From: an uncultured Rikenellaceae bacterium
Lineage (GTDB): Bacteria; Bacteroidota; Bacteroidia; Bacteroidales; VadinHA17
Length of the DNA: 64,000 nucleotides
Assembly: GCA_964389685.1 (NCBI GenBank)
Contig: CAYMFM010000001.1
Location: 143,579-207,578, forward strand
Direction: 5' to 3'
Numbering within the stretch: position 1 is the first letter of the stretch; each line of letters opens with the position of its first letter. The position numbers and the translations under genes were made by a program. Shown one piece after another: positions 1-64,000 of this stretch. Below the pieces are notes generated by a model that was not told the DNA's origin, did not search any database, and saw only the letters and a list, made by a program, of their open reading frames with translations.

Positions 1-1912
1 GGCTTTCCGTAAGCTGGGGATCAAAATCGCCGGCCCACAGGTTCATCTGGCTGTCTACATGATCCATTACCTCTGAATAATTCAGGTAGGGAACCAACTC
101 GTTATCGGTTTCTTTGACCTGTCTCAAGATATTGCTCAGCCAGGTCTGATAATGGAACAGGGAATCAGCCAGGGTCAGGCTATGTGAATTATAGCCAGGT
201 CCAAGGTTAATGGTTAAACTCCTGGAACAGTCAATGTCCTCACCAATAGCTTCATACTCTTTGAAAAGTGAGACCTTGTAGCTTCCGGGGCTCAATTCTG
301 TTAAAATGGTCTGCCCTTGGTTATTTGTCAATTGCTGACCGGTAACCAGGGTATTATCCTGGTAAAGACCAACCAGTACTTCCCCGAGGGGATCATCATG
401 ATCAATCAGCATATAATCGAAATCAACATACATATCTTTCACCAGGATCTCCAGGGTTGATGATGAACCGGAAGCAACCCCGCTGCCGGTTACAGGGATA
501 TCAATCACCGGACGTTCCGGATCATTGGTGACAAAACGGAGGTTCTCTGTATAAACCTGTTCTTCGACAGGGGAGAACTTCAGGGTGAAGTGGATGGAGT
601 CTCCCGGATTGATATATGCCGGTAACCCTGGGCCCTGCAGTTCAATGATATTTGTATTGCTTAACTCGAATCCCCCGATGACCAGCGGAGCGACGCCGTT
701 ATTTTTGATAGATACCGGCAGCATCCGGTAACTCTCTGTCCAGACTTCACCGAAATCCATCGATTCAGGAAAATAATATATATCGGGTAAACCAGGAACA
801 AGGTTATAGTAAATCACCATTTTCTCCTTCTCAGAAATGATGTCTCCCGGTTTTGCCTGGACAACGATGTGAGGCGCATCATTGCTGTCAAAGAGTATAT
901 CGGCAAAGAGAAAACCTGTACAGTTTGGATCAATGGTTTCATAGGTCATTTCCACACCGTCTTTTCTGAACAACACCAGGTTTTCCTGTTCGTCATGGAT
1001 GGTCAATATGGCCGGATACCCACTCTGGTCGATGGCAATACGGCTAATACGCATTCCGGAGGCAATCGTCTCAGCCTGCCAACTGACCCAGTCAAAATAG
1101 AGGTAAGACAGACTGACGGTTAAATTTTCTACGGTATTGCACACACAATGTAGATGATCATTCTGATCCAGCATGAAATCAAGTTCTGTTTTCCAGAATC
1201 CTGTGGAATAGGGTTGAAAAGGTACAGGGAACTCATTCCAGGCATCCAGGTTTTCATCATAGGTCACAAACATCACCCCTTCGTCGGTGAGAAAGAACAT
1301 GACCGGGGTATCATCTGACATTAATCTCATTTTCACCGCCGGGTTGGTATAGGGTGATTGTTTTTCCTCCCACTCCCCGTTTCTTTTGAAGGAAAGGTAG
1401 TAATAGCCTCGGGCCTGGCTCCAGTAACCAATGACAGGCTGACCGGCTGATGTTAAATCAATACTTGCAAAGCTGTGAAGCAGTGTGGGCACGTAGAACG
1501 CATACTCCTCAATAGTAACCTTGCTCCAATCAGTCTGATCCCTGGTTAAATAATTTACTCCATAATTGAAGGTAGGATCGTAAATCAGGGCTCCCTGTTC
1601 AAAGCAAATATGAGGCACCTGGTTATCATCAAGTTCCAGGTCACAGGAGAAACCGGTATATCCAGTACTATCGATGACCTTAACCGTCCATTCCCCGTCA
1701 ATTCTTTCCAGGTATCTCAAGTCGTAAAAATCCAGATCCATGTGAACAAAAACTGGATTATCAGACTGATCGAGAGCCAGGGAAGAAAAGTACCCAAGGT
1801 CATTGCCGCTGCTGTCAGCCACTTCCCGGTTCCACACTTGTGAGTTGGCAGATCCACACCACATGCTCAGCATGACAATACCCAGGATTACAGATATTTC
1901 TTTCATCGGCAT
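1..1912 (-). CDS. Secreted multidomain protein: N-terminal beta-propeller-like repeats, a choice-of-anchor D/ASH domain, then a probable carboxypeptidase-regulatory-like domain. 3' end lies outside the window.
   Basis: Not in the ORF track (no stop in window). Segments translated by hand from the ATG at 1912 (ATGA overlap with the upstream stop) are all open in one frame: signal peptide MPMKEISVILGIVMLSMWCGSANSQ; repeats DSSGNDLGYFSSLALD and DSTGYTGFSCDLELD; ASH-like PDIYYFPESMDFGEV...SIKNNGVAPLVI; frame still open at base 2. Confidence 0.75.
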   Translation of the reverse strand, partial: MPMKEISVILGIVMLSMWCGSANSQVWNREVADSSGNDLGYFSSLALDQSDNPVFVHMDLDFYDLRYLERIDGEWTVKVIDSTGYTGFSCDLELDDNQVPHICFEQGALIYDPTFNYGVNYLTRDQTDWSKVTIEEYAFYVPTLLHSFASIDLTSAGQPVIGYWSQARGYYYLSFKRNGEWEEKQSPYTNPAVKMRLMSDDTPVMFFLTDEGVMFVTYDENLDAWNEFPVPFQPYSTGFWKTELDFMLDQNDHLHCVCNTVENLTVSLSYLYFDWVSWQAETIASGMRISRIAIDQSGYPAILTIHDEQENLVLFRKDGVEMTYETIDPNCTGFLFADILFDSNDAPHIVVQAKPGDIISEKEKMVIYYNLVPGLPDIYYFPESMDFGEVWTESYRMLPVSIKNNGVAPLVIGGFELSNTNIIELQGPGLPAYINPGDSIHFTLKFSPVEEQVYTENLRFVTNDPERPVIDIPVTGSGVASGSSSTLEILVKDMYVDFDYMLIDHDDPLGEVLVGLYQDNTLVTGQQLTNNQGQTILTELSPGSYKVSLFKEYEAIGEDIDCSRSLTINLGPGYNSHSLTLADSLFHYQTWLSNILRQVKETDNELVPYLNYSEVMDHVDSQMNLWAGDFDPQLTES

Positions 1913-2496
1913 CACATTTTAGGCATGTCCATTACCTGGTAGCCCTCGGGGATTTCAAAACTTTGTGCATTGGGGGTCCATGGCTGGATCTCTTTCAGCT
2001 CCATCACCAGGCCACCTGATCCATCGATGTGGTTGATCATTTTTATAGGGAAATGGTATTTATCAGAGGTCCAGATTGTAAACATCTTCTGGTTTGCCTG
2101 ACCGTATTCATTGCTGTTTTCATTCCATAATTCCGATTTTATGCAATCGATGCCGTTGATCGTCTCCGTTCCTACCTCCTTTAGGGTTCCATTTTTCTTA
2201 AAGTACTCGTAGGAGCCAACGGGATCGTTACCCATACTCATTGGGTTTTCAGAAGAGCCCTTCATGGCCATTTTTTGCTGGGGCATCAGCATAATCACCT
2301 CTGAGGATCCCAATTTAACGATTATTACTCCTTCCTGACCCTCTTCATTAAATTCGTAACGGTAACCAGCATCGGAGGAATACACTGTAAAGACATGTTC
2401 CTTCCCCATACTAGTAAAGAACATTTTTGCACTGAACTGTGCGGACAGAGGCAGGACAAGTATGCTGAGCATCAGCATACAGATAATTTTTTTCAT
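1912..2496 (-). CDS. DUF4412-like secreted protein
   Basis: 194 aa, signal peptide MKKIICMLMLSILVLPLSAQ, GTETINGIDC motif and C-terminal FEIPEGYQ. Confidence 0.6.
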   Translation of the reverse strand: MKKIICMLMLSILVLPLSAQFSAKMFFTSMGKEHVFTVYSSDAGYRYEFNEEGQEGVIIVKLGSSEVIMLMPQQKMAMKGSSENPMSMGNDPVGSYEYFKKNGTLKEVGTETINGIDCIKSELWNENSNEYGQANQKMFTIWTSDKYHFPIKMINHIDGSGGLVMELKEIQPWTPNAQSFEIPEGYQVMDMPKM

Positions 2497-2514
2497 TATT
2501 GTATAATTTGAGGT

Positions 2515-3777
2515 TTATAATTTTACAAACTCAACCCTGCGGTTACTGGCTTTCCCTTCGGGTGTATCGTTGGATGTTACGGGTTTGTTTTCGCCAAATC
2601 CTTTGGATGATAACCTGTCTGCTGAGATTCCCATTGACACAAGTTGTTTCAAAACGGTCCCTGCCCTGTCCTCAGATAATTTTTGGTTAAGATTGTTGTC
2701 ACCGTCACTGTCGGTATGTCCCTCAATACTTACTGCCACTTCAGGATGCTCATTCAGCATTTTGTAAATCTCATTGAGAACACCCATTGACTCGGGACGC
2801 AGTGTTGCTTTGCCCACGTCAAAGCGGATACCGTTGGAAACGATCTTTCCATCCTGCAGGAAACGGTCATAATACTTGACTCCTCCCTCAGCCAGCCTGA
2901 AATTTTTGATAAAAAACTGGTTATGATCCGATGCATGATACGCATGCAAGGACACCCCCATCGGGTCAAATGCAAGATGAGGAATATTAATAAGTCGGGT
3001 TTCATTAATATAGGCTTTCATCTTTCCGTTTGTACAAGCAATGGCTATATGGGCCCACTGGTTTTCTATTGAACCATTATTCGGAAGAGTACTGCTTGCG
3101 GGGCTAAGATTCATTCCCTTGTAGTATATTCCAAGGTTTGCATATTCCGAAGAAACCCGCTGGTTTTTCCTGTCATAAAAGAAAACATGGAATGTGTTAT
3201 GGTTATTCATATACAGGTCAAACTCGATCGTAAAGACCTCTGGCAGATAATCGATTTCCGGGTTTTTCAGGTAGGGAATAATTGTGGGTGAGCCTCCCCT
3301 GAACATAACGATGTTATCGCCCCCGAACTGCGCATTTTCAACAGTCCCCTGTACCAGGTCCCACCTGGATGGGAACTCACCATTCTCTTCTCCGGTAAGG
3401 TTATCCTCAAAAATGATCTTATCGCCGGGAACAAAATCGTAACGGCTCCAGGCGAGTGTTAGTGCATCTTTGGTATCAGTGGGCCCGGTTGCATTTTCGG
3501 CATTTCCAGTGCCCGCAATCTGTTCGGTTGCTGCACCGGGCTCCTCGACCTGCTCTTTTTCAACTGCCACACTATCCTCTTCGGTGAGAACTCCTTCAAT
3601 TCCTTTCTCGAGCCCATCAAAGCCCTTATTTACTGTTTCGTCTGCCTTCTTGTTGGCACGCTTGTTTGCCTCCTTGCTTATTTTCTTCTTCAGGTTCAGT
3701 TTAACCTGGCAGGATGCATCAAATGGCGTGATAAGAAGAACTGCAACAAGAAGTGTGAAAATTGTTCTGGTTTTCAT
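2515..3777 (-). CDS. OmpA/MotB-family peptidoglycan-binding protein with an N-terminal beta-sandwich region
   Basis: C-terminal IRFDVGKATL...IEGHTDSDG...NQKLSEDRA...GFGENKP...NRRVEF; N-terminal signal peptide. Confidence 0.9.
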   Translation of the reverse strand: MKTRTIFTLLVAVLLITPFDASCQVKLNLKKKISKEANKRANKKADETVNKGFDGLEKGIEGVLTEEDSVAVEKEQVEEPGAATEQIAGTGNAENATGPTDTKDALTLAWSRYDFVPGDKIIFEDNLTGEENGEFPSRWDLVQGTVENAQFGGDNIVMFRGGSPTIIPYLKNPEIDYLPEVFTIEFDLYMNNHNTFHVFFYDRKNQRVSSEYANLGIYYKGMNLSPASSTLPNNGSIENQWAHIAIACTNGKMKAYINETRLINIPHLAFDPMGVSLHAYHASDHNQFFIKNFRLAEGGVKYYDRFLQDGKIVSNGIRFDVGKATLRPESMGVLNEIYKMLNEHPEVAVSIEGHTDSDGDNNLNQKLSEDRAGTVLKQLVSMGISADRLSSKGFGENKPVTSNDTPEGKASNRRVEFVKL

Positions 3778-3833
3778 AATGCTAATCTTTTTTATTTAAA
3801 ATTACGACTTCCGAAGAAGATTTAAAAGCAAAG

Positions 3834-3884
3834 ATTAGTATCTGCCAGAATTGAATTAGTATCGGGGTATGAATTATTAGTATT
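3834..3884 (-). promoter_or_regulatory. Three direct repeats at 21-bp spacing; predicted LytTR-regulator binding array for the ompA operon
   Basis: ATTAGTATC at 3834 and 3855 and ATTAGTATT at 3876, between the LytTR stop (3890) and the ompA start (3777). Confidence 0.7.
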
Positions 3885-3889
3885 GATCA

Positions 3890-4648
3890 TTAATCCAGGT
3901 AAAGCGAATCATTGATTGCCTGTATAACCTGTTTTTTGAGGTTTTGTGATACTGGAATTTTGGATTTATCCTTCAGTAGAAGGTATCCCCCGTCACGTTT
4001 AACAAACCGGTCGACCCAGACAATATTTACCAGGTGTGACTGGTGAACACGTATCATTCCCGATCCTGTAAGGAGTGTATCAAATTCTTTAATGGTACGT
4101 GAAACCATGATCCTGCTTCCATCTGATAATATAAAGCGGGTGTAGTTACTGTCAGCCTCAGCCCTGATAATATCTGGTATTGCCACAAGATGAAGGTTCT
4201 CGGATGTATGTAACACGATCCTTTTCAGAACTCTCCTGTTTTCCAGATTTTCCTTAAGAGCCTGCAGTTTAACCTGCTCCTCTTCATTATTAATCAGCCT
4301 GTTTGCCTTATCCACAGCTTTGCAAAGATCATCCGTGTCGAATGGTTTTAAGACAAAATCAAGTGCACTTAACTTGATGGCGTCCAGTGCATACTCCTGG
4401 TGTGCGGTAATAAAAATTACCTTGAAATCAATGGATGGCAATTTATTAAGAAGATCGAACCCGGTCCCATCCGGCAGTTCAACATCGAGAAACAGCAGGT
4501 CAGGGTGATGCTCAAGGATCGATACATAACCCTCCTGCACGGAGCCAACACTGGACACAATATCAATACCTGGATAGTTATCCTTAAGTATAGCCGAGAT
4601 AGAATTTCTAACTGCAGCCTCATCATCCACGATAATAATCTTCATCAC
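3890..4648 (-). CDS. LytR/AlgR-family response regulator (REC + LytTR)
   Basis: IVDDE, LLFLDVELPDGTGFD, IFITAH, DFVLKP; LytTR part AEADSNYTRF...RVHQSHLVN. Confidence 0.95.
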   Translation of the reverse strand: MMKIIIVDDEAAVRNSISAILKDNYPGIDIVSSVGSVQEGYVSILEHHPDLLFLDVELPDGTGFDLLNKLPSIDFKVIFITAHQEYALDAIKLSALDFVLKPFDTDDLCKAVDKANRLINNEEEQVKLQALKENLENRRVLKRIVLHTSENLHLVAIPDIIRAEADSNYTRFILSDGSRIMVSRTIKEFDTLLTGSGMIRVHQSHLVNIVWVDRFVKRDGGYLLLKDKSKIPVSQNLKKQVIQAINDSLYLD

Positions 4649-4661
4649 GTTAAAATATTAA

Positions 4662-6812
4662 TCAGGCAAATACCTTCCTGACCGGCATCAATATAATAAC
4701 TTTTGTGCCGGATGGCTGTGATTCTTCATACAGGTCTTTTATCTCGTAGGAGATATTTTTGCTTTTCGTTGTTTTCCTGAAATAATCAAGTCTGTTCTTG
4801 ATTAAATCTGTGGAGATTGACTTTTTCTTTATGCTTTTTTCCTGGTTTTCAACTGCCTGTTTCCTTCCCACTCCATTATCTGTCACTTCCAGCTTCATCA
4901 GTTCCTCCTCCAGCGTATATGATATTTCCAGTTTTCCACCATCCTTTTTATTCATCAGGCCATGCTCAACAGAGTTCTCAAGGCATGGCTGGGCAAGCAT
5001 AGGGGGGACAGAAATATTTTCTGTATCGATCGGACTATCAATATTGAATTTATATTCAAATTCTGTTTCAAATCTGAGTTGCTGTACATCAAGGTATAGC
5101 TTCAGGGTCTCAATTTCTTTATCAAGGGGTATGAATTCTTCCCGGGAATTCTCAAGAATATTACGCATCAGGCTGGCGATCTTAACCAGGAAAGTATTTG
5201 CCTTTTCGGGCTGACCTGCAAGAATAAGGTCCTGTACAGCACAGAGGGAGTTAAATATAAAATGCGGGTTCATCTGTGCCCTGAGCAGCCTTTGTTCCAG
5301 GTCTATCCTGGCATACCGTGCCCTCAACCGGGTATTATGGATATAGAATATTGAAATAATAATTAGCAATAGTACCAGTATGATCAATCCCTTTACATAG
5401 AGATTTTGTTGTTTGATTTTGTTTTCACTAATCAACAGCTCCTGCCTGTGTTCAAGTTCAACCGCCTCCTGTTTCCTGTCATACTCGTTCTGAATTTCCA
5501 GCCGTGTTATCTTCTTCAGGAATTCGTTGTTGTTTATACTGTCAATAATTGTATGGTACTCCTTCAGGTAGTCAAAAGCAAGGTCTTTCCTTCCTGTTTC
5601 ACTGAAAATATCACTGAGAAGGATGGCAGCAGAAGATACTTTAATTGGTTCATTTTGTTTCACTGCCATCCGATAAGCCTTTTTAGCATTATCCAGGGCT
5701 TCATCATAATTATTCCTTCTTCTCTGAACACGCGCCAGGGTAAGAAGGTAAGATGCAAGCTCAGGATCATTTGATCTTTCTGCAAGGCTTATTGATCTTG
5801 AGATATAATAATATGCCGAATCCAGTTCACCTTTAAGTAAAAAGGTTGCGGCTATATTATGGCATGCACCTGCAACTCCGAATGAAAGGTTCATCTTCTC
5901 GTTAAGATGCAGACACTTTCTTAGAAAATAGAGCGAGCTATCATGCTGGTCCTGTGCAGCATATATCTGGGATATATTGTTCAGGGTTTTACTCAGCTCC
6001 CAGAGGTCACCGGTTCGTTCAGATATTGGTGCTTTCTTAAAATTAAACTCCAGCGCTTTATTATACTCTTTCTGGTAGAAGTACATTAAAGCGATCGAGC
6101 CATAGGCAATGGCCAGTCCGCTTGAATCATTTTTTAATTCCCAGAGCCTGAGGGCTTCAAAATATGAATCGATTGCCTCATTGAACAACAACATATCCTT
6201 ATATATGTTACCCAGTGTATTCAGTGCGTCTGCAAGAGGAACGGTATCGTTGATTGACCGGGCTGTTTCAATGGCCCTGTTTGTCATTTCAAGTGCACCA
6301 TCAAAATCACTTTTTTGCCTTGCCAGGTAGGTAAGGGCACTGAGGGCATTTACCATGCCCCGTTTATCGCCTGCTTTTTCAAAATTCTCCAGGCTTAGCC
6401 TGCTATACTTTTCCGATTCGTCAAGATTGCCTTTAAAGCTGTATACATATGCCAGTCCGTAGCAGGCTCGTGCCACGCCGGTGATATCTTCAATTTCCCT
6501 GTAGAGCCTGAGAGCCTGGTGATTGTAATAACCGGCACTATCACCGAGGTTATACCTGGCAAGATAAGCCATCCCGAGGGCCAGGCTGGCATCGGCCATC
6601 CCTTTTTTGTACATGATCTCTCGGGAGGCCGATAATGCCCTGTGAGCGTCTCTTATTGCAAGATCGGGATTCCTCCTGGCAACAATATATGCCTGTCGTG
6701 TCTGGCTGTTTATTGACGCAGTATCGACCGTTACATCCTGGGTAGTCCCCAAAGCCATGGTCTGGTAAGACATGGTAAGTAGTAGTATTACAATAATTGA
6801 CAGAAACCCCAT
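4662..6812 (-). CDS. TPR-repeat sensor histidine kinase, LytS-type
   Basis: Signal peptide, TPR-like helices, one TM segment, LRAQMNPHFIFNSL H-box, LENSVEHG N-box, DNGVG G-box. Confidence 0.92.
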   Translation of the reverse strand: MGFLSIIVILLLTMSYQTMALGTTQDVTVDTASINSQTRQAYIVARRNPDLAIRDAHRALSASREIMYKKGMADASLALGMAYLARYNLGDSAGYYNHQALRLYREIEDITGVARACYGLAYVYSFKGNLDESEKYSRLSLENFEKAGDKRGMVNALSALTYLARQKSDFDGALEMTNRAIETARSINDTVPLADALNTLGNIYKDMLLFNEAIDSYFEALRLWELKNDSSGLAIAYGSIALMYFYQKEYNKALEFNFKKAPISERTGDLWELSKTLNNISQIYAAQDQHDSSLYFLRKCLHLNEKMNLSFGVAGACHNIAATFLLKGELDSAYYYISRSISLAERSNDPELASYLLTLARVQRRRNNYDEALDNAKKAYRMAVKQNEPIKVSSAAILLSDIFSETGRKDLAFDYLKEYHTIIDSINNNEFLKKITRLEIQNEYDRKQEAVELEHRQELLISENKIKQQNLYVKGLIILVLLLIIISIFYIHNTRLRARYARIDLEQRLLRAQMNPHFIFNSLCAVQDLILAGQPEKANTFLVKIASLMRNILENSREEFIPLDKEIETLKLYLDVQQLRFETEFEYKFNIDSPIDTENISVPPMLAQPCLENSVEHGLMNKKDGGKLEISYTLEEELMKLEVTDNGVGRKQAVENQEKSIKKKSISTDLIKNRLDYFRKTTKSKNISYEIKDLYEESQPSGTKVIILMPVRKVFA

Positions 6813-6940
6813 ATGACAAGTCCATTCAATAAATCTGACTTATTAAAATTATAAATTTTAATAATAAATCACCAATGAGTTTAATAAAAACTGGTAGCTG
6901 GTTGTCCCCCTGGCCATAATTTTATCCTGGCTCTACGATC

Positions 6941-7688
6941 TTACATCGGGAGTGGCTAAATAAGGAGGATATGGAAAAAGCCATGGAATATTTTGAAAAA
7001 GCCATCGAAATAGATCCCGAATGGACTGCTCCCTATACAGGTTTGGCAGAGGCATGGGCCGGGCTCGGATATTTTGGGTTTATCCCGGAAAATATTGGCT
7101 ATCAAAATAGTTATAAATACCTCAACAAAGCACTGGAATTGGACCCCAATTCTGCCAATTCACATTATGTAAAAGCGTTAACAGCAGTTTGGACTGAATG
7201 GGATTGGGAGAAAGGTGAAAAGGAATTTTTAAAAACCCTTGAGTTGAATCCTAATGACGCATTATGTCGGATGTACTATGCCCATTTACTGATGATCCTT
7301 CGCAGGTCTGATGAAGCCGTATACCATGCTAAACTGGGCCTGGAACTGGATCCGATGAAGCCTCTGGTACTGGGATGATGAGGTAAAAACACAGGTTGAA
7401 AAAGTCCTTTATGAACATGGCTTTGTCGCTGCTATAGAGGAACTGTTTGAGCTTAATGAGAAGTTTGGGAAAGCGGGTTGCCGGATAAGAGACGTTAACA
7501 AGATGTTTTGGTATTTACAACTGAATGATTTTGATAAAGCATTGGATTATCTTGAAAAATTGTATGAGACCTCTTTCACGGAAATGCCTTACTTTGCGAC
7601 CAATCTTTACAAATATGAACAATTGAAATCCTACCCCAGGTATGTTGAGATCCTTAAAAAAATGAACCTGCCTTTGCCAGAAGATTGA
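6941..7688 (+). pseudogene. Remnant of a TPR-containing protein, 5'-truncated and frameshifted or internally deleted
   Basis: Frame 1 (LHREWLNKEDMEKAMEYFEKAIEIDP...LELDPMKPLVLG) stops at 7378. A second frame is open from 7359 (WYWDDEVKTQVEK...FDKALDYLEK...LKKMNLPLPED) to 7688. An upstream in-frame stop lies at 6917. Confidence 0.7.
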
Positions 7689-8171
7689 TGGAAACATTAA
7701 TTGGGAATAGTGAAGAAATCTGATAAATAATTAATCCTTCCCAGGATGATCGGCACCCGGAGTAAGTCATACGATGACTTGCCCTGGAGGTTAAACACAT
7801 CCTCAAATTCAGACGTGCGATGATCATTGGATGAACTTCCTGCTGAATGCCTGTTGAGTCATCGTATGACTCTATTCATTCCTCTTTGAGATTTGGTATT
7901 TTGTAATTGAAAAGCATTTGTTGTTTGATTTTTGGGATTTGTTGTTTTAGCGGCGGAGTGGGACTTTTGGACTGCGTACTTTATTTGTAGCGGAGTAGCT
8001 GTGCTGATCCGGTATAGGTGGTCCATCACTGAAAACCTTAACCTGCGAATGAATTCAGTAGCGGGGTATGGTCCATGCCTTTGGCATAAACCATGATCCG
8101 GTATTGGGGAGTTCTTCAACAAATTGCACCCTGCTTCGCAGGGCATTTCATTTGCCTCGCAGCCCTTGCAA

Positions 8172-8194
8172 TTTGTTGAGGTCGGTAGCGGATT
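8172..8194 (-). repeat. 23-bp direct repeat of the tRNA-Cys 3' end (att-like copy)
   Basis: TTTGTTGAGGTCGGTAGCGGATT is identical at 8172-8194 and 8339-8361. Confidence 0.9.
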
Positions 8195-8307
8195 AATTTC
8201 ATTGATCCGGGGTTGGTTGTCCCAGCCCCAAAATCCCCTGGGCCTTTGGCCCATGTGTCTTTTTCATATATACCCTTATGAAAGCTTGCTTTCAACGGCT
8301 CTATATG

Positions 8308-8341
8308 AAAAATCCCCAGTCGCTTCGCGGCAGGGGATTTT
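8308..8341 (-). terminator. Intrinsic terminator downstream of tRNA-Cys
   Basis: Stem AAAATCCCC (8309-8317)/GGGGATTTT (8333-8341); its distal arm ends in a T5 run on the minus strand. Confidence 0.7.
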
Positions 8342-8345
8342 GTTG

Positions 8346-8416
8346 AGGTCGGTAGCGGATTCGAACCGCTGTCCCCGGTTTTGCAGACCGGTGCCTAACC
8401 ACTCGGCCAACCGACC
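8346..8416 (-). tRNA. trnC: tRNA-Cys (GCA)
   Basis: Reverse complement GGTCGGT TGGCCGAGTGGTTAGGC ACCGG TCTGCAAA ACCGG GGAC AGCGG TTCGAAT CCGCT ACCGACC T: cloverleaf, GCA anticodon, U discriminator, CCA not encoded. Confidence 0.97.
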
Positions 8417-8436
8417 GTTATTTTCAATCAGAAATG

Positions 8437-8444
8437 CAAAGTTA
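8437..8444 (-). promoter_or_regulatory. Bacteroidota -7 promoter element for tRNA-Cys
   Basis: TAACTTTG on the minus strand matches TAnnTTTG, 20 nt upstream of the tRNA. Confidence 0.6.
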
Positions 8445-8537
8445 ATCAAAAATTACATTAGACCAGCCGATTTCCGATCCCTAAATATTCCGGTTTTCTT
8501 ATGAGATCATGGGAAAAATGGTAATTTTAATCGCACC

Positions 8538-9638
8538 ATGTCTGCAAAATCCATGCATTACATAAAAACTGCTGTCACGGGAATGGTCCTGGTTCTGTTG
8601 GTGTCCTGCTCCGATGCTGATTATCAGGAAAAATACGGGAAGTACCTGCTCACGGCAGAGGAGATTGAGACCATACAGCGGCACGAACTGGGAAAAGCCA
8701 TCTACTCCACTTCTGTGGCAACCCGGGAGGGAAACGTGGTTGTGGGTTCACACGATAAATGCGTCTATTTTTTTTCAAACCAGGGTGAAATCATTTCAAG
8801 ATATAAGACAGACGGATGGGTGCATGCATCACCCTGCCTGCTTTCGAATGGCACTATAGCTATCGGATCCTATGACAACCACATCTACTTTTTTTCAGGA
8901 AATGGTAAACCCTTACATGGGATAAAACCAGGGGGTAAAATTTTTACCAGTATCGCTGAAATGCCGGACAACAGGATCGTTTTTGGCTCAAACAAACGGG
9001 GCATTGTTTTTTACGACGCGGCGGACAGTTCCTATTCATGTATCCCCACAAAGCGATTAACTCACGGAAGCCCTGCCATCCTTTCCGGTAAGTGTGTGGC
9101 GATCGGATCAAATGACAGGCAACTGTACCTGTTAAATCAAACAGGCGAAGTACTGGCAACGGTGAAAACCGGCGGCTGGATTGTTCACTCCGCCCCTCTG
9201 GAATTGAACGATTCCAGCATTGCTGTTGGCTGCTATGATCATCACCTCTATATCATGAATAGGAAGGGAGAAACCATCCAACGGTTTGAAACAGGGGGGA
9301 AGATCCATTCATCACCCATTCAGCTTTCCAATGGCAACATTGTATTCGGATCGTTTGACGGATGTGTGTACTTTCTGAACCATGAGGGAAGGCTGCTGAA
9401 TCGGTTTGAAACAGGAGGGAAAGTGGTCTCTTCTCCTGCCCGCCTTTCCGATGAAACGGTGATCATCGGTTCGTTTGACAAATGTCTTTATTTTTTTAGT
9501 CCGGAAGGAGTGATAAAGGGTATTTACTCTGCAAGGGGCAAGATCTTTTCCTCGCCACTGGTTCTGCAGGACAATACAATAGTCCTTTGTACAACAAACG
9601 GGATCATTGAATTCATCCGATTAAAAAACCCGGACTGA
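8538..9638 (+). CDS. PQQ-like/BamB-like 8-bladed beta-propeller lipoprotein
   Basis: Lipobox LVSC; eight ~40-aa repeats F.TGG.I.SSP..L....V.GS.D..LYF. Confidence 0.8.
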   Translation: MSAKSMHYIKTAVTGMVLVLLVSCSDADYQEKYGKYLLTAEEIETIQRHELGKAIYSTSVATREGNVVVGSHDKCVYFFSNQGEIISRYKTDGWVHASPCLLSNGTIAIGSYDNHIYFFSGNGKPLHGIKPGGKIFTSIAEMPDNRIVFGSNKRGIVFYDAADSSYSCIPTKRLTHGSPAILSGKCVAIGSNDRQLYLLNQTGEVLATVKTGGWIVHSAPLELNDSSIAVGCYDHHLYIMNRKGETIQRFETGGKIHSSPIQLSNGNIVFGSFDGCVYFLNHEGRLLNRFETGGKVVSSPARLSDETVIIGSFDKCLYFFSPEGVIKGIYSARGKIFSSPLVLQDNTIVLCTTNGIIEFIRLKNPD

Positions 9639-9653
9639 ACATCAAATCCGGGT
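9623..9653 (-). terminator. Probable terminator between convergent genes
   Basis: ACCCGGA/TCCGGGT stem with a 12-nt loop, preceded by an A run (U tract on the minus strand). Confidence 0.45.
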
Positions 9654-9687
9654 GAAAGAATGCTTTCCAGATGGAGATTTTATACCA

Positions 9688-10068
9688 CTATTCAGGCACT
9701 TCAATCACATTAAAGGGAATTTTCAGGAGGGATTCATAATCTTCACCCGATTCAAGCAGATCATAATCCCCCTCTTCAAAATACCAGTTTACCTCAATTT
9801 TATCCGCTGCTTTTGGCATGTTTTCAAACTTCTTGAAGATGGTAAACAGAATTTTTGAACTGCTGGTATTGAAATATTCCAGGCGGATATTAACGGTTAA
9901 TTTATCGAGCGGATTGGCTGTATACTGATCTACCCAGTCGAGCAGAGAGCGGTAAAATGCCTGAGGATCCTCTGGGATAGACTTGCCCGACATTTCAAGA
10001 ACCTTCTTCTCAGGATCAAAGTTTATCAGTGGTGTATTGTGTGTTTTACCGACAGAAAATGGGTTCAT
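9688..10068 (-). CDS. SiaC-family (DUF1987) regulatory protein
   Basis: THNTPLINFD, SGKSIPED, LEYFNTSSSK, VNWYFEEGDYDLLESGEDY. Confidence 0.85.
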   Translation of the reverse strand: MNPFSVGKTHNTPLINFDPEKKVLEMSGKSIPEDPQAFYRSLLDWVDQYTANPLDKLTVNIRLEYFNTSSSKILFTIFKKFENMPKAADKIEVNWYFEEGDYDLLESGEDYESLLKIPFNVIEVPE

Positions 10069-10274
10069 TGTTCAAATTTTATAAGTTTCACATCGATGTA
10101 ACGGTAGTATTATTACCCCTGCTCATTTATCTTCAAAATACCGACTCAAGATACAAAAATAATTAAAAACTTGACTTGCAATCTGTCAAATATTAATTTG
10201 TGAATGAATTCCACGATTGTTCAAGGAGTGGGAAATCCATTTCATGATTGCGCAGAAAGAGCATACTTTTCGCA

Positions 10275-10967
10275 CTAAAGCGAGTTATAAAATTTGATCA
10301 GTTCCATCATATCCTCCCGTGAAGAATACGAAAGGTTTTGCTCCTTAATGTATTGTTCAATTCTTTCACCCTGGTCCGACAGGATCTCCCGGATATTTTT
10401 CCGGTTAATCTTATGGGCTATTCGTGAGTCTTTCAGGATATAGTAGGTATCATCCTCCCGGTCAAAATAGGCAGCTTTGGGATCGGAATAGGCTTTTGCC
10501 GGGACGGCATCAACCAGATCTGCCTCCTTCTTTGCCAGCAGCTTGCATTTTCCGTCCAAAACAAGTTCAAAATATGATCCGCGGCCTTTCTCTATATCTG
10601 TCATGGCGTATATAAGGGTATAATCCCCAATCGCAATGCTGTCAATGATTCCGGGGTCTGCAATGGCCTGGTAAACACCGTTTTGCATAAAATGAATTTC
10701 ATTGGCATAGATATCGTACCTGAATTTCCCTTTATAGGTTCCCTGACCCCTGATCGTTATTGTCCCTTCCTGTAACGTCTCGTCGTATAGAAAAGGATTA
10801 CCTTCAATCTGATCATAAGCATTTCTGTTCGATGGATCCAGTTGTTTGTTTATCCTGAGTTTGGTCATGACGTCATCCCATTCATCCAGTACCACCTGGG
10901 CATGAAGAGGGGGTAATGACAGGATGGGAATAAACAGGATCACTGAGTATGCTATCGTTTTTTTCAT
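10275..10967 (-). CDS. Hypothetical secreted protein
   Basis: Likely start at MKKTIAY (10967) with a signal peptide; IEGNPFLY and PAKAYSDPK segments; no family recognised. Confidence 0.65.
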   Translation of the reverse strand: MKKTIAYSVILFIPILSLPPLHAQVVLDEWDDVMTKLRINKQLDPSNRNAYDQIEGNPFLYDETLQEGTITIRGQGTYKGKFRYDIYANEIHFMQNGVYQAIADPGIIDSIAIGDYTLIYAMTDIEKGRGSYFELVLDGKCKLLAKKEADLVDAVPAKAYSDPKAAYFDREDDTYYILKDSRIAHKINRKNIREILSDQGERIEQYIKEQNLSYSSREDMMELIKFYNSL

Positions 10968-11287
10968 CAGATAATGTTGTTTTTTTTGCATATAACGTAC
11001 AAAGGTATACTTTTTTAGATGTTGCAGTATCAAGAATGTTATCGCAAACTTTATGCCGCAGTATCATAAAACAAACAAGGTTTGTCAAGTAATTAACCAA
11101 GTAGCACAGTAGATACTCTACGAAGGATTCTCCCATTGGTATTCCTATAGAAGCGTATACTTTGCGGTCTCTGCGTGAACTCTTTTTTTAGTTATGACAC
11201 AACCCCATCCGGCCATCCTGCCTGCCATTCCTGCGGCAGGTAAACCGGCAAGGCAGGGTCGACCTACATATGTTTATGAAAGAGAAA

Positions 11288-12091
11288 TTACCAGGGTGTC
11301 GTTGCAGTAGCTTTTGCGTAATCCAGCTCCCGGTTTTCGCCGATGGCATAGATAATCCCACCCAGGAGATGTCCACGGAATAGAGGATCGTCATAATCAT
11401 CCGGGTTATGGCCATATGAAGTGTACCACGATCTGCCACCCTCAAATTCATGGTACCAGGCTCCGGGAAAATCGTTGCCGAAAAGGTCCGGGAAGGAGTC
11501 TTTGCGGTCATCTTCAATGGTACTGAGGTCATGTGTGATCAGGACATGGATTGCAGGATTCATCTGTGTGACAAAATAACATTCATCTTCCCGGACCCAG
11601 CGGTCGGGAAGATCCCGGGTTGAGGGATGATTTTGATCGATGATGTTGACGGCGAATTCCTGGTATGCAGCATGAACAACAAAGGTGCCACCCACCAGCC
11701 GGATAAACCAGGGCCAGTTTCGTTCTGTGCCGCAGGCTGAATGGATGCCTACAAATCCCCCTCCTGCCTGGATGTACCGCATGAATGCTACTTTCTGTTC
11801 ATCCGTATCAAAAACATCATTGTTGGTGTTTGCGAAAACAATACAGCTGTACTTTGTCAGGTTTTCATCGGTAAACGATTCAGGAGAATCGGAAACATCT
11901 ACAATAAATCCGTTTTCATCTCCCAGCTCTTTCATTGCTTTCACGTTGTTTTCGATGTTGTCATGAACATATCCTTCTCCGTTCTTTGTATAAACAAGCA
12001 CCCGTTGTTCTTTCCGGATACCGGTTTTACAGGATAGGAGCAAAAAAGAGATCAGAATCAACAGGGATGTTTGAATGCCTCGTTTAACCAT
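11288..12091 (-). CDS. ThuA-domain lipoprotein
   Basis: Lipobox LLSC; VLVYTKNGEGYVHDNI, GGGFVGIHSA, DECY, GGRSWYTSYGH. Confidence 0.88.
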   Translation of the reverse strand: MVKRGIQTSLLILISFLLLSCKTGIRKEQRVLVYTKNGEGYVHDNIENNVKAMKELGDENGFIVDVSDSPESFTDENLTKYSCIVFANTNNDVFDTDEQKVAFMRYIQAGGGFVGIHSACGTERNWPWFIRLVGGTFVVHAAYQEFAVNIIDQNHPSTRDLPDRWVREDECYFVTQMNPAIHVLITHDLSTIEDDRKDSFPDLFGNDFPGAWYHEFEGGRSWYTSYGHNPDDYDDPLFRGHLLGGIIYAIGENRELDYAKATATTPW

Positions 12092-12142
12092 GGTTTTTAT
12101 TGTTAAGGGTTATAAAAGATCCTCGGATTGTGTTTCACCGGT

Positions 12143-13573
12143 TTATGGCAAATCGGTTGTTCCTTCAGCACGCGCCATTTCCAGTGCTTTTGTTGTTATA
12201 TAATATTTTGTGATCATGTTGGGAACTTCCCAGGGCGGTAGTTTACCATCCACCAGGTACTGCAGGAATTTATCCGTAACCTGTCCGAAATAAGCTTCAT
12301 GGCCTACCTTGTATCGTTCCGGGATAACTACCTTCCAGTGCTTGTCGGACTTTTCTACCTCAACACCGGGGTATGTTTCGTGGATGGTATTCAGGGCCTG
12401 GATCAGATCCTTGTCAAATGTTTTCGCATCAACACCATCGGACGGCTCTATATACAGAACCGGTTTATACCCTTCTTCCATACCCTGGCGGATGATCAGA
12501 TTAGATCGGGTTCCACGCATCACAGAGTAGTGTGTATCCCCACCTCCTTCCGGAGCTTTATATTTCCACTCCACGGATACTTTTGCCATGATCCCGTTGA
12601 TCTCATAGAGGATCGATCCGTTGGCATATACCTGTAACATTTCCTCTTCAGACAGACTCTGCTGTAAATAATCGGGTATCTCAGCAAGTCTTGTAACTTC
12701 CATAAACTGATCTGGGGAGACCTCAGTGGGCCAGCGGCTGGCTTTGTGAATTCTGATATCCTTCGTGTAATCAATAATCTTTTCAGGAAAGCATTCCCAT
12801 TGGACCAGATCGACCAGGTGTGTGGTGACATCCACCAGACCCTCTCCCTGCTGTGCGCTGTCGAAGAACCAGGGAGGACGTTGGATCTTTTCTCCCGAGA
12901 CATATTTAAAGAAATGGTGAACGCTCTCTTTGGTAATCGCGGGATTATCCGGCGTTCCTTTTTCAAGTTCACCAAATACTTCCGGAATTCGGGAAAACAT
13001 CTTTTGCAGGATCGTGGTGACCTCAAACCGCTCGGTCATGATGTCGTAAAGCAACAGGTGGTTCTCTTCAGCCGCTTTAAAAGCCTCAAGAAGGATCGCA
13101 AAGTCATCGGTATCGATTGCCATGGGTTTATCAGCCAGTACATGGATCCCACGCTCAACAGCTTTCCGGATATACTCTGTTTTCTTCCTGTTGTTTCCCG
13201 CCACCACCATTACATTTCCCGGTGTTTCTTCCAGCATTTTCTCCAGGAAATCGTCTCCCGTATAGACGTGAGATACCCAGTTCGTAGGATTCTCATCACG
13301 GGAATTATACTTCTCGATCTGTTGAAGGTGATTTGTAACATCCGGCCCTTCGGGAGCGAAAATATATACGTCAGGATGGATCTTTTCTTTCATGGTTTTT
13401 TGTACCAGTGCAGCATGAAAATGCCCGGGATCAAGGGTCATCAGGATCACCTCGCCTTTCGCACCCGTGAATTGCCTGCTTTGCGAAGTGTCCGATGCAT
13501 CCGGGTTTTTACAGAAGGACATAAGCATAAGTATAAAGATGAAGATAGGAACACATTTTACTCTACAATTCAT
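12143..13573 (-). CDS. Gfo/Idh/MocA-related oxidoreductase (putative oxidoreductase C-terminal domain family)
   Basis: LDPGHFHAALVQK, ADKPMAI, DIMTERFE, GLVDVTTHLVD; signal peptide. Confidence 0.8.
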   Translation of the reverse strand: MNCRVKCVPIFIFILMLMSFCKNPDASDTSQSRQFTGAKGEVILMTLDPGHFHAALVQKTMKEKIHPDVYIFAPEGPDVTNHLQQIEKYNSRDENPTNWVSHVYTGDDFLEKMLEETPGNVMVVAGNNRKKTEYIRKAVERGIHVLADKPMAIDTDDFAILLEAFKAAEENHLLLYDIMTERFEVTTILQKMFSRIPEVFGELEKGTPDNPAITKESVHHFFKYVSGEKIQRPPWFFDSAQQGEGLVDVTTHLVDLVQWECFPEKIIDYTKDIRIHKASRWPTEVSPDQFMEVTRLAEIPDYLQQSLSEEEMLQVYANGSILYEINGIMAKVSVEWKYKAPEGGGDTHYSVMRGTRSNLIIRQGMEEGYKPVLYIEPSDGVDAKTFDKDLIQALNTIHETYPGVEVEKSDKHWKVVIPERYKVGHEAYFGQVTDKFLQYLVDGKLPPWEVPNMITKYYITTKALEMARAEGTTDLP

Positions 13574-13689
13574 GGTTCAAATTTAAATATACATTACAGC
13601 CCGTCTCTAATTTTACGCATAGTGTTTCCTCGAGGGGACTTGATTTGCAATTTAAGTGGTAATTTGACTAAACCAATTTATACATTATC

Positions 13690-13869
13690 GTCATGCTGAA
13701 TTCCTGTCTGACGACAGGCAGATATTTCAGCATCTCCTTGATTAAATATGTTCATACAAATCCTTCATATCAGGATTCATTGATTTAGTCAGTTTAACTT
13801 TCCTCTTTTCATGCTTCGAAAATGAGATCCTGAGACTAGTTCTCCGAGGAGTCCTATGGACAGGATGAC
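13690..13869. repeat. Inverted pair of REP-like hairpins, each carrying a short insert
   Basis: GTCATGCTGAATT[20 bp]TATTTCAGCATCT at 13690-13735 and AGATCCTGAGACTAGTT[19 bp]CAGGATGAC at 13825-13869. Confidence 0.75.
13742..13819 (-). pseudogene. C-terminal stub of a GIY-YIG nuclease-like gene
   Basis: Hand translation SKHEKRKVKLTKSMNPDMKDLYEHI* resembles the K.KLIE.MNP.W.DLY C-terminus of small GIY-YIG nucleases (recalled, not searched). Confidence 0.5.
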
Positions 13870-13896
13870 TAAAATCCTACTTTTAAAAAACCCCTA

Positions 13897-14013
13897 TTAC
13901 ATTTGTTTGGCCCTTAAAAGTTCACACCATAGCCGAATTTCTGCACGAGTTGAATTTTTTCGTAAAACGTGGGCTCGTTTTTTCGAGTTTTTATTGTAAT
14001 CTAAATTTCGCAT
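13897..14013 (-). pseudogene. N-terminal stub of a DUF559 (Vsr-like) endonuclease
   Basis: ATG at 14013: MRNLDYNKNSKKRAHVLRKNSTRAEIRLWCELLRAKQM then TAA TAG; matches the A..LRKN.T.AE..LW..LR start of DUF559 proteins. Confidence 0.7.
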
Positions 14014-14082
14014 AACAGACAATCACCCTCTTGCACCTCCCTCAAGGGAGGACTGTAGCGGTTCTATTAGACATTTTAATTG

Positions 14083-15498
14083 TTAAACCACCCACGGTTC
14101 CCGCATGGGTCTTGACAGCATGGAGTTTGCTTCATCGTCGTTCTTGAACTGTTCTTTTTCCGGATCCCAGTAGAGTGTTCCTGGCAATTTCATGGCGATA
14201 TGGCTGACCAGGCAGGCGCTGCATGAGCGGTGTGCCACTTCCACCGGAGCGACGGTTTGTTCCCGTGATTTGATGCACTCCAGCCAGTTGCCATGCTGCT
14301 CTTCACTATGATACAGGTGGATCTCCTCCGGTCCGATCTCCGATTCCAGGATCTTCGGATCACTGGCATCCAGGGATTTCCGGTTCTCATCTGACGATAC
14401 CGGGTCACTGGGAGTAACGGCATAGTTACCTCGGGTAACGAAGATCCATCCCTCATCTCCTTCAAACCGCACCCCATTGGGATTATCTCCGCTGATCAGC
14501 ATGGTTACACCATTAGCATATTTGGCTTTTACGTTAAAGGGGCCATGGACATCCCACAATCCGCTTTCGGGAAACTCTGCTTCGGCTTCCACTTCAACCG
14601 GTCCGGTCAGTTCCGTATCCATTCCCCAGTGGGCTGTATCCACATGGTGTGCACCCCAGCCGGTGATCATTCCGGCACCAAACTGTTCGCACCGCAGCCA
14701 TCCGGGCCGGGAATAATCGTGTTGGGGGTGGACCCGTTTTTCCGTATAGCAGACAGAGGGGGTGGATCCCAGCCACATATCGTAATTGAGGTTTTCGGGG
14801 ATTGGCATCTCGGGCTCTTCCTCGCCGGAAGGATCTCCAGGGAGACCAATGATTACCGTATGGAGTTTCCCGATCCTTCCGTTACGAACCAGCTCGCATG
14901 CCCGTTTGAACTGGGGCCAGGGATCGACAGAACGCTGCTGGCTTCCGATCTGGAATATCCTGTCCGTGCGTTGTATGGCATCACTCAACGCCCTCCCTTC
15001 GGAAATTGTCAGGGATGTGGGTTTTTGCAGGTAGATGTCCTTGCCGGCTTTGGCTGCTTCGATAGCAGGAATCGCATGCCAGTGATCCGGAGTGCTGATC
15101 AGTACGGCATCAATCTCCTTATTTTGCAGCATTTCCCTGAAATCCCCATACATCTTCACATCAACATAATTGGGATTTCCCTTTTTTTCTGCATAGAAGT
15201 TTTGCACCCATTCCTTACCCTCTTTCATCCGTTTGCTGTCGACATCACAAACGGCAATCAGCCGGGTAAAATCGTATTTTAAGGTCTCTGGCAGGTCGTG
15301 AGTCCGGGAGATCCTGCCCACACCGATCGCCCCGATGTTAATCATATTGCTGGGAGCATCTTTTCCCATAACACAGGAAGGAACAATGGAAGGAACAACA
15401 AAAGTTGTCCCGGCAATAACCGCTGAAGTTTTCAGGAAGTCACGGCGACTCACTCCTGCGGAAACCTCTTTTTTCTTTTTGTCTGTCATCCTTTTCAT
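14083..15498 (-). CDS. Tat-exported Gfo/Idh/MocA oxidoreductase
   Basis: SRRDFLK Tat motif; IGAIGVG, ISTPDHWHA, YLQKP, QIGSQQRS, GWGAHHVD. Confidence 0.92.
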   Translation of the reverse strand: MKRMTDKKKKEVSAGVSRRDFLKTSAVIAGTTFVVPSIVPSCVMGKDAPSNMINIGAIGVGRISRTHDLPETLKYDFTRLIAVCDVDSKRMKEGKEWVQNFYAEKKGNPNYVDVKMYGDFREMLQNKEIDAVLISTPDHWHAIPAIEAAKAGKDIYLQKPTSLTISEGRALSDAIQRTDRIFQIGSQQRSVDPWPQFKRACELVRNGRIGKLHTVIIGLPGDPSGEEEPEMPIPENLNYDMWLGSTPSVCYTEKRVHPQHDYSRPGWLRCEQFGAGMITGWGAHHVDTAHWGMDTELTGPVEVEAEAEFPESGLWDVHGPFNVKAKYANGVTMLISGDNPNGVRFEGDEGWIFVTRGNYAVTPSDPVSSDENRKSLDASDPKILESEIGPEEIHLYHSEEQHGNWLECIKSREQTVAPVEVAHRSCSACLVSHIAMKLPGTLYWDPEKEQFKNDDEANSMLSRPMREPWVV

Positions 15499-15506
15499 TT
15501 TATTTT

Positions 15507-16778
15507 TTATTTATCCAATGGTTCAATTGTTATTTTTGGTGGGTATGCGAAATCTTGCCAAAGGCGCTCGGCAACCTCAGTTGGAATGGTTCCGGTATAA
15601 ACCAGCATCCGGTAAGTAAGCATCTGTTTTTTTCCTGGCAGGATCTCCCATTCTTTGTGACGGATAGGGCAGAACTCGAAAAAAACATCGTCATTCTCCA
15701 CCGGCCATATCCTCATTGGTTCGGGGTGTTCCCTGTTTTGCGGATGGCTCATAAAAAGTATCCCTGACATGCCCCCTCCCGTTTCTCCGTAAACCATGCA
15801 CCACCTGGCTTTCGTTGCATCACCGTCCTGGCGGGTCTTTCCTTCTGATGTAACTATCCAGCTGTTACCACTGTTCCAGGCTTCAGTAGCGCGGAAACCA
15901 ATTCCTCCTCCATACCGGTATTGCTCCAGGATGACCGGTTCGGGTGTTGCGCAGTTCAGGATTGAGGTGAATTCCCACAACCAACCTTCCCCCGATGGAT
16001 GTTGAAAGGGTTTCCATGCGCGCACATTCCATTCTTCCTTCAGCGCAATTTTTCCCCCATTGGGAGCCGTCAGGTCAATGTGATCGTGCAGCACACGAAA
16101 TCCTCCGTAAACAGGGCCCCCGGTTGTCGAAAGATAGGAGTTGAACCGGACAGTGCCTTTTTTATCCCCCAGGTTCCAGAAATCCACTTCCCTTCCTTCA
16201 ACATTCACCCTGGTCCAGGGATTCCATATCCCATAATGATGGTAATGATCGGGTGGTTGTATACGGGTGAGTGTATCCCCTGAAGGAGACCATACCGGAT
16301 GAATAAAACCACTTCGGGTATAGCTCGAATCAACACCTTCCGGAGGGGATACCGGAGCATGGTTGTACTGAAGCACAGGCCTGGAGCCTGCATAAATGGA
16401 TAGATATTCTTCCTTCCGGATGGTTTTCAGAATGGGGTCATCACTGCTTTCACCGATATAAAGCCGGTATGATCTTTCTTCACCCGGTTTTAGGGTATCG
16501 GATATGATCCAGTAGAGCTGCAGGGGATCGCCCGGTTCAAGCTGGCAGGGCACTTCCTTTTCGGTTTTGCCATCAATGCATTTCAGTATAAGATCGTCTG
16601 TTTCACGAATGGAAAAATTTTCCAGGGAAACGGATACGGGAGTGTTTATTCGCACATAATCACCGGCTTCAATCGTTATCCTGGCGACAGGCTTGGTGTG
16701 AGAACAAAAGGTTAAGGAAAGAGAAAACAACAGAACGATGAACAGATAGAGTAAAACATGGGATCTGTTAGAAGGCAT
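15507..16778 (-). CDS. DUF6807 (so-called PmoA-family) protein
   Basis: RSGFIHPV, DHYHHYGIW, YGGGIGFRA; possible lipoprotein signal (LTFC). Confidence 0.75.
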   Translation of the reverse strand: MPSNRSHVLLYLFIVLLFSLSLTFCSHTKPVARITIEAGDYVRINTPVSVSLENFSIRETDDLILKCIDGKTEKEVPCQLEPGDPLQLYWIISDTLKPGEERSYRLYIGESSDDPILKTIRKEEYLSIYAGSRPVLQYNHAPVSPPEGVDSSYTRSGFIHPVWSPSGDTLTRIQPPDHYHHYGIWNPWTRVNVEGREVDFWNLGDKKGTVRFNSYLSTTGGPVYGGFRVLHDHIDLTAPNGGKIALKEEWNVRAWKPFQHPSGEGWLWEFTSILNCATPEPVILEQYRYGGGIGFRATEAWNSGNSWIVTSEGKTRQDGDATKARWCMVYGETGGGMSGILFMSHPQNREHPEPMRIWPVENDDVFFEFCPIRHKEWEILPGKKQMLTYRMLVYTGTIPTEVAERLWQDFAYPPKITIEPLDK

Positions 16779-16813
16779 AATAGACGATTTATGCCTTAAA
16801 GTTATCTATTTTT

Positions 16814-17602
16814 TTATTTGGTTTTAGGGAACCAGGGGGAAAACCCGGATGTAGTCTCGATATAATCCTGGTATGCCGGCTTCCGGCTAACCATGGTTTT
16901 ATCAAGCATGGCAACTCCACTAACCTTGAGAAGAAGGAATGTCATGATTGCTGAACTGATTAGAGGCCAGTAAACACCAGCCGCATTGGAGATTAATCCA
17001 AAGCCCCACCAGACAAGTGAGTCACCAAAATAATTCGGATGGCGTGTATACTTCCAGAGACCGGACCTCATTACTTTTCCCTTGTTTTCAAGCTTCTGCT
17101 TAAATAATGTCAGTTGAAGGTCTCCGGTTGTTTCGAAAACAATACCGGATACACAGAGAAATAATCCTGTAAAATCGAGAAAGTTAAAACTGGTATGTTC
17201 AGATGAAAAACTGGCACCAAGCAACGGTGCTGAAATAATCCACATGAGCACACCCTGTAGCAAAAAAGTCTGAAAAAAGCTGATCCACCAGTAACGGTGC
17301 TCACCATAATTCTTTCGAAAGTTCTGGTACCGGATATCCTCTCCTTTGCCATAATTTCTCCAGGTCAGGTAGACAGAAAGCCGGATCCCCCAGACACAAA
17401 TAAGAATGAGTGTCATTATTTTCCTGGGTTCGAATCCATCATCTGTAACCAGGAAATAATAGATGCCGGCTCCCATAAAACCCAATCCCCAGAAGAGGTC
17501 AACAATGCTGACATTACGGAGCTTAATGCTTGCCAACCATAAAAAAGTCATCATCGAGATAATCCCTGCCAGGGCTATCAAATATGTATCTGTAAACGTC
17601 AC
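16814..17602 (-). CDS. DUF1295 membrane protein (steroid 5-alpha-reductase-like)
   Basis: SIVDLFWG, WGIRLSVYL, EDIRY, GLWKYTRHPNYFGD; probable GTG start at 17602 (MTFTDTYL). Confidence 0.88.
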   Translation of the reverse strand: MTFTDTYLIALAGIISMMTFLWLASIKLRNVSIVDLFWGLGFMGAGIYYFLVTDDGFEPRKIMTLILICVWGIRLSVYLTWRNYGKGEDIRYQNFRKNYGEHRYWWISFFQTFLLQGVLMWIISAPLLGASFSSEHTSFNFLDFTGLFLCVSGIVFETTGDLQLTLFKQKLENKGKVMRSGLWKYTRHPNYFGDSLVWWGFGLISNAAGVYWPLISSAIMTFLLLKVSGVAMLDKTMVSRKPAYQDYIETTSGFSPWFPKTK

Positions 17603-17716
17603 GGTTTTTATTATGAAAACAGTAAACGGCTCTCTTTGTTCACTTGTTTTACCTTTAATTCTCCTTGCCGGTTTCCGATCCAAATTTATGTAAATAAAAT
17701 CAGAATAAAGGACTTC

Positions 17717-18349
17717 TTAAAGATCATGAGTGAGTTTAACTGCTGTACGAACGAGTTTGGTAATTTCGTCATATTGGTCCTGCTCAACAAGTTCCTTCTT
17801 TACCATCCAGCTTCCTCCACAGGCAAAAATGAATGGATTCGAAAGGTACTGTCTAAGGTTGGTGTTGTTTATCCCACCGGTGGCCATGAACCGGACATTC
17901 CTGTAAGGCGCGGCAATGGCGTTGATAAATGGGAGACCCCCTGAAGCTTCTGCCGGGAAAAATTTGACATGATCGATTCCCCGCTCAAGAGCCTGCTCAA
18001 TCTGTGTGGGGGAATTCAGTCCCGGAATAATGGGTATGTCCCGCTCCAGGCAATGATCCACAACGCGTGGATTAAAACCGGGGGTAACCATAAATTTTGC
18101 TCCATTCGCATAAGCCTCATCAGCCTGGTCCGGCGTAAGAATTGTTCCCGCTCCCAATAACAAATCAGGAAATTCCCCGGAAACAAGGTTGATTGCTTCA
18201 ACGGCAAGACCTGTACGGAACGTGATCTCTGCAACCGGTAGTCCACCCTTGAGCAGTGCCTGAATTACAGGAATGACATCCTCCACCTGATGAATGGTGA
18301 TGATCGGGATGATTTTTATCTGTTTGATTTTTTCTAATGGACTAACCAT
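17717..18349 (-). CDS. eda: KDPG/KHG aldolase
   Basis: EITFRT, GAGT, KFFPAE (Schiff-base Lys), ATGGI. Confidence 0.95.
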   Translation of the reverse strand: MVSPLEKIKQIKIIPIITIHQVEDVIPVIQALLKGGLPVAEITFRTGLAVEAINLVSGEFPDLLLGAGTILTPDQADEAYANGAKFMVTPGFNPRVVDHCLERDIPIIPGLNSPTQIEQALERGIDHVKFFPAEASGGLPFINAIAAPYRNVRFMATGGINNTNLRQYLSNPFIFACGGSWMVKKELVEQDQYDEITKLVRTAVKLTHDL

Positions 18350-18548
18350 GAGTTCGGAATAACTAATGACAACCTGAAAACCGGTGGAAAATTCTGTGAG
18401 TAAACATTACCCGGTATATTGAATAACACATTTCAGTCAAGCAATAAATTTAGTAGATTTATTGAAACTTTCGCAAAGGAAATTTCAAAGTGCAGAATTT
18501 CAATATCTTATTGTTCCAGTACATGGGACTCAGGTGGCGAAGTTGTGG

Positions 18549-18640
18549 GAAGGATGAAGGATATGAAGGATGAAGGATGAAGGATGAAGGATGATGGATG
18601 AAGGATATGAAGGATGAAGGATATGAGATTAAGGATGAAG
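18549..18640 (+). repeat. Tandem heptamer array (GAAGGAT)n, about 11 units, with GAAGGATAT and GATGGAT variants
   Basis: Read directly from the sequence. Confidence 0.95.
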
Positions 18641-18762
18641 TAATTAGGTAATAAAAAAAATGAATTATAAAACATAAAATACTACATTAAATAATTTAAA
18701 ATACCTTGCATTATCAAACACTTAAACACATTAGTCACCACTTATCATAACTATTTTAAATA

Positions 18763-19110
18763 ATGAAAGATTTAAAGGATCGTACTAAAAAATTTGCATT
18801 GGATTGCTTCAGGCTGGTTGAAAAATTCCCGAAAACATTTATGGGAAAACATTGTGCTTCGCAGTTGTTTAAGTCCTCATCCTCTGTTGCAGCGAATTAC
18901 AGGGCATCACAGCTAAGTCAGACAAAAGCATTATTTATATCAAAGCTTAGCATAGTGACTGAAGAGGCAGATGAGTCAGAGTTCTGGCTTGAATTTTCAG
19001 AAGAAATAGGACTTACTAAAGGGGATGAGGTGAACAGACTTAAAGCAGAAGCTCATGAACTAACTTCTATATTTGTCCAGGCCAGAAAAACAGCCCAAGG
19101 CAAGAAGTAA
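18763..19110 (+). CDS. Four-helix-bundle protein (23S rRNA IVS-protein/Avd-like family)
   Basis: 115 aa; LKDRTKKFA, QLFKSSSSVAANYRA, FISKLSIVTEEADESEFWLE, EAHELTSIF. Confidence 0.9.
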   Translation: MKDLKDRTKKFALDCFRLVEKFPKTFMGKHCASQLFKSSSSVAANYRASQLSQTKALFISKLSIVTEEADESEFWLEFSEEIGLTKGDEVNRLKAEAHELTSIFVQARKTAQGKK

Positions 19111-19118
19111 GTTCTTTT

Positions 19119-19211
19119 TATCCTTTGCCGTAGGCACGCCTATAGCGCATCCTTCATCCATCCTGCCTGCCGGCAGGCATGGCATCCTTTATCCTTATAC
19201 AATCATCCTTA
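19119..19211 (-). repeat. Inverted counterpart array (ATCCTTY)n, interrupted by two palindromic inserts
   Basis: ATCCTTT, ATCCTTC, ATCCATC, ATCCTTT, ATCCTTA and ATCCTTA units; inserts near 19125-19147 and at 19162-19181. Confidence 0.85.
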
Positions 19212-19217
19212 GCTTTT

Positions 19218-20390
19218 ATGTCAAGCTCCACAACACTCCCTCTCTCCTGGTTCCGTGACCACTTCACGCAGGAGATCCTGCCATACTGGTTGAAGTCAGC
19301 TGTTGACCCGAATGGTTTTTACTATCCCAACCTGAGCCGGGACTGGAGCCGGACCGGTGAATCCGTTGGTACGCTGGTCAGCCAGTCCCGTTTGCTCTAT
19401 GTTTTTTCCAATGGGTACCGGGTGACACGGGATCCTGAAATAATAAAAACCATCAGATCGGGTGGATCTTTTTTAATCGATTGTTTCTATGATGAGGAAG
19501 AAGGCGGTTTTGTCTGGGCTTGTGACGAAAATGGTTCGAAAAAAGATTTTACAAAAGACGCATATGGTCATGCATTTACCGTTCTTGGACTGGTGAATGC
19601 TTTCAGAGCAATTAAAGAAGAGATCTTTCTGGAGAAAGCACTGGAAATTTTTGACCTGCTTGATACACGTTTTGCCGATGAACAGGGTGGAATCATCTGG
19701 AAAATGAGCCGGGATTGGAAGGATCTGGATACGAACCGTTCTCAGAATCCCATCATGCATACCTTCGAGGCATTGCTGGCATTACTGTCCATCGTAAATC
19801 AGGAAGACCAGCGGACAAGGATACAGAATAAATTATCGGATCTGAAGGATTTTCTCTTTTCACGTGTTCCATCTGGTGACCGGATCATCTTTCCGGAATT
19901 GTATAACAGATCGTGGGAACCGATACACTCCGGGAACGGTGGCTACATTTCAGTGGGTCACCTTTTTGAGTGGGCATTCCTGCTGTCAAAAGGAGTGAAG
20001 AAAGGCCTGCCCGATACCAATCTTATCCTGGCCGGTAAATTATTGGAAACTTGTCTCTCATTGGGTTATCAAAAAGAAAAGGGCTATATTAAAACCTGGA
20101 TTGATGAGACGGGGAAGGTGATCCGGGATGAGATATCCTGGTGGGAACAATCGGAAGGGTTACGGACCCTGCTGCATTTCATCATACAGTTCGACCGGAC
20201 GGATCTGAAGAACTTTTTTGATGCCATTTTTCATTTTGTTCAGGATCATTTTCTCGATCCGGTATATGGTGGATGGTTCACCAGTTTAGATCCCCTTGGT
20301 TTGCCGCTGGACACGAACAAGGGCTCGACATGGAAGCTCGATTATCATCAGACAGCACTCTGTATGGAAGCCATTAACTATTTGACCTAA
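19218..20390 (+). CDS. AGE-family (N-acylglucosamine/cellobiose 2-epimerase-like) protein
   Basis: QSRLLYVFS, DAYGHAF, NPIMHTFEA, GHLFEWA, WWEQSEG, YHQ; likely start MSSSTTLP at 19218; no signal peptide. Confidence 0.88.
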   Translation: MSSSTTLPLSWFRDHFTQEILPYWLKSAVDPNGFYYPNLSRDWSRTGESVGTLVSQSRLLYVFSNGYRVTRDPEIIKTIRSGGSFLIDCFYDEEEGGFVWACDENGSKKDFTKDAYGHAFTVLGLVNAFRAIKEEIFLEKALEIFDLLDTRFADEQGGIIWKMSRDWKDLDTNRSQNPIMHTFEALLALLSIVNQEDQRTRIQNKLSDLKDFLFSRVPSGDRIIFPELYNRSWEPIHSGNGGYISVGHLFEWAFLLSKGVKKGLPDTNLILAGKLLETCLSLGYQKEKGYIKTWIDETGKVIRDEISWWEQSEGLRTLLHFIIQFDRTDLKNFFDAIFHFVQDHFLDPVYGGWFTSLDPLGLPLDTNKGSTWKLDYHQTALCMEAINYLT

Positions 20391-20407
20391 AACCAATACG
20401 ACACATC

Positions 20408-22513
20408 ATGACCATCTGGGGATTGCATTTGCTTGACTTTATTCTGATCCTTTTGTTTATTGCTGTCATTTTGTGGTTGGGGAGAAGGGCTGCAAAAAAG
20501 AACAGGGATACAGAGGATTTTTTCCTGGCTGGCAGGAAACTCGGGAAATTTTACCAGTTTTTCCTGAATTTCGGGTGTTCCACAAATGCCGACCAGGCTG
20601 TGGCTGTCTCGAGGGAGGTCTACAGGCAGGGCATCGGGGGCATGTGGATCCAGTTCCTGGTCCTGTTTCTCACACCCTTCTACTGGTTTAGCACATTCTT
20701 TTTCAGGCGTGTCCGGCTGACAACCATCGGTGATTTCTTTTCCGAACGGTTCAGGAGCAAATTCCTGGGAGCTGCCTATGCCGTTTTTTTCCTGCTGCTC
20801 TCCGTTCTGGGAGGAGGTGTGGGTTATATGGTGGCCGCAAAGACCATGATGGCAATGACACCCAAACCGATTGAGTTATTTACTGAAGAGGAGCAGGCAA
20901 GCATTGCTCAGTTTCAGGAGTACCAGGAGCTGCAATCAAAAATAGACCAGGGTTTGACTGTAGGAGAACAGACCCGGTATACTGTGTTGAACGAGAAAAA
21001 CAAGCGTGGTGAGCTCCACTCGTTTGTCTCCTATACCGATCCACTATGGTTCTATTTTATCTATGCCCTTATCGTTGGTGTGTATACCATGCTTGGAGGA
21101 TTTCGTGCTGCCGCCATTACCGATGGAATACAGGGGATCCTGATCATTATCTTTTCGGCAATCCTGATCCCGGTCGGGCTATCCAGGATTGGTGGTTTCT
21201 CAGGCCTGCATGCCAGTGTTCCGGATTTTATGTTCGAATTGTTCGGATCCACCACCCTGAGTGAATATGCCTGGTATACCATTCTTGCCATGGTTCTGGC
21301 AAACCTGGTTTCCATCATTGCTGTTGCTTCCGGTATGCAGACAGCCGGATCGGCAACCAACGAAATGACTGCCCGCATCGGAATGATCGGTGGTATGTTT
21401 GCCAAACGAATTATCATGATATTCTGGGCGCTGGCTGGTTTGCTGGCCATCGGATTGTTTGCAGGGCAATTGCACGACCCGGACCTGATCTGGGGATTCA
21501 TGACCAAGAAGCTTCTTTTTCCGGGAGCCATCGGGCTGATGCTGATCGGTATACTGGCAGCAAACATGTCCACACTCGATGCCAGTTCCGTATCCTATTC
21601 CGCTTTGTTTATTAAGAATTTATATAAGCCGTTTGTGTCTGAGAAGTCAGAAAAACACTATCTCTTCATTGGAAGGCTTGTAATTGCATTTACGCTGCTG
21701 GGGGGAATTGTCGTTGCCCTTTTTGTCAATAACCTGCTGGAGCTGTACAAATACATCATTTCCATACCTGCCATATTTGGAGCATCGATCTGGCTGGGAT
21801 TCATCTGGCGCCGTTTAACCAAATGGGCGGTGATCATTCAGGTGATTCTCTGTGCTGTCATTTATGCTGTTATTCCTAACCTGTTCCAGGGTCTGGATTC
21901 AGTGAAATACAATGAGAAATTTTTAATCGAAACAGCACAGAAGCAAATCACAGTATCTACCGAAGCATTAACGGAGGATGTCCAGTCAGGACTTGCAGAT
22001 TATGTGGGGCAAAAAATTGAAAGGCAGCACGTTATACCACCGGTTGGAATATTGTTCGAACGGGTTGCCCGCATTGATCCTTCCGATCCGGAATCTGAAA
22101 AAGTGGGTATCGGAAGATTTGAGGCAGAGGTGTGGGTGCTGAGTTGGTTCGGGATCGACTTTACACACTTTAAAAAATCACAGCTGGTGGCAACACGGTT
22201 TTTCTTTGATGCCCTTTTTCCAATCGTCCTGCTGGTATTGCTTTCTATGGTAACCAAACCGGTGGATAACCGTTCGCTGAATCGGTTTTTTGCAAAAATG
22301 CATACACCCGTCCAGCCCACTGCAGAGGAGGAAGAAAAAGCCATTGAAGCTTCCATTAACAATCCCGAACAGATAGAAAAAAGAAAACTGTTTCCTGGTT
22401 CGCAATGGGAACTGATGAAGCCAGGCAGATTGGATTATATTGGATTTGGCGGTAGCTGGATCCTGGTGGGGTTAGTCATTTTCCTCCTCTGGTTGATGGT
22501 GACGATACGATGA
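20408..22513 (+). CDS. Sodium:solute symporter family transporter (long variant)
   Basis: FFLAGRKLG, TDGIQG, AANMSTLDA; many TM segments; 701 aa. Confidence 0.9.
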   Translation: MTIWGLHLLDFILILLFIAVILWLGRRAAKKNRDTEDFFLAGRKLGKFYQFFLNFGCSTNADQAVAVSREVYRQGIGGMWIQFLVLFLTPFYWFSTFFFRRVRLTTIGDFFSERFRSKFLGAAYAVFFLLLSVLGGGVGYMVAAKTMMAMTPKPIELFTEEEQASIAQFQEYQELQSKIDQGLTVGEQTRYTVLNEKNKRGELHSFVSYTDPLWFYFIYALIVGVYTMLGGFRAAAITDGIQGILIIIFSAILIPVGLSRIGGFSGLHASVPDFMFELFGSTTLSEYAWYTILAMVLANLVSIIAVASGMQTAGSATNEMTARIGMIGGMFAKRIIMIFWALAGLLAIGLFAGQLHDPDLIWGFMTKKLLFPGAIGLMLIGILAANMSTLDASSVSYSALFIKNLYKPFVSEKSEKHYLFIGRLVIAFTLLGGIVVALFVNNLLELYKYIISIPAIFGASIWLGFIWRRLTKWAVIIQVILCAVIYAVIPNLFQGLDSVKYNEKFLIETAQKQITVSTEALTEDVQSGLADYVGQKIERQHVIPPVGILFERVARIDPSDPESEKVGIGRFEAEVWVLSWFGIDFTHFKKSQLVATRFFFDALFPIVLLVLLSMVTKPVDNRSLNRFFAKMHTPVQPTAEEEEKAIEASINNPEQIEKRKLFPGSQWELMKPGRLDYIGFGGSWILVGLVIFLLWLMVTIR

Positions 22514-22558
22514 ATGAAATGTGTATTATTGCATTTATTCAAGTTGATATTTACTGTT

Positions 22559-22594
22559 GTCCCCCTTTTCAGAAAAGGGGGATAAAGGGGGATT
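22559..22594. repeat. REP-like hairpin / possible terminator
   Basis: TCCCCCTTTTCAGAAAAGGGGGA followed by TAAAGGGGGATT. Confidence 0.6.
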
Positions 22595-22639
22595 TTAAAA
22601 AAGCCCGACATAAAATATAAGCGCAAGCCAATTCACTGA

Positions 22640-24490
22640 ATGATGAAATTAACACTCTTTTATTTTGCACTACTCACATTCATTTTAACCGGTTCTTCGT
22701 GCCGGCAAAAAACAGGGCAATGTGTGGTCACAGGGGAACTGAAGAAATGGCATAAGGTGACATTGACCGTTACAGGACCACCGGTTCATGAACTGGATAC
22801 GCCCAACCCCTTTCTTGATTACAGGCTTAATGTGAATTTCAAACATGAAAACAGGAAATACCTGGTTCCTGGTTTCTATTCAGCAGACGGGAATGCGGCA
22901 CAATCAGGTGCTTCCAAAGGTGAAAAATGGCAGGTCAGGTTTGTCCCGGATCAGGAAGGCAGGTGGGAATATATTGTATCATTCAGAAAAGGGGAAAGCA
23001 TAGCCATCAGTGATGATCCCAATACCGGAGAACCAGCAGGATTCGATGGTTTAGAAGGATCGTTCATCATCGGACCAACCGACAAAGAAGGAAGGGATCT
23101 GCGGGCTAAAGGTAAACTCCGGTATATTGGTGAACGATACCTTCACTTCGCGGAGACAGGAGAATATTTTCTGAAAGGCGGGGCGGACAGTCCCGAGAAT
23201 TTCCTGGCTTATGTTGATTTTGATGATACCTATTTCTCTGGTGATGAAATGAAAAGGAGCGGGGAAGCAACACCCAATATAAACCTGCATCGATATTCCA
23301 ACCATCTGAAAGACTGGAATCCGGGGGATCCGAGCTGGCAGGACAACAAGGGGAAGAGCATTATTGGTGCCCTGAATTACCTTGCATCTGAAGGAATGAA
23401 TTCTGTTTATTTCCTGACCCTGAATATCCAGGGTGACGGGAATGATGTCTGGCCCTATACCTCTCCTGATGAACGATACCGGTTCGATTGCAGCAAGCTG
23501 GATCAATGGGAGATCGTTTTCAGCCATATGGATAAGCTTGGGATAATGCTGCATATCGTCACCCAGGAGACTGAAAATGAGACCCTGCTTGACAATGGTG
23601 ATACCGGTATTCAGCGAAAGCTGTATTACCGTGAACTGCTTGCACGGTTCAGCCACCACCTTGCCGTTACGTGGAATATGGGTGAGGAGAACGGACCTGC
23701 TGATTTTACCTCCGGAGGACAGTCGATTGAGCAACAAAAAGCGATGACCCGATACATGAAAGAGCATGATCCGTATGAGAATTTTGTGGTTATCCACACC
23801 CATTCAAACCCGAAATACCGGTACAGGATCTTTGACCAGTTGACTGGCTATGCTTACCTTGATGGACCTTCTATACAGGTGGGTAACTTAATGAATGCTC
23901 ATGAAGAAACATTGGTCTGGCTTGAAAAATCATCGAATGCGAAGAAGCAGTGGGTTGTGAATGTTGATGAGATCGGACCTGCCAGCAGGGGTGTTGATCC
24001 GGATGACCGGCAACCCAATAACCTGGATAGCGTCAGGCGTTATGTTCTCTGGGCAAACCTGATGGCCGGAGGAGGTGGTGTGGAATGGTATTTTGGATAC
24101 GATAATCATGATAATGACCTGAACTGTGAAGACTGGCGTTCCCGTGACCATCTTTGGGGACAGACCAGAATTGCACTGGAGTTTTTTCACCACTATTTAC
24201 CATTCCAGGAGATGGTGAGCATGGATACACTGACGACATCTGAAACCGATTATTGCCTGGCACGCCCTGGTAACATCTATGCCATCTATCTGCCTGATGG
24301 GGGAACAACCGATTTGGATCTTTCAGACAGTAACGAACGATTTACTGTCAGATGGTTTAATACAAGGGCAGGTGGAGAGATGATCCTGGGATCGGTGACC
24401 GAAATAAAGGGAGGAACTGTTGTGTCCCTCGGGGATCCTCCGGAGCATAGTGAAAAAGACTGGGCAGTGTTGATCGAACGAGTCAATTGA
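22640..24490 (+). CDS. DUF5060-domain lipoprotein (glycoside-hydrolase-like TIM barrel with C-terminal beta domain)
   Basis: Lipobox GSSC; GELKKWHKVTL, NPFLDYRL, GGADSPENFL, WNMGEEN, GGGGVEWYFG. Confidence 0.78.
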   Translation: MMKLTLFYFALLTFILTGSSCRQKTGQCVVTGELKKWHKVTLTVTGPPVHELDTPNPFLDYRLNVNFKHENRKYLVPGFYSADGNAAQSGASKGEKWQVRFVPDQEGRWEYIVSFRKGESIAISDDPNTGEPAGFDGLEGSFIIGPTDKEGRDLRAKGKLRYIGERYLHFAETGEYFLKGGADSPENFLAYVDFDDTYFSGDEMKRSGEATPNINLHRYSNHLKDWNPGDPSWQDNKGKSIIGALNYLASEGMNSVYFLTLNIQGDGNDVWPYTSPDERYRFDCSKLDQWEIVFSHMDKLGIMLHIVTQETENETLLDNGDTGIQRKLYYRELLARFSHHLAVTWNMGEENGPADFTSGGQSIEQQKAMTRYMKEHDPYENFVVIHTHSNPKYRYRIFDQLTGYAYLDGPSIQVGNLMNAHEETLVWLEKSSNAKKQWVVNVDEIGPASRGVDPDDRQPNNLDSVRRYVLWANLMAGGGGVEWYFGYDNHDNDLNCEDWRSRDHLWGQTRIALEFFHHYLPFQEMVSMDTLTTSETDYCLARPGNIYAIYLPDGGTTDLDLSDSNERFTVRWFNTRAGGEMILGSVTEIKGGTVVSLGDPPEHSEKDWAVLIERVN

Positions 24491-24582
24491 TGAAAATTTC
24501 AGGCCGCTCCCAGCCGGGCAGGCCTACGGAGCTCTGATAATATTTCAATCTGAATCAATTAGTAGACACAGTAAAAAACATA

Positions 24583-26175
24583 ATGGAAATCGAAATAAAA
24601 ACCGGGAAACCTGAATTTGACAGTTTCTATCCGCTGGTCAAATCCTTTCTTGAAAAAGATGTGCTGGAAGTCAATATCGATGGACAGAAGATCCGGGGAT
24701 ACCGCTCACCGGATACGCGGTCAATATGGATCAGGGATTATTCTGATATTCTGCGCGCTGTAAAATATTTTGAACATGACCTGACCAGCACCATTCGTCA
24801 TTTTGCTGATAATCAAAATAGACAGGGACGGATTTTTGATTATTTTACCACCTTCCCTGAAAAACTTCCGTGCGAGAAGGAGAACTGGACAAAATATGTC
24901 AGGGTACCCGTAGAAGCGGATGTTGAATACCGGTTTGTAAAAGCAACATACCTTGCCTGGCAGGCAACCGGTGATGATGAATTCCTCCAGGAGATGATCC
25001 CTTCCCTGGAAAAGGCATTGACCTATGTATTGCATCATTCGCCCTATTGGGATAAAAAGGCAGGCCTGGTAAAAAGACCCTATACGATCGACACCTGGGA
25101 TTTTGCATATAACGCTGGAAAACACGAATGGCTGCAGTTTCAAATCGATGATGATACCTTCTGGGGCTTCATGCACGGGGATAACAGCGGGTATTATGAA
25201 GCCTTTCTGATCATGTCCCTTTTCCATGATTATTTTACCAGAAGCGGATTAGCCGACCAATGGAGAGCAAGGGCAGCTGCGTTACGCGAAGCGATGAACA
25301 GAACGTGTTGGAACGGTTCATATTATACCCATTTTGTGAAAATCGATCCGGTATCCATTCCGGGAGTGGAAGAATCCGTTCAGCTTAGCCTGAGCAATCC
25401 GATGAATATCAACCGGGGAGTTGCCAGCCACGAAATGGCGCGGTCCATCATTCAGGAATACCGGAAACGACATGCAGAAAAGGCCAGTTTTGCTGAATGG
25501 TACTCCATTGACCCACCCTTTCCGGATGGGATCTTCGGTGACGATAAACTGGTGAAAGGCGCTTACGTCAATGGCGGAATCATGCCCATAGTAGGAGGAG
25601 AACTTGCCCGTGCAGCATTCGATCATGGTTTTGAGGAGTATGCAATCAGTATATTAAAACAATATTACCGGATGATTTCCGAGACGGGCGAAACCTACCT
25701 CTGGTATTTTCCGGATGGAAAACCATCCTCCGTGGAAACCAGTACAAGTCCGGATGCAGAACCCACTGACGGCTGGGGCTCCAGCGCAATGCTCCATGCA
25801 CTCATTGAAGGATTGGCAGGAGTTACCGATCACCATAAAATGTTGCAAAAAATTGAGCTCTCACCGCGATGGTATGCTGCCTGTATCTCCAGGGCGGAGG
25901 TGAAGGTTAGTTATGCAGCTTCCGGTTGTAGTATTCGTTATTCCTATGTTTTGCAAGAGAACCGCTTGTTATTGGAGGTGGAAGCCACCGCTACCGAAGT
26001 TGATTTTCATGTCTTGATACCGGAGACTTCATCCGTATCCCGGGTTGAAGCGAACGGAACAGCTATATTCTTCAGAATGATCCTTATTGAAAAAAGCAAT
26101 TACGTTGATTTTACAGTCAATATTAAGAAAAAGAGCACCATTAAAATTAATTTAGTGAGGAAAGAAAATGAATAG
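24583..26175 (+). CDS. Cytoplasmic six-hairpin glycosidase-like protein (family not assigned)
   Basis: WIRD, EADVEY, DTWDF, YVNGG and DGWGSSA acidic/aromatic motifs of (alpha/alpha)6 hydrolases; no signal peptide. Confidence 0.55.
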   Translation: MEIEIKTGKPEFDSFYPLVKSFLEKDVLEVNIDGQKIRGYRSPDTRSIWIRDYSDILRAVKYFEHDLTSTIRHFADNQNRQGRIFDYFTTFPEKLPCEKENWTKYVRVPVEADVEYRFVKATYLAWQATGDDEFLQEMIPSLEKALTYVLHHSPYWDKKAGLVKRPYTIDTWDFAYNAGKHEWLQFQIDDDTFWGFMHGDNSGYYEAFLIMSLFHDYFTRSGLADQWRARAAALREAMNRTCWNGSYYTHFVKIDPVSIPGVEESVQLSLSNPMNINRGVASHEMARSIIQEYRKRHAEKASFAEWYSIDPPFPDGIFGDDKLVKGAYVNGGIMPIVGGELARAAFDHGFEEYAISILKQYYRMISETGETYLWYFPDGKPSSVETSTSPDAEPTDGWGSSAMLHALIEGLAGVTDHHKMLQKIELSPRWYAACISRAEVKVSYAASGCSIRYSYVLQENRLLLEVEATATEVDFHVLIPETSSVSRVEANGTAIFFRMILIEKSNYVDFTVNIKKKSTIKINLVRKENE

Positions 26176-27448
26176 AAATCAGTTTCTTACTACCCTGGGT
26201 ACACTTACCGGAGGAACATTGCTGGCAAGACCCGCTCTGGCTGACTGTTTGCTCCCGGGTGAACAGGCAAAAAAGATTACCGATGAAACATCCTTCTGGA
26301 AGTTTGTTAGAGAACAGTTTCTTTTTCCTGAAGACTACAGCTACCTGAACACTGGTGGAATTGGTGCGGTGCCCCTCCTTGTCCTGAATCGTGTAAAAAC
26401 ATCGATGGATAAAATGGAAATTTATCCCAGGCCCGGACATGATCATGAAAAGTGGCTCATGGCAAAAGAGACCTGCTGCAAATTGCTCGGGGATGATTGT
26501 GTTAAAGAAGAGCTGGCTTTTACCAGCACGGCAACCGAGGGGATCAACATCGTTATTAACGGATTGCATTTAGAACCTGGCGATGAAGTGATAACCTCCA
26601 CCCACGAACATCCTGCACTCCATATTCCATTACTAAACCAGGTAAAAAGCAGGGGAGTCGTATTACGAACTTTTCATCCTGACATGGAAAACGGTTACGG
26701 AAATGTTCAGCGGATCAGTGAATTGATCACACGCAAGACCAGGCTTATTTTCATCAGCCATGTTACATGCACAACAGGACAGGTTTTTCCCATCAAAGAG
26801 ATTGCAGGCCTGGCAAAATCAAAGGGGATCCTGTTTGCTGTCGATGGAGCGCAGGCAGTTGGTCAAATACCGGTTGACCTCAAAAATTTTGGTGTTGACT
26901 GTTATACTTTTAGCGGACACAAATGGATGCTTGGTCCTAAACGTACGGGTGTTCTGTTTGTAAACAACAACAAACTGGAAGCCATCCAACCGGTAACCGT
27001 TGGAGCATATTCGGATGACGGGTATGATACTGAATCCAGAATATTAACATATCATCCTACTGCTCAGCGGTTTGAATACGGTACACAGAATGAATCACTC
27101 TTTCATGGTTTTCAGGAAGGAGCTGAGTTTATCCTGACCATAGGGCTCCAACGGATTATCGAACGAAACAGGAAAATGGCTGAGGCATTCTATCATGGAT
27201 TGGAAAATCTTTCAGCAATAACAATCCTCTCCCCCGAAGAGGAGAAATACCGCTCATCAATGATCACCTTCAAAAGCAAATCACATGATAACGGAGAGAT
27301 AGCGTCCTATCTGTCCGGGAAGAGGATCCGCGTACGGGTTGTGAATGAAGCCAACCTGGGAGGGATCAGGGTCTCCTTCCATCTCTATAATGATGATTCA
27401 GATGTGGAAAAGATCCTGTCGGAGATTGAAAAATTTGTTACTGCGTAA
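26168..27448 (+). CDS. Class V PLP-dependent aminotransferase/lyase-like protein with a Tat-like leader
   Basis: YLNTGG, ATEG, HEHPA, DGAQ, SGHKW (PLP Lys), RFEYGT, RVSFHLYN; leader MNRNQFL...PALA. Confidence 0.88.
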   Translation: MNRNQFLTTLGTLTGGTLLARPALADCLLPGEQAKKITDETSFWKFVREQFLFPEDYSYLNTGGIGAVPLLVLNRVKTSMDKMEIYPRPGHDHEKWLMAKETCCKLLGDDCVKEELAFTSTATEGINIVINGLHLEPGDEVITSTHEHPALHIPLLNQVKSRGVVLRTFHPDMENGYGNVQRISELITRKTRLIFISHVTCTTGQVFPIKEIAGLAKSKGILFAVDGAQAVGQIPVDLKNFGVDCYTFSGHKWMLGPKRTGVLFVNNNKLEAIQPVTVGAYSDDGYDTESRILTYHPTAQRFEYGTQNESLFHGFQEGAEFILTIGLQRIIERNRKMAEAFYHGLENLSAITILSPEEEKYRSSMITFKSKSHDNGEIASYLSGKRIRVRVVNEANLGGIRVSFHLYNDDSDVEKILSEIEKFVTA

Positions 27449-27458
27449 AATAAAATGT

Positions 27459-29813
27459 ATGAAAATAAGCGACGCGTTAAAGAATATTAAAAAAATTAGT
27501 TATCCTGATACTTCTCCCCGGGTGGTTGAACGATCCATCGACCTCCTTAACGCATTCATCTCTTCTTCAGAGATGGTAATTGAACCGGTAAAGAAAGTGC
27601 TGCCCGATGAGAAGGCATTTGTGGTAGCCGTAGCAACTTCGTCCCGGCTAAAAGAGTTTGGGATAAAGAAACCCCTGAAGCCGAAGGATGTGTTTGTCTA
27701 TATTCTGCTTCGGAAAAACGGAACAGGCTACTGCGTAAGTTCTCATACCCGGTATCTCTTTTCCTTTGTTAACCATTTGATCCACCATATGGATGAATGG
27801 AGTATTGATGCGATTAATTGCGGAAAATGGATTACCCCATCATTTACCTGGCAAAGAGTTTCATACGATTATTTTCTTACCCAGCAGGGAAGGATACAAT
27901 ATAGATTAAACCGGGCGAGCTATGTTGCCGAACTTGCCCGGTTGGGTTTTACACACATCGAAGTGAATGGACTGGCATTTCCGATGGGATTGGAAACCGG
28001 ACCGAAGGGAGAGGCTTACCCCATGTTCTATACCTACTGCCCTGCCCTGGATCAATTTGTCTCTAGCCGGCTGAATAAAGGATTGTATCCCAATGATTAC
28101 CTTTCAGCTAATCTTACGTTCTTGAAGCAAAATGCAAAACAGGCAGTTGAGTATGGTTTGGTACCCGGGTTGCTCTGTTTTGAACCCAGATCGGTACCCG
28201 AGCAGTTTTTTCATGAATATCCGATGCTCCGGGGAGCAAGAGTCGATCATCCCTTCAGAAGCTTTAAACCCAGGTATAACATGACCATAACCCATCCGCT
28301 CGTTCGACAACATTATGCCGAATTGATCCGGAACCTCATGCAGGAAGTTCCAGAATTGGGATTTATCACCATCTGGACCAACGATAGCGGTGCAGGGTTT
28401 GAACATACAAAATCGCTGTATGTCGGTCGGAACGGGGGTGCATACCTTATCAGGGAATGGAAAGATGATGCGGAGATCTCACGATTAGCCGGAGAGAATG
28501 CATTGCGCTTCTTCCGGGTGCTCAGAGACGAAGCCCGCAAGGTTAATCCCAGTTTCAGGGTAATTACCCGAATGGAATCATTTTACGGCGAACATGAAAC
28601 CATCTGGAACGGGCTAAGTGATGGACTGGAAATTGAAACTTCCTCACTTCTGGCAAAGGGATGGGAAATGCCCTACAGACATCCGAAGTACAGGGATTCG
28701 AACCAGATTAATGCAGGTACAGTGTACCAGATGGATTTTGATCAACGGGAAAAAGAATTGTCAGAGGAGCTTGTGAAAAGGGAAAGCGCTGCCCATTTTT
28801 ATTTTTCAGCCGGACCACATTCCATGTTTGACCCGCTGATCGGCATCCCCTATCCATCCCTTACCTGCAAGAGACTAAGAACATTGCATGAGAACGGAGT
28901 TGACCTTCTCGCCTGTACCGGAGGAATCGTACCACCTGAATTGGTGCCCCATGATATCAACCAGGAGGTAATCCATTCATTTCAGTATGATCCGAATATG
29001 GATGTTGATGCGTTCCTTGAGAAAACAGCTTTGAAATGGACCGAAGGTGGGGATGCTAATGTGCTGCTAAAAGCATGGAAGCTTACCGAAGAGGCTATCC
29101 TGGCATTCCCGAATGTCACACCCCTCTATTCCACCTTTGGCTTTACCTGGTACAGGTTATGGGCACGTCCCCTCGTACCCGATATTGAAAAAATTCCACA
29201 GGACCAGAGAGAGTATTACGAACATTTCATGTGTACAACTCCTCATAATCCGAACAATGTGGATCTCAGCAGGGATGTGCTGTTCTATCTAACTGACCCT
29301 GATAAAAGCAAACATGACATGGAACGGATCGATGCCAATGCCTGGGATCCACTGGATAAAGCCATTAATGTTCTTGAACAGGCGCTGAATAAAGCAACAC
29401 CAGATCCGGGGGAAAGAAACGTTTTGTATGATCAGTGGATACGGATCAAAGCCCTGAAATGCTGGATGACGACACAAAGAAACATCGCTGCATGGATCAC
29501 AGGTGTCTATGGGTACATGAATGCAAAGAGTGAGAAATCAAAATTAAAAGAACGCAAAAGGGTGACGGACCTGATCCAACGTGAGATCGAAAATTCGAAA
29601 ATTCTCCACGAACTTTTTGATTCAGGAGTCGAATTTATGGCAATGACGGACCAGGGAGAAACACCGTTAATCTATGGAAAAAACCTGAAAAAACTGCTGA
29701 AGGTGAGAATTTCATTGATGGAAAAACACATGCATGATGAGCCATTCATTGATCACGGATACATGGAAAGAAAAGCAGGAGAACCATCCAAACCCTCTGC
29801 CGCCCACTCTTAG
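27459..29813 (+). CDS. Hypothetical 784-aa protein, possibly glycoside-hydrolase-like
   Basis: Long ORF in operon; likely start MKISDAL at 27459; no signal peptide; WTNDSGAG and TRMESF motifs not assignable by eye. Confidence 0.6.
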   Translation: MKISDALKNIKKISYPDTSPRVVERSIDLLNAFISSSEMVIEPVKKVLPDEKAFVVAVATSSRLKEFGIKKPLKPKDVFVYILLRKNGTGYCVSSHTRYLFSFVNHLIHHMDEWSIDAINCGKWITPSFTWQRVSYDYFLTQQGRIQYRLNRASYVAELARLGFTHIEVNGLAFPMGLETGPKGEAYPMFYTYCPALDQFVSSRLNKGLYPNDYLSANLTFLKQNAKQAVEYGLVPGLLCFEPRSVPEQFFHEYPMLRGARVDHPFRSFKPRYNMTITHPLVRQHYAELIRNLMQEVPELGFITIWTNDSGAGFEHTKSLYVGRNGGAYLIREWKDDAEISRLAGENALRFFRVLRDEARKVNPSFRVITRMESFYGEHETIWNGLSDGLEIETSSLLAKGWEMPYRHPKYRDSNQINAGTVYQMDFDQREKELSEELVKRESAAHFYFSAGPHSMFDPLIGIPYPSLTCKRLRTLHENGVDLLACTGGIVPPELVPHDINQEVIHSFQYDPNMDVDAFLEKTALKWTEGGDANVLLKAWKLTEEAILAFPNVTPLYSTFGFTWYRLWARPLVPDIEKIPQDQREYYEHFMCTTPHNPNNVDLSRDVLFYLTDPDKSKHDMERIDANAWDPLDKAINVLEQALNKATPDPGERNVLYDQWIRIKALKCWMTTQRNIAAWITGVYGYMNAKSEKSKLKERKRVTDLIQREIENSKILHELFDSGVEFMAMTDQGETPLIYGKNLKKLLKVRISLMEKHMHDEPFIDHGYMERKAGEPSKPSAAHS

Positions 29814-29861
29814 CGGGAGTCTGGCAGATTTGATCGCCTGTTTACTAAATGCTTTATTACC

Positions 29862-30845
29862 ATGAAGTTCAAAGTAGGAATTGATAATTACAGCCTGTCT
29901 CCATTAAACCTGGAACCATTGAAGGTGTTAGCTTGGGCGGAGAAAAACAAGGCAGATGGGGTTTCATTTTCCGGTTTGCCGGAAGGAAGAAGTAACCCCG
30001 ATTATGAATACCTGAAATCGCTGAAAGCCTTTGGAAAAGAACACAACCTCTACCTCGAATGGGGAGGAGCACAACATATTCCCCGCGATATGAACTCGTG
30101 GGAGAAAAAAGATCTGTTTCAACACAACCGAAATGTTGCCCGGGAAGCAGAAATTCTCGGAACAAGGATCATGCGGTCGTGTTCCGGCGGACTGATGCGA
30201 TGGAATCCGGCAAATCCACCAACCGATGCATTGTTGAAAGAAATGGCCAATGCCTTGAAAGTTCAGAAACAGATGCTGATGGACCACCACGTAATACTAG
30301 CCATAGAAACACACTTTGAGTTTACCACCTTCGAACTGCTGAAAGTTTTTGAGATGTGTGAAACTGAGCCAGGAGAGTGTCTTGGAATTTGTCTCGATAC
30401 CATGAACCTGCTGGTTATGCTGGAAGACCCGGTCGGTGCTACCGAACGGATCCTTCCATGGGTGGTGTCCACTCACATAAAAGATGGCGCCATTACCCTG
30501 TGCGACAGTGGTTTGTCGGTATTTACCGTGGAAACCGGCAAAGGAATTATTAACCTGAAACGGATCATTGAATTGCTGGATACACTACCGAATGAGGTTA
30601 CTCTCTCCATAGAGGATCACGGGGGTGACTTCGATATCCCGGTGTATGATCCGGATTTCCTGGCTGAATTTCCGAATTTGTCGAAGGAAGAATTCATTAA
30701 CCTGATCAACCTTGTAAAATTATCACAGCAGAAGATCGTAGATGGAAAGATATCTCCTCTTTCCCGTGATAAATGGCCGGATGTATGTGAGGAAAGGGTG
30801 ATTGATGATATTGCGAATATCAGAAAAATCATTTCGGAAATTTAG
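29862..30845 (+). CDS. Sugar-phosphate isomerase/epimerase (xylose-isomerase-like TIM barrel)
   Basis: Metal-ligand motifs AIETHFE, ICLDTMN, STHIKDG and IEDHG. Confidence 0.82.
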   Translation: MKFKVGIDNYSLSPLNLEPLKVLAWAEKNKADGVSFSGLPEGRSNPDYEYLKSLKAFGKEHNLYLEWGGAQHIPRDMNSWEKKDLFQHNRNVAREAEILGTRIMRSCSGGLMRWNPANPPTDALLKEMANALKVQKQMLMDHHVILAIETHFEFTTFELLKVFEMCETEPGECLGICLDTMNLLVMLEDPVGATERILPWVVSTHIKDGAITLCDSGLSVFTVETGKGIINLKRIIELLDTLPNEVTLSIEDHGGDFDIPVYDPDFLAEFPNLSKEEFINLINLVKLSQQKIVDGKISPLSRDKWPDVCEERVIDDIANIRKIISEI

Positions 30846-30930
30846 AAAAGCAATAGGTCGCTCCTACGGAGCTATGATCATATTTCACAGGGCGGGCTTC
30901 ATAACCGTTCACCGAACAACGAACAAAAAT

Positions 30931-32265
30931 ATGACTAAGCACGAAACCTTCCGGTTCAAAACAGCAGATGAGTTGTTGAAAAAGGCGGAAGAACTGGGGA
31001 TCAACCTTCCCTGGCAGGAAGATCTGGAGCTCCTGTTTAAACCGGTTTGCCTGGGTGAAATAGAGATCCAAAACAGGTTGGTGGTGCATCCGATGGAAGG
31101 ATTTGACGCCAATCCGGATGGTTCCCCGGGAGAACTCACCTTCAGACGCTATAACCGGTATGCCGAAGGCGGTAGTGGAATGATCTGGTTTGAGGCGACT
31201 GCGGTTGTAAAAGAGGGAAGATCAAATCCGAGACAACTGATTATAAACAGACAAACCCTGCCCGGATTTCAGCGGTTGATTGAGGATATACGGTCATCAG
31301 CGCTCAAGGCATTCGGTCCATCGCATAGCCTGTATCTCGTTCTTCAACTAACCCATTCAGGACGGTTCAGTAAACCGGAAGGTCTTCCTGAACCGTCGGT
31401 ATTTTGTTTTAATCCCTATTTAGACCGGGACAGCGATGAGATCAGGTTGCTTACGGATGAACAACTTGAACAGGTTCAGGATATATTCATAGAAGCTGGA
31501 ACCCTGGCTGAGAAGGCTGGTTTTGATAGTGTGGATATCAAAGCGAGTCACGGATACCTGCTCCATGACTTTTTATCTTCATTTACCCGGGAAGATAGCC
31601 GGTTTGGCGGGCCGTCCTTTGAAAACAGGACCCGTTTCATCCGGGAAGTGATACAGGGGATACAAACAAAAACCAGCAGTCTGAAGATCTCCAGCCGTAT
31701 CAACCTGTATGATGGAATTCCCTATCCCTATGGATTTGGTGTCAGGAATGATGGGTCGGTTGCAATGGATCCGGATGAACCGGTTAAACTGGCACGCCAA
31801 TTGACACAATCGGGTTGTGATCTGATAAACGGGACCATGGGAATTCCCTTATTAAACGCTCACCTGAATCGTCCCTACGATAAGCCACTGCCGGGGATGA
31901 GCCTGCCGGATGAACATCCCCTGGAAGGTGTTGCACGGCTAATTGATGGCGTTGGGATGGTACAACAGGCTGTTCCGGAAGCTAAATTGGTTGGGACCGG
32001 GTATTCCTGGCTGAGGCATCTTTTCCCGGAAGTAGCTGCCGCAGTGCTGGCACAGAAGAAAGCCACATTCATTGGATTGGGGCGCAGCTCATTTGCCTAT
32101 CCCGCTGCGCCTAAAGACCTTATGCAATATGGGAAAATCAGAAAGGAAAAAACCTGTACTTCCTGTTCAAAGTGTACTGAACTGATGAGGAATATGCTCG
32201 TTACCGGCTGTCCCATAAGGGATAAGGAAGTGTATGGACCAATATACAAGAAAATAAAATGTTGA
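30931..32265 (+). CDS. NADH:flavin oxidoreductase (Old Yellow Enzyme family) with a C-terminal Cys cluster
   Basis: NRLVVHPMEG, GGSGMIWFEA, LQLTHSGR, GFDSVDIKASHGYLL, RFGG; CTSCSKC-x11-C; likely start MTKHETF at 30931. Confidence 0.88.
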   Translation: MTKHETFRFKTADELLKKAEELGINLPWQEDLELLFKPVCLGEIEIQNRLVVHPMEGFDANPDGSPGELTFRRYNRYAEGGSGMIWFEATAVVKEGRSNPRQLIINRQTLPGFQRLIEDIRSSALKAFGPSHSLYLVLQLTHSGRFSKPEGLPEPSVFCFNPYLDRDSDEIRLLTDEQLEQVQDIFIEAGTLAEKAGFDSVDIKASHGYLLHDFLSSFTREDSRFGGPSFENRTRFIREVIQGIQTKTSSLKISSRINLYDGIPYPYGFGVRNDGSVAMDPDEPVKLARQLTQSGCDLINGTMGIPLLNAHLNRPYDKPLPGMSLPDEHPLEGVARLIDGVGMVQQAVPEAKLVGTGYSWLRHLFPEVAAAVLAQKKATFIGLGRSSFAYPAAPKDLMQYGKIRKEKTCTSCSKCTELMRNMLVTGCPIRDKEVYGPIYKKIKC

Positions 32266-33065
32266 GACAGATGGGAAATAACCAGAAAGTAGCCATTGTG
32301 TCCGGCGTAAGCCGGGGAATTGGAAAAGCAACAGCTATTCGTCTTGCAGAAGCAGGATATGCCATTGCAGGAATATCCCGGACAATACATTCTCCGGGAT
32401 CAGAAAAAAATCGTGCCGAACTTGAAACTTCAATTTCGGAGTATGGAGTGGATTTCAAATCCTACACCCTGGATATTGCTGATATTGAAAGCCACCAGAA
32501 CGTGATCGACAACATCATGAAGGATCTTGGCCGGATTGATCTGCTTGTGAATAACGCCGGAGTTGCCCCGGTAAAACGCATGGATCTGCTTGAAACAACC
32601 CCGGAAAGTTACGACCGGGTCATGGGAATAAACCTTCGCGGTCCCCTCTTTTTCACACAACGGGTGGTCAATACCATGATCGGGCTGCAGGGAAAGATTG
32701 ATCCGTATTTTCCACGAATTGTGTTCATCACCTCTGTTTCAGCCGTGATGTCTTCGGTAAACAGAGGGGAATATTGCATCTCCAAAGCCGGTTTGAGCAT
32801 GGCCAGCCAGCTCTTTGCCGACCGCCTCTCAAAAATGGGTATAGTCGTTTTTGAAGTAAGACCCGGGATCATACGGACCGATATGACGGCTCCGGTTAAG
32901 GAGAAGTATGACAGCATGATCGCTGATGGTTTAATCCCTCAGGACCGGTGGGGTCATCCCGATGATATCGCGAAAACCGTTGCTGCCATTGTTACTGGCA
33001 ATTTTGACTATTCCACCGGAATGATATTTGAAGTGAGCGGGGGCATGAATATCCGGAGTTTGTGA
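32259..33065 (+). CDS. SDR oxidoreductase (3-ketoacyl-ACP reductase-like, PRK12745 type)
   Basis: GVSRGIG, NNAG, YCISK, RPGIIRTDM. Confidence 0.88.
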   Translation: MLRQMGNNQKVAIVSGVSRGIGKATAIRLAEAGYAIAGISRTIHSPGSEKNRAELETSISEYGVDFKSYTLDIADIESHQNVIDNIMKDLGRIDLLVNNAGVAPVKRMDLLETTPESYDRVMGINLRGPLFFTQRVVNTMIGLQGKIDPYFPRIVFITSVSAVMSSVNRGEYCISKAGLSMASQLFADRLSKMGIVVFEVRPGIIRTDMTAPVKEKYDSMIADGLIPQDRWGHPDDIAKTVAAIVTGNFDYSTGMIFEVSGGMNIRSL

Positions 33066-33126
33066 AATCATCAAGAGGATTGGATATTCGATCATTATCT
33101 TCCTTTAATTTAAAAATTAGTAAAAG

Positions 33127-33355
33127 GAATCCCAGCGGGATTCAACAATGAGTAACCCCGTATTTAGTGCGGGGCAGGAACAGGGAACAAAACCAACCCC
33201 GAATGGGGTTGAATAAGAAAACATATAATAATAAGATGGGATCGAACATAAAGATTGATATTTCTCTAGTTCAACCCCTGCAGGGTTGTTTATACAATCT
33301 TTTGGTAACCACCGGTTTTACCGGTGGCTATTCATTTTTCAACCCCTTCGGGGTT
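33127..33355. repeat. Two inverted triple-hairpin REP units (RAYT-end-like) with no gene between them
   Basis: Left: GAATCCCAGCGGGATTC, AACCCCG..CGGGG, CAACCCCGAATGGGGTTG. Right: TTCAACCCCTGCAGGGTTG, CCACCGGTTTTACCGGTGG, TTCAACCCCTTCGGGGTT. Confidence 0.7.
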
Positions 33356-33458
33356 TAACTGTTCTGGATGTTTCATTTCAGATTATTTTGTGATGGATTC
33401 GACTGGTAAATTTACTTTTAAATAGTTATACGCTGTAATCGTTTTGCTCTGAAATAAC

Positions 33459-35963
33459 ATGACTCAAAAAACCCTGATCCTCGTTTGCAATGCCCACCTG
33501 GATCCCGTGTGGTTATGGGAGTGGGAGGAAGGCCTGGCAGAAACACTATCCACCTTCCGGATTGCGGCAAAATTCTGCCGGGAGTATGAGGGATTCGTTT
33601 TCTGCCACAACGAAGCACTCCTCTATCAGTACGTTGAGGAGTATGAGCCGGAACTGTTTGAAGAGATCAGGACGCTGGTAACCGAAGGAAGCTGGAAGAT
33701 CATCGGCGGCTGGTACCTTCAACCCGATTGCAATATGCCCTCCGGAGAAGCATTGATCCGGCAAATCGTGGTTGGAAAAAAATACTTCATGGATAGATTT
33801 GGGGTTGAACCCAAAACCGCTGTTAATTTTGATCCGTTTGGTCATTCCCGCGGGTTGGTTCAGGTAATGAAAAAATCGGGCTACTCTTCCTATCTGTTTT
33901 GCCGGCCCGATCATCATTTTTTTGATCTGCCCGATCTTGATTTCAAATGGGTGGGATACGATGGCTCTGAGATATTAGCTCACCGCCCTTATGATCACTA
34001 TAACTCAAGCAAAGGTCAGTCTGTCGATAAAATCAGGAAGTGGCTGACACAGAATAGTAGCAGAAAGAACGGACTGCTTCTCTGGGGAATTGGAAATCAC
34101 GGTGGGGGACCCTCACGGGAAGACCTTGAGCAGATCTCCGAATTGCAGAAAAAGACAAAAGAGAGAACCATCTGCCACGGAACCCCGGAAGAGTATTTTT
34201 ATTTACTGGAGAAGGAAGGAAAGAAATTCGTGAGAGTGGAAAAGAGCATTAATCCATTTGCTGTTGGATGTTATACCTCGATGCAACTGGTTAAAAAGAG
34301 ATACAGGCAGCTGGAAAATCTCTTCTTCCTTACAGAGAAAATTTGTACCCTGACTCACCTGCAGGGAATGATGGAATATCCCGGAAAGTCATTATCGGAA
34401 GCACTGGAAGACCTGCTTTTTTGCCAGTTCCACGATATCCTTCCCGGATCATCCATACCGGAAGTGGAAGAATATGCCATCCGACGGCTGCACCATGGGA
34501 TGGAGATCCTTGAACGTCTGCAGACAAAAGCATTTATGGCAAACCTTTCCGGTCAGCCGGAGACAAAAGAGGATGAGTTTCCGCTGTTGTTTTTTAATCC
34601 GCATCCTTTTGATGTCGATGAAACGGTGGTTGTTGAATTCCAGGCACAGGAACCCAACTTCGATGAAGAGTACCTGCAGGTACCGGAAATTATGGATCCG
34701 GAGGGAAACCTCATTCCTTCTCAGGTTGAAAAAGAGAGCAGCAACATCGTTCAGGACCACCGAAAACGGGTTGTTTTTAACGCCCGTCTCAAAGCATCAT
34801 CCATGAACCGGTATTCCTGTTTTTTGAAGAAGATACCGCGTGTATCAGCGGTAAAGGGAAAAGTAACTGACCGGTTTCGCTTCAGCCTGCCGAATGGACA
34901 GATAGAGATCAATCCTGAAACGGGTTTGATTCAGAGTTATGAGATTGATGGAAAAAAGATTCTATTACCGGGATCAGGACGGCTGCTGGTAATCGGCGAT
35001 AATGCGGATCCCTGGGGTATGACTGTTCGGTCCTTTCGGGAAATAAAGGGAGAATTTCAGCTGCTGACACCACAGTCGGCTGCTTCATTTGCCGGTGTGG
35101 ATGCCACGCGGTTGCAGCCACTCCGGATCATTGAGGAAGGTCCGGTAAGGACCATGGTTGAAGGACTGTTCGGTTTTGCAGGATCGTATGCTGCAATACG
35201 GTATAAGATACCGCAGAATAGGAACGAAATAGAAATAGAAGCAAGGATCTACTGGATGGAGAAAGACAGCATGCTGAAAATTTCTTTTAATACGGGCTGG
35301 GAAAACGCAAAATGTTCTGGGCAGGTCGCCTGTGGAGTGGAAGAGTTTGACCGGGTCCGGGAAGAGCTTGTAGCTCAAAGATGGATCGGTTTGGAATCAC
35401 AGACAGAGGAAATGGCACTCACTGTCATCAATGATACTACGTATGGATTTGACTATGATAACGGGGAAATAAGGATCTCCATGTTACGGTCTCCTGCCTA
35501 TTCAGGTCATCCGGTAGAGCAAGATCAACCCATTGCTCCTCAGGATCGGTTCGAACCACGAATTGACCAGGGCGAACGATCCTTCCGGTTCTGGATACAA
35601 GCCGGTAATTCCTCTGTACGGAGAGAATCAATCCACAGGGAGAGCCTGGTCAGGAACGAACCACCACACGGGCTCTGCTGTTACCCCACAGGAAAGGGCG
35701 AAAAATTGCTTCAGGGAGTGATTATCTCTGATCCAACCATTCAACTGCCTGCACTGAAAATGAGCCAAAAGAATGAGCGGTTGGTGATGCGATTGTTTGA
35801 GCCAACAGGGCAAGAGAGGAAAGCAGAAATCAAAATTCCTGTATTGGATTTTTCCAGCACGGTTGTACTGAGACCCTTTGAAATTAAAACCATTGCAATC
35901 GATCTTAAAAACAGGACCATAGTTGAAACCGACTTGCTGGAACGGGAATTGAACCAATCCTGA
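33459..35963 (+). CDS. GH38 alpha-mannosidase
   Basis: CNAHLDPVW, GGWYLQPDCNMPSGE, DPFGHS, QFHDILPGS; no signal peptide. Confidence 0.93.
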   Translation: MTQKTLILVCNAHLDPVWLWEWEEGLAETLSTFRIAAKFCREYEGFVFCHNEALLYQYVEEYEPELFEEIRTLVTEGSWKIIGGWYLQPDCNMPSGEALIRQIVVGKKYFMDRFGVEPKTAVNFDPFGHSRGLVQVMKKSGYSSYLFCRPDHHFFDLPDLDFKWVGYDGSEILAHRPYDHYNSSKGQSVDKIRKWLTQNSSRKNGLLLWGIGNHGGGPSREDLEQISELQKKTKERTICHGTPEEYFYLLEKEGKKFVRVEKSINPFAVGCYTSMQLVKKRYRQLENLFFLTEKICTLTHLQGMMEYPGKSLSEALEDLLFCQFHDILPGSSIPEVEEYAIRRLHHGMEILERLQTKAFMANLSGQPETKEDEFPLLFFNPHPFDVDETVVVEFQAQEPNFDEEYLQVPEIMDPEGNLIPSQVEKESSNIVQDHRKRVVFNARLKASSMNRYSCFLKKIPRVSAVKGKVTDRFRFSLPNGQIEINPETGLIQSYEIDGKKILLPGSGRLLVIGDNADPWGMTVRSFREIKGEFQLLTPQSAASFAGVDATRLQPLRIIEEGPVRTMVEGLFGFAGSYAAIRYKIPQNRNEIEIEARIYWMEKDSMLKISFNTGWENAKCSGQVACGVEEFDRVREELVAQRWIGLESQTEEMALTVINDTTYGFDYDNGEIRISMLRSPAYSGHPVEQDQPIAPQDRFEPRIDQGERSFRFWIQAGNSSVRRESIHRESLVRNEPPHGLCCYPTGKGEKLLQGVIISDPTIQLPALKMSQKNERLVMRLFEPTGQERKAEIKIPVLDFSSTVVLRPFEIKTIAIDLKNRTIVETDLLERELNQS

Positions 35964-37190
35964 ATGGACTATAAAAAAAGAAATAGCGTATCCGTTTTGA
36001 TGGTTGGAATCGGAGGGTACGGATTCTATTACCTGAAGAACCTGTTTGAACATTTCAGTGACGAAGAGATTGAGATGAGCGGTGTGGTTGATCCTTTTGC
36101 CGCGAACTCCGGATTATACCGGGAGATAAAGAGACGGAGGATTCCCATTTGTAACTCCCTTATGGATTTTTACATCAAGGGAGGAAGCGCTGACCTTGTG
36201 GTCATTTCTTCTCCATTGCAATATCACATCGAACAGTCCTGTATTGCCCTGATTAATGGAGGCAACGTATTGTGCGATAAACCACTCGGTACTGTGATAC
36301 AGGATATTGATGAACTGTTATTGGCGAGAAAGCAATCGGGCAGATGGGTTATGATTGGGTACCAGTGGTCCTACTCCAACGCGATCCAGGAGTTAAAAAG
36401 GGATATTATTTCCGGACTGTATGGTAAACCCATACGGATGAAATCACTCTGTTTCTGGCCCCGGGGGAAAGATTATTATGAAAGGAATGAATGGGCCGGA
36501 AAGTTAAGGGATGAAAAAGAACGGTGGGTTCTCGATAGTCCCCTGGGAAACGCGATGGCACATTTCATACACAACCTCTTCTACCTGCTCGGCAGGGAAA
36601 TGAATGAGAGTGATCAACCGGCCGGGATCCAGGGTGAATGTTACCGAACCTATCCCATTCAGAATTACGACACCGGTGTGTTCAGGGCATACACTGCCTG
36701 TGGTGTGGAAATCTTGTTTTACGGATCGCACGTTACCGCCTGTGAAAGAGGCCCAATGTTTCATCTGGAGTTTGAAGATGGAACCGTTACATTTGGTGAT
36801 GAACAGGACCGGATCGTCGCTACTACACGGGAGGGGAGGAAGAAAGACTATGGTTCCCCGGAGGACGATGATCAGTTCCTTAAACTTCACGAAGCAATGA
36901 AAGCTGTAAGGGAAGACCGGCCGGTGATTTGTGGTCCGGAAGCAGCTACTGCACAGGTTCTGTGTATTAATGGAGTCCAGGATTCAGTGGAAGAGATCGC
37001 TGCTTTCCCTTTCGATAGACTGGTGATGGATGAACAAAAGGAACGATTCTGGATCGATGGTCTCGGTGAAGAGTTGTATGCGTGTTACCGGGACAACAGA
37101 TTGCCTTCGGAGACAAACCTGCCCTGGGCTGTTCCGGGTAAAATAATCGATTTGAGAAATTATGTGTACTTTCCCGGAGGGAGAAGATGA
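35964..37190 (+). CDS. Gfo/Idh/MocA oxidoreductase
   Basis: VGIGGYG, LCDKP, IGYQW, NAMAHFIHN. Confidence 0.88.
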   Translation: MDYKKRNSVSVLMVGIGGYGFYYLKNLFEHFSDEEIEMSGVVDPFAANSGLYREIKRRRIPICNSLMDFYIKGGSADLVVISSPLQYHIEQSCIALINGGNVLCDKPLGTVIQDIDELLLARKQSGRWVMIGYQWSYSNAIQELKRDIISGLYGKPIRMKSLCFWPRGKDYYERNEWAGKLRDEKERWVLDSPLGNAMAHFIHNLFYLLGREMNESDQPAGIQGECYRTYPIQNYDTGVFRAYTACGVEILFYGSHVTACERGPMFHLEFEDGTVTFGDEQDRIVATTREGRKKDYGSPEDDDQFLKLHEAMKAVREDRPVICGPEAATAQVLCINGVQDSVEEIAAFPFDRLVMDEQKERFWIDGLGEELYACYRDNRLPSETNLPWAVPGKIIDLRNYVYFPGGRR

Positions 37191-37298
37191 AGAGATTTTC
37201 CGATTTTTTAATACGTAATAAACTGTCCCCTTTTTTGAAAAGGGGGTGTCCGCCAGCTGGCGGACGGGGGATTCCCTAAACAACAATGATTCGGCAAC

Positions 37299-38309
37299 AT
37301 GACCCGCAAAACCCTGGTACAAAAAACGCTGGAATTTGATTCCCCTGAACGAATCCCACGACAGATCTGGATTCTTCCCTGGGCGGATGATCATTATCCG
37401 GATTTTACCCAACGATTACGAATGACATTTCCCGATGATGTTGTGCAGACACCGGTTTACTATAGAAAGCCACCTGTGATATCTGGAAATAAATATAAAT
37501 CGGGGTATTACGTGGATGAATGGGGTTGTGAGTTCAAAAACATTCATGAAGGGTTGATGGGTGTGGTTCAGAAACCACTCATTGCAGATCCGATGCATTA
37601 CCATGATTTGAAAACTCCAGAAACTATTCTGACCCTTGATGTTGAAGAAATCAAACGGTTTTGCAAATACACGGACCAGTTTACCCTGGCAGGAAATTTT
37701 CAGCGTCCTTTTGAACGGTTTCAATTCATAAGAACGATGGAATTGGCATTCATGGACCTGGCTGTGGAACCTCCGGGATTGAAAGAACTGTTGAATGTCA
37801 TCCATCAGCACTACTGCAAAGAGGTAGAATCGTGGGCAGAAACGCCCGTGGATGCGATCTATCTGATGGATGATTGGGGAACGCAACATGGCTTGATCAC
37901 CTCTCCGGACATCTTCAGGAAATATTTCAAGCCGATGTACAAAGAGTATGTTGAAATTGCAAAACAGTATGGGAAATATGTATTCATGCATTCCGACGGA
38001 GCAATCAGTGAGATAATCCCTGACCTCATCGAGCTTGGAATTGACGCATTGAATTCGCAATTATTCTGTATGAATATCCAGGAGTTGGCCGAAAAACATA
38101 GCGGTAAACTCACATTCTGGGGTGAAATAGACCGTCAGCATATGCTTCCGGATTGCAGTCAGGAAGAGATTGAGCATGCTGTTTATCAACTGTTTCAATT
38201 GTTCTACAAGAAGGGAGGAGTGATCGCACAGTGTGAGTTTGGACCGGGAGCCAAACCGGAAAATGTCTGGACGGTATTTGAAACCTGGAACAGACTCACC
38301 CACGAATAA
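37299..38309 (+). CDS. UroD/MtaA-CmuA (methylcobamide methyltransferase-like) family protein
   Basis: VDEWGC, PFERFQFIR, MDDWGTQ, SPDIFRKYFKP, FMHSDG, FWGEIDRQ. Confidence 0.82.
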   Translation: MTRKTLVQKTLEFDSPERIPRQIWILPWADDHYPDFTQRLRMTFPDDVVQTPVYYRKPPVISGNKYKSGYYVDEWGCEFKNIHEGLMGVVQKPLIADPMHYHDLKTPETILTLDVEEIKRFCKYTDQFTLAGNFQRPFERFQFIRTMELAFMDLAVEPPGLKELLNVIHQHYCKEVESWAETPVDAIYLMDDWGTQHGLITSPDIFRKYFKPMYKEYVEIAKQYGKYVFMHSDGAISEIIPDLIELGIDALNSQLFCMNIQELAEKHSGKLTFWGEIDRQHMLPDCSQEEIEHAVYQLFQLFYKKGGVIAQCEFGPGAKPENVWTVFETWNRLTHE

Positions 38310-38322
38310 CGATCGGAAAGAA

Positions 38323-39240
38323 ATGGCAGAAAAATATGTCATTGGCATTGACCTGGGGGGTACAAAAGTGGAAGCCTGCCTGATGGATTCACGCCGCAAG
38401 GTGCTGTCCAGACACCGGGTTTTATCCCAACCCCGGAAAGGATTGGACCAGGTTATCAGGAATATTCAAACCGTTGTTAAAGCGGTTTCAAAGAACTACC
38501 CGATTGAAGCGATCGGTATGGGTACACCGGGCACCCACGAACCGGTGGAGGATGTGTTACACGGATCACCCCACACCCCGGTTTATGAATTACCGGGATT
38601 TATGGGCAGGGTAAGGGCGCAATTTAACCTTCCCCTTCTGGTGGAAAACGATGCCAATTGCCTTGCACTGGCTGAGTATTTTGGGAACTATGAGGAAAAA
38701 TATTCCTATGTCTTAGCCGTTATCATTGGAACCGGTATGGGATATGGACTGATCCTGGATAAAAAATTATACCGTGGGATGCATGGAGCTGCAGGTGAAA
38801 TAGGTCATACCACCATCGATTACCGGGGGAGGAAATGTGAGTGTGGACGGTTAGGGTGTGCTGAAGCGTATCTCTCCGGACCCAGCCAGTGTAGAAGATA
38901 TCATGAAATCAGTGGAGAAAAAAAGTCACTTCAACAGATTTGGGAATTATACCAGGGAGGAGATCCCGGAGCCACCGCCCTGTTCGAGGAGAGTTGCGAG
39001 ATCATGGCACAGGTATTTGCCAATGTGGTCAATGCATTTGACCTGGAAGCAATTATCCTGGGGGGAGGAGTATCGAATATTCCCATCTGGTATGAGAATG
39101 TTCCACCCATCATGAGGCAATCCTTTTTTGGCCCTCCCAGAGGAGAAATCCCTGTTTTGAAAGCCAGAATGGGTGATTCAGCAGGAGTGCTGGGAGCAGC
39201 TTATCTTGCTCTGAGGGAGCTGGGGGAAATGAGCTTTTAA
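38323..39240 (+). CDS. ROK-family sugar kinase
   Basis: GIDLGGTK, ENDANCLALAE, GTGMGYG, GAAGEIGH, Zn motif CECGRLGCAE; start MAEKY at 38323. Confidence 0.92.
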   Translation: MAEKYVIGIDLGGTKVEACLMDSRRKVLSRHRVLSQPRKGLDQVIRNIQTVVKAVSKNYPIEAIGMGTPGTHEPVEDVLHGSPHTPVYELPGFMGRVRAQFNLPLLVENDANCLALAEYFGNYEEKYSYVLAVIIGTGMGYGLILDKKLYRGMHGAAGEIGHTTIDYRGRKCECGRLGCAEAYLSGPSQCRRYHEISGEKKSLQQIWELYQGGDPGATALFEESCEIMAQVFANVVNAFDLEAIILGGGVSNIPIWYENVPPIMRQSFFGPPRGEIPVLKARMGDSAGVLGAAYLALRELGEMSF

Positions 39241-39369
39241 ATAACGTCCATCGTTTGTCGATAACGGAAACAAAACGACCGACGTTTAACGACCAACGAC
39301 CCGGGTTTCGTAACCAAATACCCCTGCCTGCCGGCAGGCAGGGAATAACGAATCAAAAACCATCATATC

Positions 39370-41682
39370 ATGAAAAAATTTACATTCATTTCCTTGTTCA
39401 TGCTCTTTTTCACTACAGCATCCTTTTCCCAGTCCCCCGACCCCATCCCCATGGACCAATACCTGGAGTTTGCCAGGAAATCGGCTGACTGGACGTGGGA
39501 AAATATGGATTCATTAATGGCGGCCTGGCGAGAAACACTCGATCCGTTGAGTGTTTTTGGATACCGTCCCCCCGGACGGATCCTGGAGATGGCAACCATC
39601 TATGCAACGTTGTATGAAAAGGAAGAAAAGGAGGAATATGCCGAAAGGGCTAAAAAGATCTTGCTGATCTATGATGATTTCAAAAAGGAATACCCGGAAG
39701 AAGCGGTCCAGAAGCGCCCGGATTATGGGAACGGAGTACCGGCTCTTCCCGATTTCTTTACCACCATGCGGTATGCACGACCTTATGAAATCCTGAAAAG
39801 ACTCGGATACCTGAATAAAAAAGAGCAGGAAAAGATTGATGAAGTGATCGCACACAGCATGGATTACCTCCTTCAAACACAGGAATGGGGGCCCATGAAC
39901 CGGACTGCCCTTCGGGCAGAAGCGCTGGCCTGGTCAATCCGTGCAGTACCAAACCATCAAAAAACACCAACCTGGAAGATGACTGAACAGGCTCTGGGTT
40001 TTGATAACTGGGGGAATTGGGAGATTGAAGATGCCACCATCTATCATGGTGTATGGCTCTATGCCCTGCTCGGTTATGCCGATGCCAAAAATAGGGTGGA
40101 GGAGCTTTTTAAAACCCCGGAGATGTATTATTATGCCCACTATTTCCTTCAGCTGATGTCTCCTGACGGGATGATACCCGACTTCGGTGATGCAACCTTG
40201 CATTCAAACTGGAACCGGTACCTGGTCTACTTTGAAGCAGCAGCAAACATCTATCGAAATCCGGAATTGAAATGGGCCGCTGCCGTAATCGCAAGGAAGT
40301 TCATCGATTTTGACCGGATAGAGAATACAGGATTAGCCTATATGTTACTCGATTGTTACCGTTATGGCACGGATGATGTCAAACCCAGAGTACCGGAAAA
40401 CTTAAGTAGCGAAGTGATGGAAGATGTGCAGGGCAAGAAGATCGTTTTCCGGAATGGATGGACACCGGAATCTACCTATATGCTGTTAAACTATAGGGAT
40501 GAGGGAGATGGAGGATTGCTGTTCAGAGATTACCTGCGCGATGTCATACCGGTAGAAGAGGAAAAAATGACCCATGGACATGCCGATGAAAACAGCATCG
40601 TCCTGCTGATGAAGAACGGATCGGTGTTGCTGCATGACGGAGGTTACCGGGATTTTATGCCGAGCGGACCCTACGGAGCCTATCGCCAGGACTACTTCCA
40701 TAACCGGTTGTGTGTGCGGCAGGAAAAAATATTTATGGGACAGAAAGAGGGTGAATGGAGATACAGCCCAACCGATCATCCGGAAATACCCGGACAACCG
40801 GTACTCGATTTTCTTCATAACGCCGGATCATACCGGATCATCAGAACACAGAAAATCGATTTTCTTACTTTCCCCGATTTTGACTACAGCCGAACCCGGT
40901 TGATCGATGAAAAACTGGGCTATGAATGGGACAGGGTCATTACCTATATTAAGGATCCTGAAATGGTTGTGGTGTTTGACATCGTGAAAGCCCGGGTTGA
41001 GGAGTTCTTTACAGCAGCAAACCTCTGGCATACCCGGGAGATAATAAAACAGGGAAATCACTGGTACGATACCCGGTATGATTCCATCGGGAACCTGAAA
41101 CTCAATGCAAATACCAACCTGCTGATCCACTTTCCAAAATCACATTTCCGGATCGAACAAACGGAAATGGCAAAACGGTATTACCAGGCTGAATGGGTGA
41201 TATCGGAAACAACAGGACAACATTTTGAATTGGGACAAACCATTGGGTTTGTGACCGTTTTGATACCCCATCCACACACAGAACCGCCTGAAAACCTGAT
41301 TTCTCAAATCCGGTATATCGGATCCGAATCCACTGGAAAGGGAATGTCGGTTGAGATCCGGAAAGGAGACCGGGTCATTCACGTCGGTGTGAAGAATGAC
41401 CTTCGAATGGATATGTTCCGGGATTATCGCAGACCGAAATATACCTATGAATCGGGCAAAATTAGCTACGGACCGTTTGAAACCAACGGAGATTTTTTCT
41501 ATACCGAGCGAAAGGGCGACATCCTCAATTTTACCGTGGTGAACCTGACAAAAGCGTTTTACCAGGATCAGGTACTGTATGAACAGCAATCCGGCTATTT
41601 CGGACTGGCTTTTGATGGCAGTGCAGATGTTTCAGGATTAGGCAAGGCAAGGTATTGGAGAAACAAAATGAAGGTTGAATGA
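39370..41682 (+). CDS. Secreted heparinase II/III-like (polysaccharide-lyase-fold) protein
   Basis: Signal peptide; PDFGD and HGHADENSIVL...LLHDGGY...HN resemble heparinase II/III motifs. Confidence 0.55.
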   Translation: MKKFTFISLFMLFFTTASFSQSPDPIPMDQYLEFARKSADWTWENMDSLMAAWRETLDPLSVFGYRPPGRILEMATIYATLYEKEEKEEYAERAKKILLIYDDFKKEYPEEAVQKRPDYGNGVPALPDFFTTMRYARPYEILKRLGYLNKKEQEKIDEVIAHSMDYLLQTQEWGPMNRTALRAEALAWSIRAVPNHQKTPTWKMTEQALGFDNWGNWEIEDATIYHGVWLYALLGYADAKNRVEELFKTPEMYYYAHYFLQLMSPDGMIPDFGDATLHSNWNRYLVYFEAAANIYRNPELKWAAAVIARKFIDFDRIENTGLAYMLLDCYRYGTDDVKPRVPENLSSEVMEDVQGKKIVFRNGWTPESTYMLLNYRDEGDGGLLFRDYLRDVIPVEEEKMTHGHADENSIVLLMKNGSVLLHDGGYRDFMPSGPYGAYRQDYFHNRLCVRQEKIFMGQKEGEWRYSPTDHPEIPGQPVLDFLHNAGSYRIIRTQKIDFLTFPDFDYSRTRLIDEKLGYEWDRVITYIKDPEMVVVFDIVKARVEEFFTAANLWHTREIIKQGNHWYDTRYDSIGNLKLNANTNLLIHFPKSHFRIEQTEMAKRYYQAEWVISETTGQHFELGQTIGFVTVLIPHPHTEPPENLISQIRYIGSESTGKGMSVEIRKGDRVIHVGVKNDLRMDMFRDYRRPKYTYESGKISYGPFETNGDFFYTERKGDILNFTVVNLTKAFYQDQVLYEQQSGYFGLAFDGSADVSGLGKARYWRNKMKVE

Positions 41683-41684
41683 TT

Positions 41685-41865
41685 CGCCATAGGCGTGCCT
41701 GCGGCAAAGGATGCCTTGCCTGCCGGCAGGCATGATGGATGAAGGAGTTGATTGGGAGACGTTGTGACTTTGAGACTGTGAGAGGAAGAGTGATGAGTAG
41801 TGAGATCCGCCTTCGTTACCTCCTTCGTTAGAACTACGGAGGTCAAGAAAACTACGGCGGACAAG
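41685..41865. repeat. Mosaic of heptamer-array modules and nested palindromic elements
   Basis: Reverse-complement copies of the modules at 19121-19190, and a 30-bp element nested in a 30-bp element at 41806-41865. Confidence 0.85.
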
Positions 41866-42344
41866 GATGAGTTGTGAGTAGAAATAGTTGCTGGGTCCTC
41901 GGTCCTGGGTACTGGGAAAAGAAATGATTAGTGAGATAGGAGTTACGAGATACACCTGCCTGGTCGGCATACAGAGGTTAAAAGTTACAGGGAATTAGAA
42001 GGGAGGACAAGGGAGTATATGGTTAGAATAAATAAATTAGCCCCAGCGGGGCGATGTGTCTTTAGCCCAGGGTTACGCCGATACAACGGTCCAACTGCCT
42101 GGTAATTCTTCGGGAAAGCCTTCCCTGGACCGAAAAGCACCAGGCATTGAAACGAAGAGAGGGGGAGCCTTAGAGACTAAGAGAATGAGGATGGCTGAAC
42201 GGGTCCGCAAAAATGACTACACAAAACAACCCCGCTCCGTAGGTGCTGAACCACTTGCACAATATATTTTGAGATAGATAAAATAAAATCCTATTTTTGA
42301 TTTTTTAAAAAATCAAGTCATATAGCACCTAACTGCAATACATT

Positions 42345-43007
42345 ATGAGCGACCTTCTTGTACGATTAGCCCACTGTGTGGAACATGGTAAGATCAATAA
42401 AGCATCTCCCTATCCCCCCGAAATGAAGGGGGAAGATGGAGCGGATGAGCTGACTGCGCAGGCATTGAAGGAAGGGATATCCCCGCAGGATATTCTTTCC
42501 AAAGCATTTGAAGTGGGGATGGAACGGGTGGGTAAAAAGTTTGCGGAAAACAAAGTTTTTGTTCCGCAATTGCTGATGTCGGCAAAAGCAATGACGACTG
42601 CTATGGAGCACATCAAACCCTTTTTCCAGGCCGGGGATGTGAAACGAAAAGGAGTGTTCGTTATAGGAACCGTAAAGGGGGATTTACACGATATCGGGAA
42701 AAACCTGGTAGCTATGATGGTCGAGGGGAATGGCTGGGAAGTGATTGACCTGGGTGTGGATGTTGGTGTTGACAGGATCATGGAACAGCTGGATAAACAT
42801 CGTGGCGCTGCCGTGGGTATGTCAGCATTGCTTACCACAACCATGGTGAACATGGAAGGTGCGATAATAGAGATTAAAGAAAAATACCCGGAAACAAAGA
42901 TACTGGTCGGAGGTGCCCCTCTGACCACAGATTATTGCAGGAAGATCGGGGCAGATTTTTACTCCCCTGATCCGCAGGGAGCAGTAGAGTATTTGAACTC
43001 ACTTTAA
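42345..43007 (+). CDS. Stand-alone cobalamin-binding corrinoid protein (MtaC/MtbC-like)
   Basis: Cap domain (GMERVGKKF...FVPQLLMSAKAM) and the base-off B12 motif GDLHDIGKN...SALLTTT...VGGAP. Confidence 0.95.
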   Translation: MSDLLVRLAHCVEHGKINKASPYPPEMKGEDGADELTAQALKEGISPQDILSKAFEVGMERVGKKFAENKVFVPQLLMSAKAMTTAMEHIKPFFQAGDVKRKGVFVIGTVKGDLHDIGKNLVAMMVEGNGWEVIDLGVDVGVDRIMEQLDKHRGAAVGMSALLTTTMVNMEGAIIEIKEKYPETKILVGGAPLTTDYCRKIGADFYSPDPQGAVEYLNSL

Positions 43008-43032
43008 CCGGATTCCGGGAAGGTTTAATTTT

Positions 43033-46000
43033 ATGACATTGAAACAGGGTAACAGCGTTTGTTGGATCCTGGTATTGATTATCTGGTATTCCATTACTGC
43101 AAGTACCTCCGCCCAGGAGATTGTGATTAATGAGGTAATGCCTGCCAACTCCGTGACAATTCCGGATGAGGATGAAGAATTCTCCGACTGGATTGAGTTG
43201 TTCAATGCAGGCACAGATCCGGTGCAGTTGCATCATTATGGACTGTCCGATATCGATTCGACCTTCCCGAAATGGACCTTCCCGGAAATGGTGTTAGATC
43301 CCAATGATTTTATTGTGGTCTTTGCTTCTGGAAAAGACAGGACTGAACCTTCGCTGTACTGGCAGACCATCATTAACTGGGGGAATGAATGGAAATACCT
43401 TGTCCCGACACAGGAACCCCCTGCCGGTTGGAATACCATCACTTTCGATGACCAGAACTGGGATTCAGGGAAAAGTGGATTCGGATACGGTGATAACGAT
43501 GACTCAACCCTGATTACCGCTACAATGTCTTGCTATATCAGGAAGAAATTCCTGATCGAGGATACAAGTCACCTGGAAGATGCCATTCTTCATATGGATT
43601 ACGATGACAGTTTTGTGGCGTATCTGAATGGAGAGGAAATCGCACGGGGAAACATTGGGATCCCTGGAATACCCCCTGCGTTTGATCAGGGGGCGGATAA
43701 TTATGATCACGAAGCCCTTATTTACCGGGGATTGCCACCGGAATCCTTCACCATCGATTCCCTGCACAACCTGATCAGGGAGGGGGAGAACGTGCTTGCC
43801 ATCCAGGTACATAATCACAGCATTGGCTCGTCGGACCTGACAGCCATTCCATTCCTCAGTATCGGATCGAAAATTAACCCCGGAACGACCCACCCGGTCC
43901 CTCCGGTTTTGCACATAAACTCACCTTTATTGCATACGAACTTCAGGCTGGATGCTGAAGGAGAGACGGTATATCTCTATGATCCGTCGAACAGTATCAT
44001 TGACAGCATTGCCTTCGAACGGATGTATACTGACATTTCCGGCGGAAAATACCCCGACGGATCCGGTAGCTTGTTCTATTTCCAACAAGCCACCCCGGGA
44101 GAGCCAAACCTGACGAAAACCTACTCCTCGATCTCCGGGGAGCCCTATTTTTCTGTACCCGGTGGACTTTTCAGTACAACACTGTCCATTTACCTGACCG
44201 GTTTTGAACCGGACGATACTATATATTTCACCACCGATGGGAGCGAACCAACCATCTACTCACAAAAATATACCGGAGGAATACCCATACAATTCACCAC
44301 CGTGCTGAGGGCGAGGATCCTGGAACACGGAAAAATTCCCGGTCACGTGGTATCCCACACCTACCTGATCAATATCCAGAACACATTGCCGGTAATTTCA
44401 CTGACTACATCCCCTGAAAACCTGTGGGATTACTACGACGGGATGTACGTAATGGGACCAAATGCTTCCCAGGATTTTCCCCATTTTGGCGCCAATTTCT
44501 GGCAGGATTGGGAAAAACCGGTACATATTGAACTGTTCGAACCGGACGGGGAACGTGGCTTTTCAATCGATGCCGGCATGAAGATATTCGGAGGATGGAG
44601 CCGGGGATTCCCGCAAAAATCCCTCTCACTGTTTGCCAGGAGCAAGTACGGCTATGGAAACATCGATTACCGGATCTTCGGTGAAAAAGATATCGATCAG
44701 TTTGAATCCATTATCCTGCGAAATTCAGGAAATGACTGGAACTATTCGATGATGAGGGATGGGATGATGACGGAATTGGTGAGTAAAATGGATATTGACA
44801 AACAGGCGTACCGGCCGGCTGAAATTTACCTGAATGGTGAATACTGGGGAATCCTGAACATCCGCGAAAAGGTAAATGAACATTTCATTGCCTCAAACCA
44901 TGGTGTCGATCCGGATCAGATCGATCTGCTGGAGGGGAACGGGTGGAAAATACAGGGAAGTTCCGATCACTATTTTTCAATGCTCTATTTCATCGATAAC
45001 AACGATATGCAACTGGATCAAAACTTTAACGTTGTGAAATCGATGATGGAAACCGAAAACTTCATCAAGTACCAGATCAGCCAGATCTATTTTGACAACC
45101 GGGACTGGCCGGGAAACAACATCAAATTCTGGCGTCCGCAATCAGAAACAGGACGCTGGCGCTGGATCATGTTTGACACCGATTTTGGATTTGGTATCTG
45201 GGATCCGTCAAAATACACGTTCAATACCCTTGCCTATGCCCTTGAACCCAATGGACCGGATTGGCCAAACCCTCCCTGGGCAACGTTCCTGCTCAGAAAA
45301 TTGATGGAGAACAACCGGTTCAAAATCGATTTTATTAATTGCTTCGCAGATCACTTGAATTCAACCTTTCTTCCGGAGAAGGTGAAAAACCATATCCTGA
45401 CGCTGAAACAGAATATTGAAGAAGAGATGCACGATAACCTGGGTCGATGGGGTGGTAACTACAACAACTGGGAGAACGAAATCCAGGTCATGATCAATTT
45501 TGGTTTTTACCGGGTTAATTATGTCCGGAATCATATCCGGAATCAATTCAATTTAAATGGAACATTTGCCCTGGATCTGGGGGTTAATCCACCCTGTTCA
45601 GGCAAAATTAAGGTGAATACCATTATCCCTGAAAGATATCCATGGACAGGGATATACTTCGATCGTGTCCCAATTCAATTAACCCCTGTTCCTGAACCCG
45701 GATACCGGTTCACCGGATGGACGGGGTCTTCACAATCCGCCGAAACCCCACTCATTCTGGATGTTTCTACCGATCAACAGATCACGGCAAATTTTGAACC
45801 GGATGGCAGTGGACTGCAGTACATCGTTATCAATGAGATCAATTACAATGCACCCGATTATTTTGATACAGGTGATTGGATCGAGATCTATAATCGGGGT
45901 GATTCCGAAAGAGACCTTACCGGTTGGATCCTGAAAGATTCGGATGATGAACATCAATTTATCTTGCCTTCAAATACCAATATCGGGGCGGATGATTACC

Positions 46001-46608
46001 TGGTTGTCTGCAGGGATGAAGAGGCGTTTGTTACATTGAATCCATACGTGGCAAATCATGTGGGTGATTTTGATTTTGGGCTGAGCAGCTACGGCGAATG
46101 CATCAGGCTGTATGATGATAGCCTTCAGCTTGTCGATTCCGTCTTTTATGGAATCAGTTCACCCTGGCCTCCCGAACCCAACGGAACAGGACCTACCCTG
46201 GAACTGATCAATCCTGCCCTGGATAATACCCTGCCTGAAAACTGGTATGCTTCAAATACCCATGGAACACCGGGAGCAGTCAACGAATCATGGTCACCAC
46301 TCTCCGTTGAGGAACCTGAACGTTCCGGAATGAATGATGTTGATCTCCGGATCTATCCTAATCCGTTCAATACCTCTACCACAATACAGATCTACCTGGA
46401 ACAGCAGGATGAAGTTAGGATTACCATTCATGATATGACAGGTAAAACGATCTCTGTGCTGTTTGAAGGGAATTTGATCCGGGGAGTACATATATGGAAT
46501 TGGGATGCAACCGCTTCAAATGGAAATAAAGTTTCTCCGGGAGTCTATTTAATAAAGGTGGAAACAAAAAATAACTGCCTGACAAATAGGGTTTTATATA
46601 ATCAATAA
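43033..46608 (+). CDS. CotH-kinase-family protein with lamin-tail domains and a T9SS C-terminal domain
   Basis: INEVM/INEINY..DWIE lamin-tail starts; GGWSR, LRNSGND, YLNGEYWG, NRDWPGNN, FDTDFG; YPNPFN...GVYLIKV tail. Confidence 0.9.
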   Translation: MTLKQGNSVCWILVLIIWYSITASTSAQEIVINEVMPANSVTIPDEDEEFSDWIELFNAGTDPVQLHHYGLSDIDSTFPKWTFPEMVLDPNDFIVVFASGKDRTEPSLYWQTIINWGNEWKYLVPTQEPPAGWNTITFDDQNWDSGKSGFGYGDNDDSTLITATMSCYIRKKFLIEDTSHLEDAILHMDYDDSFVAYLNGEEIARGNIGIPGIPPAFDQGADNYDHEALIYRGLPPESFTIDSLHNLIREGENVLAIQVHNHSIGSSDLTAIPFLSIGSKINPGTTHPVPPVLHINSPLLHTNFRLDAEGETVYLYDPSNSIIDSIAFERMYTDISGGKYPDGSGSLFYFQQATPGEPNLTKTYSSISGEPYFSVPGGLFSTTLSIYLTGFEPDDTIYFTTDGSEPTIYSQKYTGGIPIQFTTVLRARILEHGKIPGHVVSHTYLINIQNTLPVISLTTSPENLWDYYDGMYVMGPNASQDFPHFGANFWQDWEKPVHIELFEPDGERGFSIDAGMKIFGGWSRGFPQKSLSLFARSKYGYGNIDYRIFGEKDIDQFESIILRNSGNDWNYSMMRDGMMTELVSKMDIDKQAYRPAEIYLNGEYWGILNIREKVNEHFIASNHGVDPDQIDLLEGNGWKIQGSSDHYFSMLYFIDNNDMQLDQNFNVVKSMMETENFIKYQISQIYFDNRDWPGNNIKFWRPQSETGRWRWIMFDTDFGFGIWDPSKYTFNTLAYALEPNGPDWPNPPWATFLLRKLMENNRFKIDFINCFADHLNSTFLPEKVKNHILTLKQNIEEEMHDNLGRWGGNYNNWENEIQVMINFGFYRVNYVRNHIRNQFNLNGTFALDLGVNPPCSGKIKVNTIIPERYPWTGIYFDRVPIQLTPVPEPGYRFTGWTGSSQSAETPLILDVSTDQQITANFEPDGSGLQYIVINEINYNAPDYFDTGDWIEIYNRGDSERDLTGWILKDSDDEHQFILPSNTNIGADDYLVVCRDEEAFVTLNPYVANHVGDFDFGLSSYGECIRLYDDSLQLVDSVFYGISSPWPPEPNGTGPTLELINPALDNTLPENWYASNTHGTPGAVNESWSPLSVEEPERSGMNDVDLRIYPNPFNTSTTIQIYLEQQDEVRITIHDMTGKTISVLFEGNLIRGVHIWNWDATASNGNKVSPGVYLIKVETKNNCLTNRVLYNQ

Positions 46609-46731
46609 TGCCAGCTGCTGAAGACTGGATAGACACTTCGGGCACCATATAATTGATCAGTTTTCACCCTGATCCAACATCGAAAAAATCGGAAGAATAA
46701 AATCGCCTGATTCTTTTATTATTTACCAGGT

Positions 46732-46750
46732 AAGTGTAAATTTAACACTT
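46732..46750. promoter_or_regulatory. Predicted NrtR/AraR operator
   Basis: Palindrome AAGTGTAAATTTAACACTT upstream of the regulator gene. Confidence 0.75.
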
Positions 46751-46851
46751 CAAGAGCAGAACGTTACTTAACGGGGGAATTGTGATAATTGTATCCAAAA
46801 TCCCGTGACAGGAGATGGTTGTATAAAGCAATGATTAACAGCTGAAATACC

Positions 46852-47547
46852 ATGGTCAAATACTATTCAGAATACGATAAATTCCTGGTAGCAGTGGATT
46901 GTATTATTTTTGGTTTCGATGGGAAGGAACTGAATTTGTTATTGATCAAACGTAACTTTCCCCCGGCAAAAGGGGAGTGGTCCCTGATGGGTGGATTCCT
47001 GAAGAAAAACGAGAGTATGAATCAGGCAGCCGAAAGGGTCCTGTTCAAATTGACGGGTTTGTGCAACGTCTTTCTGGAACAGTTACAGGGGTATGGAGAA
47101 ATTGAGAGGGATCCCGGAGAGCGCGTTATCTCCATCGCATACTATGCCCTGATCAATATTGATGATTACGATGAGGAACTGGCTCAACAATACAATGCAA
47201 AATGGTTCCCCATCAATAATTTCCCAAAACTGATCTTCGATCACAACATTATGGTGGATAAAGCCCTGAGACGACTGCAGAGAAAAGCACAAAACCAACC
47301 GATCGGCTTTGAACTGATTCCCCCAAAATTTACGATACCTCAACTGCAACGATTATATGAAGCAATCTTTCGAAAAGAGTTCGATAAAAGAAACTTCCGG
47401 AAAAAGATCCTCAGTTTCCACGTGCTGAAAAAACTGGAAGAGAAAGACAGGGAAAGCTCAAAAAAAGGCGCATACCTCTATCAATTCGATCAGAAAGAAT
47501 ACAACCGATTGCTCAATAGCGGATACAATTTTGAGGTGAATGTTTAG
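46852..47547 (+). CDS. araR: NrtR-family (Nudix + wHTH) regulator, probable arabinose repressor
   Basis: VAVDCIIFGF, WSLMGGF, RDPGERVISIAY, FTIPQLQRLYE...DKRNFRKKI; adjacent to ara genes. Confidence 0.85.
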   Translation: MVKYYSEYDKFLVAVDCIIFGFDGKELNLLLIKRNFPPAKGEWSLMGGFLKKNESMNQAAERVLFKLTGLCNVFLEQLQGYGEIERDPGERVISIAYYALINIDDYDEELAQQYNAKWFPINNFPKLIFDHNIMVDKALRRLQRKAQNQPIGFELIPPKFTIPQLQRLYEAIFRKEFDKRNFRKKILSFHVLKKLEEKDRESSKKGAYLYQFDQKEYNRLLNSGYNFEVNV

Positions 47548-47581
47548 ATGATTTTAATGTAACACGTTTAACAATACGCTT

Positions 47582-49243
47582 ATGGAAGGTTTTCATGCGC
47601 TTGACTGGATCGTTCTTGGCCTTTTTGGCCTTGGTCTGGTTGGAATTATTGTCTGGGTAAGCCGGATGAAGGAAGACACTCCGTCGGATTACTTTCTGGC
47701 AGGGCGGGATGCTACGTGGTTAGCCATCGGGGCATCCATTTTTGCATCCAATATTGGATCTGAACACCTGGTGGGTCTTGCCGGTGCCGGTGCTTCCAGT
47801 GGAATGGCGATGGCACACTGGGAGATGCACGGCTGGATGATCCTTGTACTGGGTTGGCTTTTCGTTCCCTTTTATGCCCGGAGCGGTGTGTTTACCATGC
47901 CGGAATTTCTTGAGCGGCGGTATAATTCAGCTTCCCGCTCCCTGTTGTCCATCATTTCCCTGATATCCTATGTCCTTACCAAAGTGGCTGTAACCGTTTA
48001 TGCCGGCGGTGTGGTCTTCAAGGAAGTATTCGGGATTGAAACCATCTGGGGTATCGATTTCTTCTGGTTCGGTGCCATCGGACTGGTGGTAATAACGGGC
48101 ATATATACGGTAATTGGTGGGATGAAATCCGTATTGTATACGTCGATTCTTCAAACACCGATCCTGTTGATCGGATCCATAACTATTGTGATTATCGGCC
48201 TGGTGAAAGTTGGTGGCTGGAGCGAACTGCAGGCCATATGCAGCGCAAACCTTACGGAACATGGAGACTCGATGATGAGCCTGATCCGGTCACCCAAAGA
48301 TGCTGAATTCCCATGGACCGGAGTCATTCTGGGATCAGCCATTATTGGATTCTGGTATTGGTGTACCGATCAGTATATCGTACAACGTGTTCTCTCAGGA
48401 AGAAATCAGACACAATCACGCAGAGGAGCTGTTTTCGGAGCCTACCTGAAACTCCTGCCGGTCTTTATTTTCCTGGTCCCCGGATTGATTGCATTTGCCC
48501 TGAATGAGAAAGGAATGCTCGACCTGACGGATTCGGATTCTGCATTCCCCATGCTGGTATCAGAACTGCTGCCGATTGGTTTGAAAGGAGTCGTGGTAGG
48601 TGGCCTGCTGGCTGCATTGATGAGCTCACTGGCATCCCTGTTTAATTCCTCGGCAGCCCTCTTTACCGTGGATTTCTACAAGAAATTCAGGCCGGAGGTT
48701 TCAGAGAAGCACCTGGTATTTGTGGGTCGTGTGGCAACCGTTGTTATCGTAGCCCTGGGAATTGCCTGGATCCCCGTAATGAAAGGTATCGGAAAGGTAT
48801 TGTATGAGTACCTGCAGGATGTACAATCCCTCCTGGCACCCGGGATTGCATCGGTATTCCTGCTGGGCGTATTCTGGAAGAAAGCTACTCCAAAAGCTGG
48901 ATTTACAGCGCTTGCAACCGGATTTATTCTGGGTATGGTACGGCTGGTATTCAATGTATTTGCCGATTCAGTTCCGGAAGGTACCTGGTACCATGCTATC
49001 TGGGTAAAACCCAACTGGTTGCATTATGAAATAATACTATTTGGTATCTGCCTGATGATCATCCTGGTGGTCAGCTATTTTACTGAGAAAGCCAGTGATG
49101 CTAAGCTGGAAGGGTTAACCTATTTTTCCTCTACACCGGAACAACGGGCAATTACCCGGGCAAGCTGGAGCAATTGGGATGTGATCAATTCAGCCATAGT
49201 CATTGTAGTGATCATTGCTTTCTATATCTATTTCTTTAAGTAA
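47582..49243 (+). CDS. Sodium:solute symporter (SGLT-like), probable arabinose transporter
   Basis: YFLAGRD, ASNIGSEHLVGLAG, TMPEFLERRY, WYWCTDQYIVQRVL, AALMSSLAS. Confidence 0.92.
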   Translation: MEGFHALDWIVLGLFGLGLVGIIVWVSRMKEDTPSDYFLAGRDATWLAIGASIFASNIGSEHLVGLAGAGASSGMAMAHWEMHGWMILVLGWLFVPFYARSGVFTMPEFLERRYNSASRSLLSIISLISYVLTKVAVTVYAGGVVFKEVFGIETIWGIDFFWFGAIGLVVITGIYTVIGGMKSVLYTSILQTPILLIGSITIVIIGLVKVGGWSELQAICSANLTEHGDSMMSLIRSPKDAEFPWTGVILGSAIIGFWYWCTDQYIVQRVLSGRNQTQSRRGAVFGAYLKLLPVFIFLVPGLIAFALNEKGMLDLTDSDSAFPMLVSELLPIGLKGVVVGGLLAALMSSLASLFNSSAALFTVDFYKKFRPEVSEKHLVFVGRVATVVIVALGIAWIPVMKGIGKVLYEYLQDVQSLLAPGIASVFLLGVFWKKATPKAGFTALATGFILGMVRLVFNVFADSVPEGTWYHAIWVKPNWLHYEIILFGICLMIILVVSYFTEKASDAKLEGLTYFSSTPEQRAITRASWSNWDVINSAIVIVVIIAFYIYFFK

Positions 49244-49256
49244 AGTGGATTTAAAA

Positions 49257-50162
49257 ATGAAGAACAGCATACAAATAACAAAAGAATCGAACATTGGATG
49301 GATCGGTACCGGTGTGATGGGTGCTTCCATGTTTGGACATATTATTGACGCCGGATACAGGGGGTGTGTTTTTACACGGACGAAAGCAAAAGCACGGAAA
49401 TTGATTGATGCCGGTGTTGAATGGTTGGAAAACCCAAAGCAGGTAGCTGCAAAATCCGACGTTGTCATAACCATTGTCGGATTTCCTTCCGATGTGGAAG
49501 AGGTCTATTTTGGCGATCAGGGAGTGTTGAATGGAGTCAAAGAGGAAACTCTCCTGATCGACATGACAACAAACAGCCCCTCCTTAGCCATCAGGATTTA
49601 TGAAGCAGCAAAGGATAAAGGTGCTTATTCGCTCGATGCACCCGTATCCGGAGGTGATGTCGGAGCAAGAAACGCCACCCTTTCCATCATGGTGGGGGGA
49701 GATGAGGAGGTATTTGAATCAGCAAGACCCCTGCTGGAATTGATGGGTGATAAAGTGAACTACCAGGGGCAGGCAGGTGCGGGACAACATACTAAAATGA
49801 GCAACCAGATCGTGGTGGCCAGCTCCATGATCGGTGTCTGTGAAAGCTTGTTGTATGGAATGAAAGCAGGTCTTGATCCGGAACGAATGCTTGCCTCCAT
49901 CAGTAAGGGAGCGGCCGCCTGCTGGACGCTCGATAACCTGGCTCCAAGAATCCTGAAACGGAACTTCGAACCCGGATTTTTCGTGGATCATTTTATTAAA
50001 GATATGGGGATAGTACTGGATGAGGCAAAGAGAATGAACCTCGTCCTCCCCGGACTATCACTGGTTCATCAACTCTATATCTCCGTAAAAGCGAAAGGGT
50101 TGGGAAAGAAAGGAACCCAGGCACTCATGCTGGCGCTGGAAGAATTATCAGCAATTCATTAA
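49257..50162 (+). CDS. Beta-hydroxyacid dehydrogenase (3-hydroxyisobutyrate/tartronate-semialdehyde reductase family)
   Basis: IGWIGTGVMG, DAPVSGG, GQHTKMSNQ, HFIKDMG; likely start at 49257. Confidence 0.9.
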   Translation: MKNSIQITKESNIGWIGTGVMGASMFGHIIDAGYRGCVFTRTKAKARKLIDAGVEWLENPKQVAAKSDVVITIVGFPSDVEEVYFGDQGVLNGVKEETLLIDMTTNSPSLAIRIYEAAKDKGAYSLDAPVSGGDVGARNATLSIMVGGDEEVFESARPLLELMGDKVNYQGQAGAGQHTKMSNQIVVASSMIGVCESLLYGMKAGLDPERMLASISKGAAACWTLDNLAPRILKRNFEPGFFVDHFIKDMGIVLDEAKRMNLVLPGLSLVHQLYISVKAKGLGKKGTQALMLALEELSAIH

Positions 50163-50593
50163 TATACGAAATTTGAATGCAGCGCCTGCCTGACGGCAAT
50201 CAGGAATGACAACTGTATGACAGCGATCCCCAGGCAGAGGAAACTGCCATACCCATTTCTGTAGAAACAAATCCATTCAGCAGAATTCACCGGTGCTGAT
50301 AAGAATGTCTGAATACAGTGGTCCATGAATAGTTTTCCCAATGAAGAAGGATTGTAGTTGAACCATGTATTGCAAGGCGTAAACTGTCTATAATAATCCA
50401 AGGCCGATGGCCTTGAATAGTATTTCCAAATTGGTTCATGAGATGAAAAAGAGAACACCATCGGTGTTCGATTATTGTAATAGTAGAAAATGGAATGTGA
50501 AAAGACAACTCGATCGGAGTTGGATTAATCCCATCATCGTATCACCAATTGTGTAACATCATATTAGAACCAGACAAAGGTTCGTCAATTAGG

Positions 50594-52099
50594 CTAAATC
50601 CCTTTGGCCAGATGATAGTATATTTCATTCCACCGCAAGGCATCCTTGAATTCGTGAATGCGGGTCTCCTCATCAATGATGATGCACTCCACCCCAGCCA
50701 TTTCAGCAAAATCCCGGATCATTTCTGAGGTGATGTTCTGGCTGTAACAGGTATGGTGCGCTCCGCCAGCCAATATCCAGGCTTCAGCTGCAATTTTCAG
50801 ATCGGGTTTTGGGTTCCAGAGGACCCTTGCTGTAGGTAATTTAGGCAGATCCCTTGGTGGTTGTACCGCTTCCACCTCATTTACAAGGATACGGAACCGG
50901 TTTCCCATGTCCAGGACACTGACGTTGATTGCCGGACCGGAGGGGACATTGAACACCAGCCGGGCTGGCGCATCCTTGCCACCGATGGAGAGGGGATGCA
51001 CTTCAAGGGTGGATTGACCTTCAGCAATGGATGAACATATTTCAAGCATGTGTGCACCCAATACAAGCATCCCGGATGGATCAAGGTGATAGGTATAATC
51101 CTCCATGAAGGAATTACCCCCGGGAAGTCCGTTTGACATGACCTTCATGACACGAAGCATGGCAGCTGTTTTCCAATCCCCTTCCGCACCGAAACCATAC
51201 CCATCATTCATCAACCGTTGAACTGCAATCCCTGGTAGTTGAATCAATCCATGCAGGTTCTCAAATGTGTCGGTAAATCCACCGAATCCGCCATCTTCCA
51301 GGAAATTTTTTAATCCCAGCTCTATTCTTGCAGCCTCCCTCAGGGAAGGGTGATTCTTACCCGCTTTTTGAAGATCTGCCTCCAGCTTGTAAGCTGATTG
51401 ATATTCTTCAACCATCCGGTCGATTTCAGATTCGTTTACCCGGTTAATGAATTGAACCAGGTCTCCAACAGCATAGCCGTTAACCGACCAGCCAAAACGC
51501 ATCTGTGCTTCAACCTTGTCTCCCTCTGTCACCGCAACTTCCCGCATGTTATCACCCAGCCGGGCTATTTTTAGTTTCCGCGATTCGTACCATCCACACG
51601 CAGCCCGGGACCAGCCGGCAAGTTTATTCAACACCTCCGGGTCCTGCCAGTGACCGACAATTACTTTGCGCTCCTTTCTCATCCGGCTGCCAATAAAACC
51701 AAATTCACGGTCCCCATGAGCCGATTGATTCAGGTTCATGAAATCCATATCAATTTCTTCCCACGGAATATCACGGTTGAATTGAGTATGAAGATGAACA
51801 AAGGGCTTGTTCAGTGCCGATAGCCCCCCAATCCACATTTTTGCGGGAGAAAAGGTGTGCATCCAGGTAATCAGACCAACACATGTTGAGGTGTTGTTCG
51901 CCTCCATACATACCCGCATGATCTCTTCCGGAGTGGTTACCACAGGTTTGAAGACAATCCGGATAGGGATCTCATTCGAAGCATCAAATGCGTTAGCAAT
52001 TTCCAGGGAATGGCTTGCAACTTTTTCAAGAGTTTCTTTGCCATATAAATGCTGGCTGCCGGTGATAAACCAGGCTTCAAGTTTCTTAAGATCAGACAT
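50594..52099 (-). CDS. araA: L-arabinose isomerase
   Basis: [57 protein letters not shown]. Confidence 0.97.
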
Positions 52100-52111
52100 A
52101 AATCATCTTAT

Positions 52112-52205
52112 TAGTGTAAAAAATACATTTATAAAAGTACAAAAATATATCAGACTAAAAAATAAAAATCATCCTTTTTTAAAAATAAGTGTTAAATTTA
52201 CTCTT
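52112..52205. promoter_or_regulatory. Two predicted AraR operators in the divergent araA/araD promoter
   Basis: TAGTGTAAAAAATACATTT (52112-52130) and AAGTGTTAAATTTACTCTT (52187-52205) resemble the 46732 palindrome. Confidence 0.7.
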
Positions 52206-52280
52206 ATTAAATCTTCATCCATTTTAGGATAAATGGAGATTGTATATTAATTTCAATTCATTTGATAGAAAGTTAAATCC

Positions 52281-52982
52281 ATGAGTATGCTCAAGGAAAT
52301 AAAAAAGGAAGTATTTCAGGCTAATATATCACTTGTAGAGTACAAACTGGCAATTTTGACCTGGGGGAACGTGAGTGCAATTGATAGAAACCGGGGATTG
52401 GTTGTGATCAAGCCCAGTGGCATCGATTACCGGGAAATGAAACCGGAACAGATGGTTGTGCTCGATCTGAATGGGACGGTGGTGGAAGGCGATCTGAAAC
52501 CCTCCTCCGATGCCCTGACACACCTCTGTCTCTATAAGGAATTTCCGGAAATCGGAGGGATTGTACATACCCATTCCGAGTGGGCAACCATCTGGGCACA
52601 GGCAGGAAAAGGGATTCCGGCCCTGGGAACTACCCATGCTGATTATTTCAAGGGGGAAATTCCATGTACACGCTCACTGACCAGGGCAGAGATCAAAGGA
52701 GATTATGAAACGGAAACGGGCCGGGTGATTGCGGAAACATTCCGGAACAGCCGGTATCAGGATATCCCCGGGGTTCTGGTACATGACCACGGACCCTTCT
52801 GCTGGGGCAACAATGCGGCTGATGCAGTGCTTAACGCTGTGGTCCTTGAGCAGGTTGCCAGGATGGCTTATTATACCCTGCAATTAAATTCGGATGCCAC
52901 ATTGAACCCGGATCTCCTGGATAAGCATTTTTCAAGAAAACACGGTCCGGATGCTTATTATGGGCAGAAGGAGAAAGAATAA
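52281..52982 (+). CDS. araD: L-ribulose-5-phosphate 4-epimerase
   Basis: [42 protein letters not shown]. Confidence 0.96.
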
Positions 52983-53210
52983 GCCAGAAAATCAATATCG
53001 AATACTGATTAATGAATAATGAATGATGAAGTTGAGGAATTTTTTTTAATTAATTCAAATGGAAAACGCTTCATGAACCGGGATGCAGGGGCCTTTAATT
53101 AGGATAAAATCCCCGTTCCGTCCACCAGTTGGCGGACTGGAAGAGGGAAACGGGGTGGTAGAAGTTTATGGATTCGCTAAATACATTATACGATCAAAAT
53201 AAATCCTCTC

Positions 53211-54770
53211 ATGAAACATCCAAGGCATTTACTCTTCGCATCATTTCTTTTAGCATCATTTGCTTTTTACGGTTTGTCCCAGGAAACGGGAAACAAGATC
53301 ATCATCAACGCCGACCTGGGGGAGCATCAGATCAGCAAACACATTTACGGACATTTTGCCGAACACCTGGGCCGGTGCATCTACGGTGGAATATGGGTTG
53401 GCCCCGATTCACCCATTCCCAATACAAGGGGTATCCGAAACGATGTCGTACAGGCGCTTAGAGAACTGGAGATTCCCAATTTACGGTGGCCCGGGGGATG
53501 TTTCGCCGATACATATCACTGGAAAGACGGAATCGGGCCCCGTGAATCCCGTCCCTCAATTGTAAACGTACACTGGGGAGGTGTTACAGAAGACAACAGC
53601 TTTGGAACCCATGAATTCATGGATCTTTGCGAACAGCTCGGGTGTGATGCCTATATCTGCGGCAATTTAGGCAGTGGAACGGTCAGGGAGATGGCGGAAT
53701 GGGTAGAATACCTCACATCGGATGCAGAAAGTCCAATGACCCGCCTTCGCAAACAAAACGGCAGGGAAGATCCCTGGAAAGTGCGGTTCTGGGCTCTGGG
53801 AAATGAGAACTGGGGGTGCGGGGGAAACATGAACCCGGAATATTATGCCGACCTTATGCGCAGGTATTCAACCTACTGCCGGAACCTGGGCGGGAACAGG
53901 CTTGTGAGAATAGCATGTGGTCCCAACAGCTCAGATTATAACTGGACCCAGGTATTGATGGAAGATCCCCAAAACCGCTGGATGATGCAGGGATTAGCCC
54001 TCCATTATTATACTGTAATGGATGGCTGGGGGCACAAGGGATCAGCAACCCAATTCGATGAATTGGAATGGATCTCAACTATGCAACAAACCCTTTGGAT
54101 GGATGAACTCATTTCGCGCCACTCGACCATTATGGATCAGTATGATCCGGAAGAACGAATCGGTCTTTATGTGGATGAATGGGGTAACTGGTTCGATGTG
54201 GAACCGGGAACCGAACCCGGATTTCTCTACCAGCAGAATAGCCTCAGGGATGCTGTGGTTGCAGCCATTAATCTGAATATCTTTAACAACCATTGCGACC
54301 GGGTAAAAATGGCAAACATAGCCCAAACAGTGAATGTCCTGCAGGCAATGATCTTCACAAAGGAGGATAAAATGATCTGTACACCTTCCTACTACACCTT
54401 CCGGATGTTTAAAGTGCACCATGATGCAACACTGCTTCCGCTGTCGCTGACCTGCAGGGATTATCAATACGAGGAGAAAAAAGTGCCTTCCCTTTCTGCT
54501 TCCGCCTCGCTGGATGAGGAAGGAATTATTCACCTCACTCTGGCAAACCTTGATCCCCGAAAGAACCAGAAGATCGTATGTGAGGTAAGGGGGAAAATGT
54601 GCTCGACTGTTACAGGAGAGATCCTTACCTCAGAAAATATGACCGATCACAATGATTTTGATACAGGAGAGATCGTGATTCCCGGAAAATTTGAGGGAGC
54701 CAGGATCAAAGACGGAATCCTGGAAATCAACATGCCCTCGAAATCGGTCGTTGTTTTAAGTATAAAATAA
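53211..54770 (+). CDS. abfA: GH51 alpha-L-arabinofuranosidase
   Basis: [46 protein letters not shown]; signal peptide. Confidence 0.95.
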
Positions 54771-54772
54771 AT

Positions 54773-56443
54773 ATGAAAAACAGGTATGTAATTGGCGTTG
54801 ATTACGGAACTGATTCTGTCAGATCGGTAATCATTGATGCGGCTGACGGAACCGAAATGGCTTCTTCGGTAGTTGACTATCCCCGGTGGAAAGCCGGGAA
54901 ATACTGTAATCCTTCAGACAATCAATTCAGGCAACATCCCCTGGATTACCTGGAAGGACTGGAATACACCATCCGGGATGCGTTGCAAAATGCCGGGGGA
55001 TTAGATCCCGGTGAGATCATTGCCCTCTCTGTGGATACTACAGGCTCAACTCCCGTTGCAGTGAATAAAGATGGAACGCCCCTTTCACTGACCGATCAAT
55101 TCAGTGAAAATCCAAATGCGATGTTCATCCTTTGGAAAGATCATACTGCAGTTAAAGAAGCCGATGAAATCAATAAACTGGCACGATCCTGGGGAGGGAT
55201 TGACTATACAAAGTTCGAAGGTGGTGTTTACTCCTCGGAATGGTTCTGGGCAAAAATCCTTCATGTCTTACGTCAGGATGCAGGTATCAGGGAAAATGCA
55301 TTTTCATGGGTGGAACATTGCGACTGGATCCCGGCTATACTTACCGGCAATACAGATCCGCTCACCCTGAAACGGAGCCGTTGTGCGGCGGGACACAAAG
55401 CCATGTGGCATGAGGCATTTGGTGGCTTGCCTTCAGAGGAATTTCTTGTGAAACTGGATCCGCTTCTTGCCGGAATACGGGACAGGTTATACAGGGATAC
55501 CTTTACCTGTGAGGTGGCTGTTGGAACCCTTACTGCCGATTGGGCAGCAAAACTGGGACTGACAGAAAAAGTCCGTGTTGGTGTGGGAGCATTTGATGCG
55601 CATCTGGGCGCTGTGGGTGGCGAGATAGAACCCGGGTATCTGAGTAAGGTGATGGGAACATCAACCTGCGATATGCTTGTGGCACCAATGAAAGAATTCG
55701 GAAATCAGCTGGTCCGGGGAATTTGCGGACAGGTTGACGGGTCCATTACACCGGGGATGTTGGGACTTGAAGCCGGGCAGTCCGCTTTCGGAGATGTTTA
55801 TGCCTGGTTTAAAAACCTGCTCATGTGGCCCATTGAACAATTCATTCCCAAAAGCAACAGCATAGATAGCAACACAAAGGAAAGATTGATCTCGGAGATA
55901 TCGGACAGGATTATACCCGAATTATCCAAACAGGCAGAAGCAATACCAATTGAAGAAACAGGTATCGTTGCCCTGGACTGGCTTAACGGAAGAAGAACAC
56001 CCGATGCAAACCAGAACCTGAAAGGGGCCATTACCGGGCTAACCCTGGGATCCGATGCGCCCAGGATCTTCCGGGCACTGGTGGAAGCCACGGCCTTCGG
56101 ATCGAAAAAAATCATTGACCGGTTCATTGCCGAAGGAGTGGAAATAAAAGGAGTGATTGCCCTGGGTGGTGTTGCCAAAAAATCACCCTTCGTCATGCAG
56201 GTTGTTGCCGATGTGCTGAATATGCCCATTAAAGTGGCACGAGCCGAACAAGCCTGTGCCCTTGGATCAGCAATGGCTGCTGCTGTCGTGGGAGGGATGT
56301 ATGCCACCATTGAAGAAGCTCAGAAAGCCATAGGAAGTGGATTTGAGAAAGAATATATCCCGGAACCGGAAAAGGCAGAAAAGTACAGGATAGTGTATGA
56401 AAAATATTCGAAATTGGGTGAGTTTGTGGAGAAGGAGTTGTGA
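54773..56443 (+). CDS. araB: Ribulokinase
   Basis: GVDYGTDSVR, VDTTGSTP, WKDHTA, YSSEWFWAK, AGHKAMW, EAGQSAFGD, DWLNGRRTP. Confidence 0.96.
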   Translation: MKNRYVIGVDYGTDSVRSVIIDAADGTEMASSVVDYPRWKAGKYCNPSDNQFRQHPLDYLEGLEYTIRDALQNAGGLDPGEIIALSVDTTGSTPVAVNKDGTPLSLTDQFSENPNAMFILWKDHTAVKEADEINKLARSWGGIDYTKFEGGVYSSEWFWAKILHVLRQDAGIRENAFSWVEHCDWIPAILTGNTDPLTLKRSRCAAGHKAMWHEAFGGLPSEEFLVKLDPLLAGIRDRLYRDTFTCEVAVGTLTADWAAKLGLTEKVRVGVGAFDAHLGAVGGEIEPGYLSKVMGTSTCDMLVAPMKEFGNQLVRGICGQVDGSITPGMLGLEAGQSAFGDVYAWFKNLLMWPIEQFIPKSNSIDSNTKERLISEISDRIIPELSKQAEAIPIEETGIVALDWLNGRRTPDANQNLKGAITGLTLGSDAPRIFRALVEATAFGSKKIIDRFIAEGVEIKGVIALGGVAKKSPFVMQVVADVLNMPIKVARAEQACALGSAMAAAVVGGMYATIEEAQKAIGSGFEKEYIPEPEKAEKYRIVYEKYSKLGEFVEKEL

Positions 56444-56528
56444 GAGATCAGGCAAAGGCTGAGGCTAAGGCTAAGGTTTTGGATTGATATCTATATGTAT
56501 TTAGAAATTAAATGTAAAAGGAACTTCT

Positions 56529-58931
56529 ATGAAAAGCAGAAACAAATATTCAATCGTTATTGGGAATCTGATTATTATTACATGTTTGTTGCAAAACTGT
56601 TCAACACAGACGAATCCAGCCCAGCCCATCCAGCCGGTACCCTTCACGTCGGTAAAACTGACGGACAATTTCTGGGCTCCGAGGATTAAGAAGAATCACG
56701 AAGTAACAATTCCCATTGCTATAGCCCAGTCTGAAGAGACCGGAAGGATAAAGAATTTCAAAATCGCCGGGGGTTATGAAGAGGGGGAATTCTGCTCGAT
56801 CTATCCGTTTGATGATTCGGATGTCTTCAAGATCATCGAGGGTGCATCCTATTCCCTGCAAACCTTCCCGGATCCGGAGCTGGAAGCCATCGTTGATACC
56901 CTGATCTTCTATATTGGGGAAGCCCAGGAGGAGGATGGCTACCTCTATACCTACCGCACCATCATGGGGGATGATTCACACCCCTGGGTGGGTAAACGAT
57001 GGGAAAAAACACACCTCCTCAGCCACGAACTGTATAACCTGGGACACATGTATGAGGCAGCTGTCGCTCATTACCAGGCAACGGGGAAGAGGACCTTTCT
57101 TGATATTGCCATCAAATCGGCAGATCTGGTTGACCGGGATTTCGGATGGGGAAAGTTTGAAAGCTACCCCGGTCACCAGGAGATCGAAATCGGTCTGGTA
57201 AAACTCTACCGGGTAACAGGCGATCGGAGATACCTGAACCTGGCCAAGTTTTTTCTCGATGTACGTGGTGGTGGAGAGGAGTACAGCCAGTCGCACAAAA
57301 AAGTGATAGAACAGGATTCCGCCGTGGGACATTCGGTAAGGGCAGCCTATATGTATTCCGGAATGGCTGATGTTGCCGCTATGACCAACGATCAGGCTTA
57401 CGTGGATGCCATAAGCCGGATATGGGAGGATATCGTCTTCAGGAAAATCTATATCACCGGTGGCATTGGTGCAGCAGGAGGTAATGAGGGATTTGCAGAA
57501 CCCTACAACCTGCCTAACCTCACGGCTTATTGTGAAACCTGTGCTTCCATTGCCAATGTGTTCTGGAACCACCGGATGTTCCAGCATAAGGGTGAAGTGA
57601 AGTATTATGATGTGCTGGAGCGTACACTCTATAACGCACTTCTTTCCGGTGTTTCCCTGAGCGGCGACCTATTCTTTTACCCCAACCGCCTTGAATCCTA
57701 TGGTCAGCACGAGCGGCAGGAATGGTTTGGCTGTGCTTGCTGCCCTTCCAATATTTGTAGGTTCCTGCCATCCATTCCAGGGTATATATATGGAAAAACA
57801 ACGGATCGACTGTACGTTAACCTCTATATTGGCAACAGGGCTGTGATTGATCTGGATGGTGAGCGGGTCGAAATTGTACAGCAAACGGATTATCCATGGG
57901 ATGGCAACATCGAAATAATACTCAATCCGGTAAACAAAATGGCTTTCAAACTGTATCTCCGGATACCCGGGTGGGCAAGGAATGAAGCCATTCCAAGCGA
58001 TCTCTATCATTTCCTTGAACCCTCTGATGAAGAGATATCCCTGACCCTGAATGGTATGGAAAAACGTGCCGGGATCGAAGAGGGTTATCTGATCATTGAC
58101 AGGGAGTGGGAACCGGGTGATGTTGTAAAACTAACCCTTCCAATGCCGGTCAGAAGCATTGTGGCACACGATTCAGTTACCGAAGACAGAGACAAAATCG
58201 CCATTCAACGCGGACCGATTGTATATTGTGCCGAAGGGAAAGACAGGGAAAACGGACAGGTCATGAACCTGATACTTGATCCGGAAGAACCTATGAGCAC
58301 ACGGTTTGAAGGAGATCTCCTCAAGGGAGTACAGGTTGTCACCGCAACGGCAAGCCCGGCAAGAAAAACCCTTGAAAATGAAATTGCCGTGGATGAACCC
58401 ACGGAGATTACCCTGATTCCATACCATGTCTGGGCAAACCGGGGACCTTCCGAAATGATCGTCTGGTTCCCTGCTACAACGGAGGTTAGCCATCCGTCCC
58501 CAGCCCCGACTATAGCCTACAGGAGCACGGTGACGGGGTCACTTCCAAAAGCAGATATAAATTGCATTAAGGATCAAATGCCTGTTAAGCATTCCAACGA
58601 CCACTCGGTTCCGTATTACCACTGGTGGCCCGGGAAAGATCAGACCGAATGGTTGCAATATACCTTCGATCAACAGGAAACCGTTTCAAGAGTGAGGGTA
58701 TACTGGTTTGATGACCGGCCACACGGGGGTTGCAGAATTCCAGACTCGTGGCAGGTTCTTTATGAATCGGGTAATGGCTGGAAACCGGTTAAGGTGAAGG
58801 GTGAATATACCATTACAAAAGATGACTGGGATGAGATCGAGTTTGAACCCGTTACAACATCTGCTTTGAAACTGGAGGTTACGCTGAGCAAGGAATTCTC
58901 CAGCGGGATATATGAATGGGAAGTGTGGTAA
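56529..58931 (+). CDS. GH127 beta-L-arabinofuranosidase-like lipoprotein with a C-terminal beta-sandwich
   Basis: FDDSDVFK, HELYNLGH, GHQEIE, GHSVRA, ETCASIA, WFGCACCPSN (Zn-Cys motif). Confidence 0.92.
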   Translation: MKSRNKYSIVIGNLIIITCLLQNCSTQTNPAQPIQPVPFTSVKLTDNFWAPRIKKNHEVTIPIAIAQSEETGRIKNFKIAGGYEEGEFCSIYPFDDSDVFKIIEGASYSLQTFPDPELEAIVDTLIFYIGEAQEEDGYLYTYRTIMGDDSHPWVGKRWEKTHLLSHELYNLGHMYEAAVAHYQATGKRTFLDIAIKSADLVDRDFGWGKFESYPGHQEIEIGLVKLYRVTGDRRYLNLAKFFLDVRGGGEEYSQSHKKVIEQDSAVGHSVRAAYMYSGMADVAAMTNDQAYVDAISRIWEDIVFRKIYITGGIGAAGGNEGFAEPYNLPNLTAYCETCASIANVFWNHRMFQHKGEVKYYDVLERTLYNALLSGVSLSGDLFFYPNRLESYGQHERQEWFGCACCPSNICRFLPSIPGYIYGKTTDRLYVNLYIGNRAVIDLDGERVEIVQQTDYPWDGNIEIILNPVNKMAFKLYLRIPGWARNEAIPSDLYHFLEPSDEEISLTLNGMEKRAGIEEGYLIIDREWEPGDVVKLTLPMPVRSIVAHDSVTEDRDKIAIQRGPIVYCAEGKDRENGQVMNLILDPEEPMSTRFEGDLLKGVQVVTATASPARKTLENEIAVDEPTEITLIPYHVWANRGPSEMIVWFPATTEVSHPSPAPTIAYRSTVTGSLPKADINCIKDQMPVKHSNDHSVPYYHWWPGKDQTEWLQYTFDQQETVSRVRVYWFDDRPHGGCRIPDSWQVLYESGNGWKPVKVKGEYTITKDDWDEIEFEPVTTSALKLEVTLSKEFSSGIYEWEVW

Positions 58932-58998
58932 ATAAAAAAAGAAATATCGAATAGCCAATAATGAATGTTGAATGAAGAAGTTTTTTAAAACTTAACAG

Positions 58999-61653
58999 AT
59001 GAAAAAAATTCTATTTCATTTTTTTATTTTTTGTAGTATTACTTTTGCATCAAAGAATATTTTAGCCCAGAAGGATCCATTCGATGCTTTTCAGTACAGA
59101 AATCTGGGTGCATTCCGAATCAGTGCCTGGGTGGGTGATATCGCGGTACCGGAAAATCCGGGAGAGAAACACAAATACACTTTTTATGTTGTACCCCGTG
59201 CCGGGGGGGTATGGAAAACCACGAACAACGGAACCACGTTTGAATGCATTTCGGATACCATGGGAACCTCCTCCATGGGAGATGTGGCAGTAGCACCCTC
59301 CAATCCGGATATTGTCTGGGTTGGTACCGGTGAGGATTTCAATGCCCGCTCTTCCTATTATGGAAACGGCATCTGGAAATCCGACGATGCAGGGAAGACC
59401 TGGAGACATATGGGACTGGATGATTCCCACCACATCGCAAAAATCATCATTCACCCCTCCAATCCGGATATTGTCTGGGTGGCTGTTATGGGGCACCTGT
59501 TCAGCAACAACGAGGAACGGGGGGTCTTCAAAACCACCGATGGAGGAGAAACCTGGGCAAAGGTACTCTATGTGGATGACGCCACCGGGTTTATCGATAT
59601 GGTCATCCATCCTGAAAATCCGGATATTTTGTATGCCTGCAGCTATGAGAAGATCAGAACTCCCTGGACTTATGTACCGGGAGGAGATAAAAGCAGGATC
59701 TATAAAACAACCGATGGGGGAACCAGCTGGGAAATACTGAAAGGAGGATTACCGGAAGGTAAGTTAGGACGCATTGGCATTGACATCCACCGGTCTGATC
59801 CGGATATCCTGGTGACGGTAATCCAGAACCTGAATCTCAAACCGGGAGCAGATCCTGATGCCCCGGTACCATTTGATGAATTCACCGATCATTCGTTTGA
59901 CAACCTGATCGGCGGGGAAGTTTACCGGTCATTCGATGCCGGAATGTCATGGAAAAGAATGAACGATCCGGAGAAAATCGATGTCAGCGGTAAGGCGGCC
60001 TATAGTTTCAACAAAATCTACATCGATCCGTTCGATCCGGATAAAATTTACATCATCGGTGTGGGACAATACTATACACTCGATGGTGGGGAAACATGGC
60101 CATCTTTCAGGGAACAGGATCGCTTCCAGTCGAATTTCGGCGATAACCGTACCTTCTGGATCGATCCGAAAGATCCGCAACACATGATGCTGGGATCAGA
60201 TGGAGGAATATATGCCACATGGGACGGTGGGAAGACCATGAACCATTATTACCAGCTGCCGCTCGGTGAGATTTATATGGTGGAGGTGGATGATGCTGAA
60301 CCCTATATCATTTACATTGGCCTCCAGGACCATGAAGTGTGGAAAGGACCCTCCAACAGCTGGTCAGGACAGGTCAGCATCAAAGACTGGGTCATCGTTG
60401 GCATGTGGGATGGTATGCACTGCAAGGTGGATCATACCGATAACCGCTGGCTCTATTTTACCACACAGTTCGGCAAACACCACCGCGTGGACCAGTCCAT
60501 CGGTGAGCGGGTCGAAATCACACCCAGGGCTCCGGAGGGGGAGGATTTTTACCGGTATACCTGGAATACTCCCATCATGCTCTCTCCTCATGACAGCAAA
60601 GTGATCTATACCGGTGGACAAAAATTGCTTCGTTCAGCCGACCGGGGAGACTCTTGGGAAGCGATCAGCCCCGACCTGACCGATAACGATAAGGGAAAAA
60701 TTGCCGGGACAGGTCATATCATGTATTGTACCATCACCACCATCTCAGAATCTCCGCTTGAAGAAGGAGTGATCTGGGTGGGGACCGATGACGGACATGT
60801 TCATATGACCAGAAACGGAGGTAAAACCTGGGAGGAAATGACCGGGAAGCTAACAGCCCTGGGGGCCCCGCCTGACCGCTGGGTAAGCCGGGTGGTGACT
60901 TCCGGCCACGATGCAGGAACGGCATATGTGACCAAATGCGGATTCCGGAACGATGACTTCACACCCTATGTATTTAAAACAACTGACTATGGTAAAACCT
61001 GGCAGGATATCTCTTCCGATCTTCCGGACTATCCGGTCAATGTGATCTATGAGGACTTCAAGAGCAAGGATCTTCTGTTTGTGGGTAATGATATCGGGGT
61101 GTACGTTAGCCTGAATGGCGGGCAGAGTTGGTCCCCCTTACAGGCAAATATGCCCACTGTGGTTGTGCGGGATCTCCTGGTCCATCCCCGTGAAAATGAC
61201 CTCGTGGTTGGAACCTATGGACGGGGAGCCTGGATCACCGATATCAGCCCACTGCAACAATTCACAACAACAGTGCAGGAATCGGAATACTACCTGTTCG
61301 ATATCGAACCCAAACCCCAGATGAATTTTTCGCAGCAAGCCTGGTGGGGAAATTATCACATGACTGGCAGTAACCACATCCGGACACCTAATGAACCGGT
61401 CGGCCTGGAAATATGGTATTACTTCAGAGACAACCACGATGGAGAAGCAACAATTACGGTAAAGAATGGGAAAGGGGAGAAAGTTCATAGCCGTTCCGTT
61501 AAACCGGAACAGGGGATTCATAAATTCTATTGGAATACACTGCGCAGCAACCCTGGTGAATATACCGTGACACTGGAATGGGAAAATAATTCCATGAGTA
61601 AAAAAGGAGTGGTAACGGAACGATGGCAATGGCCGGTGCTGAATTATAAGTAA
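58999..61653 (+). CDS. VPS10/BNR-repeat beta-propeller (sortilin/xyloglucanase-like) secreted protein
   Basis: Signal peptide; repeated S/TxDGGxTW Asp-boxes; GGVWKTTNNG, GTYGRG. Confidence 0.85.
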   Translation: MKKILFHFFIFCSITFASKNILAQKDPFDAFQYRNLGAFRISAWVGDIAVPENPGEKHKYTFYVVPRAGGVWKTTNNGTTFECISDTMGTSSMGDVAVAPSNPDIVWVGTGEDFNARSSYYGNGIWKSDDAGKTWRHMGLDDSHHIAKIIIHPSNPDIVWVAVMGHLFSNNEERGVFKTTDGGETWAKVLYVDDATGFIDMVIHPENPDILYACSYEKIRTPWTYVPGGDKSRIYKTTDGGTSWEILKGGLPEGKLGRIGIDIHRSDPDILVTVIQNLNLKPGADPDAPVPFDEFTDHSFDNLIGGEVYRSFDAGMSWKRMNDPEKIDVSGKAAYSFNKIYIDPFDPDKIYIIGVGQYYTLDGGETWPSFREQDRFQSNFGDNRTFWIDPKDPQHMMLGSDGGIYATWDGGKTMNHYYQLPLGEIYMVEVDDAEPYIIYIGLQDHEVWKGPSNSWSGQVSIKDWVIVGMWDGMHCKVDHTDNRWLYFTTQFGKHHRVDQSIGERVEITPRAPEGEDFYRYTWNTPIMLSPHDSKVIYTGGQKLLRSADRGDSWEAISPDLTDNDKGKIAGTGHIMYCTITTISESPLEEGVIWVGTDDGHVHMTRNGGKTWEEMTGKLTALGAPPDRWVSRVVTSGHDAGTAYVTKCGFRNDDFTPYVFKTTDYGKTWQDISSDLPDYPVNVIYEDFKSKDLLFVGNDIGVYVSLNGGQSWSPLQANMPTVVVRDLLVHPRENDLVVGTYGRGAWITDISPLQQFTTTVQESEYYLFDIEPKPQMNFSQQAWWGNYHMTGSNHIRTPNEPVGLEIWYYFRDNHDGEATITVKNGKGEKVHSRSVKPEQGIHKFYWNTLRSNPGEYTVTLEWENNSMSKKGVVTERWQWPVLNYK

Positions 61654-61767
61654 TACTCTGTATTGAAAAATTATTTTGCTGGTAAATGCTTGAAAAATAA
61701 ATATGCGAAGAGAACAATCGTGCCTGGGCCTCCAGTGGATCGGGGTTTGAATTTGCGGTTCTAATTA

Positions 61768-61966
61768 TTCGTCGCCCCAGCTTAAGTGGAGCGACGAAAT
61801 ACCGGTCGTGCCCCGACTTCAGATCGGGGTACGACTATGGAACTCCCGGATACTCGTCGCCTGAGTTGTCGCATAGCGATTCTCCAAGGGAGTCCTATGG
61901 ACCTTCGGAATAATCGAGCGACGAGGGAAAGTGGTCGTGCACTCGTTTAAAACGGATATACACTAT
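61768..61966. repeat. Two tandem double-hairpin modules with variable inserts
   Basis: TCGTCGC..GCGACGA followed by GGTCGTGC..., present twice with different loop contents. Confidence 0.75.
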
Positions 61967-61979
61967 TAATTTGATACAA

Positions 61980-64000
61980 ATGGGGAAATTTTTTTGTAAA
62001 ACCAAAAGACTCTGGGAAAAAGGAACACCTGCCATTTATAGAATCCCACTCATATTCGGTTTCCTTTTTATTCTCCCGACTCTGTGGGCACAGGAATCTC
62101 TTTCAGAACAGGATTACAAACAAGCCATCAGCTTTCTCTGGGAGAACGTGAACAACAAGAAAGCCTTCAACCTCTTTGTCCCGCCCCATTATTTCCCCGA
62201 TAGCACGGGAATGTGGCACCTTACCCATCAACCCGGAAGAAAAACATTCCGGAAGGTTGAATTTGATCAGAAGAAAATCACCCCGCTGTTTGATCACAAA
62301 AAAATAGCGGATATTCTGACCGACTCACTGGAGAGGAAAGTTAATCCCGATTCACTCCCTTTCGACAGGATTGAATACATCAACAAAAACCTGCTGCGGT
62401 TCAGGGTTGAAAGGAAAACCTGGGATCTCGATTTAAAGACTTATCGGATCCAACAATACAGGGAAAAAGAGGAGCTGAAACCCAACGAATCCAGATCACC
62501 CGATGGGAAATGGATTGCATTTTCAGAGGATTATAATTTGTACATCCGGTCTACTGAAACCGGTGACACCTTTCAGTTAAGCAGCGATGGTGAAAAGAAC
62601 TTCGAATATGCCAGCTACTTTGGATGGTACGATTTATTGGAAGGAGAGAATGGAGAACGCCCTGAGCATTTTACAGTAGACTGGTCAAAAGATTCGAAAT
62701 ATATACAGGCTTTCATCTGTGATCTTAGATATGCAGAAAAAATGTACCTGCTGGATTGGAGCATCGATTCCCTCTACCGGCCCAAATTATTGGGTTACTA
62801 CCGCGGCTCTCCCGGTGATACAACCATGGTTCATATGATACCCGTATTCTTTGACGTGGAGAAGAAGGAGAAGATTCCACTGGACCTTCCGCGAAACACC
62901 CATATCAATGCGGTGGGGTTTCGATGGTCCGACACACCCGGGATGGTATACATGGAGGATCCTAAACGGGGCTATCAGAGACTTGAATTGTCCCTCATCG
63001 ATCTTCCACAACGGAAAATTAAAAACCTGATAACCGAAACATCAACCACTAACATCGACAATTTCAGCTATTGGATGGTTGAGGATGAAGATTTGCTGTT
63101 TTTCGCTTCGGAACGAAGCGGATGGAGACAACTGTACCGGTATGATTTGAATAAAGAGGAGATCAGCCCCCTGACAAAGGGAAAATTTTATGTAAATAGC
63201 GTGGAATACATTGATGAGAAGAACGGGTTGGTCTATTTCATGGCTTCCGGCAGGGAACCCGGACGAAATCCTTACTACCAGCATTTGTACAGAATATCCT
63301 TTAACGGAAAGGGCCTAAGGTTACTGACCCCTGAGGATACACATCACCAGGTGAGTTTTTCGCCGGATGGGGCTTTTTTTGTTGACAATTACTCAACCGC
63401 ACAGAAGCCTACCCGGACTGTTTTGTGTAAAGTTAGTTCGGGTGAACTGATTTTACCAATTGCTGAAGCGGATATTAACGCCCTGGAGAATACAGGCTGG
63501 TCACCACCGGAAACCTTCGAAGCCATTGCCCGTGATGGGGAAACCACGATTTACGGAGCAATCTGGAAGCCAACCACATTTGATCCTGCGAATAAATACC
63601 CTGTCATTGATAACAGCTATACCGGACCGCATACCCAGATGTTCCCGAAGGATTTTCAGCGGGTGATAAGCCTGGAGAACCAGGCACTGGCTGAGTTCGG
63701 ATTTGTGGTAATCATGGTGGATGGATTGGGATCTTCAGGCCGATCCAAGGCATTTCATGATGTTTCCTATAAGCATCTGGGGTACAATCTGACCGATCAT
63801 GTACTGGCTATCAGACAGCTGGGTGAACGGTATGCCTGGATCGATACCAGCAGGGTGGGGATTTTTGGCCATTCTGCCGGTGGGTATGATGCAGGACATG
63901 CAGTGTTGCAGTTTCCCGATTTTTATAAGGTCGCTGTTGCCAGCTCTGCCGATCACGATCACCGGATGGAAAAAGCCTGGTGGCCCGAGATGTATATGGG
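61980..64000 (+). CDS. S9/DPP IV-family peptidase (3' end outside the window)
   Basis: Not in the ORF track. ATG at 61980 (MGKFFCKTKRLWEKG...LWAQESLSEQDY); catalytic motif VGIFGHSAGGYD near 63855-63890. Confidence 0.9.
   Translation, partial: MGKFFCKTKRLWEKGTPAIYRIPLIFGFLFILPTLWAQESLSEQDYKQAISFLWENVNNKKAFNLFVPPHYFPDSTGMWHLTHQPGRKTFRKVEFDQKKITPLFDHKKIADILTDSLERKVNPDSLPFDRIEYINKNLLRFRVERKTWDLDLKTYRIQQYREKEELKPNESRSPDGKWIAFSEDYNLYIRSTETGDTFQLSSDGEKNFEYASYFGWYDLLEGENGERPEHFTVDWSKDSKYIQAFICDLRYAEKMYLLDWSIDSLYRPKLLGYYRGSPGDTTMVHMIPVFFDVEKKEKIPLDLPRNTHINAVGFRWSDTPGMVYMEDPKRGYQRLELSLIDLPQRKIKNLITETSTTNIDNFSYWMVEDEDLLFFASERSGWRQLYRYDLNKEEISPLTKGKFYVNSVEYIDEKNGLVYFMASGREPGRNPYYQHLYRISFNGKGLRLLTPEDTHHQVSFSPDGAFFVDNYSTAQKPTRTVLCKVSSGELILPIAEADINALENTGWSPPETFEAIARDGETTIYGAIWKPTTFDPANKYPVIDNSYTGPHTQMFPKDFQRVISLENQALAEFGFVVIMVDGLGSSGRSKAFHDVSYKHLGYNLTDHVLAIRQLGERYAWIDTSRVGIFGHSAGGYDAGHAVLQFPDFYKVAVASSADHDHRMEKAWWPEMYM

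Follow-up and report, generated by a model that had tools for sequence, protein, structure and literature searches.

[quoted passage not shown]

A 64,000-nucleotide stretch of DNA from an uncultured Bacteroidales organism (hereafter the window) contains a cassette in which a gene for a four-helix-bundle protein of the 23S rRNA intervening sequence (IVS) protein family, PF05635, is enclosed by two arrays of heptamer units that are reverse complements of each other. The protein encoded in the cassette is, judged by its substitution pattern, functional and under strong purifying selection, the two arrays are predicted to pair as the arms of a long hairpin, and complementary flanks of the same kind surround most of the relatives of the gene that we sampled. 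The cassette exemplifies well a widespread variant on the architecture of the rRNA IVS, one that is, as far as could be found, unpublished: a search of the full-text literature found no paper linking four-helix-bundle genes with inverted heptamer arrays outside rRNA, and the PF05635 family is still called uncharacterised there. There is no rRNA in the window, where the only Rfam match is a tRNA at 8346-8416, and no known RNA family in Rfam matches the region 18300-19300, even at E values up to 1. The habitat of the organism is salt-marsh and marine sediments. The features of the locus are collected in Table 1.

Table 1. Features of the cassette and its surroundings, in window coordinates.
Feature	Position	Strand	Evidence or remark
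KDPG/KHG aldolase gene, divergent upstream neighbour	17717..18349	-	PF01081, E 8.6e-70; neighbour in all orthologous loci
Palindrome CAATAAATTTAGTAGATTTATTG in the divergent control region; contains TAGATTTA	18442..18464	.	Inverted repeat; every relative has kept it, the empty sites L093 and L094 too
Conserved leader block GGGACTCAGGTGGCGAAGTTGTGGG, the left junction of the cassette	18525..18549	+	Directly 5' of the left array in all filled loci
Left arm: 12.6 GAAGGAT units, with variants GATGGAT and TAAGGAT	18549..18640	+	Tandem Repeats Finder (period 7, 12.6 copies, consensus GAAGGAT); 14-mer count
AT-rich spacer (18% GC), left arm to start codon	18641..18762	+	Composition; conserved in L001, divergent in L007, L008 and L089
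Four-helix-bundle protein gene, 115 aa, PF05635 / 23S rRNA IVS protein family	18763..19110	+	Pfam, 50 bits
Right arm, reverse complement of the left arm: five ATCCTT and one ATCCATC	19120..19211	+	Motif positions; predicted pairing
Insert B, GC-rich (GCCGTAGGCACGCCTATAGCGC), located between units of the right arm	19127..19148	+	Absent from the right arms of L001, L007, L008 and L009
Insert A, GC-rich and palindromic (core TGCCTGCCGGCAGGCA), located between units of the right arm	19163..19183	+	Exact core copies at 39325 and 41717
AGE-family (GlcNAc 2-epimerase-like) gene, first in the carbohydrate gene string	19218..20390	+	PF07221, E 4.2e-42; orthologues start at the equivalent ATG
Segment replaced in the co-occurring allele L096	18581..19247	+	Flank identity 98.6-99.3%; 667 nt replaced by 325 nt

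The first-pass annotation had proposed that inverted heptamer arrays surround the gene, that a GATGGAT/ATCCATC variant occurs on both sides and that the right array ends about 6 nt before the epimerase ATG, and all three points are borne out. The left array of 12.6 units is made up of nine exact GAAGGAT units, one GATGGAT (at 18593) and, for the remainder, TAAGGAT/ATGAAGGAT variants, and the 14-mer GAAGGATGAAGGAT, with at most one mismatch, has eight matches in the window, all of them at the cassette locus, against 0.04 expected. In the right array, ATCCTT is found at 19120, 19149, 19184, 19191 and 19205 and ATCCATC at 19156; five of the 45 ATCCTT occurrences in the window thereby fall within the 91 nt of this arm, where about 0.06 would be expected. 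Its last unit ends at 19211, 6 nt 5' of the epimerase ATG at 19218, and on all related contigs the epimerase is read from the corresponding start. The arrays share the properties of heptameric simple-sequence repeats, being tandem 7-nt units in an intergenic position that form a convergent pair with the G-rich array first and with variable copy number. Two features of the arms had gone unmentioned in the annotation: they are very unequal (about 12 units on the left versus 6 on the right), and two GC-rich inserts, each of about 21-22 nt, interrupt the right one.

The arms had also been described as complementary and able to pair, in agreement with the predicted folds, which pair them in four orthologous loci (50 arm-to-arm bp in the window, 36 in L001, 41 in L007 and 30 in L008). 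In silico, the RNA fold of 18530-19230 has a free energy of -188.7 kcal/mol and a z score of -4.55, and in the minimum-free-energy structure the right arm pairs with 18565-18619. The gene in the predicted loop has a GC content of 39%, and the window as a whole 46%. Mismatches between the arms are mainly transversions, and we searched them for the wobble (G:U) signature of pairing in a sense-strand RNA. None was seen, since G:T mismatches (11) are not above A:C mismatches (20), a result that speaks neither for nor against RNA pairing.

The two GC-rich inserts belong to a kind of dispersed, REP/MITE-like mini-repeat that can enter the heptamer array of either arm. Insert B has a related copy on the minus strand at 41684-41705, inserts A and B both lie among heptamer-like units again at 41684-41740, and the 22-mer of insert A recurs, reversed, in the left array of the orthologous locus L089. 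A second arm for the half-array at 41670-41745 was sought and none was found. The likeness to REP/MITE-like small palindromic repeats consists of the 21-22-nt inserts in the right arm and their copies at 39325, 41684 and 41717, and is limited to the inserts, not extending to the cassette; we saw no RAYT-type transposase in the window.

The ORF at 18763-19110 matches PF05635 well above the gathering cut-off of 33.8 bits, over residues 7-103 of 115, and PF05635 is present in all 120 homologues listed. An AlphaFold2 model of the monomer (pLDDT 95.5) has helices at residues 4-19, 26-50, 55-81 and 88-112, and its TM-scores are 0.85-0.90 to 2RLD, 0.85 to 2GSC and 0.74-0.79 to Avd (4DWL). The entry 2RLD, which contains five chains, is also matched by sequence (phmmer, 4.9e-10). 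Together, the PF05635 match and the predicted fold, which resembles Avd, uphold the earlier assignment of the protein as a four-helix bundle of the IVS-protein family that is related to Avd. The fold of Avd (4DWL, 8UB7) and that of the cassette protein are the same, with a sequence identity of only ~14%, and Avd-like proteins match the Pfam family to which the cassette protein belongs (PMC10053308). By analogy with this structural relative, the protein likely has a role in nucleic-acid binding. Unlike Avd, it has neither a reverse transcriptase nor a template/variable repeat pair near its gene; we found no reverse transcriptase domain among the neighbours of the gene, and an accessory system of a diversity-generating retroelement (DGR) was therefore rejected.

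The dN/dS of the four-helix-bundle protein is 0.05-0.12, indicating strong purifying selection, and its identity across lineages is 84-95%, where that of the aldolase is 64-98% and that of the epimerase 58-88%. The synonymous divergence of the gene (0.20-0.63) tracks that of the neighbouring genes. This tracking and the low dN/dS together show that the gene co-diverged with its site and that the protein has been under selection; at this site the cassette is old and vertically inherited.

The cassette stands at the head of a large set of carbohydrate genes, as had been noted in the annotation: a co-directional gene string of more than 20 kb follows, comprising the epimerase, an SSF transporter, a DUF5060 protein, an aminotransferase, a sugar-isomerase-like TIM barrel, an OYE oxidoreductase, a GH38 mannosidase and a GFO/IDH oxidoreductase. 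Genes for DUF6807 and DUF1295 proteins are also among the neighbours of the four-helix-bundle gene. Within the divergent control region, TAGATTTA is close to the Bacteroidota -7 motif TAnnTTTG, and a relaxed form of this motif matches at 18445 and 18454, so the palindrome is probably the promoter/operator. The leader block that marks the left junction is also found in the empty outgroup site L094, in the form gtgactgagagggcgaagctttgg. Since palindrome and leader block are both kept in relatives that have no cassette, we infer that the cassette sits in the transcribed 5' leader of the epimerase-transporter operon, 3' of the control region shared with the divergent aldolase gene. The AT-rich spacer between left arm and start codon may in addition hold a promoter of the four-helix-bundle gene itself.

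The relatives of this locus include filled, broken, replaced and empty states, a set of comparisons that the annotation had called for. Filled sites, with aldolase, four-helix-bundle gene and epimerase, a RAAGGAT array upstream and ATCCWTY units downstream, are found at L095 (protein identity 99%), L001-L006 (95%), L009 (93%), L089 (91%), L007 (89%) and L008 (89%). L009 is a metagenome-assembled genome labelled Rikenellaceae. The left array ranges among the orthologues from about 5 units (L007, L008) to about 23 (L001, where the right arm has 5), and this change in copy number is of slippage type. In L091 and L092, whose epimerase is 80% identical, both arms are kept and the gene is reduced to its last ~90 nt. 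L093 (epimerase 62%) has a 138-nt spacer with only ATCCTTTATCCTTA, equivalent to two right-arm units, before the start, and the outgroup L094 (epimerase 52%) has zero units and a small hairpin at the position of the cassette. Comparison of the filled junctions (...gttgtggg|aaggat... and ...atcctta|gcttttatg) with the empty L094 site revealed no target-site duplication.

One further allele, L096, co-occurs with that of the window. Its flanks are 99.3% and 98.6% identical to the window, one figure for each side, and it lacks everything from the fifth unit of the left array to nucleotide 30 of the epimerase ORF, the four-helix-bundle gene and the right arm included. In their place are 325 nt of non-coding, gene-less sequence with GCTGGTT/AACCAGC heptamer arms and a TGTTAAA-type array inside. 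In metagenome run X4 the L096-type joint has a depth of 18.5 and the window allele one of 6.3. The epimerase N-terminus MSSSTTLPLSWF is common to the window, L095, L089 and L091, so that the window allele is ancestral and the L096 allele derived. L096 represents turnover by replacement at the arrays, not precise excision, and decay or replacement is the only turnover seen at this site. The annotation had regarded the cassette as mobile. This is not supported by its long vertical inheritance, the missing target-site duplication or its surroundings, where neither a transposase or recombinase nor a reverse transcriptase was found near the cassette. Within the 64-kb window, tblastn finds a single copy of the four-helix-bundle gene.

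We then asked how general the layout is, using 80 fetched loci that encode relatives of 45-93% identity from at least 10 phyla. The 200 nt before each start codon were compared with the 200 nt that follow the stop codon, the latter read as their reverse complement, and 504 pseudo-genes from those loci served as controls, their 99th percentile being the threshold. Complementary flanks above this threshold were found at 51 of 84 loci (61%), versus ~1% of controls, and at 46 of 78 loci once the window's own six orthologues were left aside; family members without inverted arrays, which the annotation had named as evidence against its reading, are thus not the rule. A hexamer test agreed (score of at least 3 at 19 of 82 loci versus 0 of 415 controls). 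Periods from 5 to 12 were examined in the flanks of the relatives, and arrays occur at period 7 only. The units vary by locus (GATTGAA, TGTTGAT, GCGGATT, TTTTGAT, GCGATTT, GGATTGA and others) and are complementary between the arms. The first arm is the G-rich one in 51 of 51 loci. A pair that runs from G-rich to C-rich reads alike on both strands, and this polarity therefore belongs to the hairpin and not to the direction of the gene, which runs the same way as the genes on both sides in about 57 of 75 loci (by crude ORF calls). Some relatives lie next to genes for stable RNAs: one in the sister clade of the window's protein, with an AAAGGAT unit, is 45 nt upstream of an RNase P RNA gene, and another is located between tmRNA and tRNA-Arg genes. 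The frequent shared direction and these positions both accord with a transcribed setting for such cassettes.

TGA is present in 46 of the 51 upstream arms, and all three frames are closed in 27 of 51, versus 9.0 +/- 2.4 in mononucleotide shuffles. We rejected a design for stops in three frames, since by our own estimate a random tandem heptamer of like composition closes the frames about as often; the excess of TGA in the arms remains after this design is set aside. Carriage by phages or plasmids was likewise rejected, relatives being rare there (one weak phage match and 16 plasmid records, all below 47% identity).

Arrays of the same unit also occur by themselves. Scanning metagenome contigs for (GAAGGAT)x3 yielded 80 loci, 60 of them single arrays and 19 convergent pairs, and 15 of the 19 pairs are tight gene-less hairpins, several of which are perfect (GAAGGAT)4-loop-(ATCCTTC)4 structures. 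The gene-less pairs have the same polarity, with the G-rich array first in 19 versus 1. A four-helix-bundle ORF is found at only two of the 80 loci (L104 and L176); both copies look broken and belong to a distant GC-rich clade. In salt-marsh runs the summed depth on the array is 100-700x, versus 5-18x on the locus. Gene-less hairpins of the GAAGGAT unit are thus common, the arms do not need the gene, and they are not specific to it. Hairpins are widespread without the gene, yet most genes of the subfamily lie within hairpins, which makes the association strong but one-sided.

The closest known counterpart is the 23S rRNA IVS with an ORF, as in helix 45 of Coxiella burnetii and in Leptospira (Warrier et al. 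2016, PMC4990558). There, as here, the ORF belongs to the S23p/PF05635 family, complementary termini around it form a long stem (in our case in silico), the 5' arm contains, immediately before the ORF, tandem heptamers whose copy number varies, and the element is within a region that is transcribed (here, putatively so). In the Coxiella IVS the stem is 28 bp long, GACAGAT heptamers stand in tandem 5' of the S23p ORF, and the cuts made by RNase III have been mapped to the stem (PMC4990558). The cassette differs in its place, which is the putative 5' leader of a set of protein-coding genes and not a helix of rRNA, and in that both of its arms are long heptamer arrays, of up to ~23 units. Furthermore, its protein shows strong purifying selection; the ORF in Coxiella, by contrast, is in decay and apparently untranslated (PMC4990558). 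Excision by RNase III has been demonstrated for the Coxiella IVS, and for the cassette we infer it by analogy.

The arms have counterparts of their own. Inverted, "convergent" pairs of heptamers have been described for GGGAATC in Xanthomonas (Rehm et al. 2015, PMC4692102) and paired tandem heptanucleotides for Geobacter metallireducens (Aklujkar et al. 2009, PMC2700814), and for TAACTGA repeats a trans-acting post-transcriptional regulator has been proposed (MacGregor 2015, PMC4679880). Like the arms of the cassette, the published pairs (PMC4692102, PMC2700814, PMC4679880) have period 7, are intergenic and convergent with the G-rich array first, and vary in copy number between strains, and the published arrays are mostly transcribed and at gene boundaries. 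They enclose no gene and are tied to no gene family, whereas the pair described here, like those of most relatives, encloses a conserved PF05635 gene.

The reading we favour, to which we give a probability a little short of even, is that of an IVS-like hairpin in the transcribed leader that is processed by RNase III. In this model a functional four-helix-bundle gene would lie in the loop of a long hairpin whose arms are the inverted GAAGGAT/ATCCTTC arrays. The arms would pair in the primary transcript, and RNase III would cut the long stem, as it does in the 23S rRNA IVS carrying the same gene family. The cut could free the four-helix-bundle mRNA from the operon mRNA, and might also make the insert tolerable in a transcribed junction. 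Our confidence is no higher because a plain stem does not explain the fixed polarity, the unequal arms and the gene-less hairpins.

Other explanations retain some weight. Protein and repeat might form a cognate system, in which an oligomer binds heptamer units as RNA or DNA, the position of the gene inside the array pair provides autoregulation, and the protein acts in trans on gene-less arrays. The protein has its fold in common with Avd, which acts as part of a ribonucleoprotein (8UB7, 4DWL), and the five chains of 2RLD would suit an oligomer; the strong purifying selection despite a "selfish-looking" position, the conserved GAT/TGA core of most units, the abundance of gene-less arrays of the same unit in the same metagenomes and the trans-acting regulator proposed for TAACTGA repeats (MacGregor 2015, PMC4679880) are all in keeping with such a system. 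At different-site loci, unit distance moreover correlates with protein distance (Spearman rho 0.28, reached by 0 of 2000 permutations), but this correlation is confounded by host composition and phylogeny. GAAGGAT arms also flank four-helix-bundle genes of the distant GC-rich clade (L104, L176), which shows that unit and protein are not tightly matched and weakens a strict unit-to-protein specificity. We consider a cognate system rather improbable, though it merits attention. The gene could instead be a guest at the DNA level, a small selfish insert that is spread by host recombination or an unknown enzyme and lost again, with generic, slippage-prone heptamer hairpins as its target. The tight gene-less hairpins (15 of the 80 sampled arrays), the different gene-less hairpin at this very site in L096 between flanks 99% identical to ours and the persistence of the arms in L091 after decay of the gene all accord with a target that exists in its own right. 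In L104 the gene stands between two G-arms, the second of which is followed by the loop and the C-arm, so that it looks like one arm divided by the gene. Close relatives of the protein also cross the boundaries of phyla, a Scalindua copy being nested, for instance, among those of Desulfobacterales. However, the gene co-diverged with its neighbours and the window allele is ancestral, so that no insertion event is seen here; the filled and the empty L094 sites reveal no target-site duplication, no transposase or recombinase is nearby, and relatives are rare on phages and plasmids. A dN/dS of 0.05-0.12 argues for a protein useful to the host and not for a decaying passenger, and we regard a guest of this kind as unlikely.

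It might finally be supposed that arrays and gene have no functional link, the arrays being plain simple-sequence repeats that flank the gene by chance and perhaps serve the leader for contingency or spacing. Heptamer repeats are indeed abundant in other genomes (PMC4692102, PMC4679880) and the length of the array is variable. Chance association is nevertheless very hard to reconcile with complementary flanks in 61% of relatives versus 1% of controls, with the restriction to period 7 and the fixed polarity, and with a layout that persists here in lineages with flanking proteins of only ~60% identity, and we give it hardly any weight. A much broader proposal would treat PF05635 proteins as trans-acting partners of domain-wide heptamer-array hairpins, each gene residing inside one of them; the rRNA IVS would then be the rRNA copies, and the copies at RNase P RNA, tmRNA, tRNA and leaders would belong to the same system of RNA punctuation or processing. 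This proposal is speculative and, in our estimation, improbable.

The locus joins a very large family, that of the 23S rRNA IVS proteins, to the heptamer repeats of bacteria, outside rRNA. It is a tractable case, with a protein that is clearly selected and a predicted hairpin in a putative operon leader, and its natural alleles can be compared with one another: the complete cassette, a pair of arms whose gene is broken, a different hairpin in its place and a site that is empty. Processing of the arms as in an IVS would mean that operon transcripts in many phyla contain a gene module that is "cut out" as a self-contained unit. Binding of the repeats by the protein would instead provide a first function for both the PF05635 family and the heptamer repeats.

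The epimerase gene directly downstream of the cassette's right arm differs in its first 8-12 codons among otherwise close alleles (window 19179-19247, L001 3392, L096 1648), the N-terminal start being MSSSTTLPLSWF in the window, VPNHSIIPLSWF in the orthologous filled site L001 and MTYKSDLDLPLPWF in L096, which makes the cassette's right junction a rearrangement hot spot extending into the epimerase coding region. A longer epimerase ORF of 403 aa, from an ATG at 19179 inside the right arm, was without support from relatives. At the cassette site itself, L096 carries a gene-less element closed by arms of GCTGGTT/AACCAGC heptamers, with a TGTTAAA-type array and a GC-rich hairpin inside, and the left part of this element is 86% identical to the insert within the left array of L091/L092, loci that have kept the arms and mostly lost the gene.

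Positions of alleles, cassettes and repeats
Feature	Sequence	Position	Context
Alternative allele	L096	1359-1683	In place of window 18581-19247; flanks 99% identical
Apparently disrupted gene with arms	L104	724-1215	
Armed cassette and RNase P RNA gene	L019 (Mariniphaga MAG)	2989-3357 and 3403-3783	
Second armed cassette	L022	2465-3506	
Gene-less GAAGGAT hairpins	L116, L123, L134, L152, L157, L165, L097, L161		
Intergenic stretch, 660 nt	Window	41683-42344	After stop of 770-aa ORF
GC-rich mini-repeats	Window	19127-19148, 19163-19183, 39325-39340, 41684-41705, 41717-41732	
GC-rich mini-repeat	L089 (orthologue)	about 2425-2473	

Perfect or near-perfect gene-less hairpins of the form (GAAGGAT)4, a loop of 8-25 nt and (ATCCTTC)4 were found on metagenome contigs from varied samples, and their unit is that of the window's cassette arms. 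Furthermore, for window 18534-18611 in four salt-marsh runs (X1-X4), the summed contig depth reaches 100-700x over the GAAGGAT array versus 5-18x on the flanking genes, and the assemblies break within the array; many other contigs of these metagenomes therefore carry this unit. On the gene strand of L104, a G-rich arm is followed by an apparently broken four-helix-bundle gene, a second G-rich arm, a short loop and a C-rich arm, an order in which the gene seems to have divided the 5′ arm of a pre-existing hairpin.

The window contains dispersed copies of two palindromic, GC-rich mini-repeats (21-22 nt), one with the core TGCCTGCCGGCAGGCA and the other with GCCGTAGGCACGCCTATAGCGC, which look REP/MITE-like. 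They lie at heptamer-unit boundaries, and one of them sits in the right arm in the window whereas it is found, reversed, in the left arm in L089; heptamer arrays seem to be their target. Both also occur within the half-array (GAAGGTT, GAATGAT, AAAGGAT, GATGGAT, GAAGGAG) that opens the 660-nt intergenic stretch, for which a search for an inverted partner arm found none. Other short repeats follow it, among them gggtcctcggtcctgggtactggg, which is similar to an insert in L091 and L096. Elsewhere in the window, short tandem arrays of GAATAAT (x4.4) and AGGCTA (x4.5) lie at 53000-53030 and 56450-56476, respectively.

Two armed cassettes, in which inverted heptamer arrays flank the gene, adjoin stable-RNA genes. 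The Mariniphaga cassette precedes the RNase P RNA gene by 45 nt, has the unit AAAGGAT, as in the window locus, and encodes a protein of the sister clade to the window's, while the second is flanked by tmRNA and tRNA-Arg genes of the same strand. The precursors of these neighbouring RNAs are processed by RNases, like rRNA, the site of IVS.

Follow-up and report, generated by a model that had tools for sequence, protein, structure and literature searches.

Does the glycoside-catabolism locus of an uncultured Rikenellaceae bacterium include a corrinoid (B12)-dependent methyl transfer step? The locus lies at positions 19218-43007 of the window, the 64,000-nucleotide stretch of DNA that was analysed. 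The initial annotation, which saw a UroD-like protein and a corrinoid protein among the genes, had proposed that methyl groups are removed here from an O-methylated sugar. ORF listing with Pfam and NCBIfam scans confirmed the gene families, the DxHxxG and HSDG motifs, and the junctions 26168/26175, 32259/32265 and 35963/35964. The genes are co-oriented as had been claimed, and number 15 rather than 16 (Table 1). The class-V PLP enzyme and the orphan protein were absent from the earlier account.

Table 1. Features of the locus. Starts of the AGE, orphan, OYE and ROK genes are likely true starts, chosen from gene lengths in relatives.
Feature	Position	Strand	Basis
Palindrome-containing element just 5' of first gene	19118..19190	.	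core TGCCTGCCGGCAGGCA at 19164-19179
AGE-superfamily epimerase/isomerase, cytoplasmic	19218..20390 (ORF from 19179)	+	PF07221 E 5e-42; start = Met14
SSS sodium:solute symporter, 701 aa	20408..22513	+	PF00474 E 2e-19
DUF5060/Collagen_bind_2 lipoprotein, exported	22640..24490	+	Pfam; lipoprotein-type leader ending in Cys
Possible six-hairpin glycoside hydrolase-like protein, cytoplasmic	24583..26175	+	PF22422 (MGH1-like) E 1e-4
Class-V PLP enzyme (aminotransferase, SufS/PvdN-like)	26168..27448	+	PF00266 E 1e-64
Orphan protein, about 784 aa	27459..29813	+	no family match
Xylose-isomerase-like TIM barrel (AP_endonuc_2)	29862..30845	+	PF01261 E 4e-14
OYE-type flavin oxidoreductase	30931..32265 (ORF from 30802)	+	PF00724 E 3e-32
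SDR, short-chain dehydrogenase/reductase	32259..33065	+	PF13561 + PF00106
GH38 alpha-mannosidase-family enzyme, cytoplasmic	33459..35963	+	all GH38 domains detected
Gfo/Idh/MocA oxidoreductase	35964..37190	+	PF01408; PDB matches generic only
UroD-superfamily MtaA-like protein	37299..38309	+	URO-D PF01208, E 2e-18
ROK-family sugar kinase	38323..39240 (ORF from 38233)	+	PF00480 E 4e-69
Perfect 22-bp palindrome between ROK and lyase-like genes	39322..39343	.	CCCTGCCTGCCGGCAGGCAGGG
Lyase-like orphan, exported, 770 aa	39370..41682	+	Sec-type leader; predicted (alpha/alpha) toroid plus beta-sandwich
Palindrome-containing element just 3' of lyase-like gene	41684..41746	.	inverted copy of 19118-19190
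Promoter-like region for corrinoid gene	42256..42299	+	TATTTTTG (42292-42299) fits Bacteroidetes TAnnTTTG motif; weak evidence
Stand-alone corrinoid protein, B12 cap + Rossmann domain	42345..43007	+	B12-binding_2 PF02607 + B12-binding PF02310

The SSS symporter is the likely importer of the pathway substrate, and its homologues (61-72% identical) adjoin UroD-like genes in other phyla. The class-V PLP enzyme carries a Tat-type leader, MNRNQFLTTLGTLTGGTLLARPALA, and matches the periplasmic PvdN model over its full length (E 2e-34). The lyase-like protein, previously called heparinase-like, had only a marginal best Pfam match (E 0.045); its AlphaFold model (pLDDT 73) nevertheless matched PL39/PL17/PL15 alginate lyases and heparinase II/III in Foldseek (E 1e-17 to 1e-12, TM 0.45-0.57), and its relatives (63-72% identical) come from sources named KSB1, Calditrichaeota, Planctomycetota and Acidobacteria. 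The six-hairpin assignment is weak, with 22.4 bits against a 27-bit PF22422 cutoff and lesser matches to GH116 (E 0.0075) and GH94 (E 0.04). Neither this protein nor the DUF5060 lipoprotein matched any PDB sequence, and the orphan matched nothing in Pfam, NCBIfam or PDB. The PDB sequence matches of GH38, Ams1 and Bl_Man38, cover only the N-terminal ~380 aa. The AGE protein weakly matched cellobiose 2-epimerase and mannose isomerase models in the NCBIfam scan, and the ROK kinase scored under all NCBIfam equivalog cutoffs. Among 78 species loci, GH38 occurs in 42, SDR in 30 and orphan homologues in 24. Palindromic elements bracket these genes: the 16-mer core of the 5' element is present in three exact copies in the window (none expected), and blastn matched 19118-19190 to 41685-41746 in inverted orientation (95% over 41 nt).

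The AlphaFold model of the UroD-like protein (pLDDT 94) had MtaA as its top Foldseek match (4ay8/4ay7, E 4e-14, TM 0.73), and is nearer to this corrinoid:CoM methyltransferase than to HemE/UroD (TM 0.61-0.70). HSDG occupies residues 231-234 (37989-38000); BLASTP and hhalign agree in aligning it with HICG, and QCEFG with GCEIT, of a canonical MT2-like paralogue. The H-x-D...C-E residues (H231 and D233 at 37989-37997, C312 and E313 at 38232-38237) line up with the H-x-C...C zinc motif of the MtaA type, with the first Cys changed to Asp. H231, D233 and E313 are invariant among 92 family sequences and C312 is kept in 88. Also invariant are D73, W75, E139, D191, D192, W193, E276 and D278, acidic and Trp residues that would suit a carbohydrate ligand. 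The altered H-x-C motif, and a score far under the curated MtaA/CmuA cutoff in the NCBIfam scan, count against a corrinoid-dependent methyltransferase. That no MT1 is visible in the window had been raised as a difficulty; this was misplaced, since the MT I component of O-demethylases, the substrate:corrinoid methyltransferase, is a UroD-superfamily enzyme (PMC10418091), and the MT1 here could be the UroD-like protein itself.

A further indication of corrinoid dependence came from relatives of the UroD-like protein. In one diversified clade, represented by four species genomes whose UroD-like proteins share 65-69% mutual identity, a corrinoid gene lies directly upstream of the UroD-like gene, and at locus L077 the two overlap by 4 bp. 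Among 41 metagenome loci with sufficient sequence on that side, 19 have the corrinoid gene 0-57 bp upstream; four more are cut at the contig end. The translationally coupled proteins are 46-51% identical to the window protein and have pathway-gene homologues around them: their operons adjoin homologues of the window's TIM, OYE and SSS genes, with the TIM-barrel genes divergent from the operon and OYE co-occurring with them. A search of a library of 1.84 billion representatives returned as its top match a corrinoid::UroD-like fusion of 592 aa (locus L153; B12-binding_2, B12-binding and UroD-like domains), encoded by a single uninterrupted ORF with even GC3. An SSS homologue (62% identical to the window's) comes directly after it, then a class-V PLP enzyme with a Tat leader (37%) and a lyase-like homologue (38%). 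Only one such fusion sequence, on one contig, was found, which counts against our reading. All invariant family residues are kept in both the coupled clade and the fusion. The MtaA-like model, the in-register site and this coupling and fusion make a corrinoid protein a very probable partner of the UroD-like protein. The initial annotation had asked whether UroD-like homologues ever co-occur with corrinoid proteins; they do, and the proposal is not refuted on that count.

The corrinoid gene of the window itself is less firmly tied to the sugar genes. Its product carries DxHxxG as D113-L-H115-D-I-G118 (42681-42698), scores 174 bits against TIGR02370 (cutoff 215 bits), and matches 1y80, trimethylamine (TMA) and MMA corrinoid proteins, and MetH in the PDB. 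The gene falls outside the bracketing palindromes and is parted from the rest of the locus by a 662-bp spacer, of which the last ~170 nt are 78% conserved in relatives and most of the remainder has no match in L001, L002 or L004. This spacer and the promoter-like site conserved in relatives make it look separately transcribed, and it is probably not in the sugar operon. An unrelated CotH/T9SS gene lies 25 bp downstream. Linkage to the locus was found in close relatives and one more distant Bacteroidota lineage only.

These features weigh against our own reading and suit an alternative that we regard as unlikely: the UroD-like protein is corrinoid-dependent, while the adjoining corrinoid gene is part of a general Bacteroidota system for methyl transfer, or of a split-MetH-type one, and is near by local synteny. 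The sugar pathway would then be served by another corrinoid protein, or by the window's only as a shared carrier. Elsewhere in Bacteroidota, proteins 66-69% identical to the window's corrinoid protein are found in separate methyltransferase operons; the 69% identical ones, in other Bacteroidota, sit with URO-D paralogues only about 20% identical to the UroD-like protein, together with PF02574, CobW, PF02965 and RACo genes and a GntR/sugar-binding-domain regulator, which also weighs against our own reading. The coupled clade's own corrinoid proteins share only 40-44% identity with that of the window. Against mere synteny, the corrinoid gene stays at the locus end in relatives down to 77% UroD-like identity, even through a rearrangement that lost GH38, Gfo, OYE and SDR, and Pfam scans found no other URO-D gene in the 64-kb window. 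In the Bacteroidota loci L005 and L006, a corrinoid protein with 66% identity to that of the window again ends the sugar locus, beside homocysteine-methyltransferase (PF02574) and MetH-reactivation (PF02965) genes; in L005 this module has a different orientation. The trio has no methyl-donor enzyme of its own, and apart from the UroD-like gene there is no URO-D gene within 10 kb. Precedent for our reading comes from a system in which one corrinoid protein serves a split methionine synthase as well as a substrate methyltransferase, their genes being scattered over the genome (PMC12478193).

It is also conceivable, though quite unlikely, that the UroD-like protein is corrinoid-free in most organisms, as a metal-dependent enzyme with the UroD/MetE fold (a decarboxylase, a hydratase or an alkyl transferase that uses what the adjacent Gfo produces, for instance), and that the window's corrinoid gene is an unrelated neighbour. 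Members of the family are encoded in at least 580 species genomes, most often immediately downstream of Gfo and GH38 genes; cultured carriers include Robinsoniella peoriensis and Clostridium sediminicola. Gfo is the most constant neighbour, directly upstream in 47 of 65 species loci, and no corrinoid gene was found within the fetched flanks (5-10 kb each side) in 37 of the 38 species loci that are flanked on either side by 5 kb or more; both observations speak against a corrinoid step. The Firmicutes loci are sugar ABC-transporter operons in which a second URO-D paralogue is the partner and no corrinoid gene was found nearby. Cofactor-free decarboxylases and the corrinoid-independent MetE belong to the same superfamily (PMC10418091), and Asp replaces the first Cys of the zinc motif. 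By analogy with 3-keto-glycoside pathway chemistry, oxidation by Gfo followed by beta-elimination could strip a methoxy group without B12, a further point against our reading. A corrinoid-free role is opposed by the tight coupling in a diversified clade and the one fusion, in which invariant residues and pathway neighbours are kept. To our knowledge, stand-alone cap-plus-Rossmann corrinoid proteins are methyl carriers, which also counts against such a role.

Transfer in the MT2 direction, in which the methyl-Co(III) corrinoid protein would methylate a pathway intermediate on a thiol or hydroxyl, is highly improbable: MtaA, the closest structure, is an MT2 enzyme and the conserved Cys/His/Glu-type site resembles acceptor-activating zinc sites, but the setting is catabolic (transporter, hydrolase, kinase, aldolase), the L005 PF02574 module already supplies an MT2-type acceptor enzyme, and the Cys-to-Asp change would make the site less like thiol-activating ones.

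We read the locus, with moderate confidence, as including a corrinoid-dependent methyltransferase step in a glycoside pathway. Further observations weigh against this reading. As had been noted for MT1 and a RamA/ASKHA activator, the window contains no reductive activator and no pterin- or homocysteine-binding methyltransferase, as judged by searches for RACo, PF02574, PF02965 and CobW homologues and by Pfam scans of the other large ORFs, and no cobalamin riboswitch was found in it. No B12-dependent methyl-transfer system for carbohydrates was found in the literature searched.

The observations establish the gene families, the leader peptides, the fold and conserved site of the UroD-like protein, and the coupling and fusion of its relatives to corrinoid proteins; which way the methyl group moves, on what substrate, with which partner in this genome and to what sink are inferences. 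The locus would encode a conserved cytoplasmic route for the use of a small glycoside, probably one that contains mannose, freed from an acidic glycan by the exported lyase-fold protein, the DUF5060 lipoprotein and the Tat-exported PLP enzyme, and imported by the symporter. GH38 would cleave it, ROK would phosphorylate the freed hexose, and Gfo, the TIM barrel, OYE, SDR and AGE would carry out oxidation, isomerization and reduction. The UroD-like protein would act as an MtaA-fold, metal-dependent methyltransferase paired with a corrinoid carrier, most likely moving a methyl group from a sugar-derived substrate to Co(I) in the MT1 role; methyl-mannose or another O-methyl sugar as that substrate is purely conjectural. 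The corrinoid protein whose gene lies 4 kb downstream, with a putative promoter to itself, is the likely carrier and may serve other methyltransferases too. Enzymes encoded outside the window would hand the methyl group on; in one related lineage the homocysteine S-methyltransferase and MetH-type reactivation modules would do so, with methionine as the sink. With UroD-like relatives coupled, and once fused, to a corrinoid carrier, B12-dependent methyl transfer probably belongs to this pathway for the breakdown of mannose-containing glycans.

The plus-strand genes of the sugar locus ran unbroken from 19.2 to 43.0 kb of the window in our ORF listing, and Pfam and NCBIfam scans bore out the families that the initial annotation had named. 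Genes do overlap at 26168/26175 and at 32259/32265, and at 35963/35964 they abut. Sixteen genes had been counted previously; we count 15, and the 393-bp and 662-bp spacers yielded no convincing ORF for a hidden sixteenth. A class-V PLP enzyme and an orphan of ~784 aa had been absent from the earlier list. The model matched by the PLP enzyme, PvdN, describes a pyoverdine-tailoring enzyme, an odd part for a sugar locus; the enzyme recurs beside the ~784-aa orphan and beside a corrinoid::UroD-like fusion (contig L153). Leader peptides on the DUF5060 lipoprotein, the PLP enzyme and the 770-aa protein would place these three outside the cytoplasm, and none was present on GH38, Gfo, the UroD-like protein, ROK, TIM, OYE, SDR or AGE. 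Pfam scans of the window's large ORFs detected neither a SusC/SusD pair nor a TonB-dependent receptor. The locus is thus not a classical PUL, since the SusC/SusD pair is absent, and in contrast to a Bacteroidota PUL it imports by an SSS symporter. The genome closest to the window was that of an uncultured Rikenellaceae bacterium (a MAG). Searches of PDB sequences with the 770-aa protein, the ~784-aa orphan, the MGH1-like protein and the DUF5060 protein gave no match.

Features of the sugar locus and its flanks in the window, followed by loci of relatives (L-numbers)
Feature	Position	Strand	Basis or remark
ThuA, two Gfo/Idh/MocA (one with Tat signal), DUF6807, DUF1295, KDPG/KHG aldolase	10275-18349	-	separate cluster
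KDPG aldolase	17717-18349	-	just upstream of sugar locus
23S rRNA intervening-sequence protein (four-helix bundle)	18763-19110		adjoins first palindromic element; immediately upstream of locus
TGCCTGCCGGCAGGCA copy 1	19164-19179, flanks 19118-19190		before first gene
AGE epimerase	first in gene order	+	Pfam/NCBIfam
SSS symporter, 701 aa	after AGE	+	Pfam/NCBIfam
DUF5060/Collagen_bind_2 protein	after SSS	+	Pfam/NCBIfam
MGH1-like six-hairpin protein	after DUF5060	+	Pfam/NCBIfam, weak match
Class-V PLP enzyme, SufS-like, Tat-type leader	26168-27448	+	full-length match to periplasmic PvdN model
Orphan, ~784 aa	27459-29813	+	no family assignment
AP_endonuc_2 TIM barrel		+	Pfam/NCBIfam
OYE flavoenzyme	after TIM barrel	+	Pfam/NCBIfam
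SDR	after OYE	+	Pfam/NCBIfam
GH38	after SDR	+	Pfam/NCBIfam
Gfo/Idh/MocA	after GH38	+	Pfam/NCBIfam
URO-D-family (UroD-like) protein	37299-38309	+	Pfam/NCBIfam
ROK kinase	after UroD-like gene	+	Pfam/NCBIfam
TGCCTGCCGGCAGGCA copy 2	39325-39340, flanks 39322-39343		before lyase-like gene
Exported 770-aa protein	39370-41682	+	after ROK; no family
TGCCTGCCGGCAGGCA copy 3	41717-41732, flanks 41684-41746		after lyase-like gene
B12-binding_2 + B12-binding (corrinoid) protein	42345-43007	+	beyond gap; D113-x-H115-x-x-G118
CotH kinase-like protein, 1191 aa	43033-46608		lamin-tail, Fn3-associated and T9SS sorting domains
Arabinose-utilisation cluster	46852-61653		downstream of locus; NrtR/AraR-type Nudix regulator, SSS, AraA, class II aldolase, alpha-L-arabinofuranosidase, FGGY kinase, GH127, BNR/sortilin-like protein
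Secreted ~290-aa protein	L081, 11090-11956		coupled-clade locus
UroD-like locus, Robinsoniella peoriensis	L084, 2261-12172		Firmicutes
UroD-like locus, Clostridium sediminicola	L088, 5164-11005		Firmicutes
Bacteroidota corrinoid operons	L092/L093, 5688-12882; L094, 6958-13542		uncharacterised methyl-transfer system

Single-sequence and profile searches of PDB sequences with the UroD-like protein gave no match. Its AlphaFold model (pLDDT 94), compared by Foldseek, has a UroD-type (beta/alpha)8 fold closest to MtaA of Methanosarcina mazei (4ay8/4ay7; E 4e-14, TM 0.73), with uroporphyrinogen decarboxylases ranking behind. We rejected a HemE identity: an NCBIfam scan at E <= 0.01 returned MtaA/MtbA-type models only and no HemE, the gene's neighbours are sugar-catabolic, and only the PF01208 superfamily match fits. 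Scores against the MtaA/MtbA-type models were below the curated cutoffs (TIGR01463, 31.7 against 235.4 bits; NF040654, 28.5 against 400 bits). In place of the H-x-C ... C zinc motif the protein carries H231-S-D233 ... C312-E313, with Asp substituted for the first zinc Cys in 92/92 family sequences. Among these 92, H231, D233 and E313 never vary, nor do a number of acidic and Trp residues, and C312 is kept in 88. When the protein was aligned with a canonical H-I-C...C-E paralogue by BLASTP and hhalign, HSDG fell on HICG and QCEFG on GCEIT. The replacement of H-x-C by HSDG seen by the initial annotation therefore amounts to a swap of Cys for Asp in a putative metal site that is otherwise retained, rather than to loss of that site. 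As neither the curated thresholds nor the exact zinc motif is matched, the family is, judged by sequence, distinct and uncharacterised and not a member of the MtaA or CmuA families. It comprises 5482 clusters at E <= 1e-5 and occurs in at least 580 species genomes. Record titles, some of which look like placeholder taxonomy for MAGs, assign these to Bacteroidota, Aminicenantes/Acidobacteriota, Chloroflexota, Latescibacterota, Gemmatimonadota, Planctomycetota, Spirochaetota and Clostridia. Conservation is unusually high, at 50-65% identity among these groups.

The corrinoid protein has a cap and a Rossmann domain (PF02607, E 2e-19; PF02310, E 2e-25) with the DxHxxG motif read as D113-L-H115-D-I-G118, and it matched PDB entries 1y80, 7xcn and 3ezx; against TIGR02370 it scored 174.1 bits, below the curated cutoff of 215.3. 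Its gene lies ~4 kb from the UroD-like gene and is separated from the last pathway gene by the 662-bp spacer. The spacer carries promoter-like hexamers and, 46 nt ahead of the ATG, the sequence TATTTTTG, which agrees with the Bacteroidetes TAnnTTTG motif. The last ~170 nt are 78% conserved in relatives, and most of the remainder had no match in three related loci (L001, L002, L004). The CotH/LTD/T9SS gene starts only 25 bp past the corrinoid gene. The long spacer, the promoter-like site, the conserved 3' part and the closely following CotH gene suggest that the corrinoid gene is probably transcribed on its own. No cobalamin riboswitch was detected in the window at the gathering threshold, or at E <= 5 in 41600-42400. 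The corrinoid/CotH pairing is kept in close relatives and not in CP070687.

To what extent the corrinoid gene belongs with the UroD-like gene was assessed from a neighbourhood matrix of 78 species-level loci. The Gfo gene lies directly upstream of the UroD-like gene in 47/65 species loci and GH38 is present in 42/78; SDR, the 770-aa protein, the ~784-aa orphan, OYE and ROK also recur. Among the 38 species loci flanked by 5 kb or more on each side, only one has a corrinoid gene; the flanks covered for the other 37 have none. Taken alone, this count argues against the earlier proposal of corrinoid-dependent demethylation. In Firmicutes (Robinsoniella, Clostridium sediminicola), the family occurs in sugar ABC-transporter operons beside a second URO-D paralogue of a different kind. 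Neither L084 nor L088 has a corrinoid gene within 10 kb; the Robinsoniella locus also encodes a GH106-like protein and an AraC regulator. Three sets of relatives reverse the balance set by the count: a coupled clade with the corrinoid gene just upstream, a gene fusion, and two loci from a more distant Bacteroidota lineage (L005/L006).

In four species genomes of the coupled clade the corrinoid gene is immediately upstream of the UroD-like gene, the UroD-like proteins being 65-69% identical to one another; in L077 the two genes overlap by 4 bp. In a coupled-clade profile scan of metagenomes, the corrinoid gene preceded the UroD-like gene by 0-57 bp in 19 of the 41 loci with enough room, and four further loci of the clade end at a contig edge. 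The operon runs corrinoid, UroD-like, then a secreted ~290-aa protein, and is divergent from homologues of the window TIM and OYE genes; after the operon comes an SSS homologue. The secreted protein (that of L081 and its homologues in ~20 loci) always follows the corrinoid-UroD-like pair; it has no Pfam domain and no homologue in the window. The best match in a representative library of 1.84 billion proteins was a 592-aa fusion of B12-binding_2, B12-binding and UroD-like domains, the last 46% identical to the window's protein. The fusion is a single open frame with even GC3, and downstream of it come an SSS gene with 62% identity to that of the window, a class-V PLP enzyme with a Tat leader, and a homologue of the 770-aa protein. 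It is represented by a single sequence on one contig, its 90% cluster having one member.

Among relatives with 77-88% UroD-like identity the corrinoid gene stays at the locus end, even in one genome where the locus has lost GH38, Gfo, OYE and SDR. In L005/L006 (UroD-like 61%, corrinoid 66% identical to the window's) it lies 7 kb downstream on the opposite strand, where its operon partners encode PF02574, a domain of homocysteine S-methyltransferases, and PF02965, the MetH reactivation domain. This trio has no methyl-donor enzyme of its own, and within 10 kb there is no URO-D gene other than the UroD-like one. Other Bacteroidota corrinoid proteins, ~69% identical, are encoded behind a GntR/periplasmic-binding-domain regulator in operons with 2-3 other URO-D paralogues, PF02574, CobW, and PF02965 or RACo. 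In L092-L094 the order is regulator, 2-3 URO-D paralogues (one a thioredoxin-like fusion), corrinoid, PF02574, CobW, and the MetH reactivation domain or RACo; at ~20% identity, the paralogues of L092 were ruled out as members of the window family. The central proposal of the initial annotation, a corrinoid-linked demethylation pathway, has partial support, from the operon coupling and the fusion in relatives; the linkage of the window's own corrinoid gene is uncertain.

The predicted structure of the 770-aa exported protein (pLDDT 73) points with moderate confidence to a polysaccharide-lyase-like fold. Foldseek matched its (alpha/alpha) toroid and beta-sandwich at E 1e-17 to 1e-12 and TM 0.45-0.57, an architecture shared with heparinase II/III and the PL15/PL17/PL39 alginate lyases, and there is a marginal Hepar_II_III_C match. 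In contrast to those families, however, it is only 12-15% identical and no family HMM reaches threshold. Its family is an orphan one that lacks any Pfam domain; relatives at 63-72% identity carry the source names KSB1, Calditrichaeota, Planctomycetota and Acidobacteria, every named one being 'hypothetical'. The locus holds two large, strongly conserved orphan proteins without family assignment, one of them lyase-like in fold.

A GC-rich perfect palindrome, TGCCTGCCGGCAGGCA, occurs three times in the window against an expectation of 0, each time in an intergenic spacer of the sugar locus. The first and last copies lie within ~65-bp inverted repeats that bracket 22.5 kb of the locus, with the corrinoid gene beyond them. 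None of the other loci compared carried the exact 16-mer. Candidate identities for the palindrome are an operator, an RNA hairpin and a REP-like element; the idea that the inverted repeats are the ends of a mobile cassette is weakened by the third copy inside the locus, and Pfam scans of neighbouring ORFs found no recombinase family.

We propose that the UroD-like family would be a corrinoid-dependent methyltransferase belonging to this glycoside pathway. Its mode of working would be that of modular corrinoid methyltransferases such as MtaABC, the O-demethylases and MtgBCDE. With MtaA/MtbA/MtsA (MT2, methylcobamide:CoM) the UroD-like protein shares the TIM-barrel UroD fold, the best structural match and a His...Cys-Glu site in the same register, and some related loci pair it with a cap-plus-Rossmann corrinoid protein. 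It differs from them in being 15% identical, in having Asp for the first zinc Cys, and in lying in a glycoside catabolic locus with no methanogenesis or CoM context. In the O-demethylases of acetogens and Desulfitobacterium, an MT I such as OdmB/VdmB acts with a corrinoid protein, an MT II that binds pterin and an activating enzyme, and the logic may be the same by analogy, a methyl ether giving its methyl to Co(I) on a separate corrinoid protein. The substrates known for them are aryl methyl ethers, and the leaving group in a methyl ether of a sugar or cyclitol is much poorer. The hosts of the present family are not acetogens. Because substrate:corrinoid methyltransferases of O-demethylases are UroD-superfamily enzymes (PMC10418091), the 'MT1' that had seemed to be missing may be the UroD-like protein. 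O-demethylase systems also need oxidised cobalt to be reactivated (PMC6739815). The window lacks the full four-component set (MT I/CP/MT II/AE): phmmer and Pfam found no homologue of RACo, PF02574, PF02965, CobW or pterin-binding proteins in the 64 kb.

The corrinoid carrier may be shared and separately encoded, for which there is a precedent in MtgC of Ruegeria pomeroyi: its genes being dispersed, this system uses MtgC in the demethylation of glycine betaine as well as in a split methionine synthase (PMC12478193). In the MtgBCDE system of R. pomeroyi and Phaeobacter inhibens, one small corrinoid protein is common to the substrate methyltransferase and a homocysteine-methylating module, reactivation genes are separate and genes may be dispersed (PMC12478193, PMC5764234). 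The corrinoid, PF02574 and PF02965 genes of L005/L006 resemble this arrangement, and of a split methionine synthase the window holds the corrinoid module only. In contrast, the substrate enzyme of MtgBCDE is of the MttB family and acts on glycine betaine, and is not UroD-like. The demethylating direction is favoured by the catabolic surroundings and, in L005, by the PF02574 acceptor module.

As to substrate, the exported lyase-fold protein, GH38, the KDPG aldolase and the acidic, Trp-rich site of the UroD-like protein together hint at an acidic glycan containing mannose, a methylated component of which would be the substrate. The minus-strand aldolase may serve the sugar locus, since an aldolase lies within its counterpart in L009. 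A methylated cyclitol glycoside is also compatible, given weak IolG-like matches of Gfo together with the TIM barrel and the kinase. The donor to the UroD-like protein could conceivably be an N- or S-methyl compound instead. For removal of a carbohydrate methyl ether, the only system found in the literature searched was that of marine Bacteroidota, in which a cytochrome P450 demethylates 6-O-methyl-D-galactose so that algal glycan catabolism proceeds (PMC6292453); neither a corrinoid-dependent carbohydrate demethylase nor this gene combination was found there. The proposed pathway would likewise take a methyl ether off a sugar for glycan breakdown, whereas the P450 system needs oxygen, releases formaldehyde, and uses unrelated families and no corrinoid (PMC6292453). 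Anoxic, cobamide-dependent removal of sugar or cyclitol methyl ethers by an MtaA-fold family with a His/Asp/Cys/Glu site, the methyl passing via the corrinoid to homocysteine or folate, is a possible reading that we put forward tentatively and consider somewhat unlikely.

Methylated sugars block ordinary glycoside hydrolases and kinases. If the proposal is true, the pathway would be an anoxic counterpart of the P450 sugar demethylases, tying glycan breakdown to B12 supply and methionine synthesis. The UroD-like family is large and conserved and, because it includes the cultured Firmicutes Robinsoniella peoriensis and Clostridium sediminicola, its role is directly testable. A cobamide route would explain how anaerobes of sediments, digesters and the gut handle methylated sugars, and through it the corrinoid methyltransferases would gain a new class of substrate and a new variant of the metal site; whether a particular glycan can be used would then also depend on the B12 supply of the community.
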